Part shown: piece by piece, positions 1 through 64,000 of the stretch
How the letters are laid out: every line of letters begins with the position of its first letter
Numbering within the stretch: the first letter of the stretch is position 1
DNA from: an uncultured Candidatus Saccharibacteria bacterium
Lineage (GTDB): Bacteria > Patescibacteriota > Minisyncoccia > Portnoybacterales > UBA2143
Assembly: GCA_964594965.1 (NCBI GenBank)
Contig: CAZQMX010000001.1
Span: 25,667-89,666, forward strand
Length of the DNA: 64,000 nucleotides
Reading direction: 5' to 3'
Notes under the pieces: model-generated
What the model was told of the DNA's origin: nothing
The model's input: only the letters and a program-made list of their open reading frames with translations
Databases searched by the model: none
Position numbers and translations under genes: made by a program

Positions 1-16
1 TTTAATCAAAGTCCTA

Positions 17-457
17 ATGGCAATTGCTGCCGGGTTAATTCTGATTTATCTTTTGAAGGGTGTAAGCGAGAAAGTCATTAGAGGAGGCCTGACCCGTTTC
101 TGGAAGAGTTTAGGTTTTGGATTCTCAGCCTTGATTCTGACTCCAATCGCAGCTCTGATTATCTTAATCACGGTCATTGGCGCCTGGCTTTCTGGATTAA
201 TTATGGTCGCATACATCTTGATGCTTCTTTTGGCTGGAACTCTGGCTAATGTTGCCTTTGGTAGTTGGCTGATTAAAATAGTCAAGAAAAAAGAGGGATA
301 TCCGATTAATTGGCAGGCAGTTGTTATCGGCGTTATTAGCTTAAAGATTATTACCCTAATTCCGTTTGTTGGCTGGCTGGTTGGATTAGTTTTCTGTCTG
401 ATTGCCTTAGGTGCTCTTTATAGAATGATTTATCAGAATCTTATTATCAGGAAGTAG
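17..457 (+). CDS. hypothetical polytopic membrane protein
   Basis: ORF-track ORF with about 4 hydrophobic helices. No catalytic motif recognised. May begin upstream of the window. Confidence 0.3.
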   Translation: MAIAAGLILIYLLKGVSEKVIRGGLTRFWKSLGFGFSALILTPIAALIILITVIGAWLSGLIMVAYILMLLLAGTLANVAFGSWLIKIVKKKEGYPINWQAVVIGVISLKIITLIPFVGWLVGLVFCLIALGALYRMIYQNLIIRK

Positions 458-476
458 GGGATATTGAATTAAAGGA

Positions 477-507
477 AACAACCGCTCTTCGGCGGTTGTT
501 TTCTATT
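477..507 (+). terminator. rho-independent terminator hairpin
   Basis: AACAACCGC / GCGGTTGTT 9-bp stem with a short loop, followed by a T-rich tract. Confidence 0.5.
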
Positions 508-532
508 CTCGATTAAGATATAATCAGGGTAT

Positions 533-844
533 ATGAAAAACTCTAAATTAATATTAACGGCTTTCTTAAATTCAATCGCTGTTTTTGTCTATGTTTCCAG
601 TATTGCCTGGCTTTTATTCAACGGCGAAAGGTTTTTTGGCCAAGCAAGTAATTTCTGGATGCCAACAGCATTACTCCTGGTTTTTATTGTTTCAGCAACA
701 ATTACCGGATTACTGGTTTTGGGCCGACCAATTTACCTCTATCTTAATAATCTTAGATCCGAAGCGGTTAAATTACTGATTTATACGGTTGTATTTCTAC
801 TAATTATTACTGCTCTTGCCCTGATGGTCAATGTTTTTATTTAG
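533..844 (+). CDS. hypothetical small membrane protein (3 TM)
   Basis: ORF-track ORF, hydrophobic throughout, no motif recognised. Confidence 0.3.
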   Translation: MKNSKLILTAFLNSIAVFVYVSSIAWLLFNGERFFGQASNFWMPTALLLVFIVSATITGLLVLGRPIYLYLNNLRSEAVKLLIYTVVFLLIITALALMVNVFI

Positions 845-898
845 GATAGTTTTTGCTTAATAAAAAAAAGGATACCTGCTGTCCTTTTTTAATTTCGG

Positions 899-2260
899 TT
901 ATTTTATCCCCATTTTCTTAAAAAGAAAGTCTTCAATAACCCTATACCCATGATATTTTTTTCCAATCCTAAAATTCTTTTCCATCTTTTTATTTAATCC
1001 AGGATCAGTCAGCCATTTGATTGTTTTTCTTACAGCTTTATCCATATTTTTCTGAGGAATCTGGTAAAGCCCGGTTTTATCATTTTTTCTAATTTTATCT
1101 CCCAAAGAAATTAAACTATATTTTTCTTTAACAATATCCTTTTTAAAGACCGGGTATTCAAAAATAACAACCGGTTTTTTAGCAAAAACAGCTTCAATTA
1201 ACTGGTTACCCCAGCCTTCCCAGATACTTGGAAAGGTAATCAAATCAGCATGGACATAGGCGTCCCATAAAGACAGAGTTTTAACGCCGCCATTATAGTG
1301 TCTTTCTGCCTTGATATGTTCGGAAACAAATCTGACTCTAATTCGTTCATCAAAGGCCTTGGTTTTTAATTTAAAAAGATAATCTCTTTTTTCATCTTCA
1401 GTATAGCCGGCCATAACCAGAATAACATTAGAGCGGGAATTGAGTTTCTTGCCGTTATACAATTCCTGTCCTCTTAATTTTGAAATATTTTCCTGAAGAG
1501 CGTTAGCAAAGTCAACCGCTATTTCAATCCCTTTCCTTGGAATAATTCGGGTTGCCTGGAGAATGACTAAATCGTGTTGACCAATATCAAATTGTCTTAA
1601 AAAATCTTTGTTGAATTTATCTTTTTTCCACTCTTTTTGCCCAAAGTCAAAAGTGTCCGGAAGAACTTCTGCTTTAATGCCACTTCTTTTTTTAAGTTCG
1701 CGCTGGGTAATTGAATTAATGACAATATGTTTAATGTATTCGCTTTCTGGCGGCATATACTGATCAATGTACTTTTTGAGATAAGAATTGCGGGGGAGAT
1801 GGAATTCTCTTCTTTCCCAGAAAAAATCATGATGAGTAGCAATAGTTTTGAGTTTGAATTTTTCAATCCAATTAAAAAATCCTCTGGCAGCGGCAATGTG
1901 ACCACCAAAGGAAAAAATATTGTGAATCAAAACCAGGTCAAATTTTTCTTTTCTCTGAATTCGAGTTAATTCTTTTTCAATCGCGTTAGAAAGTTTCCTG
2001 ATTTTCCTCTTTATCTCAATATCTTCCAAATCCCAGCGCCGGAAATGAAGAAATCCGTTTTCTTTAACAATTGGAACAATGCCGTCATCCCATTCTAATT
2101 CTTTGATAATATAGTTAGCTCCTTTACTCCGGGAGCCGGCAATCAATTTAACATTAAAACCATGCTCTTTTAAAATTTGCTCTCTTTTCTCTATTTCAAG
2201 AGACACCCCATCTGTTCCTCCAACGCGATAATGACAGATAGCAATCTTGGTTTTAGGCAT
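899..2260 (-). CDS. glycosyltransferase, GT-B fold family 4
   Basis: C-terminal EX7E motif (EGWGNQLIEA) typical of GT4. 453 aa. Sugar specificity unknown. Confidence 0.55.
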   Translation of the reverse strand: MPKTKIAICHYRVGGTDGVSLEIEKREQILKEHGFNVKLIAGSRSKGANYIIKELEWDDGIVPIVKENGFLHFRRWDLEDIEIKRKIRKLSNAIEKELTRIQRKEKFDLVLIHNIFSFGGHIAAARGFFNWIEKFKLKTIATHHDFFWERREFHLPRNSYLKKYIDQYMPPESEYIKHIVINSITQRELKKRSGIKAEVLPDTFDFGQKEWKKDKFNKDFLRQFDIGQHDLVILQATRIIPRKGIEIAVDFANALQENISKLRGQELYNGKKLNSRSNVILVMAGYTEDEKRDYLFKLKTKAFDERIRVRFVSEHIKAERHYNGGVKTLSLWDAYVHADLITFPSIWEGWGNQLIEAVFAKKPVVIFEYPVFKKDIVKEKYSLISLGDKIRKNDKTGLYQIPQKNMDKAVRKTIKWLTDPGLNKKMEKNFRIGKKYHGYRVIEDFLFKKMGIK

Positions 2261-2284
2261 TACTTATATGGTATAATAAAATGG

Positions 2285-3043
2285 ATGATTGAGCAAGTTA
2301 TATTGGGGATTATTCAAGGAATAGCCGAATGGCTGCCAGTCAGTTCAGAAGGACTGATTGTTTTGGTTAAGAATAATTTTTTTGAAAGTGGGGGAATAGA
2401 AAATATTATCAGGCAGGCCTTGTTTTTACATTTAGGCACATTTTTGGCCGCCCTGCTCTATTTCAGAAAAGAAGTCTTATCTTTAACCAAGGATAAAGAA
2501 CTTTTGAAATTTTTAATCATTGCCACTTTAATCAGCGGCATTTTCGGATACGGCTTAATTAAAGTTTTTCTTAATTTAGAAAATGAATTATCTCTTTCAA
2601 CAAAAGCCATTACCTTAATTATTGGTTTGTTTTTGCTTTTAACCGCTCTATTTCAACTAAAGGCTAAAATGGGGGAGTATAAGGAAAGGAAAGACTTAAA
2701 CACCAAGGATGGAATTCTTTTGGGCTTGGTTCAAGCGATAGCCGTGCTACCGGGCCTGTCCCGTTCCGGCTTGACCGTCTCAACTCTGCTTTTAAGAAAA
2801 TTCAAAAGCAGGGAAGCCTTGACTTTAAGTTTTTTAATGAGTTTGCCCATTGTTCTAGGCGGTAATATTATTCTTAATTTTAATCAGTTTAGTTTTAATT
2901 CAGGAAATTTATTAGGATTATTTTTTTCTTTTATTTTCGGACTTTTGACAATTGGTTTGTTATTAAAAATAGCCGGAAGAATTAACTTCGGCTACTTCGT
3001 CCTAATTTTCGGTCTCTTGGTTATTATCTCTGTTTTTGTGTAA
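2285..3043 (+). CDS. uppP: undecaprenyl-diphosphatase UppP/BacA
   Basis: GIAEWLPVSSEG and PGLSRSG signatures. Start trimmed to the internal ATG (MIEQVILG), which is preceded by a TGgTATAAT extended -10. The track start overlaps the upstream minus-strand gene. Confidence 0.8.
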   Translation: MIEQVILGIIQGIAEWLPVSSEGLIVLVKNNFFESGGIENIIRQALFLHLGTFLAALLYFRKEVLSLTKDKELLKFLIIATLISGIFGYGLIKVFLNLENELSLSTKAITLIIGLFLLLTALFQLKAKMGEYKERKDLNTKDGILLGLVQAIAVLPGLSRSGLTVSTLLLRKFKSREALTLSFLMSLPIVLGGNIILNFNQFSFNSGNLLGLFFSFIFGLLTIGLLLKIAGRINFGYFVLIFGLLVIISVFV

Positions 3044-3080
3044 AAGAAAAAAGGACATCGCTCTTGGGTGAGAGATGTCC
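3041..3080 (-). terminator. hairpin GGACATCgCTCT...AGAGaTGTCC with T-tract on the minus strand
   Basis: Perfect nested stem. On the minus strand it is followed by a T-run, so it ends the 3101..3343 gene. Confidence 0.45.
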
Positions 3081-3100
3081 TTGAAGGGGGATGAACAAGA

Positions 3101-3343
3101 CTAGAGATCGCCGTACAGTTTTTCGAGGCACTTCGGACAAACGCCATGGCTGAATTGCATTTCAAGATGTTCTTTGAGAAGGTCTCTGAAGAATTGTTCT
3201 GGTATTATCCAGTGATCTTTGTTTCCCCGAATCTTTTTACATTGTGCGCAGATGGGGAATAACTGGGAAAGGATTTTTTTGAGCTCGGCTAATTTTTTTT
3301 CGGTCTTTCTTAATTTCCTTTTTATTCTTTTAGTTTTGTTCAA
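3101..3343 (-). CDS. small basic zinc-ribbon protein (CxxC...CxxC), function unknown
   Basis: 80 aa with a K/R-rich N-terminus and two CxxC pairs (CAQC, CPKC). Confidence 0.35.
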   Translation of the reverse strand: MNKTKRIKRKLRKTEKKLAELKKILSQLFPICAQCKKIRGNKDHWIIPEQFFRDLLKEHLEMQFSHGVCPKCLEKLYGDL

Positions 3344-3457
3344 ATTAAAAATTCCTCCTTTTTGAATTTCCCATATTCTACCACCATATATTCAATTTGT
3401 CAATATTTTTATCAACAATTTCTTTTGTTTTTCCCTTTTCTATGATAAAATATTTCT

Positions 3458-3955
3458 ATGGCTTCAAAGAAAAAAATTGCTAAAGACTTAGGAAAAGCTT
3501 CTAAAGAATTCCTTAATAAGGAAAAGAGAAAGGCGCTTTTAGATTCTTTGAAAAAAGATAAAACCAAATGGTTTTTATGGGTTTCCCAGATAAAAGGAAT
3601 TTTGAAGAATCTTAGCCGGGCTGATATGGTCGGTTTTGCCGGTTTGGTTTTACTTCTGGAACAGAGACCAAAAAGCAGATTTCACAGAGATAATCTAAAA
3701 AGATTTTTAATTAACAAAACCGAGTATTACAAACACTATGATTTTTCCCTGGAAAAGGAATTAAGAAAAGAAAAAAGGAAAAGAGGAAATTTATGGATAA
3801 GCAAAGTTCTGCGCCTTTTTATCAGCCGTTCTTTTCTTGGAATTTTAATCTTAATTCTAATCCTTGGCTTTGTCATTTGGTTTTATCTTGACCGGGAAAG
3901 TTGTTTGGAATTTGTCCAAAAAGTAATTGAACCCTTTTTAAAGGCAATTAGATAA
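3458..3955 (+). CDS. hypothetical protein, K-rich with a C-terminal TM helix
   Basis: ORF only. Confidence 0.25.
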   Translation: MASKKKIAKDLGKASKEFLNKEKRKALLDSLKKDKTKWFLWVSQIKGILKNLSRADMVGFAGLVLLLEQRPKSRFHRDNLKRFLINKTEYYKHYDFSLEKELRKEKRKRGNLWISKVLRLFISRSFLGILILILILGFVIWFYLDRESCLEFVQKVIEPFLKAIR

Positions 3956-3973
3956 ATAAAGGAAAATAAATAT

Positions 3974-4759
3974 ATGGAATTTTTAAAATCAGAGCATAAA
4001 CATAAGAATTTGGACCTTTTAATTAAGGTTTTGGTTGTTTTTCTGGTTGTTTTTGCTTTTTCCGGCCTGGTTGGAGCGATTAATAAAATTAGGGAAAGTA
4101 AATACATTGGCCAGGATGCCATAATGAAGAATACAATTTCTGCGACGGGAAAGGGAGAAGTTTATGCTAAGCCTGATTTAGGCATAGTTACTTTTTCAGT
4201 TAAAACAGAAGACAGAACTGTTTCCGGAGCAATGGAAGAAAATACTGAACAGATGAATAATGTAATTGAAGCGGTTAAAAATGCCGGAGTCGAAGAAAAA
4301 GATTTGAAAACAACTAATTTCAGTATTTATCCCCGTTATGAATTCCCTGAACCAGCCAGGAAAAGAATTCTAGTTGGATATGAAGTCTCCCAGTCGCTTC
4401 AGGTTAAAATCAGGGAATTAGAAAAAGCCGGTCAAATTATTCAGGAAGCAACCAAGGTTGGGTCAAACCAGGTTGATGATTTGGCTTTTACTATTGACAA
4501 CGAAGACGAACTTAAAAAACAGGCCAGGGAAGAAGCAATTAAAGAAGCCAAGGATAAGGCCAAGGAAATTGCCAAACAATTAGGAGTTAATCTAGTCAGG
4601 ATAATTAATTTTAATGAGAATACTTTTTCACCGGAGTCTGTTGAATTTATGAGAGCTCAAGGCGGCGGCGGAGGCATTGGCGGAGCTGGCGCACCTGAAA
4701 TTGAAACCGGGGAAAACAAAATTGAAAGCAATGTTAATATTGTCTACGAGATTAATTGA
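3974..4759 (+). CDS. SIMPL/DUF541 domain periplasmic protein (BP26-like)
   Basis: N-terminal TM or signal sequence. SIMPL-type motifs (GxGxV..KPD...V..V, NFSIYP, A/K-rich helix). Gly-rich C-terminus. Confidence 0.6.
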   Translation: MEFLKSEHKHKNLDLLIKVLVVFLVVFAFSGLVGAINKIRESKYIGQDAIMKNTISATGKGEVYAKPDLGIVTFSVKTEDRTVSGAMEENTEQMNNVIEAVKNAGVEEKDLKTTNFSIYPRYEFPEPARKRILVGYEVSQSLQVKIRELEKAGQIIQEATKVGSNQVDDLAFTIDNEDELKKQAREEAIKEAKDKAKEIAKQLGVNLVRIINFNENTFSPESVEFMRAQGGGGGIGGAGAPEIETGENKIESNVNIVYEIN

Positions 4760-6381
4760 TAAGAAATATGACTAATAAAAAGATAATTGTAATTGCCAGT
4801 ATCATCATCATTATTATCGGAGGATACTTTGCTATTCGAGGAATTCTTAACAGAGGAACAACCTATTCAACGGTTGCCGTTGAAAGGAGCAATGTTGAAG
4901 AAAATGTTTCTGTCACCGGAACAGTCATTTCCGCCAAAAAAATTGATTTGGAATTTGAAAAAGCCGGTAAAATTAGAAGTATTAATGTCAGAGTTAATGA
5001 CAAGGTTTCTGTTGGACAAACTTTGGTTAGGTTAGATACCTCAGAATTGGGCGCCCAGCTTTTATCCTACCAGGCAGCCTTGGAAGTTGCCCAGGCTAAA
5101 TTATCCAAGGCCTTGGCCGGAACAAGAGAAGAGGATGTCCAGATTTACCGGACAGCGGTTGAAAAAGCCCAGGTTGATGTGACTAATAAGGAGAGGGCTT
5201 TGGCTGATGCCCAGGCCGATGCCGACAATGACTTGGAAGCCGCTTATGAAGACGCCCTGGATTCAGTTAGAACTTCATATACCAAGGCTGACCAAGCCCT
5301 TTTGATTACTTACACTAATATGAGGGATAGCTATTTCGGCGGAAGCAGTGCCCTTGACGTTGGCGTCAAAGACAAAGAAAATGGCGCTAAGCAGGATTTG
5401 GCAGTTGCCGATGCCTATATCGAAGCAGCCGAATTGGATTCAACAGAGAATAATATTGATACAGCCATTGAAAAAATGCAGCACGCTCTTTCGTCAATTA
5501 GGGATGCTTTGGCTTATCTTCGCTCAGCAATGGATGATCCAAGCGAATCTTCAGTTTCTTCTGTTGATAAAACCAGCGTTGATACTGAAAGAACAAACAT
5601 TGACACTGAAATTGTCAGTGTTACCTCAGCCAAGCAGGCAATTTCTTCGACAAAAATCACTAATCAGACCAATATTAATACTGCTCAGTCTAATCTTGAT
5701 ACAGCTAAAACCAGCCTTAAGAAAGCCCAGGATGAATTAGCTTCGGAAGAAGCCGCTCCTCGCCAGGAAGATATTGATTTAGCCCAGGCAGAAGTTAAAC
5801 AAGCCCAAGCCAATGTTTTGGAAGCCCAGGCAAAAATAGCTAAATCAATTTTAAGAGCGCCGGTCGCCGGAACAATTACCGCCATAGAAAAAGAAGTTGG
5901 CGAAACGGTCCAAAGCAATACTTTAGTTGTCTCAATGATTAGCCAGGGTAATTTCCAGATTGAAGCCAATGTTTCTGAAACAGAGATTGCCAAGGTTAAA
6001 TTAGACGACCAGGTTGAAATGACCCTTGATGCTCTTGGTCCGGATGAAAAGTTTTTCGGAAAGATAATTAAGATTGACCCGGCTGAAACGGTTGTCTCGG
6101 GCGTTATCTATTACCAGGTTAACTCTGTTTTTGACGCTGAAGACGAAAGAATCAGACCGGGCATGACGGTTAATCTTGATATTAGAACGGATAAAAAAGA
6201 AAATGTTTTAGCAATTCCGTTTTTCATTGTCAGAGAAAAAAATGGAGAGAGATATGTTGAAATTCTAAAGGACGGCCAGAAAGAAAAACAGGATATTAAG
6301 ACCGGATTAGAAGGAGAAACCATGATAGAAGTTATTGAGGGACTTAAAGAGGGCGACGAGGTAATTGTTTCAGAGGAATAA
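4756..6381 (+). CDS. HlyD/MacA-family periplasmic adaptor with an unusually long coiled-coil hairpin
   Basis: N-terminal TM, split biotin-lipoyl half-motifs (VTGTV..., ILRAPVAGTI), a long A/D/S-rich coiled coil and a C-terminal beta-barrel. Overlaps the start of the downstream ABC genes. Confidence 0.65.
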   Translation: MIRNMTNKKIIVIASIIIIIIGGYFAIRGILNRGTTYSTVAVERSNVEENVSVTGTVISAKKIDLEFEKAGKIRSINVRVNDKVSVGQTLVRLDTSELGAQLLSYQAALEVAQAKLSKALAGTREEDVQIYRTAVEKAQVDVTNKERALADAQADADNDLEAAYEDALDSVRTSYTKADQALLITYTNMRDSYFGGSSALDVGVKDKENGAKQDLAVADAYIEAAELDSTENNIDTAIEKMQHALSSIRDALAYLRSAMDDPSESSVSSVDKTSVDTERTNIDTEIVSVTSAKQAISSTKITNQTNINTAQSNLDTAKTSLKKAQDELASEEAAPRQEDIDLAQAEVKQAQANVLEAQAKIAKSILRAPVAGTITAIEKEVGETVQSNTLVVSMISQGNFQIEANVSETEIAKVKLDDQVEMTLDALGPDEKFFGKIIKIDPAETVVSGVIYYQVNSVFDAEDERIRPGMTVNLDIRTDKKENVLAIPFFIVREKNGERYVEILKDGQKEKQDIKTGLEGETMIEVIEGLKEGDEVIVSEE

Positions 6382-6390
6382 AGACTTCTT

Positions 6391-7107
6391 ATGCTGATTA
6401 AAATTGAAAATCTTAATAAGGATTATGTTAATGAGGAATTGGTTACCCCGGCTTTACGCGGGGTTTCTTTTGATGTTGAAAAAGGCGAGTTTGCTGCGGT
6501 CATGGGTTCCTCCGGCTCGGGTAAATCAACCCTGATGCATATTATTGGTTTCTTAGATAAGTCAACTTCAGGAAGCTACTTTTTTGAAGAAGAAGACACC
6601 AGCCAATTCGACGACAACAAATTAGCAGAAATCAGGAATGAAAAAATTGGTTTTGTCTTCCAATTCTATAATCTCCTTCCCCGGACTTCTGTTCTGGATA
6701 ATGTCCTTTTACCAACCATTTATACGCCCAATCTTGATAAATCAAGAGCAGAAGTCCTGGCTAAAAAACTTTTAGAGGAAGTTGGCCTGAGTCACCGGAT
6801 AGGTCACCGGCCCAATCAATTATCCGGCGGCGAACAGCAAAGAGTTGCCATTGTCCGGGCTTTAATAAACAAGCCCCGTCTTATTCTGGCTGATGAGCCA
6901 ACTGGAAATCTTGACAGCAAATCCGGCCAGGAAGTTATTGAAATTCTTCAAAAGCTTAATCAGGAGGGCAATACTATTCTGATGGTTACTCATGAAAAGG
7001 AGGTCGCTGAATGCGCCCGCCGGATTATTGAATTTAAGGACGGTTCGGTTATCTCCGATAGAAAAGTTGAGAACCAACGCCGGGCAGAAGATGGAATAGT
7101 CAAGTAA
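6391..7107 (+). CDS. ABC transporter ATP-binding protein, MacB/LolD family
   Basis: Walker [13 protein letters not shown] signature LSGGEQQRV, Walker [12 protein letters not shown]. Confidence 0.8.
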
Positions 7108-7115
7108 CTATTCCT

Positions 7116-7168
7116 CCAAATCTTTGATTTGGTTAGGAACAGTTATCCTGAGCGAAGTCGAAGGATCT
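7116..7168 (+). repeat. CCAAATCTTTGATTTGG hairpin plus the left arm of the MITE-like element (copy A, truncated)
   Basis: GTTATCCTGAGCGAAGTCGAAGGATCT matches the left arm of the other five copies. The right arm is absent. Confidence 0.5.
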
Positions 7169-7176
7169 TATCCAAT

Positions 7177-8409
7177 ATGTATTTAGTTAATACATTAAAA
7201 CTAGCTTTAAGAAATTTGACCTTGCAGAGGAGCAGGTCTTTTTTGACTATGCTCGGAATCATTATTGGTGTTGCTGCCGTTATTTCAATCATTGCCGTTG
7301 GAGCCAGCGCCCAGGATTTGCTTTTAGCCCAGGTTAGGGCAATGGGAAGTAATTTAATTGGTATTCTTCCCGGAGCGAGCGATGAATCCGGACCGCCGGC
7401 CAGTGTCCTTGGTATTGAAGTCACAACTTTGAAATATGAGGATGCTTTGGCTTTGGAAAAAATTCCTCAGATTGAAGCCGTTGCTGCCTATTCCAAGGGA
7501 CGGGGGACAATGAGTTTTTTTAATAAATCAAATGATTTTGACTATACCGGGGTAACGCCAAGTTATCTTAATGTTGAAGATACTGAACTGGAATCAGGCC
7601 GTTTTTTCAGACAAGAAGAAGTTGATAGTTTGGCCCGGGTGGTTGTTTTAGGCAGCAAAGTCAGAGAAGAACTTTTTGGCCAGAACAACCCAATAGATGA
7701 GAGAATTAAGATTAATCAGATTAGTTTTAAAGTTATTGGAGTAATGGAGGAAAGAGGTTCGGCCGCTTTTCAAAATCAGGATGAACAGGTCTTTATTCCA
7801 TTAAAAACAGCCCAGAAAATTATGCTAGGAGTAGACCACCTGGCTTTTATCCGGGCTAAAGTAGACCAGACCAAAAATATTGATCTGGTCATTCCTCAAA
7901 TTAAAAACATTCTTCGCTTCCGCCATAATATTAAAGACCCAACCAAGGATGATTTCTCTGTTAGGAGTACTGATCAGGCCCTTGACCTGCTTGGTTCAAT
8001 CACCCAGGCCTTAAAAGTATTTCTAGGCATGGTTGCCGCTATTTCGTTAATTGTCGGCGGTATCGGCATTATGAATATTATGTTTGTTGCTGTTAATGAA
8101 AGAACCAAGGAAATTGGTCTTCGAAAAGCAATTGGCGCCAAACGAAGAGATATTTTAATCCAGTTTTTAATTGAAAGCGCGACCATGACTTTAATCGGCG
8201 GAATCATCGGTATTATTGTTGGTATTATCATTTCTTTCCTAATTTTCATTGGTGTTAAATATTTTGGCTACGACTGGCGATTTATTGTCACTCCTTTTTC
8301 CATTTTTGTTTCAACTTTTATGGCTATTGCGGTCGGCCTAATTTTTGGCCTTTGGCCAGCTAACCGGGCTTCAAAGTTAAATCCAATTGAGGCGCTTAGG
8401 TATGAGTAA
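7177..8409 (+). CDS. ABC transporter permease, MacB/FtsX-like
   Basis: MacB-type periplasmic domain followed by an FtsX 4-TM domain (GGIGIMNIM). Start moved to the ATG after repeat copy A. The track start is a TTG that translates the repeat. Confidence 0.7.
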   Translation: MYLVNTLKLALRNLTLQRSRSFLTMLGIIIGVAAVISIIAVGASAQDLLLAQVRAMGSNLIGILPGASDESGPPASVLGIEVTTLKYEDALALEKIPQIEAVAAYSKGRGTMSFFNKSNDFDYTGVTPSYLNVEDTELESGRFFRQEEVDSLARVVVLGSKVREELFGQNNPIDERIKINQISFKVIGVMEERGSAAFQNQDEQVFIPLKTAQKIMLGVDHLAFIRAKVDQTKNIDLVIPQIKNILRFRHNIKDPTKDDFSVRSTDQALDLLGSITQALKVFLGMVAAISLIVGGIGIMNIMFVAVNERTKEIGLRKAIGAKRRDILIQFLIESATMTLIGGIIGIIVGIIISFLIFIGVKYFGYDWRFIVTPFSIFVSTFMAIAVGLIFGLWPANRASKLNPIEALRYE

Positions 8410-8529
8410 TGCCTCAGATACATTTTTTGCCGGAGGACACCATATTTGCCTGCTGACAAATTGGCTCGTTCTCGCGCCGTCGCGCTTCGAAGGCCTCCTG
8501 CAAAAAAGTATCTTTCGGCTTTTTAAAAG

Positions 8530-9792
8530 ATGGACCCAATCTCTGTTTTAAAACAATCTATTATTTCTCTTAAGGCCAATAAACTCCGAAGTATCTTTTC
8601 TATCCTCGGAATTGTTATTGGTGTTTCAGCCGTTGTCATAATTCTCTCTCTTGGACAGGGATTAAAAGGGTTGGTCACAAATGAAGTTGAATCTTTTGGT
8701 TCAAATATTTTAGCAATCAATGTCAAGATTCCTGGAGCTGGCCAGATAGGAACTCTTTTTTCAACTGCCCAGGGGATCAAAGTTACAACCTTAAGATTAA
8801 AAGATGTTCAGGATTTACAGAACAAAGAAAACTTTCCCTACATTGAAGCTGTTACCGGTCAGGTCTTTGGCCAGGAATGGGTTAGTTACGGTAATAAGGA
8901 TAAAAAGGTCTTACTTTACGGCGGCAGTCCTGATTTCCCACAAATATTTAAAACTCTTGGAATGGAAACCGGCCGCTATTTGAATAAAAATGAAGATGAT
9001 AGTTTGGCTAAAGTAACGGTTTTAGGCAACAATCTGAAAGAAAAACTTTTTGGCCAAACTGACCCAATTGGCAAGAAGATAAAATTAAATGGATTGAGTT
9101 TTAAGGTTATTGGTGTTTTTGAACCTTACGGCGGAATGTCTTTTGGCGGAATTGATATTAACGATTTTATGTATATTCCTCTCCAGACCGCCTTAAAAGA
9201 AGTTTTAGGTATTGACTATTTATCAGAAGTTGATGTTGTTGTTAAGGACGAATCATATTTCCCGAGAGCCATCAGCGATATTTCAAGATTACTCCGAAAG
9301 AATCATAATATTAAAGACCCGGAAAAAGACGATTTCCAGATTACAACCATGACCGAAGTTATTGAACAGGTTAATGAAGTCAGCGTTATTCTAAATCTTC
9401 TTTTAGGATTTTTAGCAGCGATCTCGCTTTTAGTTGGCGGAATTGGTATTATGAATATTATGTTGGTCTCTGTTAGCGAAAGAACAAAAGAGATTGGTTT
9501 GAGAAAAGCGCTCGGGGCGACGAATAAGGGGATTTTGTACCAATTTCTAATTGAGGCTATGGTTATTACCGGTCTGGGCGGAATAATCGGCATTATTATC
9601 GGAATAGGCAATTCGCTCATTACCAGTATTATTATCCGAACCCAAGGATTGCCTGGTTGGCCATTGACTATATCAGGAATGGCAATCATTATCGCATTCC
9701 TTGTTTCAATGTCTATTGGTTTAATCTTCGGTATCTATCCGGCGAGGAAAGCGTCTCAATTAAATCCAATTGAGGCGCTTAGAAAAGAATAG
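8530..9792 (+). CDS. ABC transporter permease, MacB/FtsX-like (second copy)
   Basis: Paralogous to 7177..8409 with the same GGIGIMNIM motif. Confidence 0.7.
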   Translation: MDPISVLKQSIISLKANKLRSIFSILGIVIGVSAVVIILSLGQGLKGLVTNEVESFGSNILAINVKIPGAGQIGTLFSTAQGIKVTTLRLKDVQDLQNKENFPYIEAVTGQVFGQEWVSYGNKDKKVLLYGGSPDFPQIFKTLGMETGRYLNKNEDDSLAKVTVLGNNLKEKLFGQTDPIGKKIKLNGLSFKVIGVFEPYGGMSFGGIDINDFMYIPLQTALKEVLGIDYLSEVDVVVKDESYFPRAISDISRLLRKNHNIKDPEKDDFQITTMTEVIEQVNEVSVILNLLLGFLAAISLLVGGIGIMNIMLVSVSERTKEIGLRKALGATNKGILYQFLIEAMVITGLGGIIGIIIGIGNSLITSIIIRTQGLPGWPLTISGMAIIIAFLVSMSIGLIFGIYPARKASQLNPIEALRKE

Positions 9793-9818
9793 GAACCTTA
9801 AAAAACAGGAGGTCACTA

Positions 9819-10349
9819 ATGAAAAGAAAAGGATTGTTTTTGGTCGTTTTGGTTATGTCGTTTTCGTTGATTCTGGGCTGTGGAACACTTGCTAAATTAA
9901 AACAGCCCAAAGGCCCGGAATTCGCAGAAGAGGTTGGAAAAAGATTGTTTACCCGCGAGGATAAAGAAACAGGCGAATATATACCCGTATCTAGAAAATG
10001 GGGTTACAAAGTGCTGGCTTACGGAAAAGGAATCTGGAGAAAGTTGGTAAAAACATCAGCTAACGGGAAAAAGGAGTTCAAAGATATAGAAATCGACTGG
10101 GGCGCCTATTCGATTGAAACAGAGGCTGGACAGACTCAAGTAGATATTTTCATGAATCAAAAGATTTCCCGGGGAAAAATAAGGGAGTTTATGAAAAAGA
10201 AAAAACCCGGAGATACATTTTATCATGGAGGGTACCCAAGTATCCCCAAATCAACTCTCTTTGTTTTCCGGGGAATAAGCGAACTACCGGGACCAATAGG
10301 AGAGTTGGCGGACAAAGGAATCAAATTAACGGTTAGCGAATATTTTTAA
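9819..10349 (+). CDS. lipoprotein, function unknown
   Basis: Signal peptide with a lipobox LILGC. Preceded by a GGAGG ribosome-binding site. Confidence 0.45.
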   Translation: MKRKGLFLVVLVMSFSLILGCGTLAKLKQPKGPEFAEEVGKRLFTREDKETGEYIPVSRKWGYKVLAYGKGIWRKLVKTSANGKKEFKDIEIDWGAYSIETEAGQTQVDIFMNQKISRGKIREFMKKKKPGDTFYHGGYPSIPKSTLFVFRGISELPGPIGELADKGIKLTVSEYF

Positions 10350-10412
10350 CAATTGACCAAGGCGGGTACTCTGTGTGTGGGTACCCGCTAAAAATTATCA
10401 AAGGAGCGACCA

Positions 10413-10580
10413 ATGAGAATCTTAAGGCGTTTCCTCTGGTTGGTGGTCTTGGCCGTAATCGTCTCTGGCTTCTATTTTTTTCTTTTTTCGAAGGCAAGGC
10501 CGTTCATGGAAATTATTGGGGAGACTATGACGGTTAAAGAAAAATACTGGAGGGAAGCAATAAGGCACTTTAAACCATAG
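10413..10580 (+). CDS. possible 55-aa membrane peptide (not in the ORF track)
   Basis: ATG preceded by AAAGGAG. One TM helix. Lies in a locally GC-richer island flanked by hairpins. Could be spurious. Confidence 0.2.
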   Translation: MRILRRFLWLVVLAVIVSGFYFFLFSKARPFMEIIGETMTVKEKYWREAIRHFKP

Positions 10581-10581
10581 A

Positions 10582-10616
10582 AGCAGGCGCTCAAAACAGG
10601 CGCCTGCTTTCACTTT
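10582..10616 (+). terminator. rho-independent terminator
   Basis: AAGCAGGCGC-tcaaaaca-GGCGCCTGCTT followed by T-rich sequence. Confidence 0.5.
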
Positions 10617-10648
10617 CAAGGAACATTTTTGTCTGATATAATCAGATA

Positions 10649-11236
10649 ATGAATAAGATTGATAAAAGATTAAAAAAAATAAAAGAAGAAGTTATTGAAT
10701 GCCAGAAATGTCCTTTATCTAAATCCAGAACTCTGCCTGTTATTGGACGGGGTAATCATCAGGCAAATATTGTTTTTATTGGCGAAGGCCCGGGATTTAA
10801 TGAGGATAAAACCGGTGTTCCTTTTTGCGGACAAGCCGGCAATATTTTGGATGAACTTTTTAATTCAATTAAATACCAGAGAAAAGATGCTTATGTCTGT
10901 AATATTCTAAAATGCCGACCGCCTAATAATCGCAACCCGGAGAAAAATGAAATTGAGGCCTGTACGCCATATTTAGAAAAACAGGTTAAGATTATTCAGC
11001 CAAAAGTAATTGCAACCATGGGTAATTACGCAACATCATTTATCCTTGAAAAATATGGATTAAAGGATAAGATAGAAGGCATTAGCAGAATTCACGGAAA
11101 AGTTTTTCAGACAGAAGGAATGAAAATTATTCCTCTTTATCATCCGGCGGTAGCAGTTTACAACGCTAATATGAAAGAAACGCTTAAAAAAGATTTTAAG
11201 ATTTTGTCTGAAACTTTGAGCGCGGAGCGCGAATAA
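10649..11236 (+). CDS. uracil-DNA glycosylase, family 4
   Basis: CxxCxL at the N-terminus and GEGPGxxED/GxPFxGxAG motifs. Confidence 0.7.
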   Translation: MNKIDKRLKKIKEEVIECQKCPLSKSRTLPVIGRGNHQANIVFIGEGPGFNEDKTGVPFCGQAGNILDELFNSIKYQRKDAYVCNILKCRPPNNRNPEKNEIEACTPYLEKQVKIIQPKVIATMGNYATSFILEKYGLKDKIEGISRIHGKVFQTEGMKIIPLYHPAVAVYNANMKETLKKDFKILSETLSAERE

Positions 11237-11471
11237 GGTTTTAGTAACAAAATCTTACCCCGTTGTATAACGGGGTAGTCAACTTTATTTAAACATGGTT
11301 AGACCAAGAAAAAGGCGATTAGGATAAATAAGAAATAGAGTTTGTCTAAAGCTCCGAAAATCAAATTTTTGAATCGCTTAGCCCTACCCTCGCTCTGCTC
11401 GGGCAGCGCGCCCACGCCTACTCTTCAAAAATTTATTTTCTGCGCTTTATATACAGGACATCTAGATTAAC

Positions 11472-12605
11472 ATGAGAAGAAATAACAAAAAAGTAGTTGT
11501 TGGATTATCAGGCGGAGTTGATTCCTCCGTCTCTTTATTATGCCTCAAAAAACAAGGGTATGAGCCAATCGGGGTTTCTTTTAAATATGATCTCTGGAAA
11601 AACAAAAAAAACAAACTTAAAGAGAATATCTGCTGTTCTGAAAAATCATTTGCCATTGCCAGAGAAATTTGTCAGAAATTAGATGTTCAATATCATATTA
11701 TTGACGATACGATTGATTTCAAAGATAAAGTCATTGGCTATTTTCTCAAAACCCTAAAAGATAAAAAAACGCCCAATCCTTGTTTAATTTGCAATCGCTT
11801 TGTTAAATTTGATAAATTAATTAAGTTTGCTCATAAAATGGATGTCCAATATATTGCCACTGGCCATTATGCTCGGGTAAAAAAACAAGGCAATTCATAT
11901 CAACTTTTGAAAGCAAAAGACAAAACCAAAGACCAAAGTTACTTTTTAGCCCTTTTGGGACAAAAAGAATTATCAAGAATAATTTTTCCTTTAGGGAATT
12001 ATACTAAAAAGCAAGTTTATCAAATTGCCAAAAAACAAGGTTTTGATGCTTTTGAAAAAACCAAACAGAGTCAGGATTTATGCTTTGTTGCCTCCCAATC
12101 AATCCCATTCTTTTTAGAAGAGAAACTTGGATTAGAGCCGGGGAAAATAGTTGATATTGATAACAATATTTTAGGCGAACACAAGGGTTTATATTTTTAT
12201 ACTATTGGCCAGAGAAAAGGATTAAATCTTTCAGGTGGCCCTTGGTATGTAATTGGCTTTGATAAAATCAAAAATTATCTTATAATAACTAATAAGGAAA
12301 AAGATCCAAATCTTTACAAAAAAGAAATTATTCTTTCTGATTTCAGTTTTGTTTCTGGTCAAATACCAAAGGAAGAAATTAAAGTTAAAGCCAAGACCAG
12401 ATTTAGCCAGAAGCCGGCTTTGGCTAAAATTTATCCTCCTAAAAAGAAAAAATTAAAATTAATTTTTGAGAAATCTCAAAAAGCAATTACCCCCGGCCAA
12501 TGGGCAGTTTTTTATAAAGGCGATGTCTGTCTCGGCGGAGGAATAATATTATCGGAGGTTCGACCTCCGATAGTAAAGTCGGAGGTTCGACCTCCGAAAG
12601 TCTAA
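11472..12605 (+). CDS. mnmA: tRNA-specific 2-thiouridylase MnmA
   Basis: PP-loop SGGVDSS with catalytic cysteines. The C-terminal 18 aa (SEVRPPIVKSEVRPPKV) are encoded by two copies of the 17-nt palindrome. Confidence 0.8.
   Translation: MRRNNKKVVVGLSGGVDSSVSLLCLKKQGYEPIGVSFKYDLWKNKKNKLKENICCSEKSFAIAREICQKLDVQYHIIDDTIDFKDKVIGYFLKTLKDKKTPNPCLICNRFVKFDKLIKFAHKMDVQYIATGHYARVKKQGNSYQLLKAKDKTKDQSYFLALLGQKELSRIIFPLGNYTKKQVYQIAKKQGFDAFEKTKQSQDLCFVASQSIPFFLEEKLGLEPGKIVDIDNNILGEHKGLYFYTIGQRKGLNLSGGPWYVIGFDKIKNYLIITNKEKDPNLYKKEIILSDFSFVSGQIPKEEIKVKAKTRFSQKPALAKIYPPKKKKLKLIFEKSQKAITPGQWAVFYKGDVCLGGGIILSEVRPPIVKSEVRPPKV
12553..12596 (+). repeat. two tandem copies of the 17-nt palindrome CGGAGGTTCGACCTCCG
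   Basis: Exact copies at 12553-12569 and 12580-12596. The same 17-mer occurs at 36234 and, on the other strand, at 51870. Confidence 0.8.
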
Positions 12606-13727
12606 ATGAAGAAAATAATTAGTCTAGTTTTAATATCTTTTGTTTTTCTCGGGCTTTTTAGTTTTGCCCTGGCTCAGGGAGAAACAACCAGAATTGACTA
12701 TTTCTACGCCAGCACCTGTCCCAACTGCGAAAAAGCCAGTGCTTTTTTGGATGAGCTTGAGGATAAATATCCGGACTTGGAAATCATCCGCTATGAAATT
12801 TTATCAAGCCAGGAGAATGCCGAATTGCTTTTAAGTTTTTTCAAAGAAAGGGGAGAACTCTCGATTATTCAGGTCCCGGCTATTTTTATCGGCCAGGAAT
12901 CAATCATTGGTTATCTAAACGACGAAACCACCGGTAAAAAAATTAAAGGTTTAATCAAAGGAAATGGCAAAGAAGAAATTATTAAATACCCTCTTATTGG
13001 AGAAATTAATTTATCAAAATTATCTTTGCCGGTTTTGACTGTTGTTGTTGCGGCTCTGGACGGATTTAATCCCTGCGCCATGTGGGTTCTTTTGTTTTTA
13101 ATCGCTCTTTTGATTAATGTTAAATCAAGGAAGAGAATGTGGCTGGTCGGCGGAACCTTTATTGCTGCTTCTGGAATCGTCTATTTTCTTTTGCTTTCTG
13201 CCTGGCTCAACTTATTTTTATTCATTAGTTATGTTAGTTTAACCAGAATCATTATCGGAATTTTAGCCATCGGAGTTGGAACCTGGCAATTAAGAAAGTT
13301 TGCCACTTACCAGTCCGGGGTTTGCGAAGTTGCGCCGGTTGGAAGTAAATGGCATGAGCGGCTAACTAATAGGGCCAAGCAAGTAGTCCAATCAAATGCC
13401 TTGCCGGCCACGTTTCTTGGTGTTATCTTTTTAGCCCTTGGAGTTAATTTAGTTGAATTTTTCTGTTCAGCCGGACTACCAGCAATTTATACCCGGATAT
13501 TATCCCTAAATCAATTAAATTCTTTAGGTTATTATCTCTACCTTCTTTTATACACTTTCATCTTTATGCTTGACGACCTGATTATATTCGCCATTGCTAT
13601 TATTACTCTTTCTAAAATTGGATTTACCGAGAAGTATAATCGGTGGGCGACTCTGATTGGGGGACTGGTAATTCTGATTTTAGGAATTCTTTTAATTTTC
13701 AAACCTGATTTTCTGGCATTTGGGTAA
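12606..13727 (+). CDS. thioredoxin-fold domain (CPNC) fused to a DsbD/CcdA-like transmembrane disulfide-transfer domain
   Basis: Signal peptide, a CPNC thioredoxin motif, then a polytopic domain with membrane-embedded Cys (NPCAMW, FFCSAG). Confidence 0.45.
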   Translation: MKKIISLVLISFVFLGLFSFALAQGETTRIDYFYASTCPNCEKASAFLDELEDKYPDLEIIRYEILSSQENAELLLSFFKERGELSIIQVPAIFIGQESIIGYLNDETTGKKIKGLIKGNGKEEIIKYPLIGEINLSKLSLPVLTVVVAALDGFNPCAMWVLLFLIALLINVKSRKRMWLVGGTFIAASGIVYFLLLSAWLNLFLFISYVSLTRIIIGILAIGVGTWQLRKFATYQSGVCEVAPVGSKWHERLTNRAKQVVQSNALPATFLGVIFLALGVNLVEFFCSAGLPAIYTRILSLNQLNSLGYYLYLLLYTFIFMLDDLIIFAIAIITLSKIGFTEKYNRWATLIGGLVILILGILLIFKPDFLAFG

Positions 13728-13733
13728 AAACCC

Positions 13734-13757
13734 TTGACAAGGAATTCCAGCTATAAT
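13734..13757 (+). promoter_or_regulatory. consensus TTGACA and TATAAT hexamers with only ~12-nt spacing
   Basis: Both hexamers are perfect but the spacer is too short for a canonical sigma-70 promoter, so this is uncertain. A long hairpin and a terminator lie downstream. Confidence 0.25.
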
Positions 13758-13917
13758 ACGCTTTATTCAACGGACTGGATAGAAGACTGTTTTCGAGGGT
13801 GGTCTTTATCTGGCGTCCAGTCCGTTCGTTCTAACTCCTTTGAAAAAAAACATAGCCGTAGGCAACAGAACAGTCCTGCGGCTTTTTTATTTCTTAAATT
13901 TCTTGTATAATAAAAAC

Positions 13918-14703
13918 ATGAAAAACATAAAGGAAATTACAAAAGAAGAATTAGATAATTTGAAAGCTATCACCTTTGATATCGACGGAGTCATTGCTCC
14001 GATTGGGACGAAAATAAAGGAAACTATTGACGAAGATAGTATTGATTTATACATGGAATCAAAGAAACTTTCTGACAAATTTATCCAAACCCTTAAAAAA
14101 CTTGAAAAGCATCTTCGTCTTAATTTCTCATCCGGGAGAAACATTTTGTATCTCAAAAGCTTGGTTAATGAAATTTTTGACGAAAAAACAGTTCTTCAGG
14201 CAGAAAATGGCAATATTACCTGGGTTGATAACCAGATTACTCATCCAAAATATCCAAACGAATATTTTAACCTTTTAAGAGATTTAAAAGAGAAAATCAG
14301 GCAAATGAAAAAAACCGACGAAAGAATTCGCGGTTTTGAACCAAAGTTATTCATTTTAACTGTTCATTCTGAGCAAATGGAAGAAATTCCTAATTTAGTC
14401 AAAGAAATAGGGGGAGAGCAGCTTTATTGCCTTTGGACAAACGAGGGCTATGATATTGGCAGTCTTGATATGTCAAAAGGAAAGGGGATTGAAATTTTAG
14501 CCAAGGCTATGGGGATTAATCCAAAACAGATTATGACAACAGGGAATAATTACAATGACCAGCCCATGCTTGATGTTGGCAAAGGAGTATCAGTTAATCC
14601 TGAAAGAGTTAAAGGAGAATATTTTGTTGAGCATAAAAAAGAAGAACTCGGCGGAGAATTATTAGCCGAGTTCCTCTTAAAACATTTTGAAAATAAAAGT
14701 TAG
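13918..14703 (+). CDS. HAD-superfamily hydrolase (Cof/IIB-like phosphatase)
   Basis: FDIDGV motif I and a C-terminal GNNYNDQPM motif. Start moved to the ATG just after a TGTATAAT element, so the mRNA may be leaderless. Confidence 0.55.
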   Translation: MKNIKEITKEELDNLKAITFDIDGVIAPIGTKIKETIDEDSIDLYMESKKLSDKFIQTLKKLEKHLRLNFSSGRNILYLKSLVNEIFDEKTVLQAENGNITWVDNQITHPKYPNEYFNLLRDLKEKIRQMKKTDERIRGFEPKLFILTVHSEQMEEIPNLVKEIGGEQLYCLWTNEGYDIGSLDMSKGKGIEILAKAMGINPKQIMTTGNNYNDQPMLDVGKGVSVNPERVKGEYFVEHKKEELGGELLAEFLLKHFENKS

Positions 14704-15695
14704 ATTAATCCCATTTTCTGTTTGACTTTCTTTAATGTCTCTCCGGAAATCTTTTGAGCATCCTTGGCACCCTGGTCAAGGATTTTTTTAACCTGAGTCG
14801 GGTCTAGTTCCTTCATTTTTTTCTGAATGGGCTCTAATCCTTTAATAACAAGATCGGCCAGGTCTTTTTTGAATTGAGCATAACCCTTGCCCTTATATTT
14901 CTTTTCAATTCCTTCATAAGACAAACCAGAAAAACAATGATAAATTGTCATTAAATTGGCCACAGCAGGCTTTTTGGGAATATATTCAATTTCTTTTCCC
15001 GAATCTGTCACAGCTCTTTTAATCTTATTCTTAATTTCATCGGGAGAATCAGTCATAAACAGACAGCCCTGGGGAACGCTTTTAGACATCTTTTCAGAGG
15101 GGTCTGCCAAGGACATTATTCTTGCTCCGGCCCCGTAAACGAGGGCCTCGGGTATAATAAAAGTTTTTCCAAATTGATTGTTAAATTTTCGGGCAACTAT
15201 TCTGGTTAGTTCAATGTGTTGTTTTTGATCTTCGCCAACCGGAACAGCGTTGGTATTGTAAAGAAGGATATCCGAAGCCATCAAAACAGGATAACCGAAA
15301 AGCCCCATATTAATATTTTGCTTAAACTGGGCGGCTTTTTCTTTAAATTGAGTCATCCTTTCTAATTCAGAAACAGGAGTTATTGTATTTAAAAGCCAGG
15401 TTAGTTCGGTATGCTCCGGGACGTGGGATTGAACAAAAAGAGTGCATTTTTTAGGGTCTAGACCTGCGGCCAGATAAGTAGTAGCTAGGTCAAGAATATT
15501 TTTTTGCATTCCTTGAACGCTTTCAGGATTAGTTAAGGCGTGTAAATCCACAACACAAAAAATACAATCGTATTGGGACTGTAGTTCTACCCAGTTTTTA
15601 ATTGCACCCAAATAGTTGCCGATATGAATAGAACCAGTTGGCTGGATGCCGCTAAAAATTCTTCTTCGACTTTGCTCAGAATAAATTTTTTTCAT
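14700..15695 (-). CDS. trpS: tryptophan--tRNA ligase
   Basis: HIGH-type HIGN and KMSKS motifs, 331 aa. Confidence 0.85.
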   Translation of the reverse strand: MKKIYSEQSRRRIFSGIQPTGSIHIGNYLGAIKNWVELQSQYDCIFCVVDLHALTNPESVQGMQKNILDLATTYLAAGLDPKKCTLFVQSHVPEHTELTWLLNTITPVSELERMTQFKEKAAQFKQNINMGLFGYPVLMASDILLYNTNAVPVGEDQKQHIELTRIVARKFNNQFGKTFIIPEALVYGAGARIMSLADPSEKMSKSVPQGCLFMTDSPDEIKNKIKRAVTDSGKEIEYIPKKPAVANLMTIYHCFSGLSYEGIEKKYKGKGYAQFKKDLADLVIKGLEPIQKKMKELDPTQVKKILDQGAKDAQKISGETLKKVKQKMGLI

Positions 15696-15708
15696 CTAGA
15701 AATACTTA

Positions 15709-15778
15709 GTCATTCTGAACGAAACGAAGTGGAGTGAAGAATCTTTTTTACAGATCCTTCGCTAACGCTCAGGATGAC
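15709..15778 (-). repeat. MITE-like palindromic element, copy B (minus orientation)
   Basis: GTCATTCTGAAC...GAAGAATCT / AGATCCTTCGCT...CTCAGGATGAC. Sits 14 nt upstream of the trpS start. Confidence 0.7.
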
Positions 15779-15787
15779 AAAATAAGT

Positions 15788-16516
15788 TTATTTTTTATCT
15801 AATTTTTTAAAAGTTTTGATAATAGGTGAGAGATCACCGTCAATAATTTTATCCAAATTATGCCAGGATTTCTTAATCCGATGGTCAGTAATCCTGTTTT
15901 GCGGAAAATTGTATGTTCTGATTTTCTCTGCCCGCATGGCCATACCAATCTGTCCCTTTCTTTCATCGCCCCGTAGGGCCAGATCTTCTTCTCTTTTTTT
16001 AGCCAAAAGGCGAGCCCGCAGAACATTCATTGCTCTTTCCTTGTTTTGTTGTTGGGATCTTTCTTCCTGACAAGTAACCATTATTCCGGTCGGAGTATGA
16101 ATAATTCTAACAGCTGATTCAGTCTTATTAACATGCTGGCCACCCGGCCCAGAAGCTCTTAAAACATCGATCCTAACATCCTTTGGATTAATCTTTATTT
16201 CAGTTTCAGTTGCTTCTTCTAAAACAGCGACCGAAGCAGTTGAAGTATGGACTCGGCCTGATTTCTCTGTAGTTGGAACGCGCTGGACCCGATGAACTCC
16301 GCCTTCGTATTTTAACTCTTGATAAGCATTTTCTCCCTTTATTTCAAAAACAATTTCCTTGTAGCCGTTTAATTCAGATTGACTACTATTAATTAAAAGA
16401 GTTTTCCAGTTTTCCTTTTCAGCAAAGCGGGAATACATTCTAAAGAGGTCGCCAGCGAAAATGGCTGCTTCTTGTCCGCCGGCACCAGCTCTGATTTCAA
16501 TAATTACACCCTTCAT
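15788..16516 (-). CDS. prfA: peptide chain release factor 1, lacking the N-terminal domain 1
   Basis: GGQ motif and an RF1-type PxT tripeptide (PTT). 242 aa, beginning at the domain-2 sequence [11 protein letters not shown]. The upstream sequence encodes L31, not the missing domain. Confidence 0.7.
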
Positions 16517-16749
16517 TTTTTCTTTTTAGTTTTTAAGCCAAGTTTCTTTTCTCTTTTAGCCAATCTTTGCCTGAATTTTTCAACCTGGCCGGTTTCAATA
16601 ATTTTTTCCTTGCCGGTATAAAATGGATGGCATTGAGAACAGATTTCAACTTCCATATTTTCCTGAGTTGAACCAATTTCAAAGACTGCGCCGCAAGCGC
16701 ATTTAATCTTGGTGTCAGGATAATATTTCGGGTGGATATCTTTTTTCAT
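16513..16749 (-). CDS. rpmE: ribosomal protein L31
   Basis: [10 protein letters not shown]...CACG...[10 protein letters not shown]. The track ORF is trimmed to this internal Met. Confidence 0.8.
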
Positions 16750-17029
16750 TAGGGATATCATAACAAACATTGATTTATTTTTCAAGATAGTATAGGATAA
16801 TGTTGTAAATAGGGGAGGGAGAAAGGCCTTTTCAAAAAAGGCGTTTTTTAAGAGTTTATGCCCGGTAGTAGAATTTCGATAATCGCCAAGAGCGATAAAA
16901 TACCGGAGCATAGTGTTAAAGCTAAGATTATTAATTTATTTCGATAGTAATCATAGAAATTCTATTATTAAAATCGAAATTTCACTACCGGGTATGGCAG
17001 AGAAGAAGACAAAAAAAACAAAGAAAAAA

Positions 17030-17710
17030 ATGGATCTGGAAAAGATTCTTCCCAGTTTGGAAGAAATGCTTAAGGCCGGAGTTCATTTTGGTCATCGGAC
17101 TTCAAGGAAAAATCCCAAAATGGACCCCTATGTCTTTACTTCCCGAAACAATGTCCATGTACTTGATTTAGAGAAATCAAGAGAAAAGTTCAAACAAGCC
17201 CTTGAATTCCTTTTGGAATTGAAAGAAAAGAATGGGATAATTGTTTTTGTCGGAACCAAGGTTTCTGCCAAGCAGATTACCAAAGATTCAGCCGAAGAAG
17301 TCAAAATGCCCTATGTGACAGAGAGATGGATTGGCGGAACCCTAACCAATTTTAAGGTTATCTCTAATAGATTAGAGTATTACCGCGATTTGGAAGAGAA
17401 AAGAAAAAGCGGGGAGTTAAAGAAATATACCAAGAAAGAACAGCATGAATTTAGTGTTGAACTTCAGAAATTAGAAAGGCAGTTTGGCGGGATCAAGAAT
17501 TTGGTTAAAACTCCAGATGCTCTTCTGGTTATTGATATCCAGAAGGAAAAACTGGCAGTCAAGGAAGCCGGAATGAAGAATATTCCGGTCGTCGGCCTCT
17601 GCGACACCAATGCCGATCCAACCCTAATTGATTACCCAATTCCATCCAATGATGATGCTATTTCATCTCTTAAATTAATCTTATCTACAATTGTTAAAGT
17701 ATTAAAATGA
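17030..17710 (+). CDS. rpsB: ribosomal protein S2
   Basis: LKAGVHFGH signature. Start chosen at MDLEKIL. Alternative ATG at 16994 and a track GTG at 16913. Ends with a TGA stop overlapping the tsf ATG. Confidence 0.8.
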   Translation: MDLEKILPSLEEMLKAGVHFGHRTSRKNPKMDPYVFTSRNNVHVLDLEKSREKFKQALEFLLELKEKNGIIVFVGTKVSAKQITKDSAEEVKMPYVTERWIGGTLTNFKVISNRLEYYRDLEEKRKSGELKKYTKKEQHEFSVELQKLERQFGGIKNLVKTPDALLVIDIQKEKLAVKEAGMKNIPVVGLCDTNADPTLIDYPIPSNDDAISSLKLILSTIVKVLK

Positions 17711-18165
17711 AAAATATGATATCAACTGAACAAATTAAAAATCTTCGCCAAAAAACAAATCTTTCTGTTATGGAATGTAAAAAAGCATTAACAGAAGCCA
17801 AGGGCGATGAGAAAAGAGCTCTTCAGATTTTAAGCAAAAGAGGGGCAGAAAAAGCAATTAAGAAATCCGAAAGAGAAACCAAACAGGGATTAATCGAATC
17901 ATACATCCACAACAATGGCAAAATCGGAGTAATTTTAGAACTCAACTGCGAAACAGACTTTGTTGCCAGAAATGAAGAGTTTAAGAATTTAGCTCATGAT
18001 TTAGCCATGCATACTGCTGCCCTGGAACCCAAGGATGAAAAAGAACTGCTTGAACAGCCTTTTATCAAGGACGAAAGCAAAACAGTCAAGGATTTAATTA
18101 CCGAAGCCGTTGCCAAACTGGGCGAGAATATTAAAGTTGGCAAATTTGTTCGGATAGAGATATGA
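17707..18165 (+). CDS. tsf: elongation factor Ts (short form, 152 aa)
   Basis: N-terminal UBA-like LSVMECKKAL and core TDFVARNEEF. Confidence 0.7.
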   Translation: MKNMISTEQIKNLRQKTNLSVMECKKALTEAKGDEKRALQILSKRGAEKAIKKSERETKQGLIESYIHNNGKIGVILELNCETDFVARNEEFKNLAHDLAMHTAALEPKDEKELLEQPFIKDESKTVKDLITEAVAKLGENIKVGKFVRIEI

Positions 18166-18848
18166 GTATTTTATCCTACATCTTCATCGGATTAGTTGGG
18201 TCAAGTTTAATTGGTCTGGGAATTGTTGTTTACCGCAAGATTCCTGTTTTAGCTAATCTCTCAGAAGAGGAGATGATGATTTTAATCAAGAAAAGGGGAT
18301 TGGTTGAAAAAACCAGAGAGGTTAATTACAAACAGCATTGGCTTAATTTAATTGTCACTCTCCAGAAGTTTTTAATGCGGGTCAGAATTATCTTCCTTAA
18401 AACCGAGAGTATCCTCGGAAAATGGATCGGCGGATTAAGAGGTAGTTCAAAAACAATGACCCAAAAATCAAAAGAATGGATTAGACAGAGGGAAATAAGG
18501 AGAAAAGAAAGACACAGCAAGTTAAATGGGAAAATAAATGGGAAGGAGCCGGAAGAATTTATTCTCCAGATAAACAAAGAAAAAACAAAACCCAAACCGG
18601 AAAAAGAAGAAGACGAAATTACTCTTGATGAATTAAATAAACCAATCAAAGAAGAACAGCAATGGATTGACCTGATTGTTGAGAATCCAAAAAATATTAC
18701 TGCTTACAAATTCCTGGGATTGTTTTACCATAAACAGCATAACTATTCTGATGCCAAAGCATCATTGGAAATGGCAGTCAAACTTGGCTCCAAAGACAAA
18801 AAAGTCAAAGATATCCTCAAGGAATTAAAAGAAATGGAAATAGAGTAG
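18162..18848 (+). CDS. hypothetical protein with an N-terminal TM helix and a TPR-like C-terminus
   Basis: ORF only. Confidence 0.3.
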   Translation: MSILSYIFIGLVGSSLIGLGIVVYRKIPVLANLSEEEMMILIKKRGLVEKTREVNYKQHWLNLIVTLQKFLMRVRIIFLKTESILGKWIGGLRGSSKTMTQKSKEWIRQREIRRKERHSKLNGKINGKEPEEFILQINKEKTKPKPEKEEDEITLDELNKPIKEEQQWIDLIVENPKNITAYKFLGLFYHKQHNYSDAKASLEMAVKLGSKDKKVKDILKELKEMEIE

Positions 18849-18966
18849 GCCAGTGTAGTCCCGATTTTGTTCAAATCTCTGATTTGAATACAAAACCGCG
18901 GATCCTCGAAAATTATAAAATCAAAAGATTTTTAATTTTCGGGACTCAATGAGGTAACATATTCTA

Positions 18967-19038
18967 GCCCATCTAGCTCAACGGTAGAGCAACGCTCTTG
19001 TAAAGCGTAGGTTGTCAGTTCGACTCTGACGATGGGCT
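18967..19038 (+). tRNA. tRNA-Thr (anticodon TGT)
   Basis: Manual cloverleaf: acceptor GCCCATC/GATGGGC, D arm GCTC/GAGC, anticodon loop CTTGTAA, T loop TTCGACT. Confidence 0.8.
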
Positions 19039-19119
19039 CTGGGAGTTCGGGTGGGTTCGCCCTGTCATCCGACAGGGCGCCCCGTCGAATGACGGGGCGA
19101 ATCCTCCCACTGGCTCCAG

Positions 19120-19201
19120 GGGCGGTTCGCATAGCGGCAATTGCTCGAGACTGTAAATCTCGCGTCTTCGGACTTCGCAGGTTCGAGTCCTGCACCGCCC
19201 A
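19120..19201 (+). tRNA. tRNA-Tyr (anticodon GTA), class II with a long variable arm
   Basis: Acceptor GGGCGGT/ACCGCCC, anticodon stem CGAGA/TCTCG with loop CTGTAAA, T loop TTCGAGT. Confidence 0.8.
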
Positions 19202-19267
19202 CGCGTTTTTTATCCAAAACTTGTTTTGGGTATAAAAAAGAGCGTCCCGTCGGATGACGGGACTCAC

Positions 19268-19340
19268 GCCGATGTAGCTCAGTTGGTAGAGCACCTCCAT
19301 GGTAAGGAGTAGGTCGTCGGTTCAAGTCCGACCATCGGCT
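19268..19340 (+). tRNA. tRNA-Thr (anticodon GGT)
   Basis: Acceptor GCCGATG/CATCGGC, D arm GCTC/GAGC, anticodon loop ATGGTAA. Confidence 0.8.
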
Positions 19341-19357
19341 CAGGAAAAGAAAATACT

Positions 19358-19516
19358 ATGCCACAGGATAATATGGTAAAATTTCAGTGCGATGTTTGTA
19401 AGAGAATTAATTATCATTCTCGGAAAAACAGAAAAACAGTTCAAAAGAAATTAGAACTGAAGAAGTTTTGTCGTTGGTGTAAAAAACATACAATTCATAA
19501 AGAGATGAAGAAATAA
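19358..19516 (+). CDS. rpmG: ribosomal protein L33 (not in the ORF track; under 60 aa)
   Basis: [52 protein letters not shown]. Zinc ribbon CxxC...CxxC with the typical L33 motifs. Confidence 0.7.
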
Positions 19517-19523
19517 TAAGAAA

Positions 19524-19868
19524 ATGACTCCAAACGAATATCAAAAACTTTGTAAAAAACCTGCCAAGAAATATCGCAATAAAGAAAAAGAGATAATGAC
19601 TTGGGGATTGGGCATTGCCGGAGAAGCCGGCGATGTCGCCGGATGTATTAAGAAAACCTATAGCCATGGTCGGGGCAGCGATGAAAAGAAAGGCACCAGA
19701 GAAAACCTTGGTGATACCTTCTGGTATATTGCCATGATTTGTAACTTTTACGGCTGGGACATGGAAAATATTATGAAGGAGAATATTAAGAAACTCCAAA
19801 AAAGACATCCCAAAGGATTCTCCTTAAAAGGATACGGGAAAGTGACAAGAAAAGATTGGAATGAATAA
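19524..19868 (+). CDS. MazG-like nucleoside-triphosphate pyrophosphohydrolase
   Basis: Small all-alpha NTP-PPase with an EAGE-type metal-binding motif (GIAGEAGD...E). Confidence 0.55.
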   Translation: MTPNEYQKLCKKPAKKYRNKEKEIMTWGLGIAGEAGDVAGCIKKTYSHGRGSDEKKGTRENLGDTFWYIAMICNFYGWDMENIMKENIKKLQKRHPKGFSLKGYGKVTRKDWNE

Positions 19869-19872
19869 TATT

Positions 19873-19943
19873 GGGCGCGTCCGTTAATGGTAAACGGCTG
19901 GTCTCCAAAACCAGTCCTGCAGGTTCGAATCCTGCCGCGCCTG
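19873..19943 (+). tRNA. tRNA-Trp (anticodon CCA)
   Basis: Acceptor GGGCGCG/CGCGCCT, anticodon stem CTGGT/ACCAG with loop CTCCAAA, T loop TTCGAAT. Confidence 0.75.
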
Positions 19944-19952
19944 CTGCGTCAA

Positions 19953-19978
19953 GAACCGCTTCGTCAAGCGGTTTTTGA
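19953..19978 (+). terminator. rho-independent terminator after tRNA-Trp
   Basis: AACCGCTT-cgtc-AAGCGGTT followed by TTTTGATTTT. Confidence 0.5.
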
Positions 19979-19984
19979 TTTTAA

Positions 19985-20012
19985 TTTACGAAAATTGACA
20001 AAAGATTATAAT
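19985..20012 (+). promoter_or_regulatory. putative sigma-70 promoter (TTTACG, 16-nt spacer, TATAAT)
   Basis: The hexamers sit 60 nt upstream of the 20075 ATG. A strong GGGAGGTGA ribosome-binding site follows. Confidence 0.35.
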
Positions 20013-20074
20013 AAGATACACTTGTTGTAATCAGTAACTTAACAAAATAATCTTCAGAGGGAGGTGATGAAGGT

Positions 20075-21142
20075 ATGGCTGGTAAACGGAAGCGAAAAAA
20101 ATACACTATCCATTTTGATTGGATTAAAGCCAAGGAAGTTTTCCAAATTATAGCGTCGGAATGGAATAAAAGAGAGAAATCAGGTGTTTATTATGGATTG
20201 GTTCTACCGCAGGATAACTACATATCCTCAGGCCTATCCGAAAAAGAATTAGCCCTTTTCTTTTTTTATGCTGTTCTACCACAACGGGGTAGTATTGACA
20301 GTGAAAGCCCAATGAAAGTTTGGTGGCGTTTCAGAGAAAGAACGCCTGAAGCATTTGATCCCGCCGTAGCGGTAAGAGACTTTTCTCCAGAAACGATTTT
20401 ATTTGGATTAAGAAAGACCATTGGTATAGAAAAAACAAATAAACGCGGTTTTAAACTGGAAGAACTGTCGAGGTTCTGGATTTACAACTCAGCAGAACTT
20501 CTAAAATTCTGGGACGGTGATCCAAGAAATATTTTTTCTAAAGTTAAAGACTTCAAAGAGGCCTTTAAGAGAATCGAGCGTAAGGCAGGCAAAACAATGT
20601 TTAAGGGTATGGGCATGAAAGTTTTTGCCCTACTAACCATTTATTTACAGGAAAGAAATTTAATTCCAATTTTTCCTACACCCTTGCCGCCGGATTTTCA
20701 CACTTTAAGAATATTATGGACGACTGGGATAATAAGGAGGAGTGATTGGATCAAACCTTGTTCTGCGACCAAATATCGTCCAGAACAACTAATTGGCAAG
20801 CCAGCAATTAATGTTGGTCATGGCTTTACAGACATAGTTGCTCTTTGGTCTCAAGGATTTATGGAAAAAAACGGATTTTTTCCCCTGGATATGAATCCGG
20901 CTATCTGGTTCTTGGGCAGGAGATGTAGTAAAAATTTCCAAAATCGCTCAAGAAAAAAAGCCAGTCAATACGCTGATCTGGCTAAATTAAGAAGAAATCC
21001 GAATCTATGGCCCAAGAGTTATAAAGATCTGTGCGCCGCTTGCCCAATTGAGAGGTATTGCAAATGGGCGATTCCCTCAATTCCATATTGGAGGTGGGGA
21101 CTATTAGTTAAACTAGGAAGAGGGGTTCCTTATCAGAAATAG
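20075..21142 (+). CDS. hypothetical protein with a C-terminal Cys cluster (CAACPIERYC)
   Basis: 355 aa, somewhat GC-richer than its neighbours. A C-x2-C-x5-C motif resembles part of an Fe-S cluster loop. No confident family assignment. Confidence 0.3.
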   Translation: MAGKRKRKKYTIHFDWIKAKEVFQIIASEWNKREKSGVYYGLVLPQDNYISSGLSEKELALFFFYAVLPQRGSIDSESPMKVWWRFRERTPEAFDPAVAVRDFSPETILFGLRKTIGIEKTNKRGFKLEELSRFWIYNSAELLKFWDGDPRNIFSKVKDFKEAFKRIERKAGKTMFKGMGMKVFALLTIYLQERNLIPIFPTPLPPDFHTLRILWTTGIIRRSDWIKPCSATKYRPEQLIGKPAINVGHGFTDIVALWSQGFMEKNGFFPLDMNPAIWFLGRRCSKNFQNRSRKKASQYADLAKLRRNPNLWPKSYKDLCAACPIERYCKWAIPSIPYWRWGLLVKLGRGVPYQK

Positions 21143-21175
21143 AGGCTGTTCTGTGAAATTGCAGGACAGCCTTTT
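21143..21175 (+). terminator. hairpin terminator
   Basis: AGGCTGTTCTG...CAGGACAGCCT followed by a T-tract. Confidence 0.4.
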
Positions 21176-21177
21176 AT

Positions 21178-21205
21178 TTGATTCAAAAAACAAGTGTGGT
21201 ATAAT
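21178..21205 (+). promoter_or_regulatory. putative promoter TTGATT, 16-nt spacer, TGgTATAAT
   Basis: Extended -10 element 28 nt upstream of the 21233 ATG. Confidence 0.4.
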
Positions 21206-21232
21206 AAGGGAAATAATTAACCAAATAAAAAC

Positions 21233-22156
21233 ATGGAAACAAACAATCACAATTCACCCAAATACGCCTTTTTATACATGCTTTCTTTAGCAGCCCTGAT
21301 GTTCACCGGCTTTTCAGTCGGCATGATTGCTTTTCAGATAATTAATAAATATGTCCCGGACGCTATTAATCAGTTCAGGCCCAGCTTTGATACCGGAGCG
21401 CTTCGTTTTGCCCTTTCAGCTTTACTAGTAGCAGCGCCGGTATTCTTTATCGTTAACTATTTCATCAACAAAGGTCTTTACAAAGGAGTCCTAACAAAAG
21501 ATTCCGGAGTCAGAAAATGGCTGACATATTTTATTCTCCTGGTCTCTTCGGTTGTTATTCTGGGCTGGTTTATTGGATTGATTAACACTTTTTTGGGAGG
21601 AGAACTAACCCTCAAATTTGCTCTGAAAGCTTTAATTTCAATTATTCTCTCAGCCCTGGCTTTTAGTTTCTATCTCTATGATATCCGTCGTGAAGGCATA
21701 GCAGGGAAGAAAGATGGTGTCGTTAGGATATATTTCTATATCGCCCTGATTATTGTCATCAGCGCCCTATCTTCGGCTTTGGTTTTCGGAGAAAGCCCAA
21801 TGGAAGCCAGAAACAAGAAACTGGACAGCGCAATTTTAAACGACTTCAGCAGCATTAAAAACGCCATAGACCAATATTATAATAGCAATGAGAGCCTGCC
21901 GAAAAATCTATCTGTCTTAGAAGGGGAAGTTGAATTTATGACCCAAGATAGATTAACTGATCCGGAAACGGATTCAAATTACCAATATAATATTTTGAGT
22001 GAAAGTGAATACGAATTATGCGCTAACTTTAGAACTTCCAATCTGGAAGATGACGATGGAATGAACGAATTTTATAGAGAAACCTGGCCGCATCAGAAAG
22101 GCAGGCAGTGCATTGAAAAGAGTGTTGAAGATCCAAAACCCACACCAATCAGATAA
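21233..22156 (+). CDS. hypothetical membrane protein (4 TM N-terminal domain, DUF5671-like) with a soluble Cys-containing C-terminal domain
   Basis: ORF and hydropathy only. N-terminus SPKYAFLYMLSLAAL. Confidence 0.3.
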   Translation: METNNHNSPKYAFLYMLSLAALMFTGFSVGMIAFQIINKYVPDAINQFRPSFDTGALRFALSALLVAAPVFFIVNYFINKGLYKGVLTKDSGVRKWLTYFILLVSSVVILGWFIGLINTFLGGELTLKFALKALISIILSALAFSFYLYDIRREGIAGKKDGVVRIYFYIALIIVISALSSALVFGESPMEARNKKLDSAILNDFSSIKNAIDQYYNSNESLPKNLSVLEGEVEFMTQDRLTDPETDSNYQYNILSESEYELCANFRTSNLEDDDGMNEFYRETWPHQKGRQCIEKSVEDPKPTPIR

Positions 22157-22162
22157 TTAGAA

Positions 22163-22193
22163 AACACCCCGCAGTACTGCGGGGTGTTTTTTG
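22163..22193 (+). terminator. strong rho-independent terminator
   Basis: ACACCCCGCAGTACTGCGGGGTGT followed by TTTTTTG. Confidence 0.6.
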
Positions 22194-22202
22194 TTTCTCC
22201 AC

Positions 22203-22232
22203 TTGTCATTTTCCCTTTACCCATGCTATATT
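22203..22232 (+). promoter_or_regulatory. putative sigma-70 promoter (TTGTCA, 18-nt spacer, TATATT)
   Basis: Hexamers read directly, 11 nt upstream of the uppS ATG. Confidence 0.4.
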
Positions 22233-22242
22233 AAAATAGTTT

Positions 22243-22959
22243 ATGGAAAAAAATCTACCAAAACATATTGTTATTGTCCCGGATGGCAATCGCCGCTGGG
22301 CAAAAAAAAGAAATCTCTCTCCCTGGCGGGGTCATCTGGAAGGAGCTAAAAGGACTGAAGAGTTGGTTCAGGCGGCTTTTGATCTGGGGATTGAATGCCT
22401 TTCTATCTGGGGTGGCTCATTAAATAATTTAACTAAAAGGCCCCGAAGAGAAGTTAACGCTCTGGTCGGGATATATGACAGGTATTTCAAAAAACTAACC
22501 AAAGAGAAGAAAATACATCAGAATAGAGTCAAAATTAATGTCATTGGTCGTTGGCAGAAAGTTTTACCCAAAAAGACTATCGGGATAATCAAGGAATTAA
22601 TTCAGGCAACGAAGGACTATAATCAGTATTCTCTCAATTTTTTCATCGCCTATAACGGTACCGATGAAATGATAGCTGCTATTAAAGGCATAGCCAAAGA
22701 AGGAGGAGAGAATAAAGGTTTGAAGATTACCCCAAAGACCCTGGAAAAACATCTTTGGTCTGGCCACTTGCCACCAGTTGACTTTCTAATCCGGACTGGC
22801 AGCGGCGGAGACCCCCATAACAGCGCTGGCTTTATGATGTGGCACTGCGCCAACAGCCAATTGTATTTTACTGATACTTGTTACCCCGGTTTTAATAAGA
22901 AGGAATTAACTAAAGCAATAAACGATTTTGTTAGGAGACAGAGGCGTTTTGGGAAATAA
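22243..22959 (+). CDS. uppS: undecaprenyl diphosphate synthase (cis-isoprenyl transferase)
   Basis: HIVIVPDGNRRWA signature. Confidence 0.85.
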   Translation: MEKNLPKHIVIVPDGNRRWAKKRNLSPWRGHLEGAKRTEELVQAAFDLGIECLSIWGGSLNNLTKRPRREVNALVGIYDRYFKKLTKEKKIHQNRVKINVIGRWQKVLPKKTIGIIKELIQATKDYNQYSLNFFIAYNGTDEMIAAIKGIAKEGGENKGLKITPKTLEKHLWSGHLPPVDFLIRTGSGGDPHNSAGFMMWHCANSQLYFTDTCYPGFNKKELTKAINDFVRRQRRFGK

Positions 22960-24020
22960 TGGACGGATTTAAACCTTTTTACAAAGTTCTTTCTCAATAT
23001 CAGAAGAAAATAGATTCTGAAATAGAAGTTTTTTTTAGAGAAAAAATTAGGGAAAGTCGATCAGTTTTTAGAGAGGCGACCGAGACAATTAAGATACTGA
23101 GAGATATCAATCTAGGCGGCGGTAAAAGAATCAGGCCGATTTTAGTCAATACCGGATATTTCTTAGCTGGCGGAAAAAACAAGAAAGCTATTTTAGAAGC
23201 GTCTTTGTCTGTAGAATTTATCCATAATTGGTTTTTGATCCACGACGATATTATTGATCAGGACGAATTAAGAAGAGGCAAGCCGTCGCTCCACACTTTT
23301 TATCGGAAAAAGACAGACAATGCTCATATGGGGATTTCTTTGGCAATAGTCGCTGGAGATATTAGCGCGGCCTTAGGGTACCAGGCACTAATCAGTAGCA
23401 GATTCCCAGAAAGACCAAAAGCCAAGGCTCTAAGCATTTTTCATCAGGCAGTGGTCAATACCTGTCACGGCGAAATGTTGGAATTATTTATCAAGGAAAA
23501 CAAAGAGGGACTGACTGAAAGAGATGTCTTGGATGTTTGTAGATATAAGACGGCATATTATACCTTTGTTAATCCTTTGAAAATTGGCGCAGCTTTGGCG
23601 GGGGCGGATAATAAGTTCTTAGAATTGATTGAAAAGTTTGCTCTGCCAATAGGAATCGCTTTTCAAATACAGGATGATATTTTAGGATTGTTTGCCTCTG
23701 AGGAAAAACTAGGCAAACCAATTGCTTCTGATATAGAAGAGAATCAACCCAACCTTTTAATTCTAAAGACTTTAGCCTTGGCTAGTCCCAAAGACAGAAA
23801 AATATTTAGAAAATATTTAGGCAAGGAAGGCGCGAATCAGAAAGATATTAAGGAAATAAGAAGGATAGTCAAAGAAAGCGGAGCTTTGGATTATTGTCAG
23901 AACAAGGCTAGGAAGCTGGTTGAGGGAGCTAAGCCCATGATTTTGAAAATAAAAGCAGCCCAAAAGCAAAAAGAATTCCTCTTAGAGTTGGCAGATTATA
24001 TGGTGGAAAGAAAGTTTTAA
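22959..24020 (+). CDS. trans-polyprenyl diphosphate synthase (IspA/IspB family)
   Basis: First Asp-rich motif IHDDIIDQD and second FQIQDDILG. Confidence 0.75.
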   Translation: MDGFKPFYKVLSQYQKKIDSEIEVFFREKIRESRSVFREATETIKILRDINLGGGKRIRPILVNTGYFLAGGKNKKAILEASLSVEFIHNWFLIHDDIIDQDELRRGKPSLHTFYRKKTDNAHMGISLAIVAGDISAALGYQALISSRFPERPKAKALSIFHQAVVNTCHGEMLELFIKENKEGLTERDVLDVCRYKTAYYTFVNPLKIGAALAGADNKFLELIEKFALPIGIAFQIQDDILGLFASEEKLGKPIASDIEENQPNLLILKTLALASPKDRKIFRKYLGKEGANQKDIKEIRRIVKESGALDYCQNKARKLVEGAKPMILKIKAAQKQKEFLLELADYMVERKF

Positions 24021-24022
24021 TA

Positions 24023-24649
24023 ATGAAGAAATTAATTGACCAGTTAATAGAAGAGAAATATCTTAAAAGCCAGAATATTATTGAGGCCTTCAAAAAAATC
24101 AATCGGGCTGATTTTGTTCCGGATGAGATTATTAACGAAAAAGGAAAGGAATTTGTTCAGGAATACAACGCTCCTTTATCAATTAACCATAATCAAACAA
24201 TTTCCCAACCCTTAACCGTTGCTTTTATGCTTGAGCTCCTGAAGCCAAAAAAAGGGGATAAAATCTTAGACATTGGTTCCGGTTCCGGTTGGCAAACAGC
24301 CATGCTTTGCCAAATTGTCGGAAAAGATGGTTTTGTTTACGCTATCGAAAGAATCAGGGAATTAAAAGAGTTTGGTCAAAAAAATGTTGGCAAGTATGAT
24401 TTTAATAATGTTGAATTCATTTGCGGCGACGGCTCCAAAGGATTAAAAGAAAAAGCTCCTTTTGATAAAATTATTGCCGCCGCCTCGGCAGAAGAAATTC
24501 CGAATTCCTGGAAAGAGCAATTAAAAATTAAAGGGCGACTAGTGACGCCGATTAAATCAAGTATCTGGCTTTTAGTTAAAAAAGGCGAAGATGAATTTGA
24601 AGAAAAGGAATATCCGGGATTTGCCTTTGTCCCGCTAATCAGGGATTAG
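24023..24649 (+). CDS. pcm: protein-L-isoaspartate O-methyltransferase
   Basis: TISQP motif and the SAM-binding motif LDIGSGSGW. Confidence 0.8.
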   Translation: MKKLIDQLIEEKYLKSQNIIEAFKKINRADFVPDEIINEKGKEFVQEYNAPLSINHNQTISQPLTVAFMLELLKPKKGDKILDIGSGSGWQTAMLCQIVGKDGFVYAIERIRELKEFGQKNVGKYDFNNVEFICGDGSKGLKEKAPFDKIIAAASAEEIPNSWKEQLKIKGRLVTPIKSSIWLLVKKGEDEFEEKEYPGFAFVPLIRD

Positions 24650-24688
24650 ACCTCTTCCAAAACAATCCTTTCTACTCCAGATTAAATA

Positions 24689-24794
24689 TTTTGGCTGCAA
24701 ATTGTTCAAACCTCGTCGCCTATACACTAGTATAAGCTCCTCCCTTTTCACAATTTTCGCTCAAAATCTTTAATCTTCGTAACGAAAAATTATC
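24689..24794 (+). promoter_or_regulatory. conserved promoter/leader module upstream of mltG (paralogous to 54797..54902)
   Basis: ATATTTTGGCT...TATACACTAGTATAAG...TTTTCGCTCAAAATCTTTAATCTTCGTAACGAAAAATTATC. An imperfect palindrome can form an AATTTTCG/CGAAAAATT stem. Confidence 0.5.
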
Positions 24795-24808
24795 TTGAAA
24801 GAGGTCTT

Positions 24809-25795
24809 ATGAAAAAACTAATTATCGCCAATAAAAAGAAATTTATCTTTTTTTTCATTTCCGTTTTTCTATTCTCCTTCCTTTTAATTGGTGGGATTTT
24901 GTATGTTAATCTCCAGATTAATATTCCTTTAAGTAATCAAGAGAATCAAAAGAATTTTCTTATTGAAAAAGGCGAAGGATTAAAAGAAGTTGCTCTACAT
25001 TTGGAAGAAAAGGAAATAATCAAAGATGATCTTTGGTTTGTAATTTATGTCTTTTCCAAAGGCCGGGCAGGGAATTTAATGGCAGGGGAATATTTATTAA
25101 GCCCTTCCTTGACTATTCCTGAAATAACTCAGAAGATTACTTACGGAAACGCTCTTTCAACTGAAATTGAAGTTGTTATTCCAGAAGGGTTTACTCTAAG
25201 AAAAATTGATGCTCGTCTGGCTGCTAATGGTCTAATTAAGGAAGGCAATCTAATGGCTTCTTCAAGAAAACTAGAAGGATATTTATTCCCTGACACTTAT
25301 CGATTTGAAAAGGAATCCACTCTAAATGAAATTATTGATAAAATGACCGATAATTTTAACAAGAAGGTTAATCAGGAATTAAGGGATGAAATCACCAGAC
25401 AAGGAAAAACACTAGACGAGATAATCATTATGGCCAGTTTAATTGAAAAGGAAGTTCCGATTTACGAAGACAGGCGAATTGTTTCAGGAATATTCTGGAA
25501 TCGGATTAGAGATAATTATCCGCTTCAATCCTGCGCTACAATTGCCTACATCCTAGATATTGATAAATGGAAATATTCAACTGAGGATACCAAGGTTGAT
25601 TCGCCTTATAATACGTATAAATACAAAGGGCTACCGCCTAATCCAATTAACAATCCGGGACTTTCGGCAATTAAAGCCGCGATTTATCCAACAGAAACAG
25701 ATTACTATTTCTTCCTCTCCGCTCCGGACGGAACAACTATCTTTTCGAAAACAAACGAAGAACATAATGAGAATAAGGCCAAGTATTTGAATTAG
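24809..25795 (+). CDS. mltG: endolytic murein transglycosylase MltG (YceG family)
   Basis: N-terminal TM helix and YceG motifs EGYLFPDTYRF, YNTYKYKGLPP.PI.NPG. Confidence 0.75.
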   Translation: MKKLIIANKKKFIFFFISVFLFSFLLIGGILYVNLQINIPLSNQENQKNFLIEKGEGLKEVALHLEEKEIIKDDLWFVIYVFSKGRAGNLMAGEYLLSPSLTIPEITQKITYGNALSTEIEVVIPEGFTLRKIDARLAANGLIKEGNLMASSRKLEGYLFPDTYRFEKESTLNEIIDKMTDNFNKKVNQELRDEITRQGKTLDEIIIMASLIEKEVPIYEDRRIVSGIFWNRIRDNYPLQSCATIAYILDIDKWKYSTEDTKVDSPYNTYKYKGLPPNPINNPGLSAIKAAIYPTETDYYFFLSAPDGTTIFSKTNEEHNENKAKYLN

Positions 25796-25824
25796 TTCGA
25801 GTCCGGTTAGAGGAGCCCTGATAC

Positions 25825-25850
25825 AAACCGCACGGTTGCGCGGTTTTTTT
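25825..25850 (+). terminator. rho-independent terminator after mltG
   Basis: AACCGC-acggttgc-GCGGTT followed by TTTTT. Confidence 0.45.
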
Positions 25851-26290
25851 CGTACCGAGGGCAGGACATTTCGGGGGTGTTCGAACCTATTGAATTTTAA
25901 TTGAAAATAGATTATCTTTTTATTAAGAAATAGATATCTTGTATAAAATCCGGTAACTTTGAGCAACGTCATAGCCTCAAAAGAGGACTGGCGAAAAGTA
26001 CGAATTCTTTTTGTGGTCTATGCGACTTTGAAAAAGTTTATGGGCTTTCCAAAAGTGGTCACGAAAATTTAAGGGGGTGCTACCATAAATAGCTCGTTGA
26101 TATAGTTGTCCGGAAACCAAATCCCTCCTGGATATCTATTTCTTAAAATCAAAGAAGAGAGATTGCGTTTTTCTCTCTTCTTTTCTGTTCAACAAATAAG
26201 TTCGAAAGTCGTCCCATCGGGGGAGCCAGATTATCAAGATTCAAACCGAGACTTGACAAGGCCCTATAAATGAAATAAGATTTATGTAGC

Positions 26291-26352
26291 TGTAGACAAT
26301 AGGTGGCTTTGGCGGAAATCCTATCGAGGCGAGTGCCTTTTAATTGTCTACA
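26291..26352 (+). ncRNA. candidate structured RNA element: 10-bp stem TGTAGACAAT/ATTGTCTACA enclosing 42 nt
   Basis: Perfect inverted repeat inside the ~730-bp ORF-free region. Identity unknown. Confidence 0.25.
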
Positions 26353-26426
26353 TATTCGTAGGCATTTTTAATTTTTTGTCTGAATTTTAGAGCCGTAGGC
26401 GAATAAAATTTAGGAACAAAACATTA

Positions 26427-26506
26427 ACCCGCCCAAATTTTCGCGGAGCGAAAAATTGTGGCGGGTGCTCAATTCTGATAACTAAAAATTCTTCTTCGCC
26501 CAGGGC
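26427..26506 (+). promoter_or_regulatory. candidate rplJ (L10) leader: long hairpin CCCGCCCAAATTTTCGC-GGAG-GCGAAAAATTGTGGCGGG, then a TTCGCCC-AG-GGCGAA hairpin with a T-tract
   Basis: Two strong hairpins read directly, 25-105 nt upstream of the rplJ ATG. L10-L12 autoregulatory leaders are known in many bacteria. Assignment is an inference. Confidence 0.35.
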
Positions 26507-26532
26507 GAATTGAATTTTTAGACACAATTGGC

Positions 26533-27045
26533 ATGATTACCAAAGAAAAGAAAAAAGAAATAGTTAAGGATTTAATCGACAAACTATCCCGCCAGAAATC
26601 GGTTGTCTTTTTTGACTATACCGGCCTGAAGGTTAATCAAAGCCAGGAATTAAGAAGCAAATTAAGAGAAGAAGAAATTGATTGCCAGATTAGTAAAAAA
26701 ACCCTAATTGATTTGGCTTTAGAAAAAGCCGGTTTAAAAGATATTAAGGTCAAGGAATTAGCCGGTCGGATTGGTTTGGTTTTTGGATACAAGGACGAAG
26801 TTTTACCAGCCAAGATTCTATATGATTTTTCAAAGGAAAATAAGGATCTTAAAATTATTTCCGGTTTAATTGACGGCGAATTCTTAGGAAACGAGGCTAT
26901 TCTTGAATTAGCCAAATTACCCTCTAAACAGGAATTACTTTCAAAACTGGTTGGCAGTATTTCATCTCCAATCTTCGGATTACATAATACCTTACAAGGT
27001 AATTTACAAAAGTTGATTTATATATTAAAGTCGTGTAAAGTATAA
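26533..27045 (+). CDS. rplJ: ribosomal protein L10
   Basis: [12 protein letters not shown]...VVFFDYTGL, a typical L10 N-terminus. Confidence 0.8.
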
Positions 27046-27064
27046 TTTAAGAAAGGGCAAAACT

Positions 27065-27559
27065 ATGGCAGAAGAAAACAAGAAGGAAGAAACTCCTAAA
27101 GAGGAGGCTCCTAAAAAAGAAGAGGCGCCAACACCTGAGAAAAAAGAAAAGGAAGTTCCCGCCCCGTCGGCGGACAAGGAGGTGCCAAAGAAATTCAAAG
27201 ACTTAGTCAAACAAATTGAAGAACTAAGTGTTTTGGAATTAGCCGAATTGGTTAAAGTTCTAGAGGATAAGTTTGGTGTCAGTGTCCCGCAGTACAGCGG
27301 GATTGCTCCGGCTGCCGGAGGCGCTCCAGCTGAAGGCGGAGAAGAAAAAAGCATCTTTGACATCGAGCTCAAAAGCTCTGGTGACCAGAAAATCAGTGTT
27401 ATTAAGGTGGTTAAAGAAATTACAGACCAAGGATTAAAAGAAGCTAAAGAAATTGTTGATAGCGCTCCGAAAGTTATCAAACAGGGCGTTAAAAAAGAAG
27501 AAGCCGAAGAAATCAAAAAGAAACTAGAAGAAGCCGGCGCAACAGTAGAATTAAAATAA
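27065..27559 (+). CDS. rplL: ribosomal protein L7/L12 with an E/K/P-rich N-terminal extension
   Basis: C-terminal domain KFGVSVP...[56 protein letters not shown]. Confidence 0.8.
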
Positions 27560-27567
27560 CTATTTAT

Positions 27568-27660
27568 CCAAATCTTGATTTGGTAGTAAATAGTTATCCT
27601 GAGGAGCAAAGCGACGAAGGATCTATAACTAACAGATTCTTCGCTAACGCTCAGAATGAC
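27568..27660 (+). repeat. CCAAATCTTGATTTGG hairpin plus MITE-like element, copy C
   Basis: GTTATCCTGAGGAGCAAAGCGACGAAGGATCT / AGATTCTTCGCTAACGCTCAGAATGAC. Between the rplL stop and the ATG at 27680. Confidence 0.7.
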
Positions 27661-27679
27661 GGAGGGACTATCATTATCC

Positions 27680-28255
27680 ATGGCTAAAGAAATTTTAGAA
27701 CAACTTTTCGACTCACCAGTTAAAGTTAAATTACTTAAGCTATTCCTAAGGAATACAAGCGATTCTTTTGAATTAAAAGATATTATCAGACGAACCAGAA
27801 GCAATCCTTCTATTTGCCGCAATCAGATAAAGAAGTTAGAAAATATTAAACTGATAAAAGGTAAATTCAAAGGAAGAGCCAAGGCCTATAGTGTTAACTC
27901 TGACTTTGACTTTTACAATGAGCTCAAAACATTGATTTTGAAATCCAGCCCAGCTTCGAAGAATAAGCTGACTGGCCGGATAAAATCAATTGGAAGAATT
28001 AAATTAGGAATTATTTCTGGTATCTTTATTGACAGCGATAATTCAAGGGCAGATCTTTTAATAGTCGGAGACGCAATTAAAAGGAAGAAATTATCAGATT
28101 TTCTAAGAGAATTGGAAGCTGAAGTTGGTAAGGAAATTGATTATGTTGTTTTATCAACAGCTGAGTTTAAATATCGTTATGATATGTTTGATCGGTTTAT
28201 CCGTGATTTTCTGGAAAAACCGCATGAAAAATTAATCAACAGATTAAAGGTTTAG
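27680..28255 (+). CDS. winged-helix DNA-binding domain fused to a minimal nucleotidyltransferase-like domain; function unknown
   Basis: wHTH-like N-terminus. C-terminal GIISGIFIDSDNSRADLLIV resembles the pol-beta NTase GS...DxD motif. Start trimmed to the ATG after the repeat. Confidence 0.35.
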   Translation: MAKEILEQLFDSPVKVKLLKLFLRNTSDSFELKDIIRRTRSNPSICRNQIKKLENIKLIKGKFKGRAKAYSVNSDFDFYNELKTLILKSSPASKNKLTGRIKSIGRIKLGIISGIFIDSDNSRADLLIVGDAIKRKKLSDFLRELEAEVGKEIDYVVLSTAEFKYRYDMFDRFIRDFLEKPHEKLINRLKV

Positions 28256-28262
28256 TTCATCT

Positions 28263-28721
28263 TTGGCAGGCCACGCCTTGTTGTATATGATTATTATTCC
28301 GCACATGCTAGTTGGAACAGCGATTGGCGTCCATTCGAATAATATTGGAATGGCTTTTTTGTTTGGTTTAATTAGTCACTATCTGCTTGATCTTTTACCT
28401 CATTGGGAATATGTGGATGATATCGGAATAAGCAAGAGAAAAGACCTTATAAAAATACTCATCGATTTCATTATTGGCCTGATAATTGTTTCCTTTTTAA
28501 TCTGGGATCAACCAGAAAAGATAATAATAGTTGGGTTTGCTCTTTTGGGTTCGCTTTTACCTGATTTCCTTATCTTCGGATACAAAGCCTTTGGAATAAA
28601 GATTCTAGAGGGTCATTACGATCTTCACCATAAGATCCATTACTTTAAATACCTTTCTTTTTGGCAGGGATTACCAGCAACTTTGATTATCATAATATTA
28701 TCTATTTTCCTAATAATCTGA
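28263..28721 (+). CDS. membrane-bound metal-dependent hydrolase, YdjM/DUF457-like
   Basis: Small polytopic protein with conserved His residues (PHMLVG...HYLLDLLPHWEY...HHKIH). Confidence 0.4.
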   Translation: MAGHALLYMIIIPHMLVGTAIGVHSNNIGMAFLFGLISHYLLDLLPHWEYVDDIGISKRKDLIKILIDFIIGLIIVSFLIWDQPEKIIIVGFALLGSLLPDFLIFGYKAFGIKILEGHYDLHHKIHYFKYLSFWQGLPATLIIIILSIFLII

Positions 28722-28861
28722 CTTGTGGAAAACTAAAAAACACATTACCTAAGAGCGTCTGGGGATAAAATGTGGACAGGAAATAGGGGATTTTAATTAA
28801 TTTGGCTTTAATAAGCCATTTTTTATTTTACCCCATTAGAAATAAGGGTAATTTTAAGTGT

Positions 28862-28890
28862 TTGACATGCCTAATAAAGTAGCATAAAAT
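28862..28890 (+). promoter_or_regulatory. putative sigma-70 promoter of the mraZ/dcw operon (TTGACA, 17-nt spacer, TAAAAT)
   Basis: Consensus -35 with canonical spacing, about 200 nt upstream of mraZ. Confidence 0.5.
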
Positions 28891-28988
28891 GGGTATGAAG
28901 TGAATGATTGTGGATAAAAGTGGGGATAAGTATATAAAATTGTGGATAACTGACTATTTTGTCTTAATCTTTGATTCAGATACAAAAT

Positions 28989-29055
28989 ATCATCCTGAGG
29001 AGCGAAGCGATCGAAGGATCTGTACAAACAGATTCTTCGCTTTGCTCAGAATGAC
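28989..29055 (+). repeat. MITE-like palindromic element, copy D
   Basis: ATCATCCTGAGGAGCGAAGCGATCGAAGGATCT / AGATTCTTCGCTTTGCTCAGAATGAC. 38 nt upstream of mraZ, inside the operon leader. Confidence 0.7.
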
Positions 29056-29092
29056 AATTCTAAAAAACAAAAGTAATAAAATAATAATTGGC

Positions 29093-29524
29093 ATGCTCAT
29101 TGGGGAATACAAACACATACTTGATGCTAAAAAAAGATTGGCTATTCCAGTCAAATTCAGGCGTTTTTTCAGCCAAGGAGCAGTCATTACCCGCGGAATT
29201 GATAATTGTTTGATTCTTTATCCGCTTAAGGAATGGGAAAGTATGGCTGGTAAATTAGGTCAGTTGCCAGCCAGCCAGATTGAAGCAAGGAGTTTTGCTA
29301 GAATTATGCTGGCTGGGGCTATGGCAGTAAAATTTGACCGATTGGGTCGAATTCTTGTTCCGGACTATCTGAAAAAATATGCTTTTTTGAAAAAGGGCGC
29401 TGTCATTATCGGCTTATACAATCGTCTTGAAATCTGGGCAGAAGAGAAATGGGAGACCTATCGAGGAAAGGCTGAAAAGGAGGTCGGCGACTTAGCTGCT
29501 AAACTAGGGGAATTGGGCTTGTAA
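29093..29524 (+). CDS. mraZ: transcriptional regulator MraZ
   Basis: MLIGEYKHILDAKKRLAIPVKFR, a typical MraZ N-terminus. Start trimmed from the track ORF, which translated the repeat. Confidence 0.75.
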   Translation: MLIGEYKHILDAKKRLAIPVKFRRFFSQGAVITRGIDNCLILYPLKEWESMAGKLGQLPASQIEARSFARIMLAGAMAVKFDRLGRILVPDYLKKYAFLKKGAVIIGLYNRLEIWAEEKWETYRGKAEKEVGDLAAKLGELGL

Positions 29525-29525
29525 T

Positions 29526-30443
29526 ATGCACCAGCCTGTCCTTCTAAACGAAGTTCTAAAATATCTTAATCCAGAATCAAACCAGGACTTTATTGACTGC
29601 ACTTTTGGCTGGGGAGGCCATTCTTTAGAAATACTAAAAAGAAACAAACCCAATGGTAAGGTTTTAGGAATAGAACGAGACAAAAAAGTTTTAGAGATTC
29701 TAGAAAAGGAAAGAAATGAAAAAAGATTAATTTTGGTTAATAATAATTTTTCTGACTTAGAGAGAATTGTTCAGGAAAATGAATTTCTGTCGGTTAACGG
29801 AATTCTCTTTGACCTGGGATTATCTTCCTGGCAAATAGAGAAAAGCGGAAAGGGATTTAGTTTTATGAGAGATGAACCACTTTTAATGAATTATGAATCA
29901 GGAATTAGGAATCAAGAATTAACAGCCGCGACAATCATCAACCAGTGGAGTAAAGAAGATTTAGAACAAATACTAAAAGAATACGGAGAAGAAAGATATG
30001 CCAGAAGAATAGCCCGAAAAATACATCAGAGCAGACAAAAACAGAAAATTGAAACAACTGGCCAATTAGTTGAAATTATTAAAAAAGCAGTTCCAATTAA
30101 TTATCAAAGAAGAAGAATCCCCCGAAAAAAAGCAAGCTTTTCACGGGGCAGGCATTTTGCAACTAAGACATTTCAGGCGTTAAGAATTGCGGTTAATGAC
30201 GAATTAAATAATCTGGAAAAAGCTCTTCCCCAAGCATTAAAGATTTTGAATAAGAAAGGTCGAATAGTAATTATCTCTTTCCACTCTTTAGAAGACAGAA
30301 TTGCTAAAAACTTTTTTCGTCAGAAAGCCAGAGAAGGGGAATTAGAAATTTTAATAAAAAAGCCCATTAGGCCAAGTCAGGAAGAAATTAAATTAAATCC
30401 TCGCAGCCGAAGCGCTAAATTAAGAGCGGCTGTGAAAATATAA
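29526..30443 (+). CDS. rsmH: 16S rRNA (cytosine1402-N4)-methyltransferase RsmH (MraW)
   Basis: HQPVLLNEVL...DCTFGWGGHS signature. Confidence 0.85.
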   Translation: MHQPVLLNEVLKYLNPESNQDFIDCTFGWGGHSLEILKRNKPNGKVLGIERDKKVLEILEKERNEKRLILVNNNFSDLERIVQENEFLSVNGILFDLGLSSWQIEKSGKGFSFMRDEPLLMNYESGIRNQELTAATIINQWSKEDLEQILKEYGEERYARRIARKIHQSRQKQKIETTGQLVEIIKKAVPINYQRRRIPRKKASFSRGRHFATKTFQALRIAVNDELNNLEKALPQALKILNKKGRIVIISFHSLEDRIAKNFFRQKAREGELEILIKKPIRPSQEEIKLNPRSRSAKLRAAVKI

Positions 30444-30444
30444 A

Positions 30445-30774
30445 ATGTTCTCGCACTACGCCAAATCAAAAAAATTCAGGAGGGGGCACAATCGCGGCTT
30501 GGCTCTTTTAAGCGTTTTAGTTTTTTTCTCAGTAATTTGTCTGGGATTTTTTTATTTAATCCAGACTAATAGTTTGGTTGGCCAGAGCTATAAGATCAGA
30601 GAACAGAAAAAGTATCTCGGAGAACTTGAAAACCAAAGGCATGATTTAGAAATTGAAATTGCCAGGATGCAATCACCAGCCAGCCTGGAAGAAATGATTC
30701 AATCATTGGATTTAATTGAAATCGGGCAAGTAATTTATCTTGAGAGTGAAAAGGCCATGGCAACGATAAGATGA
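30445..30774 (+). CDS. ftsL: cell division protein FtsL-like (single TM plus coiled coil)
   Basis: Position between rsmH and ftsI. 109 aa with a TM helix then a heptad-rich segment. Confidence 0.4.
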   Translation: MFSHYAKSKKFRRGHNRGLALLSVLVFFSVICLGFFYLIQTNSLVGQSYKIREQKKYLGELENQRHDLEIEIARMQSPASLEEMIQSLDLIEIGQVIYLESEKAMATIR

Positions 30775-32495
30775 AAAAAGATTGGCGGATTCATCTTCTA
30801 GTTATTATCATTTTCCTGATTGGGAGCGGGGTATTAACCCGCTTGTTTTCTCTCCAGATTTTTCGTTATGACTATTACAGCGCCTGGGCCAAAGACCAGC
30901 ATGAACTTTATCAAGAATTGGTTCCTCAACGGGGAGAAATCTTTATGCAGGATTTCTCAGCCAAGAAGAGAAATAATCAGAACCAGTATTATCCTTTGGC
31001 AATTAACAAGGAATTCCAACAAGTCTATGCTATTCCCCAGGATATTGACCAGGACAAAACAGAGGAAATATCCGAGAAACTCTCTTCTCTTATTGATTTA
31101 GATAAGGAAATAATCTTGAGCCGGATTAGCAAGCCAGATGATCCCTATGAACCATTAAAACATAAAATTAGTCAGGAGATTGCCAATCAGGTAGAAGAAC
31201 TTAATATTTCCGGAATAAAATTAGGGCCGGAAATCTGGCGGTATTATCCCAATGACGAATCAACCTGTCATTTAATCGGTTTTGTTGGCATGAGCGAAAA
31301 AGGAGACATTGGCCAATATGGATTAGAAAGATATTATCAGGATGAATTAGGAGGCAAGGCTGGTTTTATTGCCGGGCAAAAAGATACTGCCGGCTATTGG
31401 ATTCCTTCTTTGAGAGAAGATTTAGAACCAGCCGAAGACGGAGCCGATATTATCCTGACCATTGACCAAAATATCCAATTCAGGGCAGAAAGAGAATTAG
31501 AGAGAGTTATAGAAAGATGGCAGGCAGAAGCCGGGACAATTATTGTCCTTGAACCGGAAACCGGGGCAATCAGAGCAATGGCCAATTGGCCAACCTTTAA
31601 CCCAAACCAATACATGAAGGTTGAAGAAATTGATTCTTTTCTTAACCCTTCGGTCCAGAAAGTTTATGAACCAGGTTCTGTTTTTAAGGCCATTACCATG
31701 GCAGCCGGATTGGACAGCGGTAAAATTACTCCGGAAACAACCTATTACGATAAGGGAAGAATAACAATTAAAGGAAGTTTTATCAGTAATGTTGATGGCA
31801 GAACCTATGATTACCAAAATATGACTCAAGTTCTTGAAAAATCAATTAATACCGGGGCAGTTTTTGTCCAACAAGAAATTGGTCAGGAGATTTTCGCTGA
31901 CTATGTCCAGAGATTCGGCTTTGGCCAGACAACCGGAGCCGATTTAATCGGAGAAGTCAACGGCAATATCTCCAATCTTTTTACTGGTCGGGAAATCAAT
32001 TTAGCCACAATTTCATTTGGCCAGGGAATTACCGCTACGCCCTTGGGAATGCTTTCTGCTGTTGGGGCAATTGCTAATCAGGGAAAACTAATGCGTCCTT
32101 TTGTTGTTGAAAAGACAATCTGGCCGGATGGCAAGGAAGAAACCACCCAACCAGAAGTATTAAGGGAAACAATTTCTTCTCAATCAGCCAGGGAATTAAC
32201 CAAAATGCTTGTCAGCGCCGTTGAAAACGGCTATGGTAGACCTGCCCGGATTAGCGGCTATGATATTGCCGGCAAGACCGGTACAGCCCAGATAGCTGAT
32301 TTGGAAAAGGGCGGCTATACCGAAGAAACCATTCATAGCTTTATTGGTTACGCCCCTGCTTTTGACCCTAAGTTTGCTATTTTAATAAAGATTGATAAGC
32401 CCCAGGGTATTCGCTTTGCTTCTGATTCAGTTGGTCCGGTTTTCAGGGAATTAGCTGAGTATATTATTAACTATTTAGAAATACCTCCAGAGTAA
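30771..32495 (+). CDS. ftsI: penicillin-binding protein (FtsI/PBP2-type transpeptidase)
   Basis: SxxK (GSVFK), SxN-like and KTGT motifs, with an N-terminal TM helix. Confidence 0.8.
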   Translation: MKKDWRIHLLVIIIFLIGSGVLTRLFSLQIFRYDYYSAWAKDQHELYQELVPQRGEIFMQDFSAKKRNNQNQYYPLAINKEFQQVYAIPQDIDQDKTEEISEKLSSLIDLDKEIILSRISKPDDPYEPLKHKISQEIANQVEELNISGIKLGPEIWRYYPNDESTCHLIGFVGMSEKGDIGQYGLERYYQDELGGKAGFIAGQKDTAGYWIPSLREDLEPAEDGADIILTIDQNIQFRAERELERVIERWQAEAGTIIVLEPETGAIRAMANWPTFNPNQYMKVEEIDSFLNPSVQKVYEPGSVFKAITMAAGLDSGKITPETTYYDKGRITIKGSFISNVDGRTYDYQNMTQVLEKSINTGAVFVQQEIGQEIFADYVQRFGFGQTTGADLIGEVNGNISNLFTGREINLATISFGQGITATPLGMLSAVGAIANQGKLMRPFVVEKTIWPDGKEETTQPEVLRETISSQSARELTKMLVSAVENGYGRPARISGYDIAGKTGTAQIADLEKGGYTEETIHSFIGYAPAFDPKFAILIKIDKPQGIRFASDSVGPVFRELAEYIINYLEIPPE

Positions 32496-32626
32496 AAAAA
32501 TAACCAATCACCAAGATACAAGATACAAACAAATCTCAAACATCAATAATCAATCACCAAAAATTAATTTATTTGATTATTGATTATTATTTGGTTATTG
32601 TTTCTTGTTTCTTGATTATTTGAAAA
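32496..32626. repeat. AT-rich imperfect palindrome built from 7-nt periodic repeats (CAAGATA... / ...TTTCTTG)
   Basis: The left arm has heptamers ending in CAA. The right arm has heptamers TTGATTA/TTTCTTG, which are their reverse complement. Confidence 0.55.
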
Positions 32627-33895
32627 ATGCGTAGCATTTTACAATATATTCTAAAAATTCTGGCTAAAGTAGTCCTATATCGGTACAAACCGGAAATTGT
32701 TGCTGTAACCGGTAACGTTGGCAAAACCAGCACCAAAGAAGCTATTGCCCAGGTTTTAGAAAAATTCTTTCGGGTCAGACAAAACAAGAGGAATTACAAT
32801 AATGAGATTGGAGTGCCTTTAACAATAATTGGCTTAGAGACCGGCGGGAGTTCATTAATTGCCTGGTTGAAAAATTTTTTACTCGCTCTTAGAACAATTT
32901 TATGGAGAGGTGATTATCCGGAAATTCTGATTCTGGAGATGGGCATTGATAAGCCCGGAGATATGGAATATTTAATGAGTTTTATCCCGGTTGACGTCGC
33001 CGTTATCACCGCTATTGGAGAATTTCCTGTTCATCTTGAATTTTTCCCTGGAAAAGGAAAATTGGTTCAAGAAAAAGCCCTTTTGGCTAAATCACTTGAC
33101 GGAGAAGGCCAGGTGGTTCTAAATTACGATGATTTATCTGTTCGGGCGATTGGCGATGAGTTGCCCGAGGGATTAAAAAAGATTCAATACGGATTTGGTC
33201 AGGCAGCGAATTTAAGAATTATGAATTATGAATTAGGAATTAGGAATTTAGAAAAAAAAGATTTTGGCATAAGTTTCAAATTAGAATATGGAGGAAGTAT
33301 TGTCCCGGCCCAGATAAAGGGGGCAACCGGAAAACAACATGCCTTTGCCCTTGCCGCTGCCGCCGGAGTTGGATTGTATTTCGGCCTTAATCTGGTTGAG
33401 ATTTCAGGAGCTTTCAAAAAACATAGATCCTTACCCGGCCGAACCAACCTCTAAAAAGGAATTAAACAAACCTGGATTATTGATGATAGTTACAATGCTT
33501 CGCCTTTGGCAACTTTAGCTTCTCTGGAAATTCTAAACCAATTTTCAGAAGGAAAAAGAAGGAGAATTGCAGTCCTGGGTGATATGCTTGAATTAGGGAG
33601 CAAAACCGAAGAAGGTCATCGCCAAGTTGGAAAAAAAGTAAAAGAAACTGCTGATTTGCTTTTTACTGTTGGCAGCCGGGCTATCTTTATCGCTGACCAA
33701 GCCAGAAAAGCAGGAATGAAAAAAGAAAATATTTTTGAGTTCCAGACCTCAAAACAAGCCGGACTAGCAGTCCAAAAACAACTAATCAGCCAGGATATTA
33801 TTCTAGTTAAAGGGTCGCGCTCAATCCATACGGAAGAAGTTACCAGAGAAATTATGGCTCATCCGGAAAAAGCCGATGAATTGTTGGTAAAATAA
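32627..33895 (+). pseudogene. murF: UDP-MurNAc-tripeptide--D-Ala-D-Ala ligase MurF interrupted by a single in-frame TAA at 33452-33454
   Basis: Mur ligase P-loop TGNVGKTSTKE in ORF 1. DDSYNASP and the C-terminal domain are in ORF 2, which is in the same frame. The spacing GR-(14 aa)-DDSYNA matches intact MurF if the stop is read as sense. This may be a sequencing error or a genuine nonsense codon. Confidence 0.6.
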
Positions 33896-33967
33896 GATTG
33901 GACAAAACCGATGACTTGTGGTAAGTTAAAGATGTGGCCTTGCCATTCCGGAGCCTTAGCGAAGGAT

Positions 33968-34039
33968 GGCCCTATCGTCTAGTGGTTAGGACGCCGCTTT
34001 CTCAAGGCGGTAACACGGGTTCGACTCCCGTTGGGGCTA
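33968..34039 (+). tRNA. tRNA-Glu (anticodon CTC)
   Basis: Acceptor GGCCCTA/TGGGGCT with G.U wobbles at both ends, D arm GTCT/GGAC, anticodon stem CCGCT/GGCGG with loop TTCTCAA, T loop TTCGACT. Confidence 0.7.
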
Positions 34040-34104
34040 CAAGCCTAGACGGGTTCGCCCCGTCGGATGACGGGACGGTAGTCCATCGAAAGGAGGTGAT
34101 AAAA

Positions 34105-34362
34105 ATGGCGGAAGAAAAACCAATTGGTAAAGTTACTCACTACTTTACAAATATCGGAGTAGCTGTTGTTGAAATTACCAATGGTCAATTAAAAGTAGGC
34201 GACAAGATTCATATCAAGGGAGCAACAAGCGATTTTGAGCAAAAAATTGATTCAATGCAGATAGAACATGAAAGTGTTGAGAAAGCCAAAAAAGGACAAT
34301 CAATCGGCCTTAAGGTTGAACAACAGGTACGAGAAGGCGATGAAGTTTTTGTAGCTGAGTAG
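34105..34362 (+). CDS. small beta-barrel protein, EF-Tu domain-2-like fold; function unknown
   Basis: Strong ribosome-binding site AAGGAGGTG. 85 aa. The track ORF's N-terminus is a translated tRNA-Glu and was trimmed. Confidence 0.35.
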   Translation: MAEEKPIGKVTHYFTNIGVAVVEITNGQLKVGDKIHIKGATSDFEQKIDSMQIEHESVEKAKKGQSIGLKVEQQVREGDEVFVAE

Positions 34363-34365
34363 TTT

Positions 34366-35331
34366 TTGAATAATATGAAAAAGAAAAGGACCAAAACAAA
34401 GGGTCTGGCGCTTTTGTCTGGCGGCTTGGATTCTATTTTGGCAATAAAGATTTTACAAGAGCAGGGAATTGAGGTAACTGGCTTATGTTTTGTCAGTTAT
34501 TTTTTTAATTCAGCCGCAGCTGAAAAAGCAGCTAAGAAACTTAAAATTAAATTAAAGATTATTGATTTTTCAGAAGAGCATCTGGAAGTTGTTAAAAAAC
34601 CTCGCCACGGCCATGGTAAGGCTATCAATCCCTGTATTGACTGCCATCTTTTGATGATTAAAAAAGCCGGTGAAATTATGAAGAAAGAGAAATTTGATTT
34701 TGTTGCTACCGGCGAAGTTTTAGGCGAAAGACCAATGTCCCAGAACAAACAAGCCCTCGAATTGATTGAAAGAGAATCCGGCCTGAAAGGATATTTGCTC
34801 CGACCCTTATCAGCCAAACTTTTTAAACCAACAATTCTGGAAGAAAAAGGATTAATTAAAAGAGAACAACTTTTGGATATTTCCGGAAGAAGCCGGAAAA
34901 GACAAATGGCTTTGGCTGAAGAATATGGAATAAGGGATTATCCAACCCCGGCTGGCGGATGCCTTTTAACCGATCTTCAATTCGGCGACAGATTAAAAGA
35001 AATGCTTTCTCATTGGCCAAAAGCCAAAGGAAGTGATGTTAAGTTATTAAGGTTCGGTCGTCACTTCTGGATCGAAGAAAATTTAATTGTTGTTGGCAGG
35101 AATAAGGGGGATAATAATAGAATAAAGGAATTGGCGCAAAAAGGAGATGTTTTGATTGAGCCGAAAGAATTTCCTGGTCCAACAATTCTAATCAGGGGCA
35201 AACCCGCCCGCCATGCTTCGCAAGGCGAAGCGGGCAGGGAAAAAATTTTGGAAAAAAGCTTAATCCAGGCCAAGGATTTAATGATTAAATATTCGCCAAA
35301 GCTGAGAAAGAAATCTAGCTCCGAAAACTAA
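34366..35331 (+). CDS. ThiI-like PP-loop ATPase (tRNA sulfurtransferase catalytic domain without THUMP)
   Basis: SGGLDSILA PP-loop and GEVLGERPMSQNKQALELIE, ThiI-like. CxxC pairs (CIDCH). Confidence 0.45.
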   Translation: MNNMKKKRTKTKGLALLSGGLDSILAIKILQEQGIEVTGLCFVSYFFNSAAAEKAAKKLKIKLKIIDFSEEHLEVVKKPRHGHGKAINPCIDCHLLMIKKAGEIMKKEKFDFVATGEVLGERPMSQNKQALELIERESGLKGYLLRPLSAKLFKPTILEEKGLIKREQLLDISGRSRKRQMALAEEYGIRDYPTPAGGCLLTDLQFGDRLKEMLSHWPKAKGSDVKLLRFGRHFWIEENLIVVGRNKGDNNRIKELAQKGDVLIEPKEFPGPTILIRGKPARHASQGEAGREKILEKSLIQAKDLMIKYSPKLRKKSSSEN

Positions 35332-35483
35332 ATTTTTGAATCGGTTCAGTCAAGCTCAATAATCATCTTTTTTTAAAAATCTTCCCCTCCATCCCGCCCG
35401 CAATGCAGGCGGGACGGCCACGCCCCCTCCCTGATTTTAAAAAAAGAGATTATCTTCGCTTCTTTATAGATGTCTTTAAAAGT

Positions 35484-36230
35484 ATGATTCCATATTTCTC
35501 GTACAATCAGGTTGAAATATTTGGGATAACTCTTTATCCCTGGGGGTTTTTTATTGGTCTGGCTTTTCTTTCCGGCTATTTATTGATTTTAAATCAATCC
35601 AAAAAACAGGGAATAAGGGAAAAAAATGTTTTCTGGCTTTTTATCTGGATTTTTATCGGGGTAATGATTGGTTCTCGTTTGGGATATATTCTTCAATTCC
35701 CAGGAAGATTTTTTGATAATCCAATAGATATTTTTAAATTCAGCGCCGGGGGATTGATGCTTTATGGTGGACTTATCGGAGCTTTAATTACCGGAGGACT
35801 TTATTTAAAAAAAGCCAAGCTTAATTTTTTAAAAACAGCTGATATTTTAGCGCCGGCTATTGCTTTGGGTATCTTTATCGGTCGGATTGGCTGTTTTTTA
35901 ATTAATGACCACCAGGGGGCAGTAACAAGTTTGCCTTGGGCAATTCAATGGGCGGACGGCAGTTTGCGTCACCCCATTGCCCTTTATTTATCTCTTAATG
36001 GATTAATTCTATTTTTTGTCTTATTAAAATTAAGAAAGAAATTAATTAAACCAGGCCAATTATTTTTTATTTTTCTAGCTTGGTACGCCATTTCCCGCTT
36101 TTTCCTTGATTTTCTGAGAGCAAGTGATACAGTATTAGCAGACCCTCATTACTGGGGTTTGACAATTAGCCAGTGGTTCAGTTTGTTAATTCCTATCATA
36201 CTATTTGCGTGTTTAAAATTTCGGAGATAA
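35484..36230 (+). CDS. lgt: prolipoprotein diacylglyceryl transferase
   Basis: Polytopic protein with a GRIGCFLINDHQG signature region. Start trimmed to MIPYF. Confidence 0.75.
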   Translation: MIPYFSYNQVEIFGITLYPWGFFIGLAFLSGYLLILNQSKKQGIREKNVFWLFIWIFIGVMIGSRLGYILQFPGRFFDNPIDIFKFSAGGLMLYGGLIGALITGGLYLKKAKLNFLKTADILAPAIALGIFIGRIGCFLINDHQGAVTSLPWAIQWADGSLRHPIALYLSLNGLILFFVLLKLRKKLIKPGQLFFIFLAWYAISRFFLDFLRASDTVLADPHYWGLTISQWFSLLIPIILFACLKFRR

Positions 36231-36233
36231 TTT

Positions 36234-36260
36234 CGGAGGTTCGACCTCCGATTTTTTTTA
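36234..36260 (+). terminator. 17-nt palindrome CGGAGGTTCGACCTCCG followed by T8, an intrinsic terminator after lgt
   Basis: 7-bp GC stem with a 3-nt loop, then TTTTTTTT. Confidence 0.6.
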
Positions 36261-36300
36261 TTCACTTAATCAATATTTTTCTTTATGATATAATATCAGT

Positions 36301-38976
36301 ATGGCGAAAGCATGGCATAGTTTTTCAATTGAGCATATTTTTCAAGAGGTTAATTCGGGGCTTGACGGATTGAGCCAAAAAGAATCTGAAAGAAGATTAG
36401 AAAAGTTTGGCTTAAATGAACTTCCTGAGAAAAAGCCAGTTTCTAAATTGGAACTACTTTTTGAACAGATAAAAAGTCCTCTGGTCTATATTCTTCTTAT
36501 TGCCGGAGTTGTCACTTTGGTTTTGGGAGAGAACACTGATACAATTGTCATTTTCGGCGCCGTCATCTTAAACGCCCTAGTCGGTTATTTTCAGGAAGTT
36601 AAGGCTAATCAATCACTCGATAAATTAAGAAAAGTTCTAAAAACAAAGGCGATTGCTATTAGAGACGGAGATGAAAAAGAGATTCCTCAGGGAAAACTTG
36701 TTCCTGGGGATGTTATTTTTTTAAGAGCAGGCAATAAGGTTCCGGCTGACGGAAGAGTAATTGAAAATTGCGATTTAAGAATTAACGAGGCTCCTTTGAC
36801 CGGCGAATGGCTGTCAGCGGCTAAAACAATCAAGATTTTCCCGGAGAAAACCTCTTTAGCCGACAGGGATAATATGGTCTATATGGGAACAGTTGTTGAA
36901 AGCGGCTGGGGTAAAGCGGTTGTGGTCAGTACCGGGCTTGGCGCTCAGATCGGTCGAGTGGCAGAAGTAATCAAAGAGACCAAAGAAAAAAAGACGCCTT
37001 ATCAGAGGAAATTATCCCATTTCAGCAAAATTGTTGGTTTAGTTATTCTTGCTATTGCTTCAGCTATCTTTATAGAAGGATTAGTAACCAAGCATAATTT
37101 TGTTGAAATGTTTACTACTTCTGTTGCGGTTGCGGTTGCGGCAATTCCAGAGGGATTACCCGTTGCCATGACCGTCATTTTGGCCCTGGGCATGCAAAGA
37201 ATTCTGAAGAAAAGGGGATTGGTCAGAAAACTGGCTTCGGCCGAAACCCTAGGCAGTACTTCCGTTATTTTAACCGATAAGACCGGAACGCTAACCGAAG
37301 CTAAAATGGAAGTTGCCGGTGTTTATACCGGGACAAAGGAACTTTTAGGCGATCAATTAAATCATAGATTTGACGGAGAAAGCAATCATTCTCATGTCCG
37401 GCTTTTGAAAATTGCCATGATTTGCAACGAGGCCTTTATTGAAAACCTTGAAGAACCAACTGAGAAATGGGTTATCCGGGGAAGGCCAACCGAGAAAGCC
37501 CTGCTTTTAGCGGGAATCCAGTTTGGCTTGTCTAAAAAAGAAATCTTAAAAAGGGAAGCCTTAATTGACCGTTTTCTTTTTGATCCAATTTACAAATACG
37601 CGGCTTGCCTTCATAGGTTAGACGATGAAAATAATGTTCTATACGCCGTTGGCTCGCCAGAGGTTATCCTTTCCTCTTCAACCTATTTGGATAGCGATGG
37701 CCAGGAAAAAGAGTTACTTCTATCTGATTTTGATAAAATTAAGAAGAAAATAGATAATTTGACTAATAGCGGTCTAAGGGTTGTTGCAATTGCCTACAAA
37801 AAAACAAGGGAAAAAGAGATAAAGAAAGAAGGGGAGAATAAACTGGGAGACATGGTTTTTGTTGGTTTTCTTTCTCTTCATGACCCGATTAGAAAGGGGA
37901 CTAAAGAAGTAATGGATGTCTGTCGTCGGGCAGGAATGAAGCCGATTATTGTTACCGGCGATCATAGATTAACAGCCAAGAAGGTAGCGGAGAAACTTGG
38001 CTTTCCGGTTGAAGATAAAAACATCCTCGAAGGAAAAGAACTTGAACAAATGAACGAGAAGGAATTTGAAAGAAGAATTAGAGAGATTCATGTCTATGCT
38101 CGGGTTGAACCAAAACAGAAATTAAGAATTGTTCAGGCCTGGCAGAAAAGGGGAGAGGTTGTTGCTATGACCGGTGATGGCATCAATGACGCCCCGGCTC
38201 TTTCCCAGGCGGATATTGGCGTCGCTCTCGGCTCTGGCACCGATGTTGCCAAAGAGGTCTCCGATATGGTTCTTTTAACAGATAACTTTCATGTTATTGT
38301 TGCTGCTATTGAAGAAGGCAGGGCAATTATTGACAATATTAGGAAGGTCATTACTTATCTATTGTCCGATAGTTTTGCCGAAGTCGTATTGGTCGGAGTT
38401 AGTTTGCTTTTTGGTTTGCCCTTGCCGATTCTGGCCGCCCAGATTTTATGGGTTAATTTGATTGAGGATGGACCAATGAGCATTGCTCTGGCTTTTGAAA
38501 AAAAGGAGAAAGACACCATGAGGCAGAAACCAAGGAATTACAGTTTATTCCTCTTGACCAATGAAATGAAAGTCCTGATATTTATTATCGGCTTTCTGAC
38601 GGATGTCTTTCTGCTTGGTCTCTTTTTCTGGCTTTTGAAATATTCTAATTACGATATTGTTCATATTAGGTCGGTTATCTTTGCCGGTTTAACAATTGAT
38701 TCGCTTTTCTACATCTTCTCCTGTAAGAGTTTAAGAAAGAATATCTGGCAGATTAATCCATTTTCAAATAAGTTTCTAATTTTATCCTGGGTTTTTGGCA
38801 TCTTTATGCTCTCAATTGCCATCTATGTTCCGTTTTTCCAAAATCTTTTAAAGACAGTCCCACTAAACCTATTTGACTGGGGCTTGGTTTTGGCTCTCGG
38901 AGCAATTAATATATTATTAATTGAAGTAACTAAATACTTTTTTATCTCTCGGAAAATTGAAAAGAAAAAAATATGA
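36301..38976 (+). CDS. cation-transporting P-type ATPase (Ca2+/PMCA-SERCA-like)
   Basis: DKTGTLT phosphorylation site and TGDGINDAPAL hinge. 891 aa with 10 TM helices. Confidence 0.85.
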   Translation: MAKAWHSFSIEHIFQEVNSGLDGLSQKESERRLEKFGLNELPEKKPVSKLELLFEQIKSPLVYILLIAGVVTLVLGENTDTIVIFGAVILNALVGYFQEVKANQSLDKLRKVLKTKAIAIRDGDEKEIPQGKLVPGDVIFLRAGNKVPADGRVIENCDLRINEAPLTGEWLSAAKTIKIFPEKTSLADRDNMVYMGTVVESGWGKAVVVSTGLGAQIGRVAEVIKETKEKKTPYQRKLSHFSKIVGLVILAIASAIFIEGLVTKHNFVEMFTTSVAVAVAAIPEGLPVAMTVILALGMQRILKKRGLVRKLASAETLGSTSVILTDKTGTLTEAKMEVAGVYTGTKELLGDQLNHRFDGESNHSHVRLLKIAMICNEAFIENLEEPTEKWVIRGRPTEKALLLAGIQFGLSKKEILKREALIDRFLFDPIYKYAACLHRLDDENNVLYAVGSPEVILSSSTYLDSDGQEKELLLSDFDKIKKKIDNLTNSGLRVVAIAYKKTREKEIKKEGENKLGDMVFVGFLSLHDPIRKGTKEVMDVCRRAGMKPIIVTGDHRLTAKKVAEKLGFPVEDKNILEGKELEQMNEKEFERRIREIHVYARVEPKQKLRIVQAWQKRGEVVAMTGDGINDAPALSQADIGVALGSGTDVAKEVSDMVLLTDNFHVIVAAIEEGRAIIDNIRKVITYLLSDSFAEVVLVGVSLLFGLPLPILAAQILWVNLIEDGPMSIALAFEKKEKDTMRQKPRNYSLFLLTNEMKVLIFIIGFLTDVFLLGLFFWLLKYSNYDIVHIRSVIFAGLTIDSLFYIFSCKSLRKNIWQINPFSNKFLILSWVFGIFMLSIAIYVPFFQNLLKTVPLNLFDWGLVLALGAINILLIEVTKYFFISRKIEKKKI

Positions 38977-39923
38977 TTTTTCTCTATATTACTATCTTTA
39001 TTCTTTCCTTTTTCACTTTAACCTTTTCAAGTGGATGGCTGGTCAAGTCATTGACCAAAGTCGCCAAGTTTTTGGGTTGGAAAGAATTTGTTGTTGCTTT
39101 TTTTACTATGGCTTTGGCCAGTTCTATTCCTAATCTTTCGGTTGGAATAAGTTCGGCTCTGCATAAAATTCCTTCTCTGGCTTTTGGAGAAATCGTTGGC
39201 AACAATATTATTGATTTATCTCTGGCCGTCGCTTTAGCCGCCTTGGTTGCCAAAGGGGGATTAAGTTTGTCCAGTCGGACTGTTCAGGGAAGCGGAATAT
39301 TCACCATTTTTATTGCAGTTCTGCCGTTGTTTTTAGCCATGGATGGGGAAATCACCAAATCAGATGGTTTTGTCCTGATTCTAACTTTTCTTGTCTATAT
39401 CTCCTGGCTTTTTAGCAAAAAGGAAAGATTTAGCAAGATTTATGACCATACAGCCAGAATGAGCCTGAGCAGGTTTTTTAAAAACATTGTTAATATGATC
39501 CTGGCAGTTTCTCTTCTGGTTTTAGCCGCCGAAGGAATTGTTCGTTCAGCAATATATTTTTCAGAAATCTTCTTCTTGCCGATTGCCTTGGTTGGTATTT
39601 TGGTCGTTGGATTAGGCAACGCTCTACCCGAAATTTTCTTTAGTGTTCAAGCAGCCAAAAGGGGAGAAGATTGGGTTGTTATCGGAAACCTGATGGGTTC
39701 GGTCATTATTACCGCTACTCTTGTCTTGGGGACGGTTGCCCTGATTGAACCAATAGTTATTAAGACAATTTCTCCCTTTGCTATTGCCCGATTTTTCATG
39801 ATAGTTTCAGCTATCTTTTTTCTCTTATTCCTTAGAACCGGCAGAAAGATTGATAAAAAAGAAGCTGCCTTTCTGCTCCTTATTTACATTAGTTTTGTCC
39901 TGGCCGAAATTTGCTTTTTCTAA
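38973..39923 (+). CDS. Na+/Ca2+ exchanger family (CaCA/YrbG-like) membrane protein
   Basis: Two alpha-repeats (GEIVGNNIIDL, GNALPEIFFSV). Confidence 0.65.
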   Translation: MIFLYITIFILSFFTLTFSSGWLVKSLTKVAKFLGWKEFVVAFFTMALASSIPNLSVGISSALHKIPSLAFGEIVGNNIIDLSLAVALAALVAKGGLSLSSRTVQGSGIFTIFIAVLPLFLAMDGEITKSDGFVLILTFLVYISWLFSKKERFSKIYDHTARMSLSRFFKNIVNMILAVSLLVLAAEGIVRSAIYFSEIFFLPIALVGILVVGLGNALPEIFFSVQAAKRGEDWVVIGNLMGSVIITATLVLGTVALIEPIVIKTISPFAIARFFMIVSAIFFLLFLRTGRKIDKKEAAFLLLIYISFVLAEICFF

Positions 39924-39946
39924 TTTTCTGTGCTAAATTAGTTTTC

Positions 39947-40978
39947 ATGGAATACTTGGTTATTCTACTTTTGTTTGTTGTTGTTATCAGTTCCTCCCTG
40001 ATTATATTTTTGCTGTTAAGAAGAAAACCAAAACAAGAAGATAGTCAATCGCTTTTAATGCTTCAGGAACAGATTGGTCAATTAAACCAGGCGGTTGATA
40101 ACAAACTATCCGAATCAGCCAGGGCAATGCAGACCCAATTTGGCCAAAGCGCTAAAATTGTCCGGGACGTAACAGAAAGATTAACTAAATTAGATGATAC
40201 TAATAAGCGGGTGGTTGATTTTGCCAAGCAGATGCAGTCCTTAGAGAATATTCTAACCAATCCAAAACAAAGAGGTGTTTTAGGAGAATATTTTTTAGAA
40301 ACAGTTTTAAAAAATGTCCTGCCTCCTGATTCCTACAAGGTCCAATATTCTTTTAAGGACGGGACTATAGTTGACGCGGTCGTATTTATTGATAAGCAGA
40401 TTATTCCAATTGATTCAAAGTTTTCTCTGGAGAATTATAATAGGATTTTAGATAGCCAGAGCTCCGAAGAGAAAAAAAGATACGAGACCGCTTTTATTAA
40501 TGACTTAAAATTCAGGATTGACGAAACTTCAAAATATGTTAAACCAGAAGAAAAGACAATGGACTTTGCCTTTATGTATATCCCTTCAGAAGCCGTTTAT
40601 TATGACCTTTTGATTAATAAGGTTGGGGCGGTTACAGGCGATACTAATAATCTGGTTTCTTACGCCGGGAGAAAGAAAGTAATAATAGTTTCCCCAACCT
40701 CTTTTCTGGCCTATTTACAAACCGTTTTACAGGGATTAAGAAGACAAAAGATTTCTGAACAGGCGATGGGGATAGTAAAGGAAGTTGAGAGACTCGGAAA
40801 ACACTTGGGAGCATACAATCAGCACATGCAGAAACTGGGAAATCACTTGACAACAACCGTTGGAAGTTATAATAAGGCTAATAAGGAACTTAAAAAAGTT
40901 GATAAAGATGTGGTTAAAATTACAGACGGAAAACCACAAATAGAAGTAGAAGAAATAGAAAAACCATTACTAGAATAA
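39947..40978 (+). CDS. rmuC: DNA recombination protein RmuC
   Basis: N-terminal TM helix, a long coiled coil, and a C-terminal RmuC nuclease-like domain (FAFMYIPSEAVYYDL). Confidence 0.65.
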   Translation: MEYLVILLLFVVVISSSLIIFLLLRRKPKQEDSQSLLMLQEQIGQLNQAVDNKLSESARAMQTQFGQSAKIVRDVTERLTKLDDTNKRVVDFAKQMQSLENILTNPKQRGVLGEYFLETVLKNVLPPDSYKVQYSFKDGTIVDAVVFIDKQIIPIDSKFSLENYNRILDSQSSEEKKRYETAFINDLKFRIDETSKYVKPEEKTMDFAFMYIPSEAVYYDLLINKVGAVTGDTNNLVSYAGRKKVIIVSPTSFLAYLQTVLQGLRRQKISEQAMGIVKEVERLGKHLGAYNQHMQKLGNHLTTTVGSYNKANKELKKVDKDVVKITDGKPQIEVEEIEKPLLE

Positions 40979-40979
40979 T

Positions 40980-41336
40980 ATGTTTGCAGTCATAAAGACC
41001 GGGGGAAAACAATATTTGGTTTCTCCAGGCGATAAAATCAAAATAGAGAAGATTGAAAAAGAAGAAGGTAAAGAAATTACCTTCAACGATATTTTATTAC
41101 TCGACCCTTCGACAAACTCAGGGCAAGAAAAGGGAAAATCAATTAAAATTGGAACACCTTTTGTTAAGGGCGCCAAAGTAACAGCAAAAGTTTTAAAACA
41201 AGATAAAGCCAAGAAGGTTATCATTTTAAAATACAAACCCAAGAAACGTTCTCAAACAAAAAAAGGGCATCGACAGCCCTTTACCGAGGTAGAGATTTTA
41301 AAGATCTCACTTTCTTCCCAAAAGAGCGCTGCTTAG
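40980..41336 (+). CDS. rplU: ribosomal protein L21
   Basis: MFAVIKTGGKQY.V..GD. Confidence 0.8.
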   Translation: MFAVIKTGGKQYLVSPGDKIKIEKIEKEEGKEITFNDILLLDPSTNSGQEKGKSIKIGTPFVKGAKVTAKVLKQDKAKKVIILKYKPKKRSQTKKGHRQPFTEVEILKISLSSQKSAA

Positions 41337-41906
41337 GGTGTTTTCGTCAATGTATTCCAAATCTGAGCCGGTTGATAGGCCTCGCGCTAACCGGCTCGTT
41401 TTAATTTCCAGCCCCCCAAGCAATCGTTCAATATACAAAGCGGTGGTGTCGCCCTCGGTCGTCGGGCTAAAAGCGAATATAATTTCCTTTATCCCTGGTT
41501 GGGATTTTTTAATTCTAGCAATTAATTGATTAATTTTCAGGCTTTCCGGACCAATGCCATTTCCCGGAGAAATTAATCCGCCTAAAACATGATAAAGCCC
41601 GTGATATTGTTTGGTTTTTTCAATTGGAATAATATTCAATAGATTTTCAACCAAGCAAAGAATTGATTTATCTCTTTTTCCATCAAGACAAATTGGACAG
41701 AATTTCTTGCTTTTTTCAGTCAGGTTATAGCATTGAGGACAGAGATTGATTTCGGTTTTAAGGTTTTTAATAGCAAAAGAAAAATTATCCAATTCTTTTT
41801 GATTCTGATTAAGCAAATGAAAAACCATCCGGGTGGCGGATCTTGGCCCGATTTCCGGTAGTTTAGATAATTCATTAATAAGTTTTTGAACTGATTTGGG
41901 AAACAT
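41307..41906 (-). CDS. recR: recombination protein RecR
   Basis: HhH N-terminus, a C4 zinc finger (CPQC...CPIC) and a Toprim domain. Confidence 0.85.
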   Translation of the reverse strand: MFPKSVQKLINELSKLPEIGPRSATRMVFHLLNQNQKELDNFSFAIKNLKTEINLCPQCYNLTEKSKKFCPICLDGKRDKSILCLVENLLNIIPIEKTKQYHGLYHVLGGLISPGNGIGPESLKINQLIARIKKSQPGIKEIIFAFSPTTEGDTTALYIERLLGGLEIKTSRLARGLSTGSDLEYIDENTLSSALLGRK

Positions 41907-41929
41907 GCCAATTTTTTCTAAATTTTAAT

Positions 41930-41967
41930 TTAGATAAAAAATTGAGCATCCCGCAGTATTGCGGGAT
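41930..41967 (-). terminator. hairpin ATCCCGCAGTATTGCGGGAT with T-tracts on both sides
   Basis: Perfect 8-bp stem lying between the dnaB stop and the recR start. Confidence 0.45.
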
Positions 41968-41976
41968 CACTCTTTT

Positions 41977-43338
41977 TTATTCCTCTAATCTCTTTTCCAG
42001 GTTTCTGAAACTAGCCTGACTTTCATTAAAATATAGTTCGGCTCGGCCAGTCGGTCCGTTTCGATGTTTGGCGATAATAATATCAGCAATATTCTTCCTG
42101 TCGGTATTAGGCCTTTCTTTGTCTTCTCGATAGATAAATAGAACAACATCGGCATCTTGTTCCAAACTTCCACTTTCTCTTAAATCAGAAAGTTTAGGAA
42201 TAGCCGGGGAACGGGATTCAACCGAGCGGTTGAGTTGGGAAAGAGCCAGGACCGGAACCTTAAGTTCTCTAGCCAAGGATTTCAAACTCCGGGATATTTC
42301 TGTCATTTGCTGAACAGGGGAATCAAAATTATTCCTCGGTTGAATCATTTGGATGTAATCGATAATAATTAAACCAAGATTATTCTGAGCCTGAAGCCGG
42401 CGAGCCATGGTTCTCATTTGTAAAATAGTCGGAGAAGGAGTGTCATCAATATAAATCGAGGCATCGGATAATTCATCCAACGCTCTTTGGATTTTTTCAA
42501 AATCGTTATCCGGCCCTTCGCCTGATAATCTTCCTGTTCTAATTCTCCATGAATCAACTTCTGCCTGAGAACTAATTAACCGGTCAACCAATTGTTCCTT
42601 GGACATTTCAATACTAAAAACAGCAACTGGTGTTTTTTCTTTAATCGAGGCATGTCGGGCAATATTTAAAGCGAGAGAAGTTTTTCCAAGAGAAGGACGA
42701 GCGCCTAAAATGATTAAATCGGACTTCTGGAAACCAGAAAGATAATTATCAATATCAGCGAATCCGGTTGGAATGCCCCGGGTTGCTTCTTCGCCCCGGT
42801 GTAATTTATCAATTCTTTCAAAAGCGCCTTCAAGGGCCTCTTTAACAGGCATGAATTTCTGACTAATTGATCTTTGGGAAACGCTAAATATTTTCTGTTC
42901 AGATTCATCAATCAGGGTTTCAACATCATCCGGCTCTTGGTAACTTAATTGATTAATTTCATCAGAAGCTCCGATTAAATCGCGAAGGGCTTTTTTGTTT
43001 TTAATAATTTTGGCGTAGTGGGTGATATGGGCAGCAGTTGGAACAGAATTAACCAAATCGGTTAAATAACTTGCTCCGCCAATTTCTTTTAATTTCTTTT
43101 TCTCTTCTAATCGGTTGGTTAAGCTTAATAAATCAATTGGTTCGTTCTTTTCATAAAGATCTACCATGGCCTGATAAATATTCCCATGAATTCCCCGGTA
43201 GAAATCATCAGCAATCAGAACATCCGCTATTTTAATAATAGCGTCCTTATCCAACATTAAAGCTCCCAGAACTGATTGTTCGGCTTCAATATTCTGGGGA
43301 GGTATTTTGCCTTCTATTTTAACTTTTTGGTCAGCCAT
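41977..43338 (-). CDS. dnaB: replicative DNA helicase DnaB
   Basis: Walker A GARPSLGKTS and the DnaB N-terminal domain. Confidence 0.85.
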   Translation of the reverse strand: MADQKVKIEGKIPPQNIEAEQSVLGALMLDKDAIIKIADVLIADDFYRGIHGNIYQAMVDLYEKNEPIDLLSLTNRLEEKKKLKEIGGASYLTDLVNSVPTAAHITHYAKIIKNKKALRDLIGASDEINQLSYQEPDDVETLIDESEQKIFSVSQRSISQKFMPVKEALEGAFERIDKLHRGEEATRGIPTGFADIDNYLSGFQKSDLIILGARPSLGKTSLALNIARHASIKEKTPVAVFSIEMSKEQLVDRLISSQAEVDSWRIRTGRLSGEGPDNDFEKIQRALDELSDASIYIDDTPSPTILQMRTMARRLQAQNNLGLIIIDYIQMIQPRNNFDSPVQQMTEISRSLKSLARELKVPVLALSQLNRSVESRSPAIPKLSDLRESGSLEQDADVVLFIYREDKERPNTDRKNIADIIIAKHRNGPTGRAELYFNESQASFRNLEKRLEE

Positions 43339-43423
43339 TTTTTTGGAATAAATAACAGGAGGCTATCCTCCTGTTTGAAAGTATATATTTTTTACCTGCC
43401 CCGGGCAAGGGAAGATTCTGTTA

Positions 43424-44827
43424 CTATTTTGGGGACAATTCTGAACCGCTGGGAGTGTCCTTGATTTTCCATCCTTTTTCTTCAATTTCTTTTCTAATCT
43501 TATCAGATTGATTAAAATCTTTTTCTTTCCTGGCTTTTTCTCTTTGCTCGGCCAGATCTTTAATTTCTTGAGGAATTTCTTCCATTTTAATCTTATCCAG
43601 TTTTAAGCCAAGAACCTGATCAAAATCCAGAAGAGTAGCTAGTTTATCTTGATTATCCAAATCTGATTTTAAAACCTCCTGGACAATAGTTAAAGCCAAG
43701 GGAGAATTAAAGTCATCCGATATTTTTTCAATAAATTTATCTTTGTATTCATGGCTAATCCCGCCCTTCTCATTGCCTAATTCTCTAATCTGAGAAATTA
43801 GATGTTCAAAACCCTTTTGGGCGGATTCCATTGCTTCAAAAGTAAAATTTTGTTTGGAGCGGTAATGGGCTTGTAAAAATAAATAGCGGAGAGATAGAGG
43901 GCTGAAGTTCTTTTCTTTAATTTCAGACAAATTGTATCCCGTTCCTTCTGATTTGCCCATCTTTTTGTTATCAACCAATAAGTGTTCATTGTGGAGCCAG
44001 TAATCAACAAACTCGGCATCATTGGCTGATTCGCTTTGGGCAATCTCATTGGTGTGATGAACCGGGATATGTTCAATGCCGCCCATATGAATATCTATGG
44101 TTTTTCCAAGGAATTTTTTACTCATAACCGAGCATTCGATATGCCAGCCGGGAAAACCCTGACCGTTTTCAACCAAATCAGATTTAAAAGGAGATGGCCA
44201 TGTTTGAAGAGCGTTTTTATGCTTTCCAGCCCTGAAAAACCAAAGAGCAAAATCAGCTGGATTTTTTTTATCCGGGTCAGTCACATCAGCCTTGCCAGCG
44301 CCCTTAATTTGTTCTTCCAAATTTTGGCCGGAAAGGGCAGTATAGTTTTTGGCTTTGGAGGTGTTGAAATAGACGGCGAGGGGAGTTGTGTAAGCAAATC
44401 CCTTATCAATTAATGTCTGGGCCATTTCAGTCATTTCTTCAATACATTCGGTTGCTTTTGGTTTGTGGGTCGGTTCAAGCATATTCAAATCTTTAGCATC
44501 CTGTTCATAAATCTTAATATATTTCTCCGATATTTCTTTGGGGGTCTTTTTTTCCTGCTTGGCAGCTTTTTCAACCTTATCTTCACCCTCATCCTGATCG
44601 CTGGTTAAATGACCAACATCAGTATAGTTTCTAACATAATTAACCTGATAACCTAAATATTTCAAAGTCCTAACAACTAAATCAGCGCAGAAAAGACCGC
44701 GCATATTACCAATGTGCTGAGTCCAGTAAACAGTTGGCCCGCAGTAATAGAAAGAAACTACACCTTTTTTAATCGGTTTGAATTCCTCCTTTTGACGAGT
44801 GAGGGTATTGTATAATCTTAGAGCCAT
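43424..44827 (-). CDS. cysS: cysteine--tRNA ligase
   Basis: CGPTVY...HIGN and a KMGKS motif. Confidence 0.85.
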   Translation of the reverse strand: MALRLYNTLTRQKEEFKPIKKGVVSFYYCGPTVYWTQHIGNMRGLFCADLVVRTLKYLGYQVNYVRNYTDVGHLTSDQDEGEDKVEKAAKQEKKTPKEISEKYIKIYEQDAKDLNMLEPTHKPKATECIEEMTEMAQTLIDKGFAYTTPLAVYFNTSKAKNYTALSGQNLEEQIKGAGKADVTDPDKKNPADFALWFFRAGKHKNALQTWPSPFKSDLVENGQGFPGWHIECSVMSKKFLGKTIDIHMGGIEHIPVHHTNEIAQSESANDAEFVDYWLHNEHLLVDNKKMGKSEGTGYNLSEIKEKNFSPLSLRYLFLQAHYRSKQNFTFEAMESAQKGFEHLISQIRELGNEKGGISHEYKDKFIEKISDDFNSPLALTIVQEVLKSDLDNQDKLATLLDFDQVLGLKLDKIKMEEIPQEIKDLAEQREKARKEKDFNQSDKIRKEIEEKGWKIKDTPSGSELSPK

Positions 44828-45771
44828 TTTTTCTTCTTAAAATAGGCGACCATGATGGTGCTAGTAACAGCCATAAAGATAAGAATAATTACCCAAGTAT
44901 AAGGGTGTTCTCTGACAATAGAGATGCCGCCGAAAACGTTCATTCCAAAAAAGCCGACAATAACACTGAGGGGGAAAGTAATGAACGAGACTACAGTCAG
45001 GAATTTCATAATATCGCTTAATTTATAGGAAAGAAGCGAATTATTGGTTTCTTCTATTGAATTAATTAATTCCCGATGGCTTTCCAAAACATTCCAGACT
45101 CGGATAACCGAACCAACAACTTCCTGAGATAATGACCTGACTTCCGGATTAAAGAGCCGACGGGACTTTTTCTCTAGGATATCCAGAACCGAACGCTGGG
45201 GTTTAATCGCTCTTCTAAAATCAATTAAATCTCTTTTAATTAAAGCAATCTCCATGAGCATTTCTTTTTCCTTTCCCTCGAAAACATCGTTTTCAATCTT
45301 TTCAATATTCTCTCCGATGTGGTCAAGCATGGGCAGGCATCGGTCAATTAACCAGTCAAGGACACTCATTAAAACATGACCATTGCTTCTAAAAACTTTT
45401 TTCTGATGGTAATCCTGGACTTCGCAATCCTTGAAAAGAGCTTCCAATTCATGAATTTTTTCAGTATGGCTAGTAATCAAAGTATCAGAAGTCAGAATCA
45501 GATCAAGTTCAACTGGTTTTGTTTGTTTGGTCTTTGAATTGTAAACCGGAAAATGAAGGACAATAAAAAGCTGTTCCGGATATTCTTCGATTTTAGGACG
45601 ATGGATTGGCGGAAGGAATTGCTGGGCGATATATGGATGAAGGTTGAATTTCTCTTTTAATTCTTCCAGATTGTTTTCATCTGGTTTTTCAATATCAATC
45701 CAGCTAATATTATTAAAAGTAATCTTTTTCATAAATAGGTCCCTTCTTTTAATTTTCTTCCATTCTATCAT
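44818..45771 (-). CDS. corA: Mg2+/Co2+ transporter CorA
   Basis: C-terminal 2 TM helices with a GMNVFGG (GMN) motif. The start may be the second Met (MKKITF). Confidence 0.65.
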   Translation of the reverse strand: MIEWKKIKRRDLFMKKITFNNISWIDIEKPDENNLEELKEKFNLHPYIAQQFLPPIHRPKIEEYPEQLFIVLHFPVYNSKTKQTKPVELDLILTSDTLITSHTEKIHELEALFKDCEVQDYHQKKVFRSNGHVLMSVLDWLIDRCLPMLDHIGENIEKIENDVFEGKEKEMLMEIALIKRDLIDFRRAIKPQRSVLDILEKKSRRLFNPEVRSLSQEVVGSVIRVWNVLESHRELINSIEETNNSLLSYKLSDIMKFLTVVSFITFPLSVIVGFFGMNVFGGISIVREHPYTWVIILIFMAVTSTIMVAYFKKKKWL

Positions 45772-45784
45772 ACTCTTTCTTTGT

Positions 45785-45812
45785 TTGACAACTTCTAGAA
45801 AAATGATACAAT
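45785..45812 (+). promoter_or_regulatory. putative sigma-70 promoter of grpE (TTGACA, 16-nt spacer, TACAAT)
   Basis: Consensus hexamers read directly. No CIRCE operator found. Confidence 0.5.
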
Positions 45813-45819
45813 GATATAA

Positions 45820-46308
45820 ATGCTTAAAAAGAAAAAGATTAGTTATTTATCCGAAGAATCAGAAAGACCGGAAGGAAGAATTAAAGGACTCAAAGATAAA
45901 CTTAAGGAATGCCAAAAAGAAAAGGAGGAGTATTTAACCCAGGCGCAGCGCGCCCGGGCTGATTTGATTAACTATCAAAGAAGACAGGAAGAAATGAAAG
46001 GCAGTCTGAAAGCCGATCTGGAAGCAACCATAACCAGAGACTTTCTTCCAATCCTGGATAGCTTAAAAGCCGGGGCTAAAAAAGACAAAGGAATAGAACA
46101 GATTTTAAATCAGTTTCAACAAGAATTAATTAAAAAAGGATTAGAAGAAATTAAATCTCTCGGTCAGAAATTTAATCCTGAAATGCACGAAGCGGTTGAG
46201 GAAATAGAATCCAAAGAAGAATCCGGAATAATTATTCAAGTAATCCAGGACGGATACAAAATAGATGGTTTGATTCTAAGACCAAGTAAAGTTAAAATTA
46301 GTAAATAG
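45820..46308 (+). CDS. grpE: nucleotide exchange factor GrpE
   Basis: Coiled-coil N-terminus and a GrpE core (ADLINYQRR). Confidence 0.75.
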   Translation: MLKKKKISYLSEESERPEGRIKGLKDKLKECQKEKEEYLTQAQRARADLINYQRRQEEMKGSLKADLEATITRDFLPILDSLKAGAKKDKGIEQILNQFQQELIKKGLEEIKSLGQKFNPEMHEAVEEIESKEESGIIIQVIQDGYKIDGLILRPSKVKISK

Positions 46309-46321
46309 AAAGGAACATATT

Positions 46322-46759
46322 ATGCCCATTAAATGGCAACCATTTAAAGATTTAAATAGACGACCTCATCTTCCTGATGTTTTTGAAGAAGATGACCGGA
46401 TGCCTTTTTCTCCACATTTCCGACAGGAAGAACCGACAATTGACATTTATCAGGATAGAAATAATCTCTACATTGAACTTCCTTTAATTGGCATTAAAGC
46501 CAAGGATGTTAGTATTTCTATAGAGAATAGTGTTTTAATTATTGAAGGGAAAATACAGGAAAAGAAAGAAGCCAAAGAAAAGGACTATATCAGAAAAGAA
46601 ATCAGAAAAGGTTCTTTCCATCGGGCAATCAGATTGCCGGTTGAAGTTAAAGGGAACCAGGCCAGCGCTGAAACATCTGAAGGCATGCTTAAAATCACTC
46701 TTCCCAAAGCAGTTAAAGGGGCTCCTAAAGCTAACCGAGTCCCAATTAAGATTAAGTGA
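46322..46759 (+). CDS. Hsp20/alpha-crystallin small heat-shock protein
   Basis: Alpha-crystallin domain (IDIYQDRNNLYIELPLIG...GSFHRAIRLP). Confidence 0.8.
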   Translation: MPIKWQPFKDLNRRPHLPDVFEEDDRMPFSPHFRQEEPTIDIYQDRNNLYIELPLIGIKAKDVSISIENSVLIIEGKIQEKKEAKEKDYIRKEIRKGSFHRAIRLPVEVKGNQASAETSEGMLKITLPKAVKGAPKANRVPIKIK

Positions 46760-46767
46760 GTATTTTT

Positions 46768-46865
46768 CTAAATCTCTGATTTAGTTTAAAATAGTCATCC
46801 TGAGGGCGAAGCCCGAAGGATCTATGGCAAAGAAAAGATAGATTCTTCGCTTCACTCAGAATGAC
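46768..46865 (+). repeat. CTAAATCTCTGATTTAG hairpin plus MITE-like element, copy E
   Basis: GTCATCCTGAGGGCGAAGCCCGAAGGATCT / AGATTCTTCGCTTCACTCAGAATGAC, ending 9 nt before the dnaK ATG. Confidence 0.7.
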
Positions 46866-46874
46866 ATCGGCAAT

Positions 46875-48707
46875 ATGAGTAAAGTAATTGGTATTGATTT
46901 AGGAACCTCTAATTCTGCAGCCGCAGTTGTTGAGGCCGGAAAACCAACCATAATTCCTTCAGCCGAAGGAACAGTTATTGGCGGAGGCAAAGCCTTTCCG
47001 TCCTATGTTGCCTTTGATAAAGAAGGCAATCTTTTAGTTGGCGAACCAGCCAGAAGGCAGGCAGTCAGTAATCCGGAAAACACGATTTCTGCTTTCAAAC
47101 GGAAAATGGGGACAAAGGAAAAATATGCTATTAATGGCAAGGAATATACGCCGGAACAACTTTCTGCTTTTGTCCTGCAGAAAATTAAAAAAGATGCCGA
47201 GGCCTTTTTAGGCGAACCAATTCAAAAAGCCGTCATTACTGTCCCAGCCTATTTCAATGATTCCCAGAGACAGGCAACCAAAGATGCTGGTTCAATTGCC
47301 GGGCTGGAAGTTGTCCGGATTATTAACGAACCAACTGCAGCTTCTCTTTCTTACGGAATTGACAAAGCCGGCCAAGAAGAAAAGATTCTTGTTTTTGACT
47401 TTGGCGGCGGAACTCTTGATGTCACGATTATGGACTTTGGCGAGGGTGTTTTTGAGGTCAAATCAACTTCAGGCGACACTCAATTAGGCGGAACAGATAT
47501 GGATGAAGTTCTGGTTAATTACATTCTGGAAGAATTTAAAAACCAAAACAATGTTGATTTGAAAGAAGACCGGACGGCCTTGGAACGGGTTAAAGATGCG
47601 GCTGAAAAAGCCAAGATTGAGTTATCAAGTACTCTTGAAACCAATATTATTATTCCTTTTATCAGCCAATCAAAGGAATTAAACATGAAAATTACCCGGG
47701 CGAAATTAGAAGAATTAGTTAAGCCTATTGTTGAAAAATGCCGCGGTCCATTAGAACAGGCCCTAAATGATTCTAAACTAACTCCTAATGATATTACTAA
47801 AATAATTTTGGTTGGTGGACCAACCCGAATGCCATTGGTTCAGAAATTTGTTGAAGATTATGCCGGTAAAAAAATTGAAAGGGGAGTTGATCCAATGGAA
47901 TGTGTTGCTCTTGGAGCAGCAATTCAGGGCGGAATTCTAACTGGAGAAACAAAAGATGTTCTTTTGCTTGATGTTACTCCGCTGACTTTAGGAATTGAAA
48001 CCCTTGGTCAGGTCATGACCCCTTTAATTGAAAGAAATACGACCATACCAACTTCTAAGAGTCAGATTTTTTCAACGGCGGCTGATAATCAGCCGGCAGT
48101 TGATGTTCATGTTCTTCAGGGAGAAAGGCCAATGGCAACCGATAACCGAACCCTGGGTAGATTTATTCTTGATGGCATTCCGCCTGCTCCGCGGGGCGTT
48201 CCTCAGATTGAAGTTACTTTTGATATTGATGCTAATGGAATTCTTAATGTCAAAGCTAAAGATAAAGCAACGAACAAAGAACAGAAAATTACTATTACCG
48301 ATTCTTCATCTCTTTCTAAAGAAGATATTGAAAAGATGAAAAAAGAAGCTGAAGCTCATTCAGCCGAAGACCGAAAGAAAAAGGAATTAATTGAAACCAG
48401 AAATCAGGCTGATACTTTAATCTCTTCAACCGAGAAAGCCATGAAAGAAGCCGGAGATAAAGTTAAACCGGAGGATAAAAAAGAAGTTGAAGAAAAATTA
48501 GAATCTCTTAAGAAACTTAAAGATTCTAATGAAATTGAACCGCTTAAAAAAGCGATTGATGAATTATCCCAGGTTATTCAGAAAATCGGCGCTCAATTGT
48601 ATCAATCCGCCTCCGCTAAAGCTGCGGCGGACAAGAAAGTCTCAGAAGACAAGCCGGTGGACAAGACGGTTGAAGGAGAATACGAAGAAATTAAAAAGGA
48701 GGAATAA
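46875..48707 (+). CDS. dnaK: chaperone DnaK (Hsp70)
   Basis: [18 protein letters not shown], 610 aa. Confidence 0.9.
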
Positions 48708-49483
48708 TGAAGATAAACAAGAATCAAATAACTAATTCTGTAATTATTGGTCTGGCGACTTTGGTCGCGGCGATTACCTGGGCCGGACTAAAAGGAGTGT
48801 TATTCAATGATGGTTCTTGGATTTTTCCAAGTATTGGCTTTTTAATCTTATCAGTCTTTTTGAGCTTAAACTGGCTCTTGACCAAATCAAGGACAATTAT
48901 TTTAACAACCCTTGTCTTTATCTTGATTACTTTTTTGCTGACTTTTGGGCTTAAGATTGAATTTTTTGCAGTTCTTCTTTTGGCTTTGCTTTTCTTTGTT
49001 TTTGGCTCATTTCGGTCAATTTCTGAAAAAGAGGACAGAATTAAAATTAACTCAATTAAAATTGTTAAAAGGGGACTGCCATATATTATGACCGGCCTTT
49101 CCCTTGTTATTGCCTCGGCCTACTATTTCTCCCCCCTCTCTATGATTGGTCAGGAAAAAATTGAAATTCCCCGTCCTTTTTTTAATACCATTATCAGTCC
49201 GGTAATCGAAGTTTTTGAAGGACAGACCGGTTTCGATCTAAGAGAAACGCGAGATACCCTTTATCAGACAATTAACGGAGAGATTAATAAACGGAGCGAA
49301 CCTTACAAAGGATTCATTCCAATTAGTTTATCCGTTGGTGTCTTTTTCGCTCTTAAAGTTATTAGTATTCCTTTTATCTGGCTGACAATTCTCTTAGCCT
49401 CCCTCATTTTCAAAATCCTGGTTTGGACAAAGGCAATCCATATTCATGAAAAGTCTGTCTTGAGGGAGGTAATTGAAATTTAA
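48707..49483 (+). CDS. hypothetical polytopic membrane protein
   Basis: ORF and hydropathy only. Confidence 0.3.
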
Positions 49484-49485
49484 CC

Positions 49486-50571
49486 ATGGCTCAAGATTAC
49501 TACGAAGTTCTCGGCGTTGATAAAGGCGCTGAGGAGGGGGAAATTAAAAAGGCCTATCGGAAACTAGCTCTTAAATACCATCCTGACCGGGCGCCGGAAA
49601 GCAAGAAAAAGGAATACGAGGAAAAGTTCAAGGAAATTAGCCAGGCCTACCGAATTTTATCCGATAAAGAGAAAAAAGCCCAATATGACCAATTCGGCCA
49701 GACCTTTGAAGGGCAAGCGCCATTTGGACAAGGGTTTTCCCAACAGGACTTTCATTCTTTTTATGATGCCTTTGGCGGAGAGGATATTTTTGAAGACCTA
49801 GGTTTTAGCAGGATTTTTGAAGAAATCTTTGGCCGAAGAACCAGAGCAACTGCCCAGGCCGGCGATGATATTTCCATTGATATGGAAATTAGTTTAGAAG
49901 ATGCTTATCATGGTTTAGAAAAAGAAGTTGATTTGAGAAAATTAGTTTCCTGTTCAGAATGCCAGGGCAAAGGCGGAAAGAAATTGAAAAAATGCTCAGT
50001 TTGCCAGGGAAGCGGATACCAACAAATTCAAAGCAGAAGTATTCTTGGATATTTTATCCAGCAAAGACCCTGTTCTGAATGCCAGGGCAGAGGAGAGGTT
50101 CCAGAGGAAGAATGCAGTCATTGCCGTGGACAAGGCCGAATTAAAGAAAACAAAAAGATTAAAGTCATTGTTCCCCAGGGAATTGAAAATGGCCAGACTT
50201 TAAGATTAAGCGGACAGGGCCAGGCCGGGAAACACGGCAGTCAATCAGGCGACCTCTTTGTTAGTATTCATATCAAAGAACACAAGTATTTTAAACGCCA
50301 ATCAGATAATCTTTTCTATGAATTAGTTGTTAACTTTACCCAGGCAAGTTTGGGTGATAGAATAGAAATACCGACAATCGACGGGGAAATTAATTTAAAA
50401 ATTCCATCAGGAACACAGCCCGGAGAATTAATTGAATTAAAAGGCAAAGGCATGCCCCGGCTCTATGGAAGAGGAAAAGGGGATATGATTATCAGAATTC
50501 GGGTTGAAGTTCCCAAGAAACTATCCCGTCAACAAAAGAAATTAATTAAAGAATTAAGTAAAAGTAGTTAA
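49486..50571 (+). CDS. dnaJ: chaperone DnaJ
   Basis: J-domain with HPD (KYHPDR) and four CxxCxG zinc-finger repeats. Confidence 0.85.
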
Positions 50572-50574
50572 TAT

Positions 50575-51123
50575 ATGGAAATCCGTTCATTTCTGGCAAA
50601 CCTCCATGTTGGCGCTGCCTCGGGCTGGGATTTATTCATCGCCCTGGTTTTTTTAATTGCTGTTCTAATTTATGGATTTTTTCTTGGCCGCAACCGAATG
50701 ATAATTCTTTTAATCAGCAGTTATTTTTCTCTTTTAATTGTTAAATCTCTGCCTTGGCAGAAATTATCATCTTTTGGTTGGCTGGGAATAGACAACGGGC
50801 CGTCGGGATCTTCTCAAATCCTGATTTTTATCGGAGTTATTCTTTTACTCTATTTCCTTATCCCTCGCAGTCTTTTAAGTTCACCTCTCCGAATCAGGAA
50901 AAGAGGGGATGCTTCCTGGATTCAATTATTCATTCTTAGCGTTGTCCAGGTTGGATTACTGGCTATGATTATTCTTTCATTTCTTCCACCAGATGCGGTT
51001 TCAAATCTTGGCTCGGTTATTAAAAAAATATTCATTGGGCCGGAAGCTGAATTTGTCTGGGTGACTATTCCGATATTAGCCGTGGTTTTAATGCGAAGGA
51101 AGAAGGAAATAGGGAAGAAGTAA
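50575..51123 (+). CDS. CvpA-like small membrane protein
   Basis: 4 TM helices. The N-terminal topology resembles the colicin V production protein family. Weak call. Confidence 0.3.
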   Translation: MEIRSFLANLHVGAASGWDLFIALVFLIAVLIYGFFLGRNRMIILLISSYFSLLIVKSLPWQKLSSFGWLGIDNGPSGSSQILIFIGVILLLYFLIPRSLLSSPLRIRKRGDASWIQLFILSVVQVGLLAMIILSFLPPDAVSNLGSVIKKIFIGPEAEFVWVTIPILAVVLMRRKKEIGKK

Positions 51124-51190
51124 GGGGTAAACAAAATTTATCAAGCTTCTGGCTTGATTTTTATTTGGAAAGAAGATATAATGTGTGTAT

Positions 51191-51264
51191 GCGCCGTTAG
51201 CTCAGTCCGGTAGAGCAACTCCCTTTTAAGGAGATGGTCGGGGGTTCGAATCCCTCACGGCGTA
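51191..51264 (+). tRNA. tRNA-Lys (anticodon TTT)
   Basis: Acceptor GCGCCGT/ACGGCGT, D arm GCTC/GAGC, anticodon stem CTCC/GGAG with loop CTTTTAA, T loop TTCGAAT. Confidence 0.8.
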
Positions 51265-51349
51265 CTGAAATTTATTACGGGTTCGCCCTGTCATCCGACG
51301 GGGCGCCCTATCGGATGATAGGGCGATTCCCTCTACCCCTACCATGATA

Positions 51350-51392
51350 AAAACCCGCTTGTCTGTTTTTCCAGACAGGCGGGTTTTTGTAT
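51350..51392 (+). terminator. strong rho-independent terminator
   Basis: CCCGCTTGTCTG-tttttc-CAGACAGGCGGG followed by TTTTTG. Confidence 0.6.
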
Positions 51393-51444
51393 TCTCTCAA
51401 TGGTGTTTATTCATCTTATTTATGCTAAAATATTGGATAAGAAA

Positions 51445-52347
51445 ATGCATCACATAGCGATAATGAGAAAATCCTGGGGTCTCTTGCCCAAGATTTTAAC
51501 CAAAGAAAAGACAATTGAATCACGCTGGTATATGAATAAATATTCCCCCTGGGACAGAATTAAAAAAGGGGATATTGTCTATTTTAAAAACTCTGGCGAG
51601 CCGATCAGCGTTAAAACAGAAGTTTCAAAGATTATTCAGTATTCAGATTTAACATCAGTTAAAGTTAAACAAATTCTTGAAGAATATGGCGCTAAAGATG
51701 GTTTGGGCATTAATGAAATTGACAAATATTATCAGATGTTTAAAGATAAAAAGTATTGTTTATTAATTTTTCTTAAAAATCCGCAGAAAATTAAATCTTT
51801 TGATATAGACAAAACCGGATTTGGAGCCATGGCGGCCTGGATAACAGTTGATAATATAAAAAGAATTATCGGAGGTCGAACCTCCGACAGTCCCAATATG
51901 ACTAATTTAATGACAAAAGAACAATTTAATAAGAAAAAGAAGGAACTGGATAAATTAAAGAAAGAATATGAGAAATTGGGTAAAAAGATTTCTGGAGAAG
52001 CCAAAGACAGCGGTTCTTTTCTTCATAATATCCCAGGCTATGTTGGATTAATGGATAGAATGGAAGCCCTCTCTTTAAAGATTGCTCAGTTAGAAAAAGA
52101 ATTGGACTCTGTTCAAATGATTAGCCCGAAGGAGATTCCTTCTGGTGTTGTCTCGGTTTTATCCTGTGTTTTGGTTTTAGATATTCTGAAAAACAAAAAA
52201 GAGAAATATTGTTTCGGGGAAAATATTAGCCAGGATTCCTTAATTGGCAAAGCGCTGATTAATAAGAAGGTTGGGGATAGAGTAAAAGTTAAAACCCCAA
52301 AAGGCGAAAGGGAATTGGAGATACTGGAAATAGAAGTTATGGCTTGA
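51445..52347 (+). CDS. fusion protein: N-terminal ASCH domain plus GreA/GreB-like coiled-coil and C-terminal FKBP-like domain
   Basis: ASCH motif LTKEKTIESRW...GD. GreA-like C-terminal domain SPKEIPSGVVS...IGKALINKKVGDRVKV. The 17-nt palindrome (51870-51886) lies in-frame at the junction. Start chosen after a TATGCTAAAAT element. Confidence 0.45.
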   Translation: MHHIAIMRKSWGLLPKILTKEKTIESRWYMNKYSPWDRIKKGDIVYFKNSGEPISVKTEVSKIIQYSDLTSVKVKQILEEYGAKDGLGINEIDKYYQMFKDKKYCLLIFLKNPQKIKSFDIDKTGFGAMAAWITVDNIKRIIGGRTSDSPNMTNLMTKEQFNKKKKELDKLKKEYEKLGKKISGEAKDSGSFLHNIPGYVGLMDRMEALSLKIAQLEKELDSVQMISPKEIPSGVVSVLSCVLVLDILKNKKEKYCFGENISQDSLIGKALINKKVGDRVKVKTPKGERELEILEIEVMA

Positions 52348-52380
52348 CTTATTTCTGGGTTGGATTAGAATAAGAGTATT

Positions 52381-52629
52381 ATGACAGATAAAGATGTTCA
52401 AAAAATTATAGAAGCTAATAAAGCGGTCTTTTATGATAAACAGGAAATGGACTCAAAGTTTAATGATTTGAGGGGTGATTTCAATAAACTTCAATCTTCT
52501 GTTGACAGATTGGCCGGAAATATTGCGGATTATGTTCAGGAAATGAAGATGCTTGGCAGTAAGATTGATCGACATGAAAAATGGATACAGCAACTTGCCC
52601 AAAAACTAGGAGTTAGTTTGGATTATTAA
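52381..52629 (+). CDS. hypothetical small coiled-coil protein
   Basis: ORF only. Confidence 0.2.
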   Translation: MTDKDVQKIIEANKAVFYDKQEMDSKFNDLRGDFNKLQSSVDRLAGNIADYVQEMKMLGSKIDRHEKWIQQLAQKLGVSLDY

Positions 52630-52742
52630 ATCAATTTTTATTTGGAAAATGGTTTGACAATGGCAGTGTATCGTGGTGCGCTGTTTTTTAATTACGATTT
52701 TAATTCAAGTTCACTAACAACAAACAGAAAGGGAGATAGGTA

Positions 52743-53234
52743 ATGGATGATTGTTTTTTGTGCAAAGAAGGAACATGTTTTTTAATGTATGCAGGGGATA
52801 CGGGGGATTGTCGGGTCTATTGCAGTATTAGACCAGACTTGGATCCCGAGTCAAAAAAGCCACTTCATGTATTGGTGGCGCCAAAGAAACATTTTGCTTC
52901 GGTTTCTGAGATGCCACGGGGGGATTATCTCAGATTTATGAACGCCGTACAACAGGTTAAAAACTTCTATCTGTCCAGGGGCTATGGACCGGCGGTAACT
53001 ATACTGATCCTTGAGCCCGGTCCTCATTCGCCCCATCCCCACGCTCATTTGGTTTTTTCGAGTAATCCACTTCGGCCCCTAAAAGAAGAAAAAAGAGATT
53101 TGGTTGAGGAGGACTTTCTGGACGAATTAAAAAGAGAGGCTGAGGCTTTACAAAAAAAGAACTGTCCGCGCTGTCGGGGCACCACTAAAGGGAATCGTAC
53201 ACATCAATATCAACGATGCCACCCGAAGACGTAA
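52743..53234 (+). CDS. HIT-family (histidine triad) hydrolase-like protein with Cys-rich termini
   Basis: HSPHPHAHLVF histidine-triad-like motif and HVLVAPKKH, plus CxxC pairs at both ends. Locally GC-richer. Confidence 0.4.
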   Translation: MDDCFLCKEGTCFLMYAGDTGDCRVYCSIRPDLDPESKKPLHVLVAPKKHFASVSEMPRGDYLRFMNAVQQVKNFYLSRGYGPAVTILILEPGPHSPHPHAHLVFSSNPLRPLKEEKRDLVEEDFLDELKREAEALQKKNCPRCRGTTKGNRTHQYQRCHPKT

Positions 53235-53358
53235 AAGAGAAGACGTAAAAGAGTCGTGGGGAGCAAAAAAAATAGGGCGGGGTGGAAAGTTAATCCATCC
53301 CGCTTTTTAATTTATCAACATTGCTTGTTTTTAGCCAAAATGATAATATATTAAAGAT

Positions 53359-54771
53359 ATGAAGCGGACTTTAGCGGGTAAAACAATTGAAAAAGTGGGG
53401 GAGGAAGTCAGATTAAATGGCTGGGTTCATAACCGAAGAGACCATGGTAAATTAATTTTCATTGACCTACGCGACAGAAGCGGGCTGGTTCAGCTTGTTT
53501 TTCTGCCGGAAAACGAGGAAGTTTATCAATTGGGTAATAAATTAAGAGGGGAATGGGTCATTGAAGTTGAGGGCAAGGTTAATAAAAGACCGGATAAAAT
53601 GGTTAATGATAAAATTCCAACCGGCAAGGTTGAAGTTGAAGTAGCCAAATTAAAAGTTTTAAACCAATCCAAAACCCCACCATTTGAAATCAGCGAAGAA
53701 GGGGCTAAAAGTGTTAATGAAGAAGTCAGATTAAGATATCGATATCTGGATTTGCGCCGCCAGCGAATGAGAAGAAATCTTTACATTCGTCATAAAGTTA
53801 TTAAATTAATCAGAGACTTCCTTGATAAAAGGGGATTTATTGAAATAGAGACACCAATTCTAACCAAGTCAACTCCGGAAGGAGCCAGGGATTACCTGGT
53901 TCCAAGTCGTCTTCATCCCGGCCAGTCCTATGCCCTGCCTCAATCTCCCCAGCAGTTCAAACAACTTTTAATGGTTGCCGGATTGGGAAGATACTTTCAA
54001 ATCGTCCGCTGTTTTCGGGACGAGGATTCAAGAGGAGACCGTCAGCCAGAATTTACCCAATTAGATTTGGAAATGTCTTTTATTAAACAGGAAGATATTT
54101 TAAGATTAACTGAAAAACTCTATACTAAAATTATTAAAGATTTAATTCTTTTTGATGAGGGCTTATCCAAAAAGCTGACCTCTAGTCCTTTTAAAAGAAT
54201 GGATTACCAGGAAGCCATAAAAAGTTACGGGACTGATAAGCCTGATTTGAGAAAAAATAAGAAGGACCCAAATGAACTGGCTTTTGTCTGGATTTTAAAC
54301 TGGCCTTTATTCGAATGGAATGAAAAGGAAAAAAGGTATGATTCGCATCACCATGTTTTCACCGCTCCCCAAAAAAGAGATTTGCCTCTGCTTGATAAAG
54401 AACCTCTAAAAGTCCGTTCCTGGCAGCATGATTTGGTTTTGAACGGCGTTGAAATAGGGGGCGGAAGTATTAGAATTCATCAGAGAGACATCCAGGAAAA
54501 GATATTTAAATTAGTTGGACTGACTCAGGAAGAAATTAATCAGAAATTCGGTCATTTATTAAAAGCTTTTGAATACGGAGCACCGCCTCATGGGGGAATT
54601 GCCCCGGGAATTGACCGCTTTCTAATGATTCTTTTGGGCGAGGAAAATATCAGAGAGGTTATGGCTTTTCCAAAAACAGGAGATGGCCGCGATTTAATGA
54701 TGGAAGCGCCCAGTCCGGTCAGCAAAGAACAATTAAGAGACCTTAGTATTAAACTGAGCCCTCTTAAATAA
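53359..54771 (+). CDS. aspS: aspartate--tRNA ligase, short form lacking the GAD insertion
   Basis: N-terminal OB fold. Motif 2 region QFKQLLMVAGLGRYFQIVRCFRDEDSRGDRQPEFTQLD matches AspRS. 470 aa. Confidence 0.8.
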   Translation: MKRTLAGKTIEKVGEEVRLNGWVHNRRDHGKLIFIDLRDRSGLVQLVFLPENEEVYQLGNKLRGEWVIEVEGKVNKRPDKMVNDKIPTGKVEVEVAKLKVLNQSKTPPFEISEEGAKSVNEEVRLRYRYLDLRRQRMRRNLYIRHKVIKLIRDFLDKRGFIEIETPILTKSTPEGARDYLVPSRLHPGQSYALPQSPQQFKQLLMVAGLGRYFQIVRCFRDEDSRGDRQPEFTQLDLEMSFIKQEDILRLTEKLYTKIIKDLILFDEGLSKKLTSSPFKRMDYQEAIKSYGTDKPDLRKNKKDPNELAFVWILNWPLFEWNEKEKRYDSHHHVFTAPQKRDLPLLDKEPLKVRSWQHDLVLNGVEIGGGSIRIHQRDIQEKIFKLVGLTQEEINQKFGHLLKAFEYGAPPHGGIAPGIDRFLMILLGEENIREVMAFPKTGDGRDLMMEAPSPVSKEQLRDLSIKLSPLK

Positions 54772-54796
54772 TAACCTTTCTACTACAATTCCCATA

Positions 54797-54902
54797 TTTT
54801 GGCTACGACTTTGCAAAAATTTCTTGATGTATAGTATACATCTGCGAAATTTCTGCTTCGTCTCGCTCAAAATCTGAAAATTTCGTAGCGAAAATTATTA
54901 TC
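54797..54902 (+). promoter_or_regulatory. conserved promoter/leader module upstream of the dacB-like gene (paralogous to 24689..24794)
   Basis: ATATTTTGGCT...TGTATAGTATACAT...TCTCGCTCAAAATCTGAAAATTTCGTAGCGAAAATTATTATC. Confidence 0.5.
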
Positions 54903-54923
54903 TAAAAGAGCTCAAGAGCAAAT

Positions 54924-55913
54924 ATGTTGCTTAAATTCATAATTGCCACCTCGGTTATTTTTAATTCCCTGACTTCTTTAATTGATAATGTTGCCCCTCC
55001 TCAGGTTTTTTCTGATTTACCCGAATATTATTCCAGGAAAGAAGTTAAAGTCAAAAAACTTCCCCTTTCACCGGACCCGCCTGTCGGCGAGACAGGTTGG
55101 CAGTTTCAAAAAGCTGCCCTTTCCGCCATTAAACAGGCCAAACCTAATTTTTATCCAATCCGGGACTGGGGGATTGAATCTCTTGAAGTCGAAGCCAAAG
55201 CAGCTTTAATCTTTGACTCAGCCAAAGATAAAGCCCTTTACCAAAAAGAATCAGATTTAGTTTTACCGATTGCCAGTTTAACTAAAATAATGACGGCTTT
55301 GGTTGTTCTGGAGAATATTGATACTGAAGAAATTGTCCTTATTTCTGAAAAAGCTATTGCCGGATATGGAGACAGGGGCGGATTGGTTCTTAATGAAGAA
55401 ATCAGTGTTGAAAATCTCTTACATGCTCTTTTAATGGAATCAAGCAATGATGCCGCTTATGCTTTGGCAGAAGCAGTTGAATTAAAAACAGAAAGAAACT
55501 TTATTAATTTAATGAATGAAAAAGCCAGTCAATTAGGTTTTGAAAAAACTAGTTTTACTGACCCGAGCGGATACGAATCAAGTAATGTCTCAACGGTTAA
55601 TGAATTAGTCCAATTGGTTGAGTATAGTTTTGGAGAATCCCTGATTTGGCAGATTATGAAAACACCGATGATTGAGAAATTTTCTGTTGATAGAGGAATC
55701 CGTCATTTCTGGACAAACACCGACAAATTATTGGCTCGTTTAGATAATGTTGTTGGAGGAAAAACCGGCTATACCGAAGAAGCCGGCGGTTGCCTGATTC
55801 TGGTTATTAATCATAATGGAGGGAATTTAATTAGTGTTGTCTTGGGAACAGAAGAAAGGTTTTTAGAAACCGAAAGATTAATTAATTGGGTCCAAGAGGC
55901 CTACTCCTGGTAA
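54924..55913 (+). CDS. D-alanyl-D-alanine carboxypeptidase (S11, PBP5/DacB-like)
   Basis: SxxK (ASLTK), SxN (SSND) and KTG (GKTGYT) motifs, with a signal-anchor N-terminus. Confidence 0.65.
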   Translation: MLLKFIIATSVIFNSLTSLIDNVAPPQVFSDLPEYYSRKEVKVKKLPLSPDPPVGETGWQFQKAALSAIKQAKPNFYPIRDWGIESLEVEAKAALIFDSAKDKALYQKESDLVLPIASLTKIMTALVVLENIDTEEIVLISEKAIAGYGDRGGLVLNEEISVENLLHALLMESSNDAAYALAEAVELKTERNFINLMNEKASQLGFEKTSFTDPSGYESSNVSTVNELVQLVEYSFGESLIWQIMKTPMIEKFSVDRGIRHFWTNTDKLLARLDNVVGGKTGYTEEAGGCLILVINHNGGNLISVVLGTEERFLETERLINWVQEAYSW

Positions 55914-56022
55914 AATTTCTAATTTTTAATTTCTAATTTCTAAACAATTTCTAATGATTTAATTATTAAATTAATAAATTAAAGAATTGTTTGAAAATTG
56001 AAAATTGATAATTGAAAATTAA
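55914..56022. repeat. inverted arrays of 7-nt periodic repeats (AATTTCT x4-5, then GAAAATT x4)
   Basis: Read directly. The left array is AATTTCTAATTTTTAATTTCTAATTTCT. The right array GAAAATTGAAAATTGATAATTGAAAATT is its approximate reverse complement. Confidence 0.6.
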
Positions 56023-57075
56023 ATGCTTATGCCTGATATATTTTTTATCTCAAGAATCATGGGATTAGGAGCAATTTCTTTTCTTTTTGCTTTGGCCTGG
56101 ACGCCCTTCTTGGTTCGTTTTCTTGAAAAGTACAAAATGGGCAAGCAAATCAGGACAGAGGGGGTCCCATACTTCGCCAAACATCACAGCAAGAAAGAGG
56201 GGACTCCAACCATGGGCGGAATCTTAATTTGGATGACAGTTTTGTTTTTAACCCTGCTTTTCTGGATTTTAGCTAAAGCCGGGGACGGAACAATTCTTCA
56301 AAACTTTGATTTCTTGACAAGGAAAGAAACTCTTCTTCCTTTGGGCGCCCTGATCGCCTCGGCCTTAGTTGGTTTAGGGGATGATTTGCTGGGAATTTTT
56401 AAGATTGGTTCTAGTGGCGGCGGGCTTAAAATCCGCCATCGTCTTTTAATCTATACCGCTATTGCCGTTTTCGGCGCCTGGTGGTTTTTTGTTAAGTTGG
56501 AATGGGATTTGGTCCATGTTCCTTTTCTGGGAGATTTTAATATCGGTCTTTGGTATATTCTCGTTTTTATCTTTGTTTTAGTTGCGACTGCTTTTTCAAC
56601 AAATCAAACCGATGGACTTGATGGATTAGCCGGCGGGATTCTTTTAATTGGTTTTGCTTCTTACGGGGCGATTGCCTTTTCCCAGGGCAAAATGGATTTA
56701 GCTGCTTTTTGCGGAGTAATTATTGGGGCCCTATTGGCCTTCCTCTGGTTTAATATTTACCCAGCCAGATTTTTTATGGGTGATACCGGGTCAATGTCAT
56801 TGGGAATTACCCTGGGCATTATTGCCATGCTGACAAACTATTTTCTTCTTCTTCCTTTAATCTTTTTTATTCCGGTAGTAGAATCGGTTTCGACTGCAGT
56901 CCAGATGCTTTCAAAAAAAATCAGAAAGAAAAAAATATTTCTTTCGGCGCCTATTCATCATCATTTTGAAGCTAAAGGATGGCATGAGACAAAGGTGACT
57001 ATGCGTTTCTGGATGATTAATGGAACCATGGCGGTGATAGGATTAATTCTTGTTTTTATTGAAGTAATCATTTAG
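56023..57075 (+). CDS. mraY: phospho-N-acetylmuramoyl-pentapeptide transferase MraY
   Basis: DGLDGLAGG and PIHHHFE motifs. Confidence 0.85.
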   Translation: MLMPDIFFISRIMGLGAISFLFALAWTPFLVRFLEKYKMGKQIRTEGVPYFAKHHSKKEGTPTMGGILIWMTVLFLTLLFWILAKAGDGTILQNFDFLTRKETLLPLGALIASALVGLGDDLLGIFKIGSSGGGLKIRHRLLIYTAIAVFGAWWFFVKLEWDLVHVPFLGDFNIGLWYILVFIFVLVATAFSTNQTDGLDGLAGGILLIGFASYGAIAFSQGKMDLAAFCGVIIGALLAFLWFNIYPARFFMGDTGSMSLGITLGIIAMLTNYFLLLPLIFFIPVVESVSTAVQMLSKKIRKKKIFLSAPIHHHFEAKGWHETKVTMRFWMINGTMAVIGLILVFIEVII

Positions 57076-57120
57076 GGCTTTCTCTAAAATTTCTGCGAAA
57101 TTTTAGCTAGAAAACCTTTA

Positions 57121-57219
57121 CCCCGCCCCCTATACTCTGACTCAATCATTAGAGAATTATACATAGAAACAGATTATCCGTATTATCAAACAAGAAATCA
57201 GAGTAAAGGGGGCGGGGTG
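57121..57219. repeat. 99-bp element bounded by 20-bp GC-rich terminal inverted repeats (CCCCGCCCCCTWTACTCTGA)
   Basis: Left arm 57121-57140, right arm 57198-57219, one mismatch in 20. The only C5GC5 run in the window. Confidence 0.55.
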
Positions 57220-57286
57220 CTCAATGTTGTAGCTAAATTTATTTCGCTACACTTGAGTTTCGCTCATAAATTTAGACAACATTCGC

Positions 57287-58381
57287 ATGAAAGTCCATCA
57301 ACCAGACTATTTTTTCATCTCAGCTGTTTTTGTTCTGGTTGTTTTTGGTTTAGTTGTTTTATCAAGCGCTTCGGTTGTCATTTCCCAGGAAACCTTTGGA
57401 GAAAATTACTATTTCCTCAAGCACCAGCTTATTTACGGCCTTTTAATTGGATTAGTTGCTTTTTTTGTTGTTCAGAGAATTAATTACCGCTTTTGGCAGA
57501 AACTAGCTTTTCCTTTAATGATTTTGGGTTTAATTCTTTTGGCGCTGGTTTTTCTGCCGGGAATAGGATATGGCCATGGAGAAGCCAAACGTTGGATAAG
57601 TTTAGGTCCCTTTTCTCTTCAGCCCTTTGAATTTATTAAATTAAGTTTTGTTCTTTACTTGGCAGCGCTCTTGAGTAGAAGAGGGGAAAGCAAAGAGGTA
57701 ATTAAAGAGAGTTTAATTCCTTTTCTGGTCAGCTTTGTTGTTATTAGCATCCTGGTTCTTTTCCAGCCCAATATGAGCGCTTTTATCTTAATTTCTTTAA
57801 TTGCCGGCCTAGTATATTTCCTGGCCGGAGTTAAGTTTTCCTATTTAATATCATTAGGGGTATTGGCTTTATCCAGTTTTTTTGTTTTAATAAAGGTAAC
57901 ACCTTATCGGATGAGAAGGTTAACGGTATTCCTCCATCCGGAGATTGATCCGCAGGGGATTGGCTATCAGATTAATCAGGCCCTTTTGGCTATTGGTTCA
58001 GGCGGTCTTTTCGGATTAGGTCTGGGGCACAGCATCCAAAAATGGAAATACCTGCCGGAAGTTATTGGTGATTCCATTTTCGCCATTATCGCTGAAGAAC
58101 TTGGATTAATTGGGGCTGGTCTTCTGGTTGGTTTATTCATCTTTCTGTTCTGGCGGGGATTAAAAATTGCTAAAAACGCTCCTGATAAATTTGGCTATCT
58201 TTTAGCTGGTAGTATTACGGGCTGGCTCTTCTTTCAGGTTTTTATCAATATTATGGCAATCTGTGGAATGATTCCTTTAACCGGCATGCCCTTGCCTTTT
58301 ATCAGTTACGGCGGTTCTGCTTTAGCGATTTCTCTGGCAGCGGTTGGTATAGTAACTAATATTTCTAAGTATACAAACTAG
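57287..58381 (+). CDS. ftsW: cell division/peptidoglycan glycosyltransferase FtsW (SEDS family)
   Basis: 10 TM helices and SEDS motifs. Sits in the dcw cluster. Confidence 0.8.
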   Translation: MKVHQPDYFFISAVFVLVVFGLVVLSSASVVISQETFGENYYFLKHQLIYGLLIGLVAFFVVQRINYRFWQKLAFPLMILGLILLALVFLPGIGYGHGEAKRWISLGPFSLQPFEFIKLSFVLYLAALLSRRGESKEVIKESLIPFLVSFVVISILVLFQPNMSAFILISLIAGLVYFLAGVKFSYLISLGVLALSSFFVLIKVTPYRMRRLTVFLHPEIDPQGIGYQINQALLAIGSGGLFGLGLGHSIQKWKYLPEVIGDSIFAIIAEELGLIGAGLLVGLFIFLFWRGLKIAKNAPDKFGYLLAGSITGWLFFQVFINIMAICGMIPLTGMPLPFISYGGSALAISLAAVGIVTNISKYTN

Positions 58382-58460
58382 AATAATGAATAATGAATCA
58401 CGAATAAGGAATAGATTTAATTCTTGATTCCTAATTCTTAATTCTTAATTCTGATTCCTA
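58382..58460. repeat. inverted arrays of 7-nt periodic repeats (GAATAAT... / ...ATTCTTA)
   Basis: GAATAATGAATAATGAATCACGAATAAGGAAT | ATTCTTGATTCCTAATTCTTAATTCTTAATTCTGATTCC. Confidence 0.6.
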
Positions 58461-59567
58461 ATGAGAATAGTATTTGCCGGTGGCGGCACTGGCGGACATA
58501 TTTATCCGATTATTGCCGTAGCCAGACAATTAAAACAGGGACAAATACCCTTGGAAATGTTCTTTCTTGGACCAGTTGGTCCTTATCGTCAGGAACTGGA
58601 AAAAGAGGGGATTATTGTCAAGTCGGTCCTGGCCGGAAAATTAAGAAGATATTTTTCCATTTGGACAATTTTGGATATTTTAAAGTTTCCTCTTGGTCTA
58701 ATTCAATCTCTTTGGTATTTGTTTATCCTAATGCCGGACATTGTTTTTTCCAAAGGGGGATACGGCAGTGTTCCGATTACCCTGGTCTCCTGGACATATT
58801 TCATCCCAATCATTTCTCATGAATCAGATGCTGTTCCGGGTCTGGCTAATCGCATTGGAGCATTTTTTTCAAAAAGAATTGCTCTTTCATTTCAATCGGC
58901 CGGGAAGTATTTTTCTTCTAAAAAAACTGCTTTGGTTGGTAATCCAATCCGTTCAGAGATTGCCCAGATTTGTCTTTCAACTGATTCTCAAGAAAAAGAA
59001 AAAGGCAAACAACTTTTTAGCATTTCCGGTCAAAAGCCAATTATTTTGATTTTAGGCGGCAGTCAGGGGGCAGAGAAAATTAATCGATTGGTCTTATCCG
59101 TTTTGCCCAGTCTCTTGGAGAAATATGAGGTTATTCATCAATCCGGGCCAAAAAATTATGAGAAGATAAAAAGCTGGTTAAAGCAAATGCCGGTTAATTA
59201 CCATCTCTTTCCATTTTTGGATGAAAACCAGATTGCCCACGCCTATCTTGTTTCTAATCTAATCATTTCCCGGGCCGGAGCAGGAAGTATTTCAGAAATT
59301 GCCGCTTGCGGAAAGCCAAGCATTTTAATCCCAATTCCTAAATCAGCCTCTGACCATCAGAGAAAAAATGCTTTTGATTACGCTCGGGCCGGAGCAACAT
59401 CAGTTCTGGAACAGGATAATTTAACGCCTAATTTGCTCTTAAACGAAATATCAGAGATACTGGATAATCCGGAATTAGCCCAGAAAATGTCTTTGAATGC
59501 CAAGAATTTTTCCCGGCCCCGAGCCGCCCAAAAAATCGCAGAGGAAATAGTTGAGATGGGGAGGTAG
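58461..59567 (+). CDS. murG: UDP-GlcNAc--MurNAc-pentapeptide GlcNAc transferase MurG
   Basis: GGGTGGHIYP N-terminal motif and the GT28 C-terminal domain. Confidence 0.85.
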   Translation: MRIVFAGGGTGGHIYPIIAVARQLKQGQIPLEMFFLGPVGPYRQELEKEGIIVKSVLAGKLRRYFSIWTILDILKFPLGLIQSLWYLFILMPDIVFSKGGYGSVPITLVSWTYFIPIISHESDAVPGLANRIGAFFSKRIALSFQSAGKYFSSKKTALVGNPIRSEIAQICLSTDSQEKEKGKQLFSISGQKPIILILGGSQGAEKINRLVLSVLPSLLEKYEVIHQSGPKNYEKIKSWLKQMPVNYHLFPFLDENQIAHAYLVSNLIISRAGAGSISEIAACGKPSILIPIPKSASDHQRKNAFDYARAGATSVLEQDNLTPNLLLNEISEILDNPELAQKMSLNAKNFSRPRAAQKIAEEIVEMGR

Positions 59568-59570
59568 TAT

Positions 59571-61043
59571 ATGAAAAAAAATCAAGAAACACAAGTTAGG
59601 TTTGCGCCGAGTCCGACCGGGCTGTTTAGTATAGGCAATGCTCGGACGGCTCTTTTTAACTATTTATTCGCCAAACAGAACAAAGGTAAATTTATTCTTC
59701 GAATAGAAGATACTGATGAAGACCGCTCTGAAAAAAAATATGAGAAAGATATCATAGAGAATCTGAAATGGCTTGGATTAAATTGGGACGAAGGACCAAT
59801 AAAACAGAGTGAAAGAACAGAAATTTATCAGAAAGAAATTAAAAAACTCCTTGAACAAGGAGATGCTTTTTTCTGCGACCACACCAAAGAAGAATTAAAC
59901 GAAGAGAAAGAAGAGCAAAGTAAGAGAAAAGAGGCTCCCCGGCATATTTGCAATCGTCCTAATTATGTCATTCTGAAGGAGTCGAAGACGACTGAAGAAT
60001 CTGTTAACAGATCCTTCGCTGACGCTCAGGATGACAGAGGTAAAAAGGATACTAGAAACAAGAAGGGAATTATTCGATTCCGGACGCCCAAAGGAAAAAT
60101 TACTTTCAATGATTTAATTCGGGGGAAAGTTGAAATTAACGGAGAGCTATTAGGGGATTTCAGCATTGCCAAGGATGAAAAAACTCCTTTATATAATTTT
60201 AGCGCGGTTGTTGACGACGCCGAAATGAAAATATCTCATGTTATTAGAGGAGAAGACCATCTTCCCAATACGCCTAAACAAATCCTCCTATACAAAGCCC
60301 TTAAATTAGATGTGCCGGAATTTGCTCATTTGCCTTTAATTTTAGGTCCAGATAGGTCTAAAATGAGCAAAAGGCATGGATCAACCTCTGTTGGTCAATA
60401 CAAAAAAGAAGGGTATTTACCAGAGGCGATAAATAACTTTTTAGCGCTTTTAGGCTGGAATCCAGGAACGGAAAAAGAAATATTTTCAATGAATGAATTA
60501 ATCAAGGAATTTTCTCTTGAAAGAGTTCATAAAGGCGGAGCAATTTTTAACATTGAACGATTGGATTGGATTAATGGACAATATATTCGGCAGATGGATT
60601 TAGATGAATTAACCAAGAAATGCCTTGAATATTTACCAAAAGAAACAGATTTTGAATACGCTAAGAAAATAGTTAAATTAGAACAGGAAAGAATTAAGAG
60701 ATTGTCGGAAATAGGGGAGTTAAGTCAATTCTTTTTTAAGGATAAACTAGATTATGATAAAGAACTCTTAATTTGGAAGAAAATGTCTTTAGAACAAGTT
60801 AAGGAAAAACTGGAATTAATACTCAAAGAATTAGAAAAAGTAGGGGATTTTGATCAAGAAAACCTGGAATATCTAATGATGCCTCTGGCGGAAAAACACG
60901 GCCGAGGCGAGCTTCTATGGCCTCTGAGAGTGGCTTTAACAGGCCAAAAGGCCTCACCCGGACCTTTTGAGATAATGGAGGTTTTGGGTAAGGAAAAGAC
61001 CTTAGAAAGAGTGGAAGAAGCAATAAAAAAACTCCAAGAATAG
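59571..61043 (+). CDS. gltX: glutamate--tRNA ligase carrying an in-frame 23-aa insertion
   Basis: PSPTG...IGNARTA and KMSKR motifs. Insertion VILKESKTTEESVNRSFADAQDD is encoded by MITE copy F. Confidence 0.85.
   Translation: MKKNQETQVRFAPSPTGLFSIGNARTALFNYLFAKQNKGKFILRIEDTDEDRSEKKYEKDIIENLKWLGLNWDEGPIKQSERTEIYQKEIKKLLEQGDAFFCDHTKEELNEEKEEQSKRKEAPRHICNRPNYVILKESKTTEESVNRSFADAQDDRGKKDTRNKKGIIRFRTPKGKITFNDLIRGKVEINGELLGDFSIAKDEKTPLYNFSAVVDDAEMKISHVIRGEDHLPNTPKQILLYKALKLDVPEFAHLPLILGPDRSKMSKRHGSTSVGQYKKEGYLPEAINNFLALLGWNPGTEKEIFSMNELIKEFSLERVHKGGAIFNIERLDWINGQYIRQMDLDELTKKCLEYLPKETDFEYAKKIVKLEQERIKRLSEIGELSQFFFKDKLDYDKELLIWKKMSLEQVKEKLELILKELEKVGDFDQENLEYLMMPLAEKHGRGELLWPLRVALTGQKASPGPFEIMEVLGKEKTLERVEEAIKKLQE
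59967..60035 (-). repeat. MITE-like palindromic element, copy F (minus orientation), 69 nt, in-frame inside gltX
   Basis: GTCATTCTGAAGGAGTCGAAGACGACTGAAGAATCT / AGATCCTTCGCTGACGCTCAGGATGAC. Starts on a gltX codon boundary and is 23 codons long. Confidence 0.7.
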
Positions 61044-61082
61044 GACACGATGCCTATTCCCGGAGCGCGGTGATTCTTGTAC

Positions 61083-61346
61083 TTAAGGGTCGGGAAGCAT
61101 AGGTTGATCAGAGAATAGATCCTCTGCTCTTTTGAGGTGTTCCTTCGATGTTGATTTATCGAAGGTTCTATTGATGGTCGTTTTGAGGCAATAGGAAAGC
61201 GCTTTTATGAGAGCGTCTATCTCGCCGGGAGTGGAGGCAAAAAAAGTTTTTCTCTTTCGGTGACCCTCCTCAAGAGTCGCCAAGGTGACCCTAAAGCGAT
61301 TTATGCCATTTCTTCTACCAAACCCTATTACTGCAATAGCGTTCAT
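61083..61346 (-). CDS. hypothetical 87-aa protein, in the same frame as the upstream SpeH-like ORF
   Basis: ATG preceded by AGGAGA-N7. The N-terminal AIAVIGFG weakly resembles the SAM-decarboxylase alpha-chain segment AAIDLFTCG. Confidence 0.2.
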   Translation of the reverse strand: MNAIAVIGFGRRNGINRFRVTLATLEEGHRKRKTFFASTPGEIDALIKALSYCLKTTINRTFDKSTSKEHLKRAEDLFSDQPMLPDP

Positions 61347-61358
61347 TTTTTTTCTCCT

Positions 61359-61673
61359 TTATCTTTTTTTTCTGTAAAATTCGTAAACACAGGAAGGACC
61401 AACTTCTTCGTTTTTTATTTCTGGTTTCCGAATAGAAAGGTATTGGCTGGCAGCAATTATACTTGCCACCTTTTCAAATTCAAAGAGAGAAACTCTTTTA
61501 CAGCACTCGGCGCCGCTTTTTGCTAAACAGTGCCATCCCGGATTCTCTCTAACAAAGTCAATGCTGGTAAAGAAGTTGTGCCTGATTTTATCCCCAATTT
61601 TAATGGTGATTTTTTTTCTCTTTAGTAATGCTATTAGGACTCTTGCCGCTCTTTTCTTGGTTTCGTCAGACAA
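61359..61673 (-). CDS. S-adenosylmethionine decarboxylase (class I, SpeH)-like protein, possibly disrupted
   Basis: LAKSGAE...FEFEKVASIIAASQYLSIRKPE aligns to SpeH AxxSGA...FHxFxPxGVSGVVxISESHLTIHTxPE. The ES-H pyruvoyl-site residues are altered (AAS-Q). Followed by an in-frame TAA and then the 87-aa ORF. Confidence 0.3.
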   Translation of the reverse strand: MSDETKKRAARVLIALLKRKKITIKIGDKIRHNFFTSIDFVRENPGWHCLAKSGAECCKRVSLFEFEKVASIIAASQYLSIRKPEIKNEEVGPSCVYEFYRKKR

Positions 61674-61751
61674 TTCTACCCCCTTCCTTTTTCTTTCCTT
61701 AGATATATTTGTTAATATTATTAAGAACTAGTATAATAAACGTAAACTAGC

Positions 61752-63059
61752 ATGATTAATAGATTGAGTCAATTTAGTTGGCGGTTTTGGGTTTTGTCTT
61801 TAACCCCCCTTTTAATATTTCCTCTTCTGAGCCAGGCGGATTTAATTGACGAATTAAACCAACAGATTAAAGACCAGGAAAGCAAGAGAGAACAGTTAGA
61901 AAGACAAGCCCAGGAATACCAGGCCATTATTAACCAGAAAAGGGGAGAGATAAATACCTTTAGTAATCAGATTGCCATTTTCAATGCCCAGATTAATAAA
62001 TTACAGGTGGAAATAAATATTACTCAAGATGATGTTTCTCAGACCAAAGTAGAAATTATTCAATTAGAATACGGCATTGAGGAAACAGGGGAGGACATAA
62101 TTTACCAAAAAGATAATCTGGCTGTAATCATCCAATTAATTGCCGAATACGACCAAACTTCCCAATTAGAGATGATGCTTCAGAGCGATGATTTTTCTGA
62201 CTTTTTCAGCCAGATGACATATTTGGATAATCTTCAAAGCGGTGTCCGGGAAAAAGTTAATAGACTTAAAACTCTGAAAGTAAAATTAGGACAGGACAAA
62301 GAAACAAAAGAAGATAAGAAAGTTAATTTAGAAAATCTTAAAAGCCAATTAGATAATCAAAAATGGTCTTTAGCCAGCCAGAGGAATTCCAAAGAAGCTC
62401 TTTTAGGATATACCCGGGGGGAAGAAAAGAAATATCAACAAATGCTGGCTAATATTGAAGCCCAGAAAAAGTCATTATTAGGCGATTTAAGCAGATTACG
62501 CCAGCAGAAAGCAGAAGAATTAGCCAAATTAAAAGAATTACAGGAAAAACCACCATCTCAATACTGGGCTTCAACTAATTGGTATTATCAGCAGGATAAT
62601 CCGACCTGGGCTGAAACAACTATCGGTTTTAGTCGCTCTGAAATGGGGGACTACGGCTGCGCTGTTAGTAGCGTTGCTATGGTGGCAAGTTATCATGGTA
62701 GTTGGATTACGCCGGGGCAAATGGCCAAACAACCAATTTTCTATTACGACCTAATTGTCTGGCCGAGAAACTGGGGGAATATTAGCTGCACTAATTGTCC
62801 ACCGCCTCATGTTTCAACATTTGACTGGTTCCGCCTAGACAGGGAATTAGGAGCTGGCAACCCGGTTATTATCTTTGTCAGGGCTAATGGCCGGGGAGCA
62901 GGCCATTATGTTGTTGTTCATCATAAGACCGATGATGGCAGATATGTTGTCCATGATCCGCTCTTTGGAGCAAATATCTATTTGGACTCAACTCGGGTCT
63001 ATATTTCCAATCTTTACGAAACTAATACATCAATAGACCAAATGGTCATTTATCATTAA
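61752..63059 (+). CDS. secreted coiled-coil protein with a C-terminal C39-like (papain-fold) cysteine peptidase domain
   Basis: Signal peptide, ~250-aa heptad-rich region, then YGCAVSSVAMVASYHG (catalytic Cys) and GHYVVVHH (catalytic His), typical of Peptidase_C39_2. Confidence 0.5.
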   Translation: MINRLSQFSWRFWVLSLTPLLIFPLLSQADLIDELNQQIKDQESKREQLERQAQEYQAIINQKRGEINTFSNQIAIFNAQINKLQVEINITQDDVSQTKVEIIQLEYGIEETGEDIIYQKDNLAVIIQLIAEYDQTSQLEMMLQSDDFSDFFSQMTYLDNLQSGVREKVNRLKTLKVKLGQDKETKEDKKVNLENLKSQLDNQKWSLASQRNSKEALLGYTRGEEKKYQQMLANIEAQKKSLLGDLSRLRQQKAEELAKLKELQEKPPSQYWASTNWYYQQDNPTWAETTIGFSRSEMGDYGCAVSSVAMVASYHGSWITPGQMAKQPIFYYDLIVWPRNWGNISCTNCPPPHVSTFDWFRLDRELGAGNPVIIFVRANGRGAGHYVVVHHKTDDGRYVVHDPLFGANIYLDSTRVYISNLYETNTSIDQMVIYH

Positions 63060-63070
63060 ATATTAAAAAC

Positions 63071-63499
63071 ATGCGATACATCATTTTTTCAATAATGTTT
63101 TTCTTTGTTTCTGCTAATTTTTCTCTGGCAGAAGAGGTCACATCCCCGAAACTGCCGGGAGACATAGATAGCTTTTATCAGGAAGTTCAGAAAGTTAGTA
63201 ATAAGATTATTTTTCCAGTGAAACAGATATTTGAAACAATTCCTAAAAAAGCCAAAGAAAGCGCTGATAAAATTATGGAAAGGTTCCAGGATAAAGCAGA
63301 ACAGAAAAAAGAAGAGATAAAAGAGGAAATTAAAGAAGAAATCAAACAAGAAAGCAAAGAACAAGTTCAGAAAAAATCAAAATGGGCAGAGGGGACAATT
63401 AAAAAATGGCTCTCTCCCCTAAAAATTAAAATTGAGCAGGGGAGTCAGGTCTTGAGAGGATGGATGGAAAAAGGGATAGATTGGATTAAAAGTTTTTAA
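63071..63499 (+). CDS. secreted K/E-rich small protein
   Basis: Signal peptide plus a low-complexity EEIKEEIK region. Confidence 0.25.
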   Translation: MRYIIFSIMFFFVSANFSLAEEVTSPKLPGDIDSFYQEVQKVSNKIIFPVKQIFETIPKKAKESADKIMERFQDKAEQKKEEIKEEIKEEIKQESKEQVQKKSKWAEGTIKKWLSPLKIKIEQGSQVLRGWMEKGIDWIKSF

Positions 63500-63626
63500 T
63501 AAAAAAAACGATAACCAGAGTTAGGGAATAGGGGAGAGGTTGCCCACAGAAAAATTTGACGGCTATTTAGCCGTGTTATAAAATAGACATATAGTCGCAT
63601 AATATACCTTAATACACATTAGATAT

Positions 63627-64000
63627 ATGGAGAAAAGCAAAAAGCCACTAATTCAACATTTAACTGATTTTTTGGATTGGCTTGATATTGAAAAAGGTTT
63701 GTCAAATAAATCCCAGGAAAACTATTCCCGCTTCCTCAAAAAGTTTATTGGTTGGCTAGAAGAAAATAAATTAGAGGGCCTAAGGCCTCACGAGCTCTCC
63801 CCCGGCCATATTTGGGAATATCGGGTCTATCTATCACGCCACTCAAAGAAACCACTTAAAAAATCTACCCAGAACTATTACTTAATCGCTTTAAGGTCTT
63901 TTTTAAACTATTTTGCCAACCGGGATATTATTTCTCTCCCCGCCGAAAAAATTAAATTAGCCAAGGATAAAGGCGAAAAGAAGATACATTTTTTAACCAT
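63627..64000 (+). CDS. tyrosine recombinase XerC/XerD-family, N-terminal SAM-like domain; partial because it runs off the window
   Basis: MEKSKKPLIQHLTDFLDWL...LSNKSQENYSRFLKKF...IALRSFLNYF matches the integrase N-terminal core-binding domain. Not in the ORF track because the window ends before a stop. Confidence 0.55.
   Translation, partial: MEKSKKPLIQHLTDFLDWLDIEKGLSNKSQENYSRFLKKFIGWLEENKLEGLRPHELSPGHIWEYRVYLSRHSKKPLKKSTQNYYLIALRSFLNYFANRDIISLPAEKIKLAKDKGEKKIHFLT

Follow-up and report, generated by a model that had tools for sequence, protein, structure and literature searches.

A probable REP-type family of hairpin modules, mostly in inverted pairs, filling short intergenic spacers and a loop of gltX

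A sequence-only reading of the window, by which the whole analysed stretch of 64 kb is meant, had pointed out six copies of a short palindromic sequence, and all six were recovered at their positions and far above chance: GTCATYCTGAG-N6-16-GAAGRATCT has six matches in the window versus none in 100 shuffles. With the 11-mer and at most one mismatch, 12 matches are found versus 1.35 expected, comprising 11 real arms (five dimers and one singlet) and a chance match at 14363. Five copies had been described as lying close to start codons, which was borne out with 8-37 nt between element and ATG; the sixth had been located correctly but left without a gene context, and it lies in frame inside the gltX ORF. 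Overlooked until now was a second conserved hairpin of ~36 nt, hp1, directly upstream of the four copies that had been called forward. The features are the following.

7108..7143, plus strand: hp1 (CM R1 53.2 bits), right after the ABC-ATPase stop 7105-7107, which pairs with TTA at 7143-7145
7142..7168, plus strand: a lone REP-like module of C:G type (singlet); the MacB-permease ATG at 7177 follows after 8 nt
15709..15778, no strand: inverted heterodimer of modules, with no hp1, in the spacer that separates two minus-strand genes, the release-factor ORF (stop at 15788) and trpS (start at 15695)
18863..18898, plus strand: solo hp1 (CM R1 49 bits) with no GTCAT module after it, 14 nt past the stop of ORF 18162-18848
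19206..19240, plus strand: diverged solo hp1 (CM R1 38.7 bits, E 7e-6) flanked by tRNA-Tyr and tRNA-Thr; a GC-rich hairpin comes next at 19240-19267
27560..27594, plus strand: hp1 (CM R1 48.6 bits), directly after the L7/L12 stop 27557-27559
27593..27660, no strand: two inverted modules (heterodimer), with 19 nt to the ATG at 27680
28955..28990, plus strand: hp1 (CM R1 51.9 bits) within the 5'UTR of mraZ, past the conserved region of promoter and MraZ box
28989..29055, no strand: two inverted modules (heterodimer), with 37 nt to the ATG of mraZ at 29093
41910..41944, plus strand: diverged solo hp1 (CM R1 36 bits, E 3e-5) between dnaB and recR (both minus), followed by the hairpin ATCCCGCA-GTA-TTGCGGGAT
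46760..46795, plus strand: hp1 (CM R1 51.2 bits), directly after the hsp20 stop TGA (46757-46759), which pairs with TCA at 46795-46797
46794..46865, no strand: two inverted modules (heterodimer), with 9 nt to the ATG of dnaK at 46875
59967..60035, no strand: inverted heterodimer of 69 nt (23 codons), in frame within gltX 59571-61043, encoding VILKESKTTEESVNRSFADAQDD, which falls in a hypervariable loop behind the C-x-H...H-x-C knuckle

The arms had been considered complementary except for two dinucleotides, whose CC/TT alternation was thought to orient each copy. Both points proved mistaken, as the inner segments are unequal in all five window dimers (16/7, 12/7, 13/6, 10/6 and 16/7 nt, arm/arm) and in 85 of 129 dimers overall, and C/T is a single base which defines no orientation, because it covaries with G/A of the same arm and not with the opposite one. 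The search patterns held most stem positions fixed, so that structure was tested by the free positions only: here 370 of 378 modules have complementary bases at Y of GTCATYCTGAG and R of GAAGRATC (T:A 193, C:G 177), and among 129 distinct dimers from 112 loci Fisher tests gave p 2e-34 and 3e-33 within arms versus 0.21 and 0.48 between arms. The covariation proposed as a check on the arms was accordingly found within each arm, where pairing is preserved, and not between them. Position 12 forms a second covarying pair (G12:C 176, A12:T 26, mismatches 12, p 1e-22), and compensatory variants of the inner stem occur (GGC/GCC, CCC/GGG and TCC/GGA among others). Judged by its covariation, each arm is its own hairpin module, and the ‘palindrome’ is made of two REP units in inverted order, which usually form a heterodimer, since pairs covary within and not between arms.

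The order of the module is (T/C)GTC tag, AT-YCT, tandem G.A, GCGNAGC-type apex and AGR-AT; GTC is preceded by T in 83% and by C in 11% of modules, and the loops are GNA for the most part. The unit is one hairpin of ~26-40 nt rather than a 70-nt palindrome. In order, it has the unpaired tag, a stem of 5 bp (AT-Y-CT/AG-R-AT) with two tandem G.A mismatches above it, and a short, variable stem rich in G:C that a GNA or GNNA loop closes; it ends in a C-T tail. Its commonest apices, G-CGNAG-C (inner 6-mers CGCAGC, CGAAGC, CGTAGC, CGGAGC) or G-CGNNAG-C (7-mers), match exactly the DNA mini-hairpins d(GCGNAGC)/d(GCGNNAGC) (Hirao et al.; reviewed in PMC13037366), which have exceptional stability as DNA and are far weaker as RNA (PMC13037366), although these are a physico-chemical motif of phage origins, ssiA and N4 promoters and not a repeat family; a role for this motif in the element we infer. 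Generic nearest-neighbour DNA energies of single modules (-1.8 to -6.3 kcal/mol) were mostly no better than those of shuffles, and the hairpin therefore rests on covariation and on the published mini-hairpin chemistry. Dimers consist of two modules, inverted with tags outward in a REPIN- or BIME-like manner, the arms being different variants as a rule. Dimers of the window fall into two subfamilies: those at 15709 and 59967 have in common an inner segment of 16 nt and A:T at pair 12, and in the three linked to hp1 the left arm is long and the right one short, which suggests propagation of dimers as units.

Comparison of orthologous loci, advised at the outset, revealed presence/absence polymorphism, four occupied sites being empty in close relatives with proteins 76-93% identical. 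The gltX insert is missing from homologues of 76-78% identity; the entire unit of hp1 and dimer in the L12 spacer (27560-27660) and the dimer in the mraZ 5'UTR are missing at the orthologous places of L162 and L163; and the hsp20-dnaK spacer measures just 2, 4 and 14 nt and is free of the element in three relatives with DnaK 88-93% identical. Intergenic spacers filled by elements here are 2-69 nt long in relatives. No module was detected in the relatives scanned (four main loci of ~80 kb; ~96 kb of three relatives), nor any hp1 in the four main loci, and a further 10 kb of the same genome yielded no additional copy, which leaves 6 in about 81 kb. We read the empty sites as evidence of recent gain in this Portnoybacteria-like Patescibacteria genome; loss in the relatives is conceivable in principle, but four independent precise losses in several of them would be much less parsimonious. 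Neither a target-site duplication nor a clean insertion boundary was definable at gltX, the L12 spacer, the mraZ 5'UTR or hsp20-dnaK.

Copies elsewhere, for which a search had been recommended, were found far beyond this genome. The exact 29-base pattern occurs in at least 120 genome stretches of about 20 phyla, including Pedobacter and Flavobacterium isolates, as well as in 35 stretches of viral contigs, tandem arrays included, and on cyanobacterial plasmids. No gene family recurs near this widely spread sequence, none being enriched within 1.5 kb of elements; no transposase or nuclease domain was seen in 30 window ORFs, no mobilising enzyme in about 81 kb of this genome, and no RAYT or Y1 HUH gene flanked by repeats in about 150 loci. 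At 81 classified intergenic sites of other genomes, the median distance of the element is 39 nt to the end of the upstream ORF and 81 nt to the start codon that follows. In-frame intragenic copies were met with in IleRS, an NtrC-like regulator, TatD and MmeI, as is known from REPs and RPEs (PMC3733652).

The hairpin hp1 covaries as well, and its basal stem includes the stop codon of the upstream gene, with stop/partner combinations TAA/TTA (12), TGA/TCA (6) and TAT/ATA (1). It starts at the upstream stop in 4/4 linked window copies and in 12/14 primary composites of other metagenomes, and hp1-linked composites always have the orientation of the upstream ORF. Presumably, the three dimers and the singlet arrived with or beside this palindromic unit, the 5' end of which would supply or overlap the upstream stop codon. 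Of the earlier proposal of a mobile miniature element with a preference for SD-proximal sites, the miniature, non-coding, repeated and polymorphic character stands; the preference is not supported, as elements just fill tiny intergenic spacers and hp1-linked copies begin exactly at the upstream stop.

Among known systems, classical bacterial MITEs (Correia, ERIC, Nezha etc.) are likewise short, non-coding, palindromic, intergenic, co-transcribed and polymorphic in presence, but they have a target-site duplication, which could be defined at none of the four sites here, and terminal inverted repeats that match a parent IS, whereas the present arms fold independently, differ in length and gave no parent IS. 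Rickettsia palindromic elements (RPE-1) resemble the gltX copy as in-frame palindromic inserts in housekeeping genes that add 20-30 residues at surface-tolerant positions; they are, however, unrelated in sequence, about 100-150 bp long and confined to Rickettsia. GTAG REPs/REPINs, mobilised by RAYTs (REP-associated tyrosine transposases), and E. coli BIMEs share the small hairpin unit with unpaired tag, inverted pairs apparently replicating as a unit with singlets as remnants, mosaic clusters with other motifs and a presumed ssDNA hairpin substrate. Yet the tag here is not GTAG, none of about 150 loci showed a repeat-flanked RAYT or Y1 HUH gene, and the sequence is common to many phyla, whereas REPINs are typically species- or genus-specific. 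Closest are the CGTC-tagged REPs (Di Nocera, De Gregorio & Rocco 2013, PMC3733652), a superfamily including Rickettsia RPE-4/RPE-6 and Neisseria dRS3, which agree in the CGTC/TGTC tag, a stem opening with A-T at positions 1 and 2, a short unpaired tail, mostly inverted dimers that are often heterodimers, a position for the most part between ORFs that are unidirectional or convergent, in-frame copies within genes now and then (tRNA synthetases included), and occurrence in several phyla without an associated transposase gene (PMC3733652). They differ in a stem of 8-9 Watson-Crick bp (here 5 bp, tandem G.A and 2-5 bp), a loop of 4-5 nt (here GNA or GNNA, 3-4 nt), a CCA tail (here C-T(-C)), the rarity of tandem clusters (here not rare) and a range of 5 phyla (here about 20). 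The exact sequence is absent from the parts of the text and supplements of PMC3733652 that were available. The statement that this is no named element is reasonable for the exact sequence family, while its kind (REP/REPIN/BIME, CGTC-tagged REPs) has been described (PMC3733652).

With a probability of roughly 70%, the copies are regarded as a REP-type family of non-autonomous repeated DNA with the hairpin module as unit, and on sequence features a new variant of the CGTC/TGTC-tagged REP superfamily fits best. By analogy with REP/RAYT and IS200/IS605, the module would be read as an ssDNA hairpin by a trans-acting enzyme, and effects on neighbouring genes would be by-products of insertion. The occupied sites are positions that tolerate insertions, namely tiny intergenic spacers, one 5'UTR and, in frame, a permissive GluRS loop. 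Two observations sit less easily with a REP-type family: for REPs it is unusual that about 20 phyla have almost the same sequence, which could reflect a conserved host function instead, and the strict co-orientation of hp1-linked copies with the upstream ORF is not predicted by a selfish model acting purely at the DNA level. That the similarity arose by chance, or from a faulty or chimeric assembly, has a negligible probability; nothing beyond the source being a metagenome assembly speaks for it, whereas not one of 100 shuffles gave even a single match, the element occurs in isolate genomes, and gltX with its element is identical in independently assembled JGI and ENA data, which rules out the artefact that had been considered. 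A cis-acting 5'-UTR hairpin, as thermometer or translational attenuator of dnaK, trpS, mraZ and other downstream genes, would accord with five copies ending shortly before start codons on the transcribed strand, with the mraZ copy, which lies in the 5'UTR because it is downstream of a conserved promoter, with good folding of dimers as RNA (-28 to -35.6 kcal/mol, z -3.5 to -6) and with an Armatimonadetes locus carrying a dimer 55 nt upstream of dnaK. It is nevertheless very improbable, as the same sites are empty in relatives (DnaK as above, RsmH 65-82% identical), the conserved structure is the single arm and not the long hairpin, flanking genes are unrelated in 120 loci, wobble pairs have no strand bias (17 G:T vs 10 A:C) and no Rfam family matches at E<=10. 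The suggested conserved thermometer for dnaK or trpS is not supported: the hairpins are self-contained and leave SD and AUG outside and unpaired, one copy sits within the coding sequence of gltX, the hsp20-dnaK spacer has 2-14 nt in three relatives, and an RNA fold of -28 to -35 kcal/mol is too stable for melting between 30 and 42 °C.

A host-beneficial chromosomal DNA site, with the module bound by a widely conserved protein or serving as a primase or SSB-excluding hairpin signal, is modelled on E. coli REP/BIME, which are bound by gyrase and IHF; protein binding would account for sequence conservation across phyla. In its favour, about 20 phyla share a nearly identical 26-nt core, the dimer is two-fold symmetric, and mini-hairpins of this type are found at N4 promoters and at sites of priming on ssDNA and are poor ligands of SSB (PMC13037366). 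This reading appears quite improbable given the patchy occurrence (none in the relatives' ~80 kb or the further 10 kb of the same genome), the low copy number, the copies within coding regions and the tandem arrays; such uneven distribution was held by Di Nocera et al. to exclude a general chromosomal function (PMC3733652). Unlikely, too, is a co-opted RNA-level operon element, in which hp1 and module are transcribed with the upstream gene and act at the ORF 3' end, be it, with the same low expectation, as mRNA stabiliser, processing site or stop/start-proximity device for translational coupling. The position of hp1 at upstream stops, the covariation of the paired stop codon and the constant co-orientation favour it, as do the hsp20-dnaK and ABC-permease pairs, tightly coupled before insertion, and the fact that REPs are known as transcribed, mostly downstream of ORFs (PMC3733652). 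Against it, hp1 at 41910 lies on the plus strand between minus-strand genes, the solo copies at 18863 and 19206 adjoin tRNA genes, relatives manage without the element, and the positive GC skew throughout the window means that replication direction confounds the co-orientation. Such a role at the RNA level would be compatible with a mobile origin.

All six copies of the palindromic family described in the sequence-only reading were found where it had placed them, namely one singlet and five dimers, the latter composed of two inverted modules with their tags outward, and the module being a single REP-like hairpin of about 26-40 nt. The pattern GTCATYCTGAG-N6-16-GAAGRATCT was matched six times in the window and never in 100 dinucleotide-preserving shuffles, and a search of the window with the 11-mer, allowing one mismatch, retrieved 11 true arms, two from each dimer and one from the singlet, together with a chance match at 14363. 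The identity of the adjoining genes was supported by Pfam, and an assembly artefact was countered by independent recovery of the element-bearing gltX contig in JGI and ENA data. In an additional 10 kb upstream in the same genome no further copy was present. The genome is that of a Portnoybacteria-like patescibacterium.

Copies of the element in the window and their adjoining genes
7142-7168, forward, singlet between an ABC ATPase gene and a MacB-type permease gene
15709-15778, dimer between a release-factor ORF and trpS
27593-27660, forward, dimer between the L7/L12 gene and an ORF without assigned function
28989-29055, forward, dimer next to mraZ
46794-46865, forward, dimer between the HSP20 gene and dnaK
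59967-60035, dimer within gltX

The last of these, whose intragenic position had been overlooked, lies in frame within the glutamyl-tRNA synthetase ORF (59571-61043), to which it contributes 23 codons (peptide VILKESKTTEESVNRSFADAQDD). In five GltX homologues of other Patescibacteria (P0005, P0049, P0061, P0075 and P0090) the same loop, and a second site as well, hold different low-complexity inserts (GluRS alignment A2, columns 160-250 and 436-510; e.g., VIARSEA..TKQSR..IAALAPLARND), which by translation resemble further GTCAT-type palindromic repeat families (GTCATTGCGAG...).

The structure of the element was analyzed in a wider set, for which one representative genome per species was scanned with the exact pattern GTCATYCTGAG-N4-20-GAAGRATCT-N4-24-AGATYCTTC; at least 120 stretches matched, 35 further stretches came from viral contigs, and the listed genome loci, the viral loci and the window were pooled for module statistics. 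Among the matches listed, the free Y and R within one arm were complementary in 370 of 378 modules (T:A 193, C:G 177), and in 129 distinct dimers from 112 of these loci the association was found within arms (p = 2e-34 and 3e-33) and was absent between them (p = 0.21 and 0.48). The inner segments of the two arms were unequal in 85 of these 129 listed dimers and in all five dimers of the window, a second covarying pair was detected among the listed modules (G12:C 176, A12:T 26, 12 mismatches; p = 1e-22), and the inner stems showed the compensatory variants GGC/GCC, CCC/GGG and TCC/GGA, closed by GNA loops. Because covariation occurs within and not between arms, arm lengths differ and inner stems are compensatory, each arm is predicted to be a self-contained hairpin of the order (T/C)GTC, AT-Y-CT, G.A A.G, G..C-GNA-G..C, AG-R-AT, C-T. 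The frequencies of homo- and heterodimers fit independent arms (29:30:25:23, one dimer per locus among the matches listed), and C/T-mixed dimers were present in 55 of the 112 loci listed; the CC/TT alternation formerly taken to fix the orientation of a copy is simply that of a dimer built from two different module variants.

Directly 5' of the four forward copies a second hairpin repeat, here termed hp1, was detected, which had likewise gone unnoticed in the sequence-only reading. It is about 36 nt long (consensus CTATTnnTCCAAATCTnTGATTTGGnnnAAATAG) and follows the upstream stop codon without a gap; its apex, CCAAATC-N2-3-GATTTGG, is conserved and stands above a covarying lower stem. In six window-type copies 95% of the alignment cells pair, with double changes in seven of 14 pairs; for 13 copies taken from other metagenomes the figures are 97% and five double-change pairs, and none of 500 shuffles reached the observed score. 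Thus, hp1 is a genuine second structured repeat. A covariance model of hp1 added three window copies, at 19206, at 41910 and, weakly scoring, at 57076, and all eight lie on the + strand, which is G-rich throughout the window.

Copies of hp1 in the window (covariance model)
7108-7143, + strand
18863-18898, + strand
19206-19240, + strand
27560-27594, + strand
28955-28990, + strand
41910-41944, + strand
46760-46795, + strand
57076-57117, + strand, weak

Two of the added copies, both solo, are followed by GC-rich hairpins of another kind, one after 19206 (19240-19267, GAGC-GTCCCGTC-GGAT-GACGGGAC-TCAC) and one after 41910 (41945-41975, GAGC-ATCCCGCA-GTA-TTGCGGGAT-CAC), the latter looking like another AT-started REP-type stem; hp1 may combine with second hairpins of various kinds. 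The mraY-ftsW spacer (57076-57286), 211 nt long in the window as opposed to 1 nt in the relative L003, contains, besides the weak hp1-like hairpin, an inverted repeat of 21 nt (ACCCCGCCCCCTATACTCTGA / TCAGAGTAAAGGGGGCGGGGT, 57120-57140 / 57198-57218), and its content is probably another small inserted element. Two dimer subfamilies can be distinguished in the window, one comprising the copies at 15709 and 59967, which have the A:T variant and an inner segment of 16 nt in common, the other the three hp1-linked dimers with a long left and a short right arm; this suggests propagation of dimers as units.

Comparison of orthologous loci, which the sequence-only reading had proposed, revealed four occupied sites to be empty in close relatives. 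In gltX, homologues of 76-78% identity are without the insert, and in the DNA alignment the window is longer by a block of about 85 nt. The spacer between the L7/L12 gene and the following ORF measures 120 nt in the window, and in the close relatives' loci L162 and L163 its counterparts are unrelated in sequence, with 29 and 69 nt; the hsp20-dnaK spacer measures 115 nt versus 2, 4 and 14 nt in relatives with DnaK of 93, 88 and 88% identity. Upstream of mraZ the promoter and MraZ-box region is conserved and in the closer relative L162 almost directly abuts the ATG, whereas in the window about 135 extra nt, corresponding to hp1 and the dimer, are present. At the three intergenic empty sites hp1 and dimer are jointly absent, and the native stop codon differs, being TAG in relatives and TAA in the window for L12, and TAA in relatives and TGA in the window for hsp20. 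Neither a module nor, by covariance-model scan, hp1 was found in the four main relative loci (about 80 kb for the module), and comparison of the four empty sites with the filled copies showed no target-site duplication or flanking direct repeat.

A metagenome scan for hp1 combined with the module returned 28 stretches (L164-L191), mostly unrelated low-GC contigs from sludge and digesters, in which hp1 is fused to one GTCAT module (TRA-GCAGAYGNC-CCAAATC-TNT-GATTTGG-NGNCRGTCGC-TYA-TCCTGAG...), sometimes in tandem units of 62 nt. The unit lies 3' of long ORFs, e.g., upp and a nicotinate phosphoribosyltransferase-like ORF, both named from translations. In the hp1 stem the three basal pairs are made by the upstream stop codon with a covarying partner (TAA/TTA 12, TGA/TCA 6, TAT/ATA 1); the element may carry its own stop, target TRA or act at the RNA level at the end of the ORF.

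Among the matches listed, the module was present in genomes of about 20 phyla, including Nitrospirota, several proteobacterial classes, Bacillota, Bacteroidota (with isolates of Pedobacter and Flavobacterium), Ignavibacteriota, Gemmatimonadota, Omnitrophota, Acidobacteriota, Armatimonadota, Chloroflexota, Planctomycetota, Verrucomicrobiota, Patescibacteria, Synergistota, Spirochaetota, Actinomycetota, Deinococcota, Cyanobacteriota and others; tandem arrays occurred in Pedobacter and viral contigs. Classifiable sites in this list lay between unidirectional ORFs in 46, convergent in 25 and divergent in 10 cases. About eight intragenic in-frame copies were credible, affecting IleRS, an NtrC-like regulator, TatD and a glycosidase-like protein, and on a Planktothrix agardhii plasmid (L196, NZ_LR882964.1, 1440-1640) tandem in-frame GTCAT dimers reside inside an annotated MmeI restriction-modification CDS, where a related short repeat (GTCATYCCCCAGRCYCCGAC) precedes them. 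In an Armatimonadetes chromosome (L037, OY970325.1, 2338-2404) dnaK again follows a dimer, at a distance of 55 nt; that the window has this neighbour too may be coincidence given about 120 loci listed. The consensus dimer had no BLAST match to plasmids and phages at E<=1e-3; at E<=5 single-arm matches appeared in cyanobacterial, Hymenobacter, Granulicella and Phocaeicola plasmids, and only weak ones in phages.

A recurrent neighbour family was absent from an all-vs-all BLAST of 1404 ORFs within 1.5 kb of 120 listed genome and 35 viral loci, in which only generic ABC ATPases and aminoacyl-tRNA synthetases recurred at the listed loci. The 30 window ORFs scanned were free of transposase and nuclease domains, and reading the ORF N-termini near the viral-contig arrays (L130, L135, L138, L151) disclosed no obvious enzyme. 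An association with small GIY-YIG nucleases was dismissed with one of about 120 listed loci by regular expression and no BLAST cluster; at this sole locus among the matches listed (L035, Omnitrophota, 3937-4394) a small ORF with the GIY-YIG motif starts just past the dimer, the ORF call running through the element.

The hairpins in front of dnaK and trpS had been considered as a 5'-UTR regulator, possibly an RNA thermometer. This reading is not supported, orthologous sites being without the element, SD and AUG lying outside the hairpin and RNA folds reaching -28 to -35 kcal/mol, where a thermometer should be marginally stable. The commonest module apexes are exactly G-CGNAG-C and G-CGNNAG-C, matching the mini-hairpins d(GCGNAGC) and d(GCGNNAGC), whose DNA form is extraordinarily stable (Tm about 76-82 C) and whose RNA form is far less so; they resist nuclease, are bound poorly by SSB and occur in N4 promoters and where priming takes place on ssDNA (PMC13037366). 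G:T and A:C exceptions (17 vs 10) gave no strand bias, and as the dimer is two-fold symmetric, one GNA-type module stands at the 5' side of each strand. With generic nearest-neighbour DNA parameters the expected topology was obtained in six of eight folds, at only -1.8 to -6.3 kcal/mol and mostly no better than shuffles, which is weak support for single-module hairpins; the proposed hairpin structure rests on covariation. As single-stranded DNA, such a hairpin would be recognised by an enzyme acting in trans. The supposed dnaK/trpS riboregulator is most likely repeated, probably selfish DNA. The alternative of a mobile miniature element holds in substance, given the empty sites and the repeats, its MITE-like character giving way to a REP/REPIN-like one, and the preference for SD-proximal sites found no support. 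An IS-derived MITE should carry the terminal inverted repeats of a parent IS and a target-site duplication, neither parent IS nor duplication being seen here; REPIN/RAYT systems have a GTAG tag and a flanking RAYT (Y1 HUH) gene, whereas the tag here is (T/C)GTC and neither the 120 listed genome and 35 viral loci nor the 30 window ORFs offered a recurrent flanking gene or domain of that kind.

Of the known families, the CGTC-tagged REPs described as a superfamily by Di Nocera et al. (PMC3733652) fit the element best. These REPs have a short unpaired tail, form mostly inverted dimers, often heterodimers, are sited between unidirectional and convergent ORFs, include in-frame intragenic units (tRNA synthetases among them), accompany other palindromes in some species and have no dedicated transposase. 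The extragenic and in-frame setting without a flanking transposase is shared by our element, as are heterodimers, singlets and inverted dimers, whose tag-outward arrangement may correspond to the "HH" type of that paper. The tag (CGTC, with variants TGTC and CCTC) also agrees, T preceding GTC in 312 and C in 40 of the 378 modules listed, where GTC was fixed by the search pattern and only the preceding base was free; window tags are TGTC, AGTC, AGTT and ATAT. Stems of CGTC REPs start with complementary A and T, and AT...AT stands at the stem base of every window module, the window copies alone being counted since the search pattern fixed these positions in the wider set. In contrast, CGTC REPs possess stems of 8-9 bp with loops of 4-5 nt, while modules have five Watson-Crick bp, two G.A and 2-5 bp with GNA or GNNA loops, so that the nine stacked positions of a minimal module resemble the total and the anatomy differs. 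Instead of the 3-nt tail, mostly CCA, modules have C-T-(C) after AGRAT (T after AGRAT-C in 370 and then C in 205 of 378 modules listed), and about 20 phyla compare with the five reported. Since stem, loop, tail and phylum range depart from that description, the element appears to be a new variant working like a REP and not a member of any of the four CGTC families described. Rfam gave no match for window copies at the gathering threshold or E<=10, or for arrays and composites from other loci at E<=1. Full-text literature searches with the DNA strings and derived peptides yielded primers only or nothing, and no paper combining REP with CPR was found. On direct reading the hammerhead core (CUGANGA...GAAA) and integron attC (RYYYAAC/GTTRRRY) did not fit the arm, nor did a CIRCE element fit upstream of dnaK.

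We give roughly one chance in five to the reading that hp1 with the module would be a distinct, undescribed strand-specific mobile unit (or 3'-end RNA element) landing on stop codons with its own stop (TAA/TGA paired with TTA/TCA), and, more broadly, that the GTCAT module would be a pan-bacterial REP family kept by a very widespread ssDNA-hairpin enzyme, the missing "transposase" of CGTC-type REPs. If true, the breadth of about 20 phyla would make this enzyme findable by phyletic correlation. That one 26-nt hairpin unit spans about 20 phyla, has a DNA-specific mini-hairpin apex and lacks a linked gene at the loci listed sharpens the question of the CGTC-REP mobiliser raised in 2013, for which the module collection is a broad comparative data set; the stop-codon-embedding hp1 is a separate lead. 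A REP-like reading averts false regulatory annotation as well as false ORF extensions, such as a spurious 206-aa "mraZ" ORF and VILSEAK/RFAQDD-type peptides, and implies that streamlined Patescibacteria genomes of about 1 Mb hold REP-like repeats that close relatives lack, one of them decorating an essential aminoacyl-tRNA synthetase in frame.

Further observations concern other parts of the window. The PBP-Mur ligase spacer (32496-32626, 130 nt) contains an AT-rich palindrome (arms 32545-32568 / 32597-32620), the genes overlapping in L162, and the Mur ligase is split (32627-33895; Mur_ligase_M 32627-33454, Mur_ligase_C 33506-33895) near an A5 run at about 33452, as opposed to one 422-aa gene in relatives, by frameshift, pseudogene formation or assembly error. 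The release factor (15788-16911, minus strand) consists of two ORFs (132 and 242 aa) with an ATGA overlap at about 16513-16516, and the canonical prfB CTT-TGA-C frameshift site is absent from this locus, which may reflect a split gene or an unusual recoding site. A match to the Rfam ribosomal protein L10 leader, with 41.1 bits versus a gathering score of 44 (E 0.003), occurs at 26272-26380, immediately 5' of the L10 gene (26533), and is plausibly real. Upstream of mraZ, the stretch 28760-28950 is strongly conserved with L162 and L163 and comprises a TTGACA-N17-TAAAAT-like promoter and repeated TGTGGATAA / TGGGGATAA boxes, which are presumably MraZ operator repeats.

Follow-up and report, generated by a model that had tools for sequence, protein, structure and literature searches.

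A dispersed repeat found in Patescibacteria and Clostridia is placed with nucleotide precision on the in-frame stop codons of the genes that precede it. With moderate confidence, the family is read here as a mobile composite of the REP/BIME kind, in which a 5' adaptor hairpin would clamp the stop codon and give rise to a structure in the mRNA behind it. Covariation among the copies supports a hairpin that acts as a folded single strand, presumably as RNA rather than as single-stranded DNA. We infer both an effect of the block on the mRNA or its translation and the manner in which the element spreads.

Hairpin 1 and the composite block in the window

The DNA analysed, hereafter the window, is a stretch of 64,000 nucleotides with a G+C content of 38%, and its nearest named relatives are Candidatus Portnoybacteria (Patescibacteria/CPR). 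A sequence-only reading had reported four short palindromes in it, all of which lie where it had placed them (Table 1), and its labels for the neighboring genes were also borne out (ABC_tran followed by MacB_PCD/FtsX; L7/L12; HSP20 followed by HSP70). With up to one mismatch allowed, the pattern YYAAATCTNTGATTTRR is matched 4 times in the window, where 0.18 matches would be expected, and none of 100 shuffles attained that count. The matches consist of three of the reported copies and an unrelated one inside an ORF at 37357-37373, since the copy at 27568 has a loop of 2 nt and so escapes a pattern of fixed length.

The palindrome forms no more than the inner stem of a bipartite hairpin of 40-42 nt, here called hairpin 1, that runs from the stop codon at its 5' start to the GTTA or GTCA of a MITE-like (REP-like) unit at its 3' end. 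In the minimum-energy folds of the three copies that are fused to such a unit, TAA is paired with TTA and TGA with TCA. The sequence-only reading had described a constant offset of 9 nt between stop codon and palindrome; the spacing is indeed constant in the three fused copies, with exactly 8 nt intervening, because the stop codon itself provides the first base pairs of hairpin 1. The G+C content of the hairpin is 22-32%, and TCCTGAG comes directly behind it. The stop codon of copy 1 terminates a 238-aa ABC ATPase.

Two further hairpins in the window depart from this arrangement. The lone copy has no intact REP unit behind it and leaves the stop codon, a TAG at 18846-18848, outside the stem, and its palindrome begins 21 nt past that stop; a second AT hairpin (18903-18944) and then tRNA-Thr follow. 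A degenerate fifth copy, absent from the sequence-only reading, is not at a gene end but upstream of mraZ and ahead of a REP-like doublet. A covariance model built from seven hairpins and used to search the window also scored weaker look-alikes, one in a tRNA spacer and one upstream of recR.

Table 1. Palindromes, hairpins and REP-like units in the window, with predicted fold energy (kcal/mol), its z-score and the covariance model score (bits)
Feature	Position	Strand	Sequence elements and context	Energy	z	Bits
Inner palindrome, copy 1	7116-7132		CCAAATCTTTGATTTGG; after the ABC ATPase gene of the MacB system			
Inner palindrome, copy 2	27568-27583		CCAAATCTTGATTTGG; after rplL			
Inner palindrome, copy 3	46768-46784		CTAAATCTCTGATTTAG; after hsp20; CT..AG variant			
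Inner palindrome, lone copy	18870-18888		TTCAAATCTCTGATTTGAA; ahead of a tRNA cluster			
Hairpin 1, copy 1	7105..7145	+	stop TAA 7105-7107 pairs with TTA 7143-7145; outer stem CTATTCCT/AGGAACAG, one A.C mismatch; outer arms including stop TAACTATTCCT / AGGAACAGTTA	-15.4	-4.8	64.3
Hairpin 1, copy 2	27557..27596	+	rplL stop TAA 27557-27559 pairs with TTA; outer stem TAACTATTTA/TAAATAGTTA	-13.1	-5.2	61.1
Hairpin 1, copy 3	46757..46797	+	hsp20 stop TGA 46757-46759 pairs with TCA of GTCA; outer arms TGAGTATTTT / AAAATAGTCA	-10.7	-4.1	60.6
Degenerate hairpin 1	28951..28992	+	TGACTATTTTGT CTTAATC TTT GATTCAG AT ACAAAATATCA	-7.6	-2.2	33.6
Lone hairpin-1-like copy	18862..18898	+	outer stem GATTTTGT/ACAAAAC, AT bulge	-9.5	-4.2	31.3
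Unit A alone (half element)	7142..7168	+	GTTATCCTGAGCGAAGTCGAAGGATCT; MacB permease ATG at 7177			
REP-like doublet	27593..27660	+	unit A 27593-27624 (ATCC..GGAT type); unit B' 27634-27660 (ATTC..GAAT type), ending GAATGAC			
REP-like doublet	46794..46865	+	unit A 46794-46823; unit B' 46840-46865; dnaK ATG 46875			
REP-like doublet	28989..29055	+	directly behind the degenerate hairpin			
REP-like doublet	15709..15795	-	after a release-factor gene; stop TAA (15790-15788) in a small AAAATAA-AC-TTATTTT hairpin, then GTCATCCTGAG			
REP-like doublet	59967..60035	-	in frame within the gltX ORF; same family, no hairpin 1			

Hairpin 1 is the first part of a composite block of 70-130 nt in which it is followed by unit A and usually by an inverted unit B'. 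Unit A consists of GTYA-TCCTGAG, a short GNRA-like hairpin and CGAAGGATCT, and its stem contains tandem G.A mismatches. Unit B' is inverted and belongs to a second type, with ATTC..GAAT in place of ATCC..GGAT; it runs through CTCAGAATGAC and terminates in GAATGAC, a few bases ahead of the next start codon. The block always lies on the sense strand of the upstream gene, whose stop codon is the T[AG]A with which the block opens, paired with the T[CT]A of the unit A tag. This tag is GTCA or GTTA (GCTTA or GCTCA in Firmicutes) and is stop-paired in the copies with hairpin 1; it is not an unpaired GTAG or CGTC. Counting those without an adjoining hairpin, the window holds 12 MITE-like/REP-like units. 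They are palindromic, present in many copies and mostly extragenic, downstream of ORFs; the Firmicutes and Patescibacteria loci described below contain many more. The site behind the release-factor gene could conceivably be a minimal variant that lacks the inner module. Both ends of the composite element carry TGAC, and neither terminal inverted repeats nor target duplications are evident at it.

Distribution, covariation and placement on stop codons

A scan of species-representative genomes, with a pattern that contained neither the stop codon nor the 5' arm, gave at least 113 loci, and the true family members among the matches listed fall into two groups, Patescibacteria and Clostridia. The first comprises five genomic loci (L023, L039, L064, L076 and L088) and three metagenomic ones (L132, L139 and L148), with the consensus TGAC-N-ATTT..YYAAATC-TTT-GATTTRR..AAAT-N-GTCA-TCCTGAG and a hairpin of 17-19 bp with a 2-3-nt bulge. 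The second comprises Sedimentibacter, Tissierellia and further MAGs; its consensus is T[AG]AGC-AGA-YRNC-CCAAATC-NNN-GATTTGG-T-GNYR-GTC-GCT[CT]A-TCCTGAGCGAAAGCGAAGGATC, and its hairpin has 5+4+7 bp, a 3x3 loop and a bulged U. Common to both groups are the T[AG]A triplet, the spacing of 8-9 nt, the inner stem sequence and unit A. The inner stem, CCAAATC/GATTTGG, is almost invariant across the phyla, whereas the outer stems of the two groups are unrelated. Some members of the Clostridia group form head-to-tail arrays with a period of 61-63 nt, and arrays of this period occur at L020, L026, L085 and L094. The copy between grdB and trxB, compared across five Sedimentibacter species, has kept hairpin 1 and both units with diverged spacers. 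A third composite was found in a spirochaete and in a Smithella MAG; its hairpin, AAATC..GATTT, is related and adjoins TTATCCTGAG, but it is not at stops.

A metagenome scan anchored on the 5' arm used a pattern that proved too loose, and about 110 of its 120 rows are chance matches in AT-rich coding DNA; the real members in it are L125/L200, L132, L139/L218, L148, L150 and L154/L173. Viral contigs gave four chance matches and no family member. Rfam at gathering thresholds returned 6 tRNAs only, and the composites at permissive thresholds gave nothing better than E = 0.5. A full-text literature search for the repeat sequences found unrelated primer matches only, and a search for work on REPs in Patescibacteria or Clostridia found nothing specific.

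The base pairs of hairpin 1 have been maintained through compensatory change. Among the matches listed, 23 Firmicutes copies have 99.6% of their cells paired, with 6 pairs changed on both sides and 23 double-change cells against 5.2 after shuffling, a level that 0 of 500 shuffles attained. The corresponding values for seven Patescibacteria copies are 97.6% of cells paired, 5 pairs changed on both sides and 13 double-change cells against 3.6. The middle 4-bp stem of the Firmicutes form occurs as TGAC/GTCA, CGAC/GTCG, CAAC/GTTG, TGTC/GACA and TGGC/GCCA, and the loop bases vary freely (TTT, TT, TCT, TAT, TTC, TAC, TGT, TCC). At the middle base of the stop codon the pairs are A-U in 18 and G-C in 5 Firmicutes copies, with no mismatch, and GC in 4, AU in 2 and GU in 1 of the Patescibacteria set. 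One-sided changes on the sense strand yield G.U or U.G eight times and A.C once. This wobble asymmetry favors folding of the sense strand, either as RNA or as top-strand DNA, over folding of the antisense strand, and it speaks against a site that is bound as a duplex; it is no proof of RNA folding, because G.T is the mildest mismatch in single-stranded DNA as well.

An association with stop codons, which the sequence-only reading had put forward for checking, holds well beyond the window. The genome scan matches listed and the window together provide 47 copies, of which 11 are internal to tandem arrays, leaving 36 that are independent. In 29 of these 36 the T[AG]A at the base of the hairpin is the in-frame stop of an ORF of 76-1137 codons, a position that only 3% of the T[AG]A triplets in these loci occupy (p ~1e-42). 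Among the remaining seven, the ORF runs to a TGA lying three codons inside the 5' arm in two and stops 5 nt upstream in one, and four copies have no ORF; three further metagenome copies are likewise at stops. REP-like units that stand behind a hairpin show a sharp peak at 38-40 nt from the stop (30 of 37), while those without hairpin 1 have no preferred distance, which makes the hairpin the part that fastens the repeat to the stop.

Both the stop and the codon before it are selective. TAG, which makes up 22-26% of background stops, is never used as the clamped stop, and TGA occurs in 8 of 11 Patescibacteria copies against a background of 15-21%. Immediately ahead of the stop, 10 of 11 Patescibacteria copies have AAR (Lys) and 18 of 18 Firmicutes copies have A[AG]N, where the background frequency is 22-34%. 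The C-termini look native: rplL ends in ..VELK, and Hsp20 in ..IKIK compared with ..IRIK or ..IKIK in relatives. Of the AARTRA sites in the window, 11 coincide with in-frame stops, 37 are intergenic and 191 lie within genes. A six-base AARTRA target from which genic insertions were purged would accordingly place about 23% of copies at stops in the window and about 3% in the Firmicutes loci, as opposed to the 80% or more observed. Nor were copies seen at variable distances inside 3' UTRs, though many Firmicutes copies lie between a stop and a canonical terminator. Something must sense the reading frame: either selection acting through translation termination or a targeting step of a new kind. 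To our knowledge, no REP, MITE or IS targeting mechanism senses reading frame.

Empty sites and competing explanations

Close relatives of the window organism lack the block. Four genomes found through DnaK (L241-L244; 93, 88, 88 and 84% identity) all have an hsp20 gene ending in TAA, a dnaK ATG 2-14 nt later and no element in between. At the macB junction of L245 and L246, whose permeases are 87-88% identical, TAA is followed by 10-14 nt and ATG. Across 85 kb of the hsp20-dnaK relatives there are 0 REP-like units and 0 canonical hairpin 1 copies, compared with the 12 units of the window. The boundaries of the empty sites are fuzzy, as their short spacers differ. Empty sites in such close relatives identify the block as a lineage-specific insertion rather than a conserved regulator, and by these comparisons it is gained or lost over a short evolutionary scale and is read as mobile now or recently. 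The module of stop, hairpin 1, element and start that the sequence-only reading had outlined thus stands in its order and spacing, which recur in other Patescibacteria and Clostridia, but not as a conserved intercistronic regulator. At the filled hsp20 site the stop is TGA with GTCA, where every empty site has TAA; at the filled macB site TAA was kept and the tag is GTTA. In either direction, therefore, the stop and its tag agree.

The element is also present at the same junctions in genomes further removed, between hsp20 and dnaK in L039 and at macB in L076. Ancient conservation was dropped as an explanation, given that closer relatives are empty, and a small repertoire of acceptable sites is the more likely one. 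Both hsp20-dnaK copies, in the window and in L039, do have the rare CT..AG inner variant. A target-site duplication of TA or TNA was rejected, because in TAA copies the triplet on the left is not found again on the right-hand side.

These observations also suit a selfish single-stranded-DNA transposon of the IS200/IS605 or REPIN type, the main alternative, which we consider doubtful. Its T[AG]A target, with or without the preceding AAR, would be read by the GTYA guide, hairpin 1 would be a linker joining target and guide without any RNA function, and stop codons would simply be tolerated targets. Presence/absence polymorphism, lineage-specific expansion, tandem arrays, half copies and decayed copies are what such an element would leave behind. 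The perfect TRA/TYA covariation without TAG, the change of the hsp20 stop from TAA in 4 of 4 empty sites to TGA with GTCA in the filled one, and the TGAC at both element ends agree with guided insertion. The ends of IS200/IS605 elements and of MITEs derived from them have a target or cleavage site that is read by an internal guide beside a subterminal hairpin, and IS608 recognises its TTAC target through such a base-pairing guide. The flanking T[AG]A[C/G] studied here similarly complements and covaries with GT[CT]A at the 5' foot of an imperfect hairpin, and the relatives have clean empty sites; the covariation is not decisive, because selection on an RNA stem would give the same pattern. Unlike in that family, the linker is a conserved hairpin, and target and guide are in one continuous helix. 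No tnpA or tnpB was seen, the tag is GTCA instead of GTAG or CGTC, and a restriction to in-frame stops is foreign to IS200/IS605 elements. The same difficulty arises from the counts above, as a six-base target blind to frame predicts about 23% of copies at stops and would also leave copies at variable distances in 3' UTRs. A tblastn search of about 1.3 Mb of loci with IS200 and IS608 TnpA sequences found no Y1 transposase, which is a weak test. No transposase domain was found among the 30 ORFs of the window or in the region covered by L001, and no transposase was found on inspection of the ORFs beside the tandem arrays.

If the stop is instead held for the sake of an RNA function, that function could be a switch tied to termination, which we regard as unlikely. 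GUCA would pair with the UGAC of the stop arm or, with a ribosome on the stop, with the same tetranucleotide closing B' ahead of the downstream start, and the exchange would tune termination, re-initiation or shunting across the folded insert and keep coupled cistrons coupled. In favor of such a device are the 8-9 nt between stop and inner hairpin in both phyla despite unrelated outer stems, a spacing that agrees with that of known recoding stimulators, and the strong enrichment of a Lys codon ahead of the stop. With stop and start only 2-14 nt apart in the empty sites, the genes were tightly coupled before insertion. When the first 15 nt are removed, folding predicts that GUCAU pairs with AUGAC of B' in 6 of 7 intercistronic copies. 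Against the switch, however, the region downstream where ribosomes would bind is predicted to become less accessible, not more, and in Firmicutes many copies are followed by a terminator and by no further cistron. A conserved in-frame extension is also missing: the frame of copy 2 is closed by TAG after 8 codons, and dnaK lies in a different frame from copy 3. A stimulator of recoding (SECIS, readthrough or frameshift) was rejected separately: the spacing of 8-9 nt fits, but both UAA and UGA occur, and for a readthrough fusion only copy 1 (macB) is in frame with the next ORF. Two ribozymes were likewise set aside, the hammerhead (CUGANGA..GAAA) on a core misfit by eye and no Rfam match, and loop A of the hairpin ribozyme (AGA/GUC, in the Firmicutes form) on a core misfit, no Rfam match and Patescibacteria copies without the internal loop.

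The sequence-only reading had also raised a protein-binding palindrome, and a double-stranded site for an IHF/HU-like protein or a repressor, comparable to the IHF-binding RIB/RIP of the E. coli BIME, is very improbable. The near-invariance of the inner stem across phyla would be expected of such a site, and the reverse strand of the TTT-loop copies, AATCAAAGATTTG, fits the IHF consensus WATCAANNNNTTR. Only the TTT-loop copies fit it, and the freely varying loop bases of the others break the consensus. A duplex site leaves unexplained why the variable outer stem changes by compensation, which is not required of a duplex, and it is equally at odds with wobble pairs on one strand only and with the fixed orientation relative to genes. 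The least credible proposal, an intrinsic terminator or, as the sequence-only reading had suggested, an attenuator between cistrons, is consistent with a stable hairpin directly after ORFs but hardly with an AT-rich stem that lacks a U-tract and has TCCTGAG next, with canonical terminators of GC-stem and U-tract elsewhere in the host and separately behind many Firmicutes copies, or with copies inside essential operons such as hsp20-dnaK.

Proposed mechanism, known systems and significance

Returning to the favored reading of a mobile composite with a stop-clamping adaptor hairpin, the block would be transcribed as the 3' tail of the upstream cistron and would fold in the mRNA. A terminating ribosome would melt the outer stem only, that is, the stop codon and 8-9 nt, which would bring the conserved inner hairpin to the mouth of the mRNA channel; the stem would re-form once the ribosome departs. 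An inner hairpin 8-9 nt past the A-site codon is approximately where recoding stimulators sit. The stack of hairpins may then serve as a barrier to 3' exonucleases, as a target for double-strand-specific cleavage or as both, and so separate the fates of the upstream and downstream cistrons in the manner of E. coli REP/BIME elements. Persistence would be limited to copies clamped exactly on a stop. Several points weigh against this reading. The near-invariant inner stem points to a protein partner, either a transposase or an RNA-binding protein. Any benefit of the element must be dispensable, because close relatives do without it, and an extra exonuclease barrier would be redundant in Firmicutes, where a canonical terminator hairpin often follows. 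A role as a stabiliser alone needs neither an exact start at the stop nor a preceding AAR or ARN codon.

RNase processing at hairpin 1, a further suggestion of the sequence-only reading, is plausible on the predicted fold. The geometry of an RNase III site is present, with about two turns of double-stranded RNA and a bulge or internal loop between cistrons. In E. coli and phage T7, REPs or sites such as rplL-rpoB block exonucleases or are RNase III targets, and intercistronic RNase III sites are found in T7 and at E. coli rplL-rpoB and rpsO-pnp. Like hairpin 1, those sites lie between r-protein and chaperone cistrons and have a two-part stem, about 17-20 bp long, that a bulge or internal loop interrupts; cleavage at hairpin 1 would likewise make the upstream message end in a 3' hairpin. 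They differ in being single-locus, inherited by descent and free of an embedded stop, whereas the element described here is a dispersed repeat.

The nearest known kind for the family is the REP/BIME/REPIN class of Proteobacteria. The likeness extends to short imperfect palindromes in many copies with occasional tandem arrays, to two unit types in alternating orientation (here ATCC..GGAT and ATTC..GAAT), and to positions downstream of ORFs or between co-directional genes, where the units are co-transcribed, or occasionally within genes. In both, the termini of the element can supply a stop codon. REPs are mostly downstream of ORFs, their GTAG termini often supply a TAG stop, and the units have an unpaired GTAG or CGTC tag at one end (PMC3733652). 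The present family departs from the class in its tag, GTCA or GTTA, so that a definition by GTAG or CGTC does not cover it, and in its hosts, Patescibacteria and Clostridia; no RAYT, the Y1 transposase that accompanies REPs, was identified in the loci searched. Use of the in-frame stop, occasional in REPs, is the rule here, in about 80-90% of copies, and an extra adaptor hairpin pairs the stop with the tag. What takes the family beyond the REP class is thus the adaptor hairpin, the covarying pair of stop and anti-stop, the near-obligate in-frame position and the occurrence in two distant phyla.

Two other systems also bring a folded repeat up to a stop codon. According to work by Liang, Rudd and Deutscher in 2015, REPs no more than 15 nt from a stop reportedly lower translation through ribosome stalling and tmRNA. 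The common element is a repeat hairpin so near the stop that the terminating ribosome must handle it, but in the present family the distance is zero, the AT-rich stem is weaker and the stop itself is paired. Integron attC sites resemble hairpin 1 as folded imperfect palindromes that start at or over a stop (TAAC...GTTA in two window copies). The majority form found here, TGAC..GTCATCC, nevertheless lacks the GTT of the RYYYAAC / GTTRRRY core, and the neighbors are housekeeping genes (rplL, hsp20/dnaK, macB, rpsO, greA and pheT) with no cassette array or integrase.

For annotation, the repeats create false ORF starts, as in the 426-aa MacB permease call, alter stop codons (from TAA to TGA in hsp20) and can sit in frame within genes (gltX). 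Dispersed palindromic repeats are usually seen as loosely placed passengers of 3' ends; this family is nucleotide-exact on stops and spans ultra-small Patescibacteria and cultivable Clostridia. Tentatively, it may represent one of two things: the first transposable repeat to home to an in-frame (Lys-)UAA or UGA by means of an "anti-stop" TYA guide on an adaptor hairpin, or an RNA device common to both phyla, whose stop clamp is opened by the ribosome at termination so that the intercistronic RNA is reset. Either way, the reading frame would be sensed. Should insertion itself be directed to stops, mobile DNA would have a targeting principle of a new kind, perhaps even a programmable one. Should selection preserve only the stop-clamped copies, the element would be a reusable RNA module coupling translation termination with the structure of the mRNA in compact operons.

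REP-like units within coding sequence

A doublet of the repeat family, comprising REP-like unit A and the inverted unit B', lies within the glutamyl-tRNA synthetase gene. The reading frame is left unbroken and gains roughly 25 residues, and the ORF still matches both the tRNA-synt_1c and anticodon domains. This in-frame intragenic insertion is reminiscent of the Rickettsia palindromic elements. The coordinates of this doublet and of the other features are collected in the table. Among them is a third unit next to another doublet, the minus-strand one (15709-15795) behind the release-factor gene; it falls within the first codons of a class I (W/Y) tRNA synthetase ORF.

The release-factor ORF comprises only 242 aa. 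Since it matches only positions 100-194 of the PCRF profile together with the RF-1 domain, the N-terminal part is absent. The ORF immediately upstream (16513-16911) was ruled out as the missing N-terminus, as it encodes ribosomal protein L31.

Features within the window and at loci (L-numbers) of other genomes
Feature	Location	Strand	Remarks
Release-factor ORF	15788-16516	-	242 aa
Third REP-like unit, TTATTCTGAGCAAAGTCGAAGAAGAAT	15650-15695	-	First codons of class I (W/Y) tRNA synthetase ORF, which follows the doublet at 15709-15795
REP-like doublet	59967-60035	- (orientation)	In frame inside glutamyl-tRNA synthetase ORF 59571-61043
AT-rich bipartite hairpins other than hairpin 1	18903-18944; 19207-19238; 41906-41948		
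Palindrome TTAAATCATAGATTTGA	37357-37373		Matches search pattern; within P-type ATPase ORF
Head-to-tail arrays	L020 3276-3663; L026 22-339; L085; L094; L040; L106		

Hairpins resembling hairpin 1

Hairpin 1, the bipartite hairpin with the upstream gene's stop codon at its base, shares its architecture of an outer AT stem, a small bulge and an inner stem with the other AT-rich hairpins of the window. These hairpins, with inner stems such as CCAAAAC/GTTTTGG or CTAAAT/ATTTAG, are found in tRNA spacers and immediately 5' of the recR start. The recR-upstream hairpin is kept in a relative (L243, 5153-5195) at a locus lacking the repeat family. The palindrome within the P-type ATPase gene has neither an outer stem nor a repeat unit alongside and is therefore probably a chance match to the inner-palindrome pattern.

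Arrays and composites in other bacteria

In Tissierellia and Sedimentibacter genomes, hairpin 1 and unit A together form head-to-tail arrays with a period of 61-63 nt; gaps in the assemblies break them up. The stop codon is carried by the leading unit of an array alone, and no transposase was seen adjoining the arrays. The "86-codon" ORF located 5' of the Sedimentibacter copies (L034, L036, L040, L072, L106) opens right after an in-frame TGA, and trxB comes next in L034, L036 and L072. Because its GTCTRCG stretch can be read as a UxxCxxC motif, this ORF may be the C-terminal part of a GrdB-type selenoprotein of glycine reductase; if so, the TGA would be a selenocysteine codon.

Another composite repeat, GTCATTTCGAA..TGAGAAATC-TAA-GATTTCTCA..TTATCCTGAG..GAAGGGTTCGAAATGAC, occurs in a Spirochaetae MAG (L029, L038, L048, L103) and in Smithella (L074). 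Like the repeat family, it has an AAATC..GATTT hairpin and a CCTGAG..GAAGG unit; unlike the family, it is not positioned at stop codons.

Stop codons and repeats at the macB junctions

In the window, the TAA stop of the MacB ATPase and the ATG of the permease share a frame (7105-7179), with 72 nt running through the repeat and no intervening stop. Readthrough of this stop would join ATPase and permease in one protein. Gene callers open a 426-aa permease ORF at a TTG within hairpin 1; the homologue P0128 is also called at 426 aa, but the junction in its locus (L247) holds a different, GC-rich repeat. In this relative, both of the corresponding macB junctions (L247 4901-5050 and 6279-6360) are taken up by a GC-rich family, which begins directly 3' of the TAG stops. 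In the window, the spacer between the two permease genes (8413-8515) is filled by an inverted repeat that is long and imperfect, AGATACATTTTTTGCCGGAGG ... CCTCCTGCAAAAAAGTATCT (-39 kcal/mol, z -3.3).

The repeat family is absent from the relative L246, yet there too a MacB stop, that of the first permease, sits within a bipartite hairpin, here a different one of 50 nt (6159-6208), UAAAGAACUG..CUAAAUUCC-GUUA-GGAAUUUAG..CAGUUCUUUA (-23.4 kcal/mol, z -7.4), followed by a second long hairpin. Since the L246 stop is embedded in a different hairpin, hairpins inserted into these genomes may embed stop codons more generally.

Follow-up and report, generated by a model that had tools for sequence, protein, structure and literature searches.

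A short GC-rich palindrome at gene ends of a Patescibacteria genome belongs to a dispersed and probably REP-type repeat family

Most copies of the short palindromic repeats known as REPs are located no more than 20 bp from the 3' end of the ORF that precedes them, and some are intragenic and translated (PMC3733652). REPs frequently occur as inverted doublets and are associated with RAYTs (PMC3733652, PMC2817692, PMC3116915), the flanking of a RAYT gene by its own REPs being the arrangement that defines REP-RAYT systems (PMC2817692). One end of the REP palindrome bears a tetranucleotide head, GT(A/G)G or CGTC (PMC2817692, PMC3733652). To date, REP/RAYT systems have been described mainly in Proteobacteria. 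Rickettsia palindromic elements (RPEs) are selfish elements of about 100-150 bp that reside in frame in protein-coding genes, a location that Ogata et al. reportedly described in 2000; no transposase is known for them. In yeast and other AT-rich mitochondrial genomes, GC-rich palindromic clusters spread as selfish DNA. RPEs are discussed in PMC3733652 and PMC1779305, and palindromic repeats of Volvox organelles have also been reported (PMC2670323).

The DNA analysed here (the window, a stretch of 64 kb) has a GC content of 35-41% and a gene content typical of Patescibacteria. The 17-mer CGGAGGTTCGACCTCCG is found there in exactly four exact copies, at positions 12553-12569, 12580-12596 and 36234-36250 on the + strand and, in reverse-complement form, at 51870-51886, all four precisely where a first-pass annotation of the sequence had placed them. 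These give 8 strand-matches against 0.04 expected, a number reached in 0/100 shuffles of the window. Since a T before and an A after the 17-mer are common to the four copies, the repeat unit is at least the 19-mer TCGGAGGTTCGACCTCCGA, which can fold into a hairpin of 8 bp and a 3-nt loop, with energies of -12.5 kcal/mol for RNA and -7.7 kcal/mol for DNA; the initial description had the loop right and gave a stem of 7 bp, the shared T..A pair not being counted. The palindrome is the sole mixed-sequence 14-mer with four copies in the window, the other 14-mers with three copies being A-rich low-complexity strings only, and its half-sites CGGAGGT and ACCTCCG are confined to the four copies. Sequences of the window recur in assemblies JGI 3300009405, 3300009374 and 3300009105, ENA ERZ23499057, and Logan SRR9166041 and SRR8062331, whose independent origin from other samples excludes an assembly artefact. 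All four copies are located at gene 3' ends and none in a gene interior. None of the six frames of the palindrome core contains a stop codon, so that the core can be translated as SEVRPP, GGRTS(D/E) or RRFDLR.

Two copies occupy the last codons of mnmA (11472..12605, + strand), the gene coding tRNA 2-thiouridine synthase, whose Pfam domains stop at residue 359 of 377. Copy 1 (12552..12570, + strand) is translated as SEVRPP and so is copy 2 (12579..12597, + strand), which is followed by KV and the stop codon. They are 27 nt apart, in frame, and can fold together as a single long hairpin (-33.7 kcal/mol, z -6.8). The end of the gene reads ATA TTA [TCGGAGGTTCGACCTCCG] ATA GTA AAG [TCGGAGGTTCGACCTCCGAAAGTC] TAA ATG, yielding the C-terminus GGGII-L-SEVRPP-IVK-SEVRPP-KV* in which the stretches SEVRPPIVK and SEVRPPKV make up the tail. 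The tandem copies are in frame as first annotated; the tail length of 18 residues assigned to them is reached only if the L is counted, the string quoted for it having 17. The sister genome GCA_964596615.1, whose MnmA is 91% identical, displays an empty site: its mnmA ends with ..GGAATAATTAAATTGGTGAAATAATG, the palindrome is absent, and the stop codon overlaps the ATG of the next gene. The palindrome-encoded tail is missing from the 120 MnmA homologues listed, which cover about 95% of the query; all 13 that were aligned lack it, and 11 of these end 0-4 residues past the conserved GGGxI. Together with the empty site of the sister, this answers the question, raised at the outset, of whether MnmA orthologues go without the tail. 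Homologues terminate with KLVK*, ELVN* or KQIQ* versus L[SEVRPP]IVK[SEVRPPKV]* in the window; the residues outside the brackets (L-IVK-stop) have their counterpart in the 4-residue tails with which the nearest homologues end, and the gene retains the TAA/ATG junction. As the native 4-residue C-terminus survives around and between the copies, two in-frame insertions, of 18 nt and 24 nt, are the most likely origin of the tail. No target-site duplication is found at either copy when the filled site is compared with the empty site of the sister. A frameshift model, in which a 19-nt insertion led to read-through of an older TAG stop, is considered less parsimonious and less likely, because the L..IVK..* pattern fits the KLVK, ELVN and KQIQ tails and the TAA/ATG junction is kept. 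An essential tRNA-modification enzyme would thus have gained 14 net residues at its C-terminus.

Copy 4 (51869..51887, - strand) has the opposite loop orientation and is translated as GGRTSD inside the ORF 51445..52347 (+ strand; alternative start at 51400). This ORF is composed of an ASCH region (residues 1 to about 145), the palindrome junction, with the peptide IIGGR-TSDSPNMTNLMTK, and a complete GreA-like protein. Position 2 of the GreA_GreB_N profile aligns at residue 155, the GreA/GreB C-terminal domain follows downstream, and ATG codons are found at 51898 and 51910, 11 nt and 23 nt past the palindrome. Among 61 other homologues the same fusion occurs only in the identical protein P0121, from this genome, while 60 of the 61 align to the first half of the fused ORF only, most of them being stand-alone ASCH proteins of about 165-200 residues and a few carrying other domains. 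The two closest ASCH homologues (79% and 76% identical) end with ..IKEK* and ..IKVK* (pattern ..NIxxIKxK*) precisely where the palindrome starts. The palindrome at the expected position of the ASCH stop codon, followed by a complete GreA-like gene in frame, argues that two genes were joined: judged from its sequence, the ORF is a gene fusion with the palindrome in place of the ASCH stop codon. The in-frame linker previously proposed at 51870 is therefore correct as to the GGRTSD frame and is to be replaced, as to its nature, by a gene fusion that lost a stop codon. No close orthologue of this locus was found for comparison with a sister sequence; the best ASCH homologue (79% identical) is encoded by 1-kb contigs, and the DNA past its stop codon is not alignable to the window.

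Copy 3 (36233..36251, + strand) begins 3 nt past the stop codon of lgt and is followed by a T8 run (36252..36259, + strand), the two making up an intrinsic-terminator-like site. The C-terminus of the lgt product, LKFRR*, is of a type also present in homologues. A near-tandem 12-nt repeat, AATTTCGGAGAT|AATTTCGGAGGT (36215..36238, + strand), bridges the stop codon of lgt and the left arm of copy 3. Downstream of lgt the sister genome has two small genes, a hairpin GAGGCCGAC..GTCGGCC, TTTTTATTCACTTAATCAAT.. and the promoter region of an ATPase gene. Copy 3 occupies the exact position of this different hairpin, and both genomes have the T-run and, further downstream, the ATTCACTTAATCAAT..TATAAT promoter region, which makes copy 3 a plausible terminator stem. 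It probably now serves as the lgt terminator, an activity predicted from this layout; either the palindrome may have been gained there or the sister region may have been rearranged.

The organization at lgt, a GC-rich stem and T8 placed after a stop codon and ahead of the next promoter, is that of a rho-independent terminator and brings forward the strongest competing explanation, namely that the hairpins are ordinary terminators or RNA-stabilising 3' hairpins made alike by selection, recombination or gene conversion, with neither a transposase nor selfish spread involved. In its favour, copy 3 with T8 was picked up by the terminator scan and stands at the terminator hairpin of the sister. Unlike rho-independent terminators, however, the other window copies have no T-run and are translated, their sequence is common across loci and genomes, and of the four only copy 3, not copies 1, 2 and 4, has the sequence features of an intrinsic terminator. 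With both strands considered, only one of the four window copies (copy 3) and 14 of 37 family copies have a T-rich stretch no more than 16 nt away, which argues that termination is not the general role of the family. The annotation of 36234 plus T8 as terminator of lgt is thus sustained in its sequence layout and cannot be extended to the family.

Beyond the window, the same genome has a further locus 9 kb past the window end, where an inverted doublet (L057 17745/17765), with opposite loop orientations and a folding energy of -39.4 kcal/mol, occupies the 55 nt that separate two co-directional genes. No palindrome copy is present in the 6 kb that precede the window. Six copies at four loci were thus found in the about 79 kb examined, a low density. 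In the sister genome, 42 kb of syntenic DNA are free of family copies, a distribution unexpected of ordinary terminators, and on comparison of the two sequences the palindrome is best filed as gained in this lineage after the split from its sister.

A scan of a genome collection (596 Gb) identified four low-GC assemblies (24-38% GC) with multiple copies of the exact 19-mer in unrelated contexts. Three of them (JAYEKG01, JBBTVT01 and AH-259-L07) carry a Patescibacteria label; the fourth, CAYHOD01, bears that of Gammaproteobacteria, yet its loci are identical to those of JBBTVT01. Five single matches in other phyla are at about the level expected by chance for 19 bases in 596 Gb. A metagenome scan provided 28 further loci, many of them in groundwater samples. 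By these sequence matches the palindrome is a dispersed repeat family of Patescibacteria whose flanks vary from locus to locus and whose core is invariant across distant genomes. The consensus of 35 aligned copies is nnnAAnnTTC-GGAGGTTCGACCTCC-GAAnnTTnnn. Beyond the hairpin GGAGGT-NNN-ACCTCC, copies usually continue with TC/GA and with a small number of variable bases that are self-complementary. The four bases outside TC/GA pair above shuffled and slid controls and display many double changes, so that the outer stem covaries and the hairpin reaches about 27 nt in many copies. Such covariation is expected of a selected hairpin and, like the AAAACCTTC..GAAGGTTTTT forms found in some relatives, favours the terminator explanation. 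An identical 19-nt core in hosts whose MnmA proteins are only 36% identical is, on the other hand, unexpected from convergence.

The position of the copies relative to genes was tallied for 43 non-redundant copies from low-GC loci with crude ORF calls. Intergenic copies are in excess (23 of 43, 53%, versus 14% of the sequence that is intergenic), most markedly the non-coding copies found within about 25 nt past a stop codon (14 of 43, 33%, versus 1.9% of the sequence). The abundance of copies directly past stop codons agrees with a terminator function. The remaining 20 copies are inside ORFs, five of them within 40 nt of the 3' end, among these a ProRS whose C-terminus is encoded by the palindrome (L004). 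All others are in-frame inserts in the interior of conserved proteins, namely in GAPDH (PSEVRPPNLEVEPPK), TsaD (FGGSTSEGSNVRPPKV), an O-antigen-ligase-like protein (RRSNLRWEVRPL), a GT4 glycosyltransferase (SEVRPP) and another MnmA (SREVRPLE); those in GAPDH, TsaD and this MnmA are spread over the L039 contig and two other contigs. Coding copies use all three frames (SEVRPP, GGRTSD, RRSNLR) and both orientations. Relatives carry many in-frame copies in genes, in line with the tolerance in coding sequence that the first-pass annotation had surmised from the window. Copies deep in GAPDH, TsaD and MnmA, and the presence of both loop orientations relative to the gene, are difficult to accommodate with terminators or 3' hairpins, an explanation that is considered unlikely for the family as a whole.

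A second alternative, regarded as quite improbable, is that a conserved host factor recognizes the palindrome, which selection would have maintained instead of its spreading as selfish DNA; it could be an uptake-sequence pair such as the DUS pairs of Neisseria, the target of a methylase or restriction system around the central TCGA, or the site of a DNA- or RNA-binding protein. DUS pairs are uptake sequences for natural transformation that are located in terminators, and the inverted half-sites at gene ends are reminiscent of DUS/USS pairs; the invariant core with variable flanks in distant genomes would also fit a recognition site. Against it, the density of about 1 locus per 20 kb is far under that of uptake sequences, lone half-sites are absent from the window, and no candidate receptor or methylase is linked to the palindrome. 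The lack of copies in 42 kb of the closely related sister is likewise hard to reconcile with a conserved host function. A selected SEVRPP-like peptide motif with incidental DNA palindromy, suggested by the recurrence of SEVRPP, EVEPPK and EVRPL in several proteins, is hardly credible, being already contradicted by the intergenic location of over half of the copies and by translation of the same DNA in three frames and both orientations, this DNA being moreover base-identical, with no synonymous variation.

Further candidates were rejected. The arms GGAGGT/ACCTCC contain a Shine-Dalgarno-like sequence, but the distance of GGAGG to the next ATG is 20-25 nt, and many copies are not followed by a gene start. 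An origin from a tRNA T-arm was considered for the presence of GGTTCGA, but there is no tRNA-like fold and no Rfam match; the absence of Rfam matches at gathering score near the copies speaks against a known RNA family. A phage origin was discarded as viral contigs showed no trace of the 19-mer and no relative of the RAYT-like protein described below.

One related metagenome contig links the palindrome to a transposase. The L039 contig codes for a 226-residue RAYT-like protein (L039:7330-8007, - strand), an IS200-like Y1 transposase that matches Pfam Y1_Tnp with 35.9 bits (E 9e-9; gathering cut-off 23). Its best NCBIfam match is the REP-associated tyrosine transposase (REP_Tyr_transpos) with 36.6 bits, a score below the curated cut-off of 80, compared to 12.9 for IS200. 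The protein has an HFH (HUH) motif and, about 67 residues later, YMHLNP..WSS; no credible relative was found in the PDB with phmmer. An exact 19-mer is located 36 nt upstream of the start codon of its gene, a doublet directly past its stop codon, and two in-frame copies inside (PSEVGPPK and FGGPTSEV). Four copies within 770 nt amount to a density much higher than that found elsewhere on contigs from this sample. Note that the L039 contig is copy-dense, so that the flanking of the transposase gene could be partly due to chance, that the loops of the two flanking copies are oriented alike, and that the host of this single contig is a distant relative, its MnmA being 36% identical to that of the window. 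Outside L039, no RAYT-like gene was detected by tblastn and motif scan, which covered the 64-kb window, a further 15 kb or so on its flanks and the other loci. From the system seen in one relative only, we infer that the palindrome was probably spread by a RAYT-type transposase in this genome.

The explanation that accounts best for these observations, and that is considered rather probable, is that the palindrome forms a short non-autonomous REP-type repeat family of Patescibacteria spread by insertion, most likely through a RAYT-type Y1 (HUH) transposase. New copies would arise by insertion, the most likely route being the handling of single-stranded DNA hairpins by such a transposase encoded elsewhere or formerly present. 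They would survive only where harm is small, which in genomes with almost no intergenic space means the immediate vicinity of stop codons and the flexible tails or loops of proteins. At mnmA the outcome would be two in-frame insertions that kept the native tail residues and the stop/start junction; at ASCH, loss of the stop codon and read-through into the GreA-like gene; at lgt, a copy ahead of a pre-existing T-run, at the place of another terminator hairpin. The effects in the window, a longer MnmA, an ASCH-GreA frame and a likely replacement terminator stem, would thus follow from the lack of intergenic space. The extended MnmA and the fused ASCH-GreA protein are presumably expressed. The REP-like mobile palindrome presumed in the first-pass annotation is essentially borne out by the empty site of the sister, the spread of the 19-mer, the RAYT-like gene flanked by copies and the in-frame copies of relatives.

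The family shares with REPs and REPINs a short GC-rich hairpin that is dispersed as singlets and as doublets folding as one long hairpin (further doublets are found in loci L028, L036 and L038). Like REPs, it is repeated at dispersed sites, mostly extragenic and near the 3' end of the upstream ORF, with some translated intragenic copies, no evident target duplication and a common core with differing flanks, and the covariation of its outer stem is a further REP-like trait; partly as in REP-RAYT systems, a Y1/HUH transposase gene is flanked by family copies on one related contig. It departs from REPs in having no conserved GTAG/CTAC or CGTC/GACG tag in the 35 aligned copies, and a perfect stem of 8 bp with a 3-nt loop instead of an imperfect palindrome of 20-40 nt. 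In contrast to Proteobacterial REPs, its hosts are AT-rich, ultra-small Patescibacteria, the copy number is apparently low and the coding share is large. The same-oriented copies that flank the L039 gene also differ from the inverted copies described for REP-RAYT units, and the L039 protein is divergent and below the family cut-off. MITEs, which have terminal inverted repeats derived from an IS and a target-site duplication, are a poorer comparison, because the element consists of one hairpin of 19-29 nt that encloses no internal sequence, and no target-site duplication is seen at mnmA. Like RPEs, the palindromes are found in reduced AT-rich genomes and are tolerated in housekeeping proteins, to which they add short peptides; unlike RPEs, the element is 19-29 nt long and has a Y1 transposase associated with it in a relative. 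Similarly to organellar GC clusters and the Volvox repeats, the hairpins stand out in an AT-rich compact genome and are occasionally coding, while the organellar palindromes belong to another sequence family that has no link to an HUH transposase. Liang, Rudd and Deutscher (2015) reportedly found that a REP no more than about 15 nt away from a stop codon can stall ribosomes at termination and reduce expression of the gene upstream, which could apply to copy 3 and to many members of the family.

A broader proposal, put forward tentatively and held to be somewhat less probable than its converse, is that Patescibacteria (CPR) possess their own untagged class of REP/RAYT whose minimal hairpin, free of stop codons in all six frames, is adapted to genomes devoid of intergenic space. 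It would routinely settle in reading frames, in all three of them, where it gives rise to tails, loop inserts and even gene fusions in housekeeping proteins, could replace native terminator hairpins, and would move horizontally between distant lineages. If true, new proteins and operons would repeatedly arise from it throughout the CPR radiation. In the searchable literature, no paper was found that connects RAYT or REPIN to CPR or Patescibacteria, nor one that contains the core sequence string. Confirmation would mean that even the most streamlined bacterial genomes host selfish hairpins, that where genes abut or overlap such an element survives by being translatable, and that it remodels gene ends, as in the MnmA tail, the fusion of two genes and the swapped terminator hairpin. 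Copies would account for odd C-terminal extensions and "fusion" proteins in CPR annotations, and presence or absence of the palindrome could provide markers for strain typing.

On contig Ga0075122_10000820 the stem of the family is longer and genome-specific (AATCTTC..GAAGATT or AACCTTC..GAAGGTT), the loop is found as the variants TTCGA, TCGAA, TCGGA, TTGGA and TCCAA, and at least 12 copies are present in 23 kb.

The DNA between lgt and the P-type ATPase gene differs between the window and the sister genome GCA_964596615.1 by an indel of approximately 790 bp. The palindrome and its T-run are alone in this interval of the window (36231-36300), while in the sister the two genes are separated by two additional small genes coding for 77 and 133 residues (10745-11534 of L058, the sister DNA compared with this region). 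The 3' end of lgt also features a near-tandem 12-nt repeat (36215-36238; AATTTCGGAGAT followed by AATTTCGGAGGT) that links the stop codon native to lgt (..FRR*) with the left stem arm of the palindrome copy found there. Its length exceeds chance expectation and it may be a record of the arrival of this copy, by microhomology or slippage.

Two in-frame copies of the palindrome are found inside the gene of a Y1 transposase resembling RAYTs (REP-associated tyrosine transposases) on L039, a metagenome contig of a distant relative (7330-8007, minus strand). The first codes for PSEVGPPK, 5' of the HUH motif, and the second for FGGPTSEV, past YMHLNP. The palindrome has thus colonised its own presumed transposase. 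One stem arm of all copies, GGAGGT (e.g. window 12553-12569), is the Shine-Dalgarno consensus and the other, ACCTCC, is identical to the anti-Shine-Dalgarno core of the 16S rRNA 3' end. A Shine-Dalgarno role of the arms is argued against by the spacing of 20-25 nt to the next ATG.

CAYHOD01, a MAG of 27-30% GC labelled "uncultured Gammaproteobacteria", has palindrome loci identical to ones in the Patescibacteria MAG JBBTVT01 and in Hainich groundwater contigs (loci L007/L022 compared with L008, and L015 with L042/L043). The Gammaproteobacteria label is probably wrong. The palindrome family may have relatives outside Patescibacteria, as suggested by related sequence forms on contigs of higher GC content, namely a doublet in which the variant CCGAGGTCGAACCTCGCC occurs (L036, 1488-1530), a form with a GACGCG..CGCGTC outer stem (L031, 730-748), and two copies 90 nt apart within an Elusimicrobiota ORF of 1452 residues (L020, 2040-2150).

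A separate hairpin of the window, AACAGGAGGCTATCCTCCTGTT (43354-43375), placed in the minus-strand spacer that separates the CysRS stop from the DnaB start, shares the GGAGG/CCTCC stem core with the palindrome family. It may be a diverged relative of the family or an independent terminator; no equivalent is found in the CysRS/DnaB spacer of the sister. The perfect 30-nt palindrome AAAACACCCCGCAGTACTGCGGGGTGTTTT (22161-22190), directly 3' of an ORF ending at 22156, is unrelated to the 19-nt family and looks like a bidirectional terminator.

The window also carries a second family of GC-rich palindromes, unrelated to the 19-nt one (19059-19098, 19244-19263 and 51285-51324). Its unit is composed of two abutting hairpins, GCCCTGTCATCCGACrGGGC and GCCCyrTCGrATGAyrGGGC, positioned ~20 nt 3' of tRNA-Thr and likewise of tRNA-Lys, while a related single hairpin precedes a second tRNA-Thr. 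At these sites there is no credible Rfam match and ARAGORN calls no tRNA. The flanks of the inserts (GGGTTC..GAATCCTCCCAC..CTCCA and GGGTTC..GATTCCC..ACCA) resemble a T-arm and CCA end interrupted by the 40-nt insert.

Follow-up and report, generated by a model that had tools for sequence, protein, structure and literature searches.

The window analyzed here, a stretch of 64 kb considered as a whole, carries a prfA gene (15788..16516, minus strand) whose 242-aa product, read from an ATG start to a TAA stop, comprises only domains 2, 3, and 4 of release factor 1 (RF1). Very probably, this is a genuine prfA encoding a working class-I RF1 from which the helical domain 1 of approximately 105 residues has been deleted, which is fixed in this form within a Parcubacteria clade and which would be delivered to the ribosome independently of the ribosomal stalk. 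Loss of domain 1 is common to hundreds of related ultra-small bacteria (Parcubacteria/Patescibacteria). Among the proteins of bacteria, RF1 is one of the most conserved, and an architecture of four domains is regarded as universal for it; to our knowledge, no biochemical activity is known for any natural RF1 that lacks domain 1. Full-text searches of the literature found no account of truncated RF1 in the CPR or Patescibacteria, and PMC9297842, which deals with the shortened proteins and ribosomes of the CPR, says nothing of release factors. The known natural release factor homologues that lack domain 1, PrfH and ArfB (PMC1586002), are different families; the notable points here are that truncated RF1 is fixed throughout a clade, that its intermediates are graded, and what both would imply for termination on CPR ribosomes.

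Domain Architecture, Motifs, and Family Assignment

The Pfam PCRF profile matches the 242-aa protein over profile positions 100-194 of 194 only (3.2e-46), and the Pfam RF-1 (GGQ) domain is complete (1.3e-42). The two NCBIfam RF1 models cover the protein over model positions 104-340 of 347 and 112-349 of 361, and the match to RF1 (E-value 1.6e-117) is far above chance. Residues 106-344 of T. thermophilus RF1 align with the protein without gaps (at an offset of 103), as do residues 88-319 of T. maritima RF1, a solved structure (9e-87), with an identity to these two factors of ~55-60% over domains 2-4. The first residue is the equivalent of residues 104-106, domain 1 (~103-105 residues) is missing entirely, and the N-terminus of the protein coincides with the first strand of domain 2. 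The initial annotation, made from the sequence alone, had described an ORF of 242 aa opening at domain 2 of RF1, and this is borne out by the ORF call, the Pfam and NCBIfam matches, and the structure alignments. An AlphaFold2 (AF2) model of the protein (pLDDT 80) has RF1 chains as its top PDB matches, over 240 columns, consistent with a predicted RF1 fold. Many deposited ribosome-RF1 structures have only ~240-260 residues of the factor modelled.

The codon-recognition tripeptide and the GGQ motif that had been reported for this ORF can both be read from the window DNA. The PxT tripeptide, P81-T82-T83 (CCA ACT ACA; 16268..16276, minus strand), aligns with P184-V185-T186 of T. thermophilus RF1, and G125-G126-Q127 (GGT GGC CAG; 16136..16144, minus strand) aligns with residues 228-230 of that protein, the GGQ motif being the one by which peptidyl-tRNA is hydrolyzed. 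As the crystal structure of RF1 on the ribosome shows, the first base of the stop codon is read in T. thermophilus RF1 by G116 and E119, the second by T186 of the PxT, and the third by Q181 and T194, with H193 and P184 also among the stop-codon-reading residues. The window equivalents of G116, E119, Q181, T186, H193, and T194 are G13, E16, Q78, T83, H90, and T91, respectively; when 30 family members are aligned, these six residues and P81, and hence both fixed positions of the tripeptide, do not vary, nor does GGQ. The switch region of canonical RF1 is also kept.

With 392.5 bits against NF001859 (cut-off 400) and 383.1 bits against TIGR00019 (cut-off 423.25), the protein falls below the equivalog cut-offs of both curated RF1 models, which it narrowly misses because ~103 N-terminal model positions are unmatched. 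Scores below the respective cut-offs were also obtained with the NCBIfam models for RF2 (prfB; 256.7 bits, cut-off 370), PrfH (107.5 bits, cut-off 166.65), and ArfB (44.9 bits, cut-off 100, with residues 104-139 alone matched). The protein combines PCRF and RF-1 domains with an RF1 score above its RF2 score, it has the PxT tripeptide, the stop-codon-reading residues, and GGQ, and its gene lies 3' of rpmE; of the features of RF1, the N-terminal helical domain 1 is lacking. The SPF tripeptide of RF2 is replaced by PTT. Canonical RF1 (T. thermophilus, T. maritima) has the PxT, the decoding residues, GGQ, the predicted fold, and the position downstream of rpmE in common with the window factor, and differs in having domain 1 and a downstream prmC, whereas the window gene is followed by trpS. 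An ArfB- or RF-H-type paralogue alongside a full-length RF1 elsewhere had been named as one case that would speak against this reading; ranked by its scores, the protein is an RF1 and neither RF-H nor ArfB. PrfH resembles it in being a natural class-I homologue without domain 1 in which GGQ is kept (PMC1586002), but differs in its codon-recognition loops, which are altered, and in always having an RtcB-like gene immediately upstream; the window protein has the decoding residues of RF1, the gene immediately upstream is rpmE, and no RtcB-type partner lies beside the window prfA. ArfB (YaeJ), ICT1, and C12orf65 are likewise GGQ-domain hydrolases without domain 1, but these also lack domains 2 and 4, the codon-recognition domains, and insert a C-terminal tail (basic in ArfB) into the empty mRNA channel, whereas domains 2 and 4 of the window RF1 are complete. 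NCBI records name the truncated proteins "PCRF domain-containing protein."

The rpmE-prfA Locus

Directly upstream of prfA lies rpmE (16513..16749, minus strand; Pfam Ribosomal_L31, 2.8e-27), which encodes a bL31 protein of 78 aa and whose TGA stop overlaps the RF1 ATG by 4 nt as ATGA (16513-16516), which leaves a domain 1 no space between the two genes. The initial annotation had placed L31 upstream and in frame with RF1; the first part of this statement stands, while L31 is encoded in a different frame, the RF1 frame itself being closed by a stop 3 codons 5' of the ATG. Such an in-frame stop also closes the RF1 frame of 16 related genomes, the distance to the ATG being 3-8 codons when the window is counted with them. 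On the other side, trpS (14700..15695, minus strand; Pfam tRNA-synt_1b, 5.4e-78) lies 92 nt downstream of prfA. In 14 related loci, too, trpS is the gene after the truncated prfA, at a spacing of -1 to 136 nt, and rpmE-prfA-trpS is probably one operon. The context of the locus is fixed by the divergent pair rpsB-tsf upstream of rpmE (16913..18165, plus strand; Pfam Ribosomal_S2 and EF_TS), an arrangement shared by GCA_018830295.1 and the closed genome CP066691.1.

Synteny was compared over 107 loci from genome and metagenome collections, with ordinary RF1 genes from the metagenome scan as length and synteny controls. In most of the bacteria sampled, rpmE is found immediately 5' of prfA. Where the two genes are adjacent in ordinary bacteria, the end of the L31 match and the start of the RF1 domain-2 match are separated by 308-612 nt; in the window and all truncated relatives, the distance is 0-135 nt. 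Full-length and partly truncated prfA genes of the CPR fill the same rpmE-adjacent slot, and because this slot is common to them, the truncated gene is by its position an orthologue of prfA, from which the domain-1 segment (~330 nt) has been deleted, and is no extra copy of the PrfH or ArfB kind.

A domain 1 concealed in another upstream frame had been put forward as a finding that would change the picture, and was looked for with a hidden Markov model (HMM) built from the N-termini of 20 full-length RF1 proteins, which detected both full domains and the 45-aa remnants present in two relatives. Six-frame translation of the 64-kb window yielded no domain 1, upstream of prfA or elsewhere (best E 0.13), and in 378 kb of related loci no separate domain-1 ORF was found, the only matches being weak ones to uS2. 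The claim that no N-terminal extension is available therefore holds on three counts: the in-frame stop, the overlap with rpmE, and the negative HMM search. The uS2 matches (window 16883-17707, plus strand, and rpsB in loci L010, L011, L020, L033, and others) have E-values of 6e-4 to 0.4 and cover domain-1 profile positions ~47-95; they are systematic and weak, and we judge them to reflect the coiled-coil resemblance of a universal helical hairpin rather than a domain 1.

Several further observations were made in and near the window. The EF-Ts encoded beside rpsB (17707-18165, plus strand) has just 152 aa, matching EF_TS profile positions 1-76 of 204, and the same short form (149 aa) is called in one further MAG and in a closed genome of the Niyogibacteria, which suggests that a second translation factor has been shortened throughout the lineage. 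Just past the ORF that follows tsf lie four tRNA genes (Thr-TGT, Tyr-GTA, Thr-GGT, and Trp-CCA; 18967-19944, plus strand), and the opposite-strand ORFs called at this cluster (18932-19300 and 19407-19808) are probably spurious. A 315-aa GreA-like protein (51400-52347, plus strand) has its GreA N- and C-terminal domains within residues 170-312, the N-terminal part of ~165 residues being an extension or a mis-called start. On the same contig, ~1.9 kb past the window end, a 126-aa gene (locus L111, 14118-14498, minus strand) carries the precomputed tag "PF27542 ArfC (weak)"; a Pfam scan gave only a sub-threshold Ada Zn-binding match and no ArfC paper was found, and the ArfC identity was set aside.

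Distribution of Truncated RF1 in the CPR

Comparison with related genomes had been proposed as a means of deciding whether the truncation is lineage-wide, and 222 of the 239 related protein clusters measured contain a truncated RF1, one of them from a closed genome of 837 kb. Among the 120 clusters nearest to the window protein (clustered at 90% identity), 118 are truncated, with lengths of 234-251 aa barring two exceptions. With a truncated relative of 58% identity as a second seed, 119 clusters were obtained, of which 104 are truncated and 5 have the full length, the other 10 being intermediate. The source names of the clusters include Parcubacteria, Paceibacterota, Candidatus Portnoybacteria, Terrybacteria, Niyogibacteria, and Pacebacteria, and a truncated RF1 is also present in one Shapirobacteria genome. 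In a distance tree, the window protein falls inside a large clade that is uniformly truncated, and the adjacent CPR branches are mixed. Here, full-length forms have 107-126 residues before the EIRAG motif, intermediates 34-83, and truncated forms 6-19; all non-CPR RF1 proteins sampled have 103-145, barring fragments at the edges of contigs and a few ORFs that were called too long. Five intermediates (P0063, P0098, P0375, P0381, and P0342) retain domain-1 profile positions 1-52, and four others (L017, L023, P0359, and P0389) retain positions 47-107. Such a distribution points to relaxed selection on domain 1 throughout the radiation and, because the intermediates keep different halves of the domain, its repeated, independent loss.

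The Shapirobacteria protein (Candidatus Shapirobacteria, Microgenomates; PFLE01000004.1, locus L025, 9974-10681) is 232 aa long with a shortened domain 2 and reads GGH in place of GGQ (…RASSHGGHNVQK…), which may be due to faulty sequencing or may mark a factor with altered catalysis. The viral contig collection yielded a sole RF1 homologue, 47% identical to the window protein (IMGVR_UViG_3300047567_000036, locus L108, 10001-10705), on a 201-kb contig of a putative jumbo phage; the scan of viral contigs gave no CPR sequence. Two proteins of 477 and 481 aa that were top matches in the representative search (P0121 and P0122) are internally duplicated chimeras and not fusions.

Function, Alternative Readings, and Implications

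In bacteria, TAG is read by RF1 alone. It terminates 17 of 68 window ORFs and, in the loci of relatives with truncated RF1, 57 of 283 (a share of ~20-25% of gene ends), and since so many genes end in a codon that has RF1 as its sole reader, the truncated RF1 would have to work. Comparison of the window prfA with a 95%-identical relative gives a dN/dS of 0.035, and the gene is under strong purifying selection. Together, TAG use and this ratio lead us to predict that the 242-aa RF1 releases peptides at UAA and UAG. Of the two possibilities that the initial annotation had offered, a genuinely minimal RF1 is the one that agrees with the clade-wide truncation, the rpmE-prfA position, the purifying selection, and the intact decoding and catalytic residues. 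TGA is also a stop codon here, as had been concluded from rpsB: it terminates 10 of 68 window ORFs (rpsB, tsf, rpmE, and 7 others) and 47 of 283 in relatives with truncated RF1, long ORFs are uninterrupted, and the window tRNA-Trp has the anticodon CCA. Because TGA is a stop and the decoding residues are those of canonical RF1, a separate RF2 for UGA is inferred. No second release factor, whether RF2 or full-length RF1, was found by tblastn in the window and 115 fetched loci, in the 10 kb on each side of the window (~84 kb of this genome in all), or in the neighborhoods of the closed genome CP066691.1 and large contigs, the flanks searched for RF2 or a second RF1 amounting to ~0.5 Mb (20-kb neighborhoods in relatives). 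Genes for RF3, uL11, and PrmC were likewise not seen within the ~84 kb.

PMC1586002 describes domain 1 as the least conserved release factor domain and reports, after Mora et al. (2003), that neither codon specificity nor the release of peptides in vitro depends on it, that E. coli RF1 without the N-terminal domain works in vivo, and that the domain was linked to interaction with RF3. Cryo-EM and kinetics have shown that the C-terminal domain of bL12 bridges RF1 domain I to uL11; with bL12-depleted ribosomes, the affinity of RF1 is markedly lower, and RF1 lacking domain I is still recycled by RF3 (PMC6076264). The engineered E. coli RF1 without its N-terminal domain (Mora et al., 2003, as summarized in PMC1586002 and also cited in PMC6076264) consists of domains 2-4 only, as does the window RF1, keeps codon specificity and peptide release, and supports growth; as this form is functional, the natural truncated form is plausible as a working RF1. 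The engineered form is a laboratory construct placed in a host with RF3 and a normal stalk, whereas the window form is naturally fixed in a clade and accompanied by graded intermediates.

The window also encodes the stalk proteins uL10 and bL12, as rplJ-rplL (26533..27559, plus strand; Pfam Ribosomal_L10, and Ribosomal_L12_N and Ribosomal_L12 at residues 45-91 and 98-164). The bL12 protein (27065-27559, plus strand) has 164 aa, with a K/E/P-rich N-terminal extension of ~43 aa before the dimerization domain; in relatives, the extension is ~13-40 aa, low in complexity, and variable in length and sequence. The usual place of rplK-rplA (uL11 and uL1) before rplJ is occupied by yceG, and the ~740 nt upstream of rplJ (25796-26532) have neither a match in Rfam nor an ORF above 55 aa.

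In the reading that we propose, domain 1 was deleted at the ancestral rpmE-prfA locus; in neighboring CPR lineages, the deletions are partial and affect different halves of the domain. The truncated RF1 would read UAA and UAG and hydrolyze peptidyl-tRNA through GGQ, with A-site binding by domains 2/4 and peptide release by domain 3 as usual, to judge from the E. coli work. What would be lost is the contact that domain 1 makes with uL11 and the C-terminal domain of bL12 and that speeds RF1 delivery, along with any coupling to RF3 that depends on domain 1. Termination at UAA and UAG would then proceed by stalk-independent binding, at a cost that may be tolerable in slow-growing, genome-reduced cells, and UGA would be left to a separate RF2. 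By extrapolation from E. coli, the most likely meaning of the truncation would be stalk-independent recruitment of RF1 with slower delivery.

Other readings of the locus can be weighed against the same evidence. The chance that the N-terminal domain has been missed through a misplaced start, a frameshift, or an assembly error is negligible: contig-end RF1 fragments and chimeric duplicates (P0121, P0122, and P0139) do occur in databases, but the in-frame stop lies 3 codons upstream, the other frame codes for L31 up to the overlap, and the gene is present in identical form in five independent assemblies (one of 143 kb from ENA, two JGI metagenomes, and two SRA runs). The structure is also repeated in the 222 related clusters and in the closed 836,981-bp genome CP066691.1 (Candidatus Niyogibacteria), where a 246-aa RF1 (at ~264,907-265,647) follows rpmE in the same arrangement. 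Supply of domain 1 in trans, from a split gene or from a substitute carried by the coupled L31 or the N-terminally extended bL12, would fit the coupled synthesis suggested by the ATGA overlap and the unusual length of the bL12 extension, yet we regard it as very improbable, given that neither the window nor 378 kb of related loci yielded a separate ORF with the domain-1 HMM, that L31 is of normal length, and that the bL12 extension is of low complexity and differs among relatives.

It is improbable, too, that the truncated protein is a specialized paralogue for rescue or quality control, of the PrfH or ArfB kind, with routine termination performed by a full-length RF1 encoded elsewhere. Natural domain-1-less homologues of this sort exist (PMC1586002), full-length RF1 genes occur in other CPR lineages, and the sequence of this genome that was covered comes to ~84 kb; against this stand the wide separation of the RF1 score from those for PrfH and ArfB, the intact set of RF1 decoding residues, the ancestral rpmE-prfA slot, which full-length CPR genes share and which makes them orthologues at one locus, the lack of an RtcB-type partner, and the lack of a second release factor in ~0.5 Mb of flanks. 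Canonical RF1 decoding residues exclude G at position 2 of the stop codon. A truncated RF1 acting as the sole class-I release factor and reading all three stops, UGA included, would account for the use of TGA as a stop where no RF2 gene is found in the sequence covered (~84 kb and the neighborhoods of relatives), but such a role is scarcely credible for a protein in which the PxT and the equivalents of Q181 and T194 are canonical and invariant, and the apparent absence of RF2 means little when a small part of each genome was covered. A genuine, working prfA that has lost domain 1 remains our preferred reading.

A clade-wide domain-1-less RF1 would confirm in nature that reading stop codons and releasing peptides do not require domain 1, a dispensability known from E. 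coli truncation constructs only. Automated surveys may call prfA missing or atypical in this clade, because the truncated proteins fall below RF1 cut-offs and are labelled as PCRF domain-containing proteins. The full, half, and absent forms of domain 1 offer a ready series for asking what the domain is for, and the kinetics of termination and the use of the stalk and RF3 would be changed on a CPR ribosome that is already unusual. More tentatively, and with a likelihood that we would put well short of even, termination in this clade may operate wholly without the axis formed by domain 1, bL12-uL11, and RF3, with RF1, and perhaps RF2, reduced to two modules, RF3 absent, and domain 1 eroded several times independently within the CPR. 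If true, the clade would represent a natural minimal termination system in which domain 1 is seen to be an accessory add-on.
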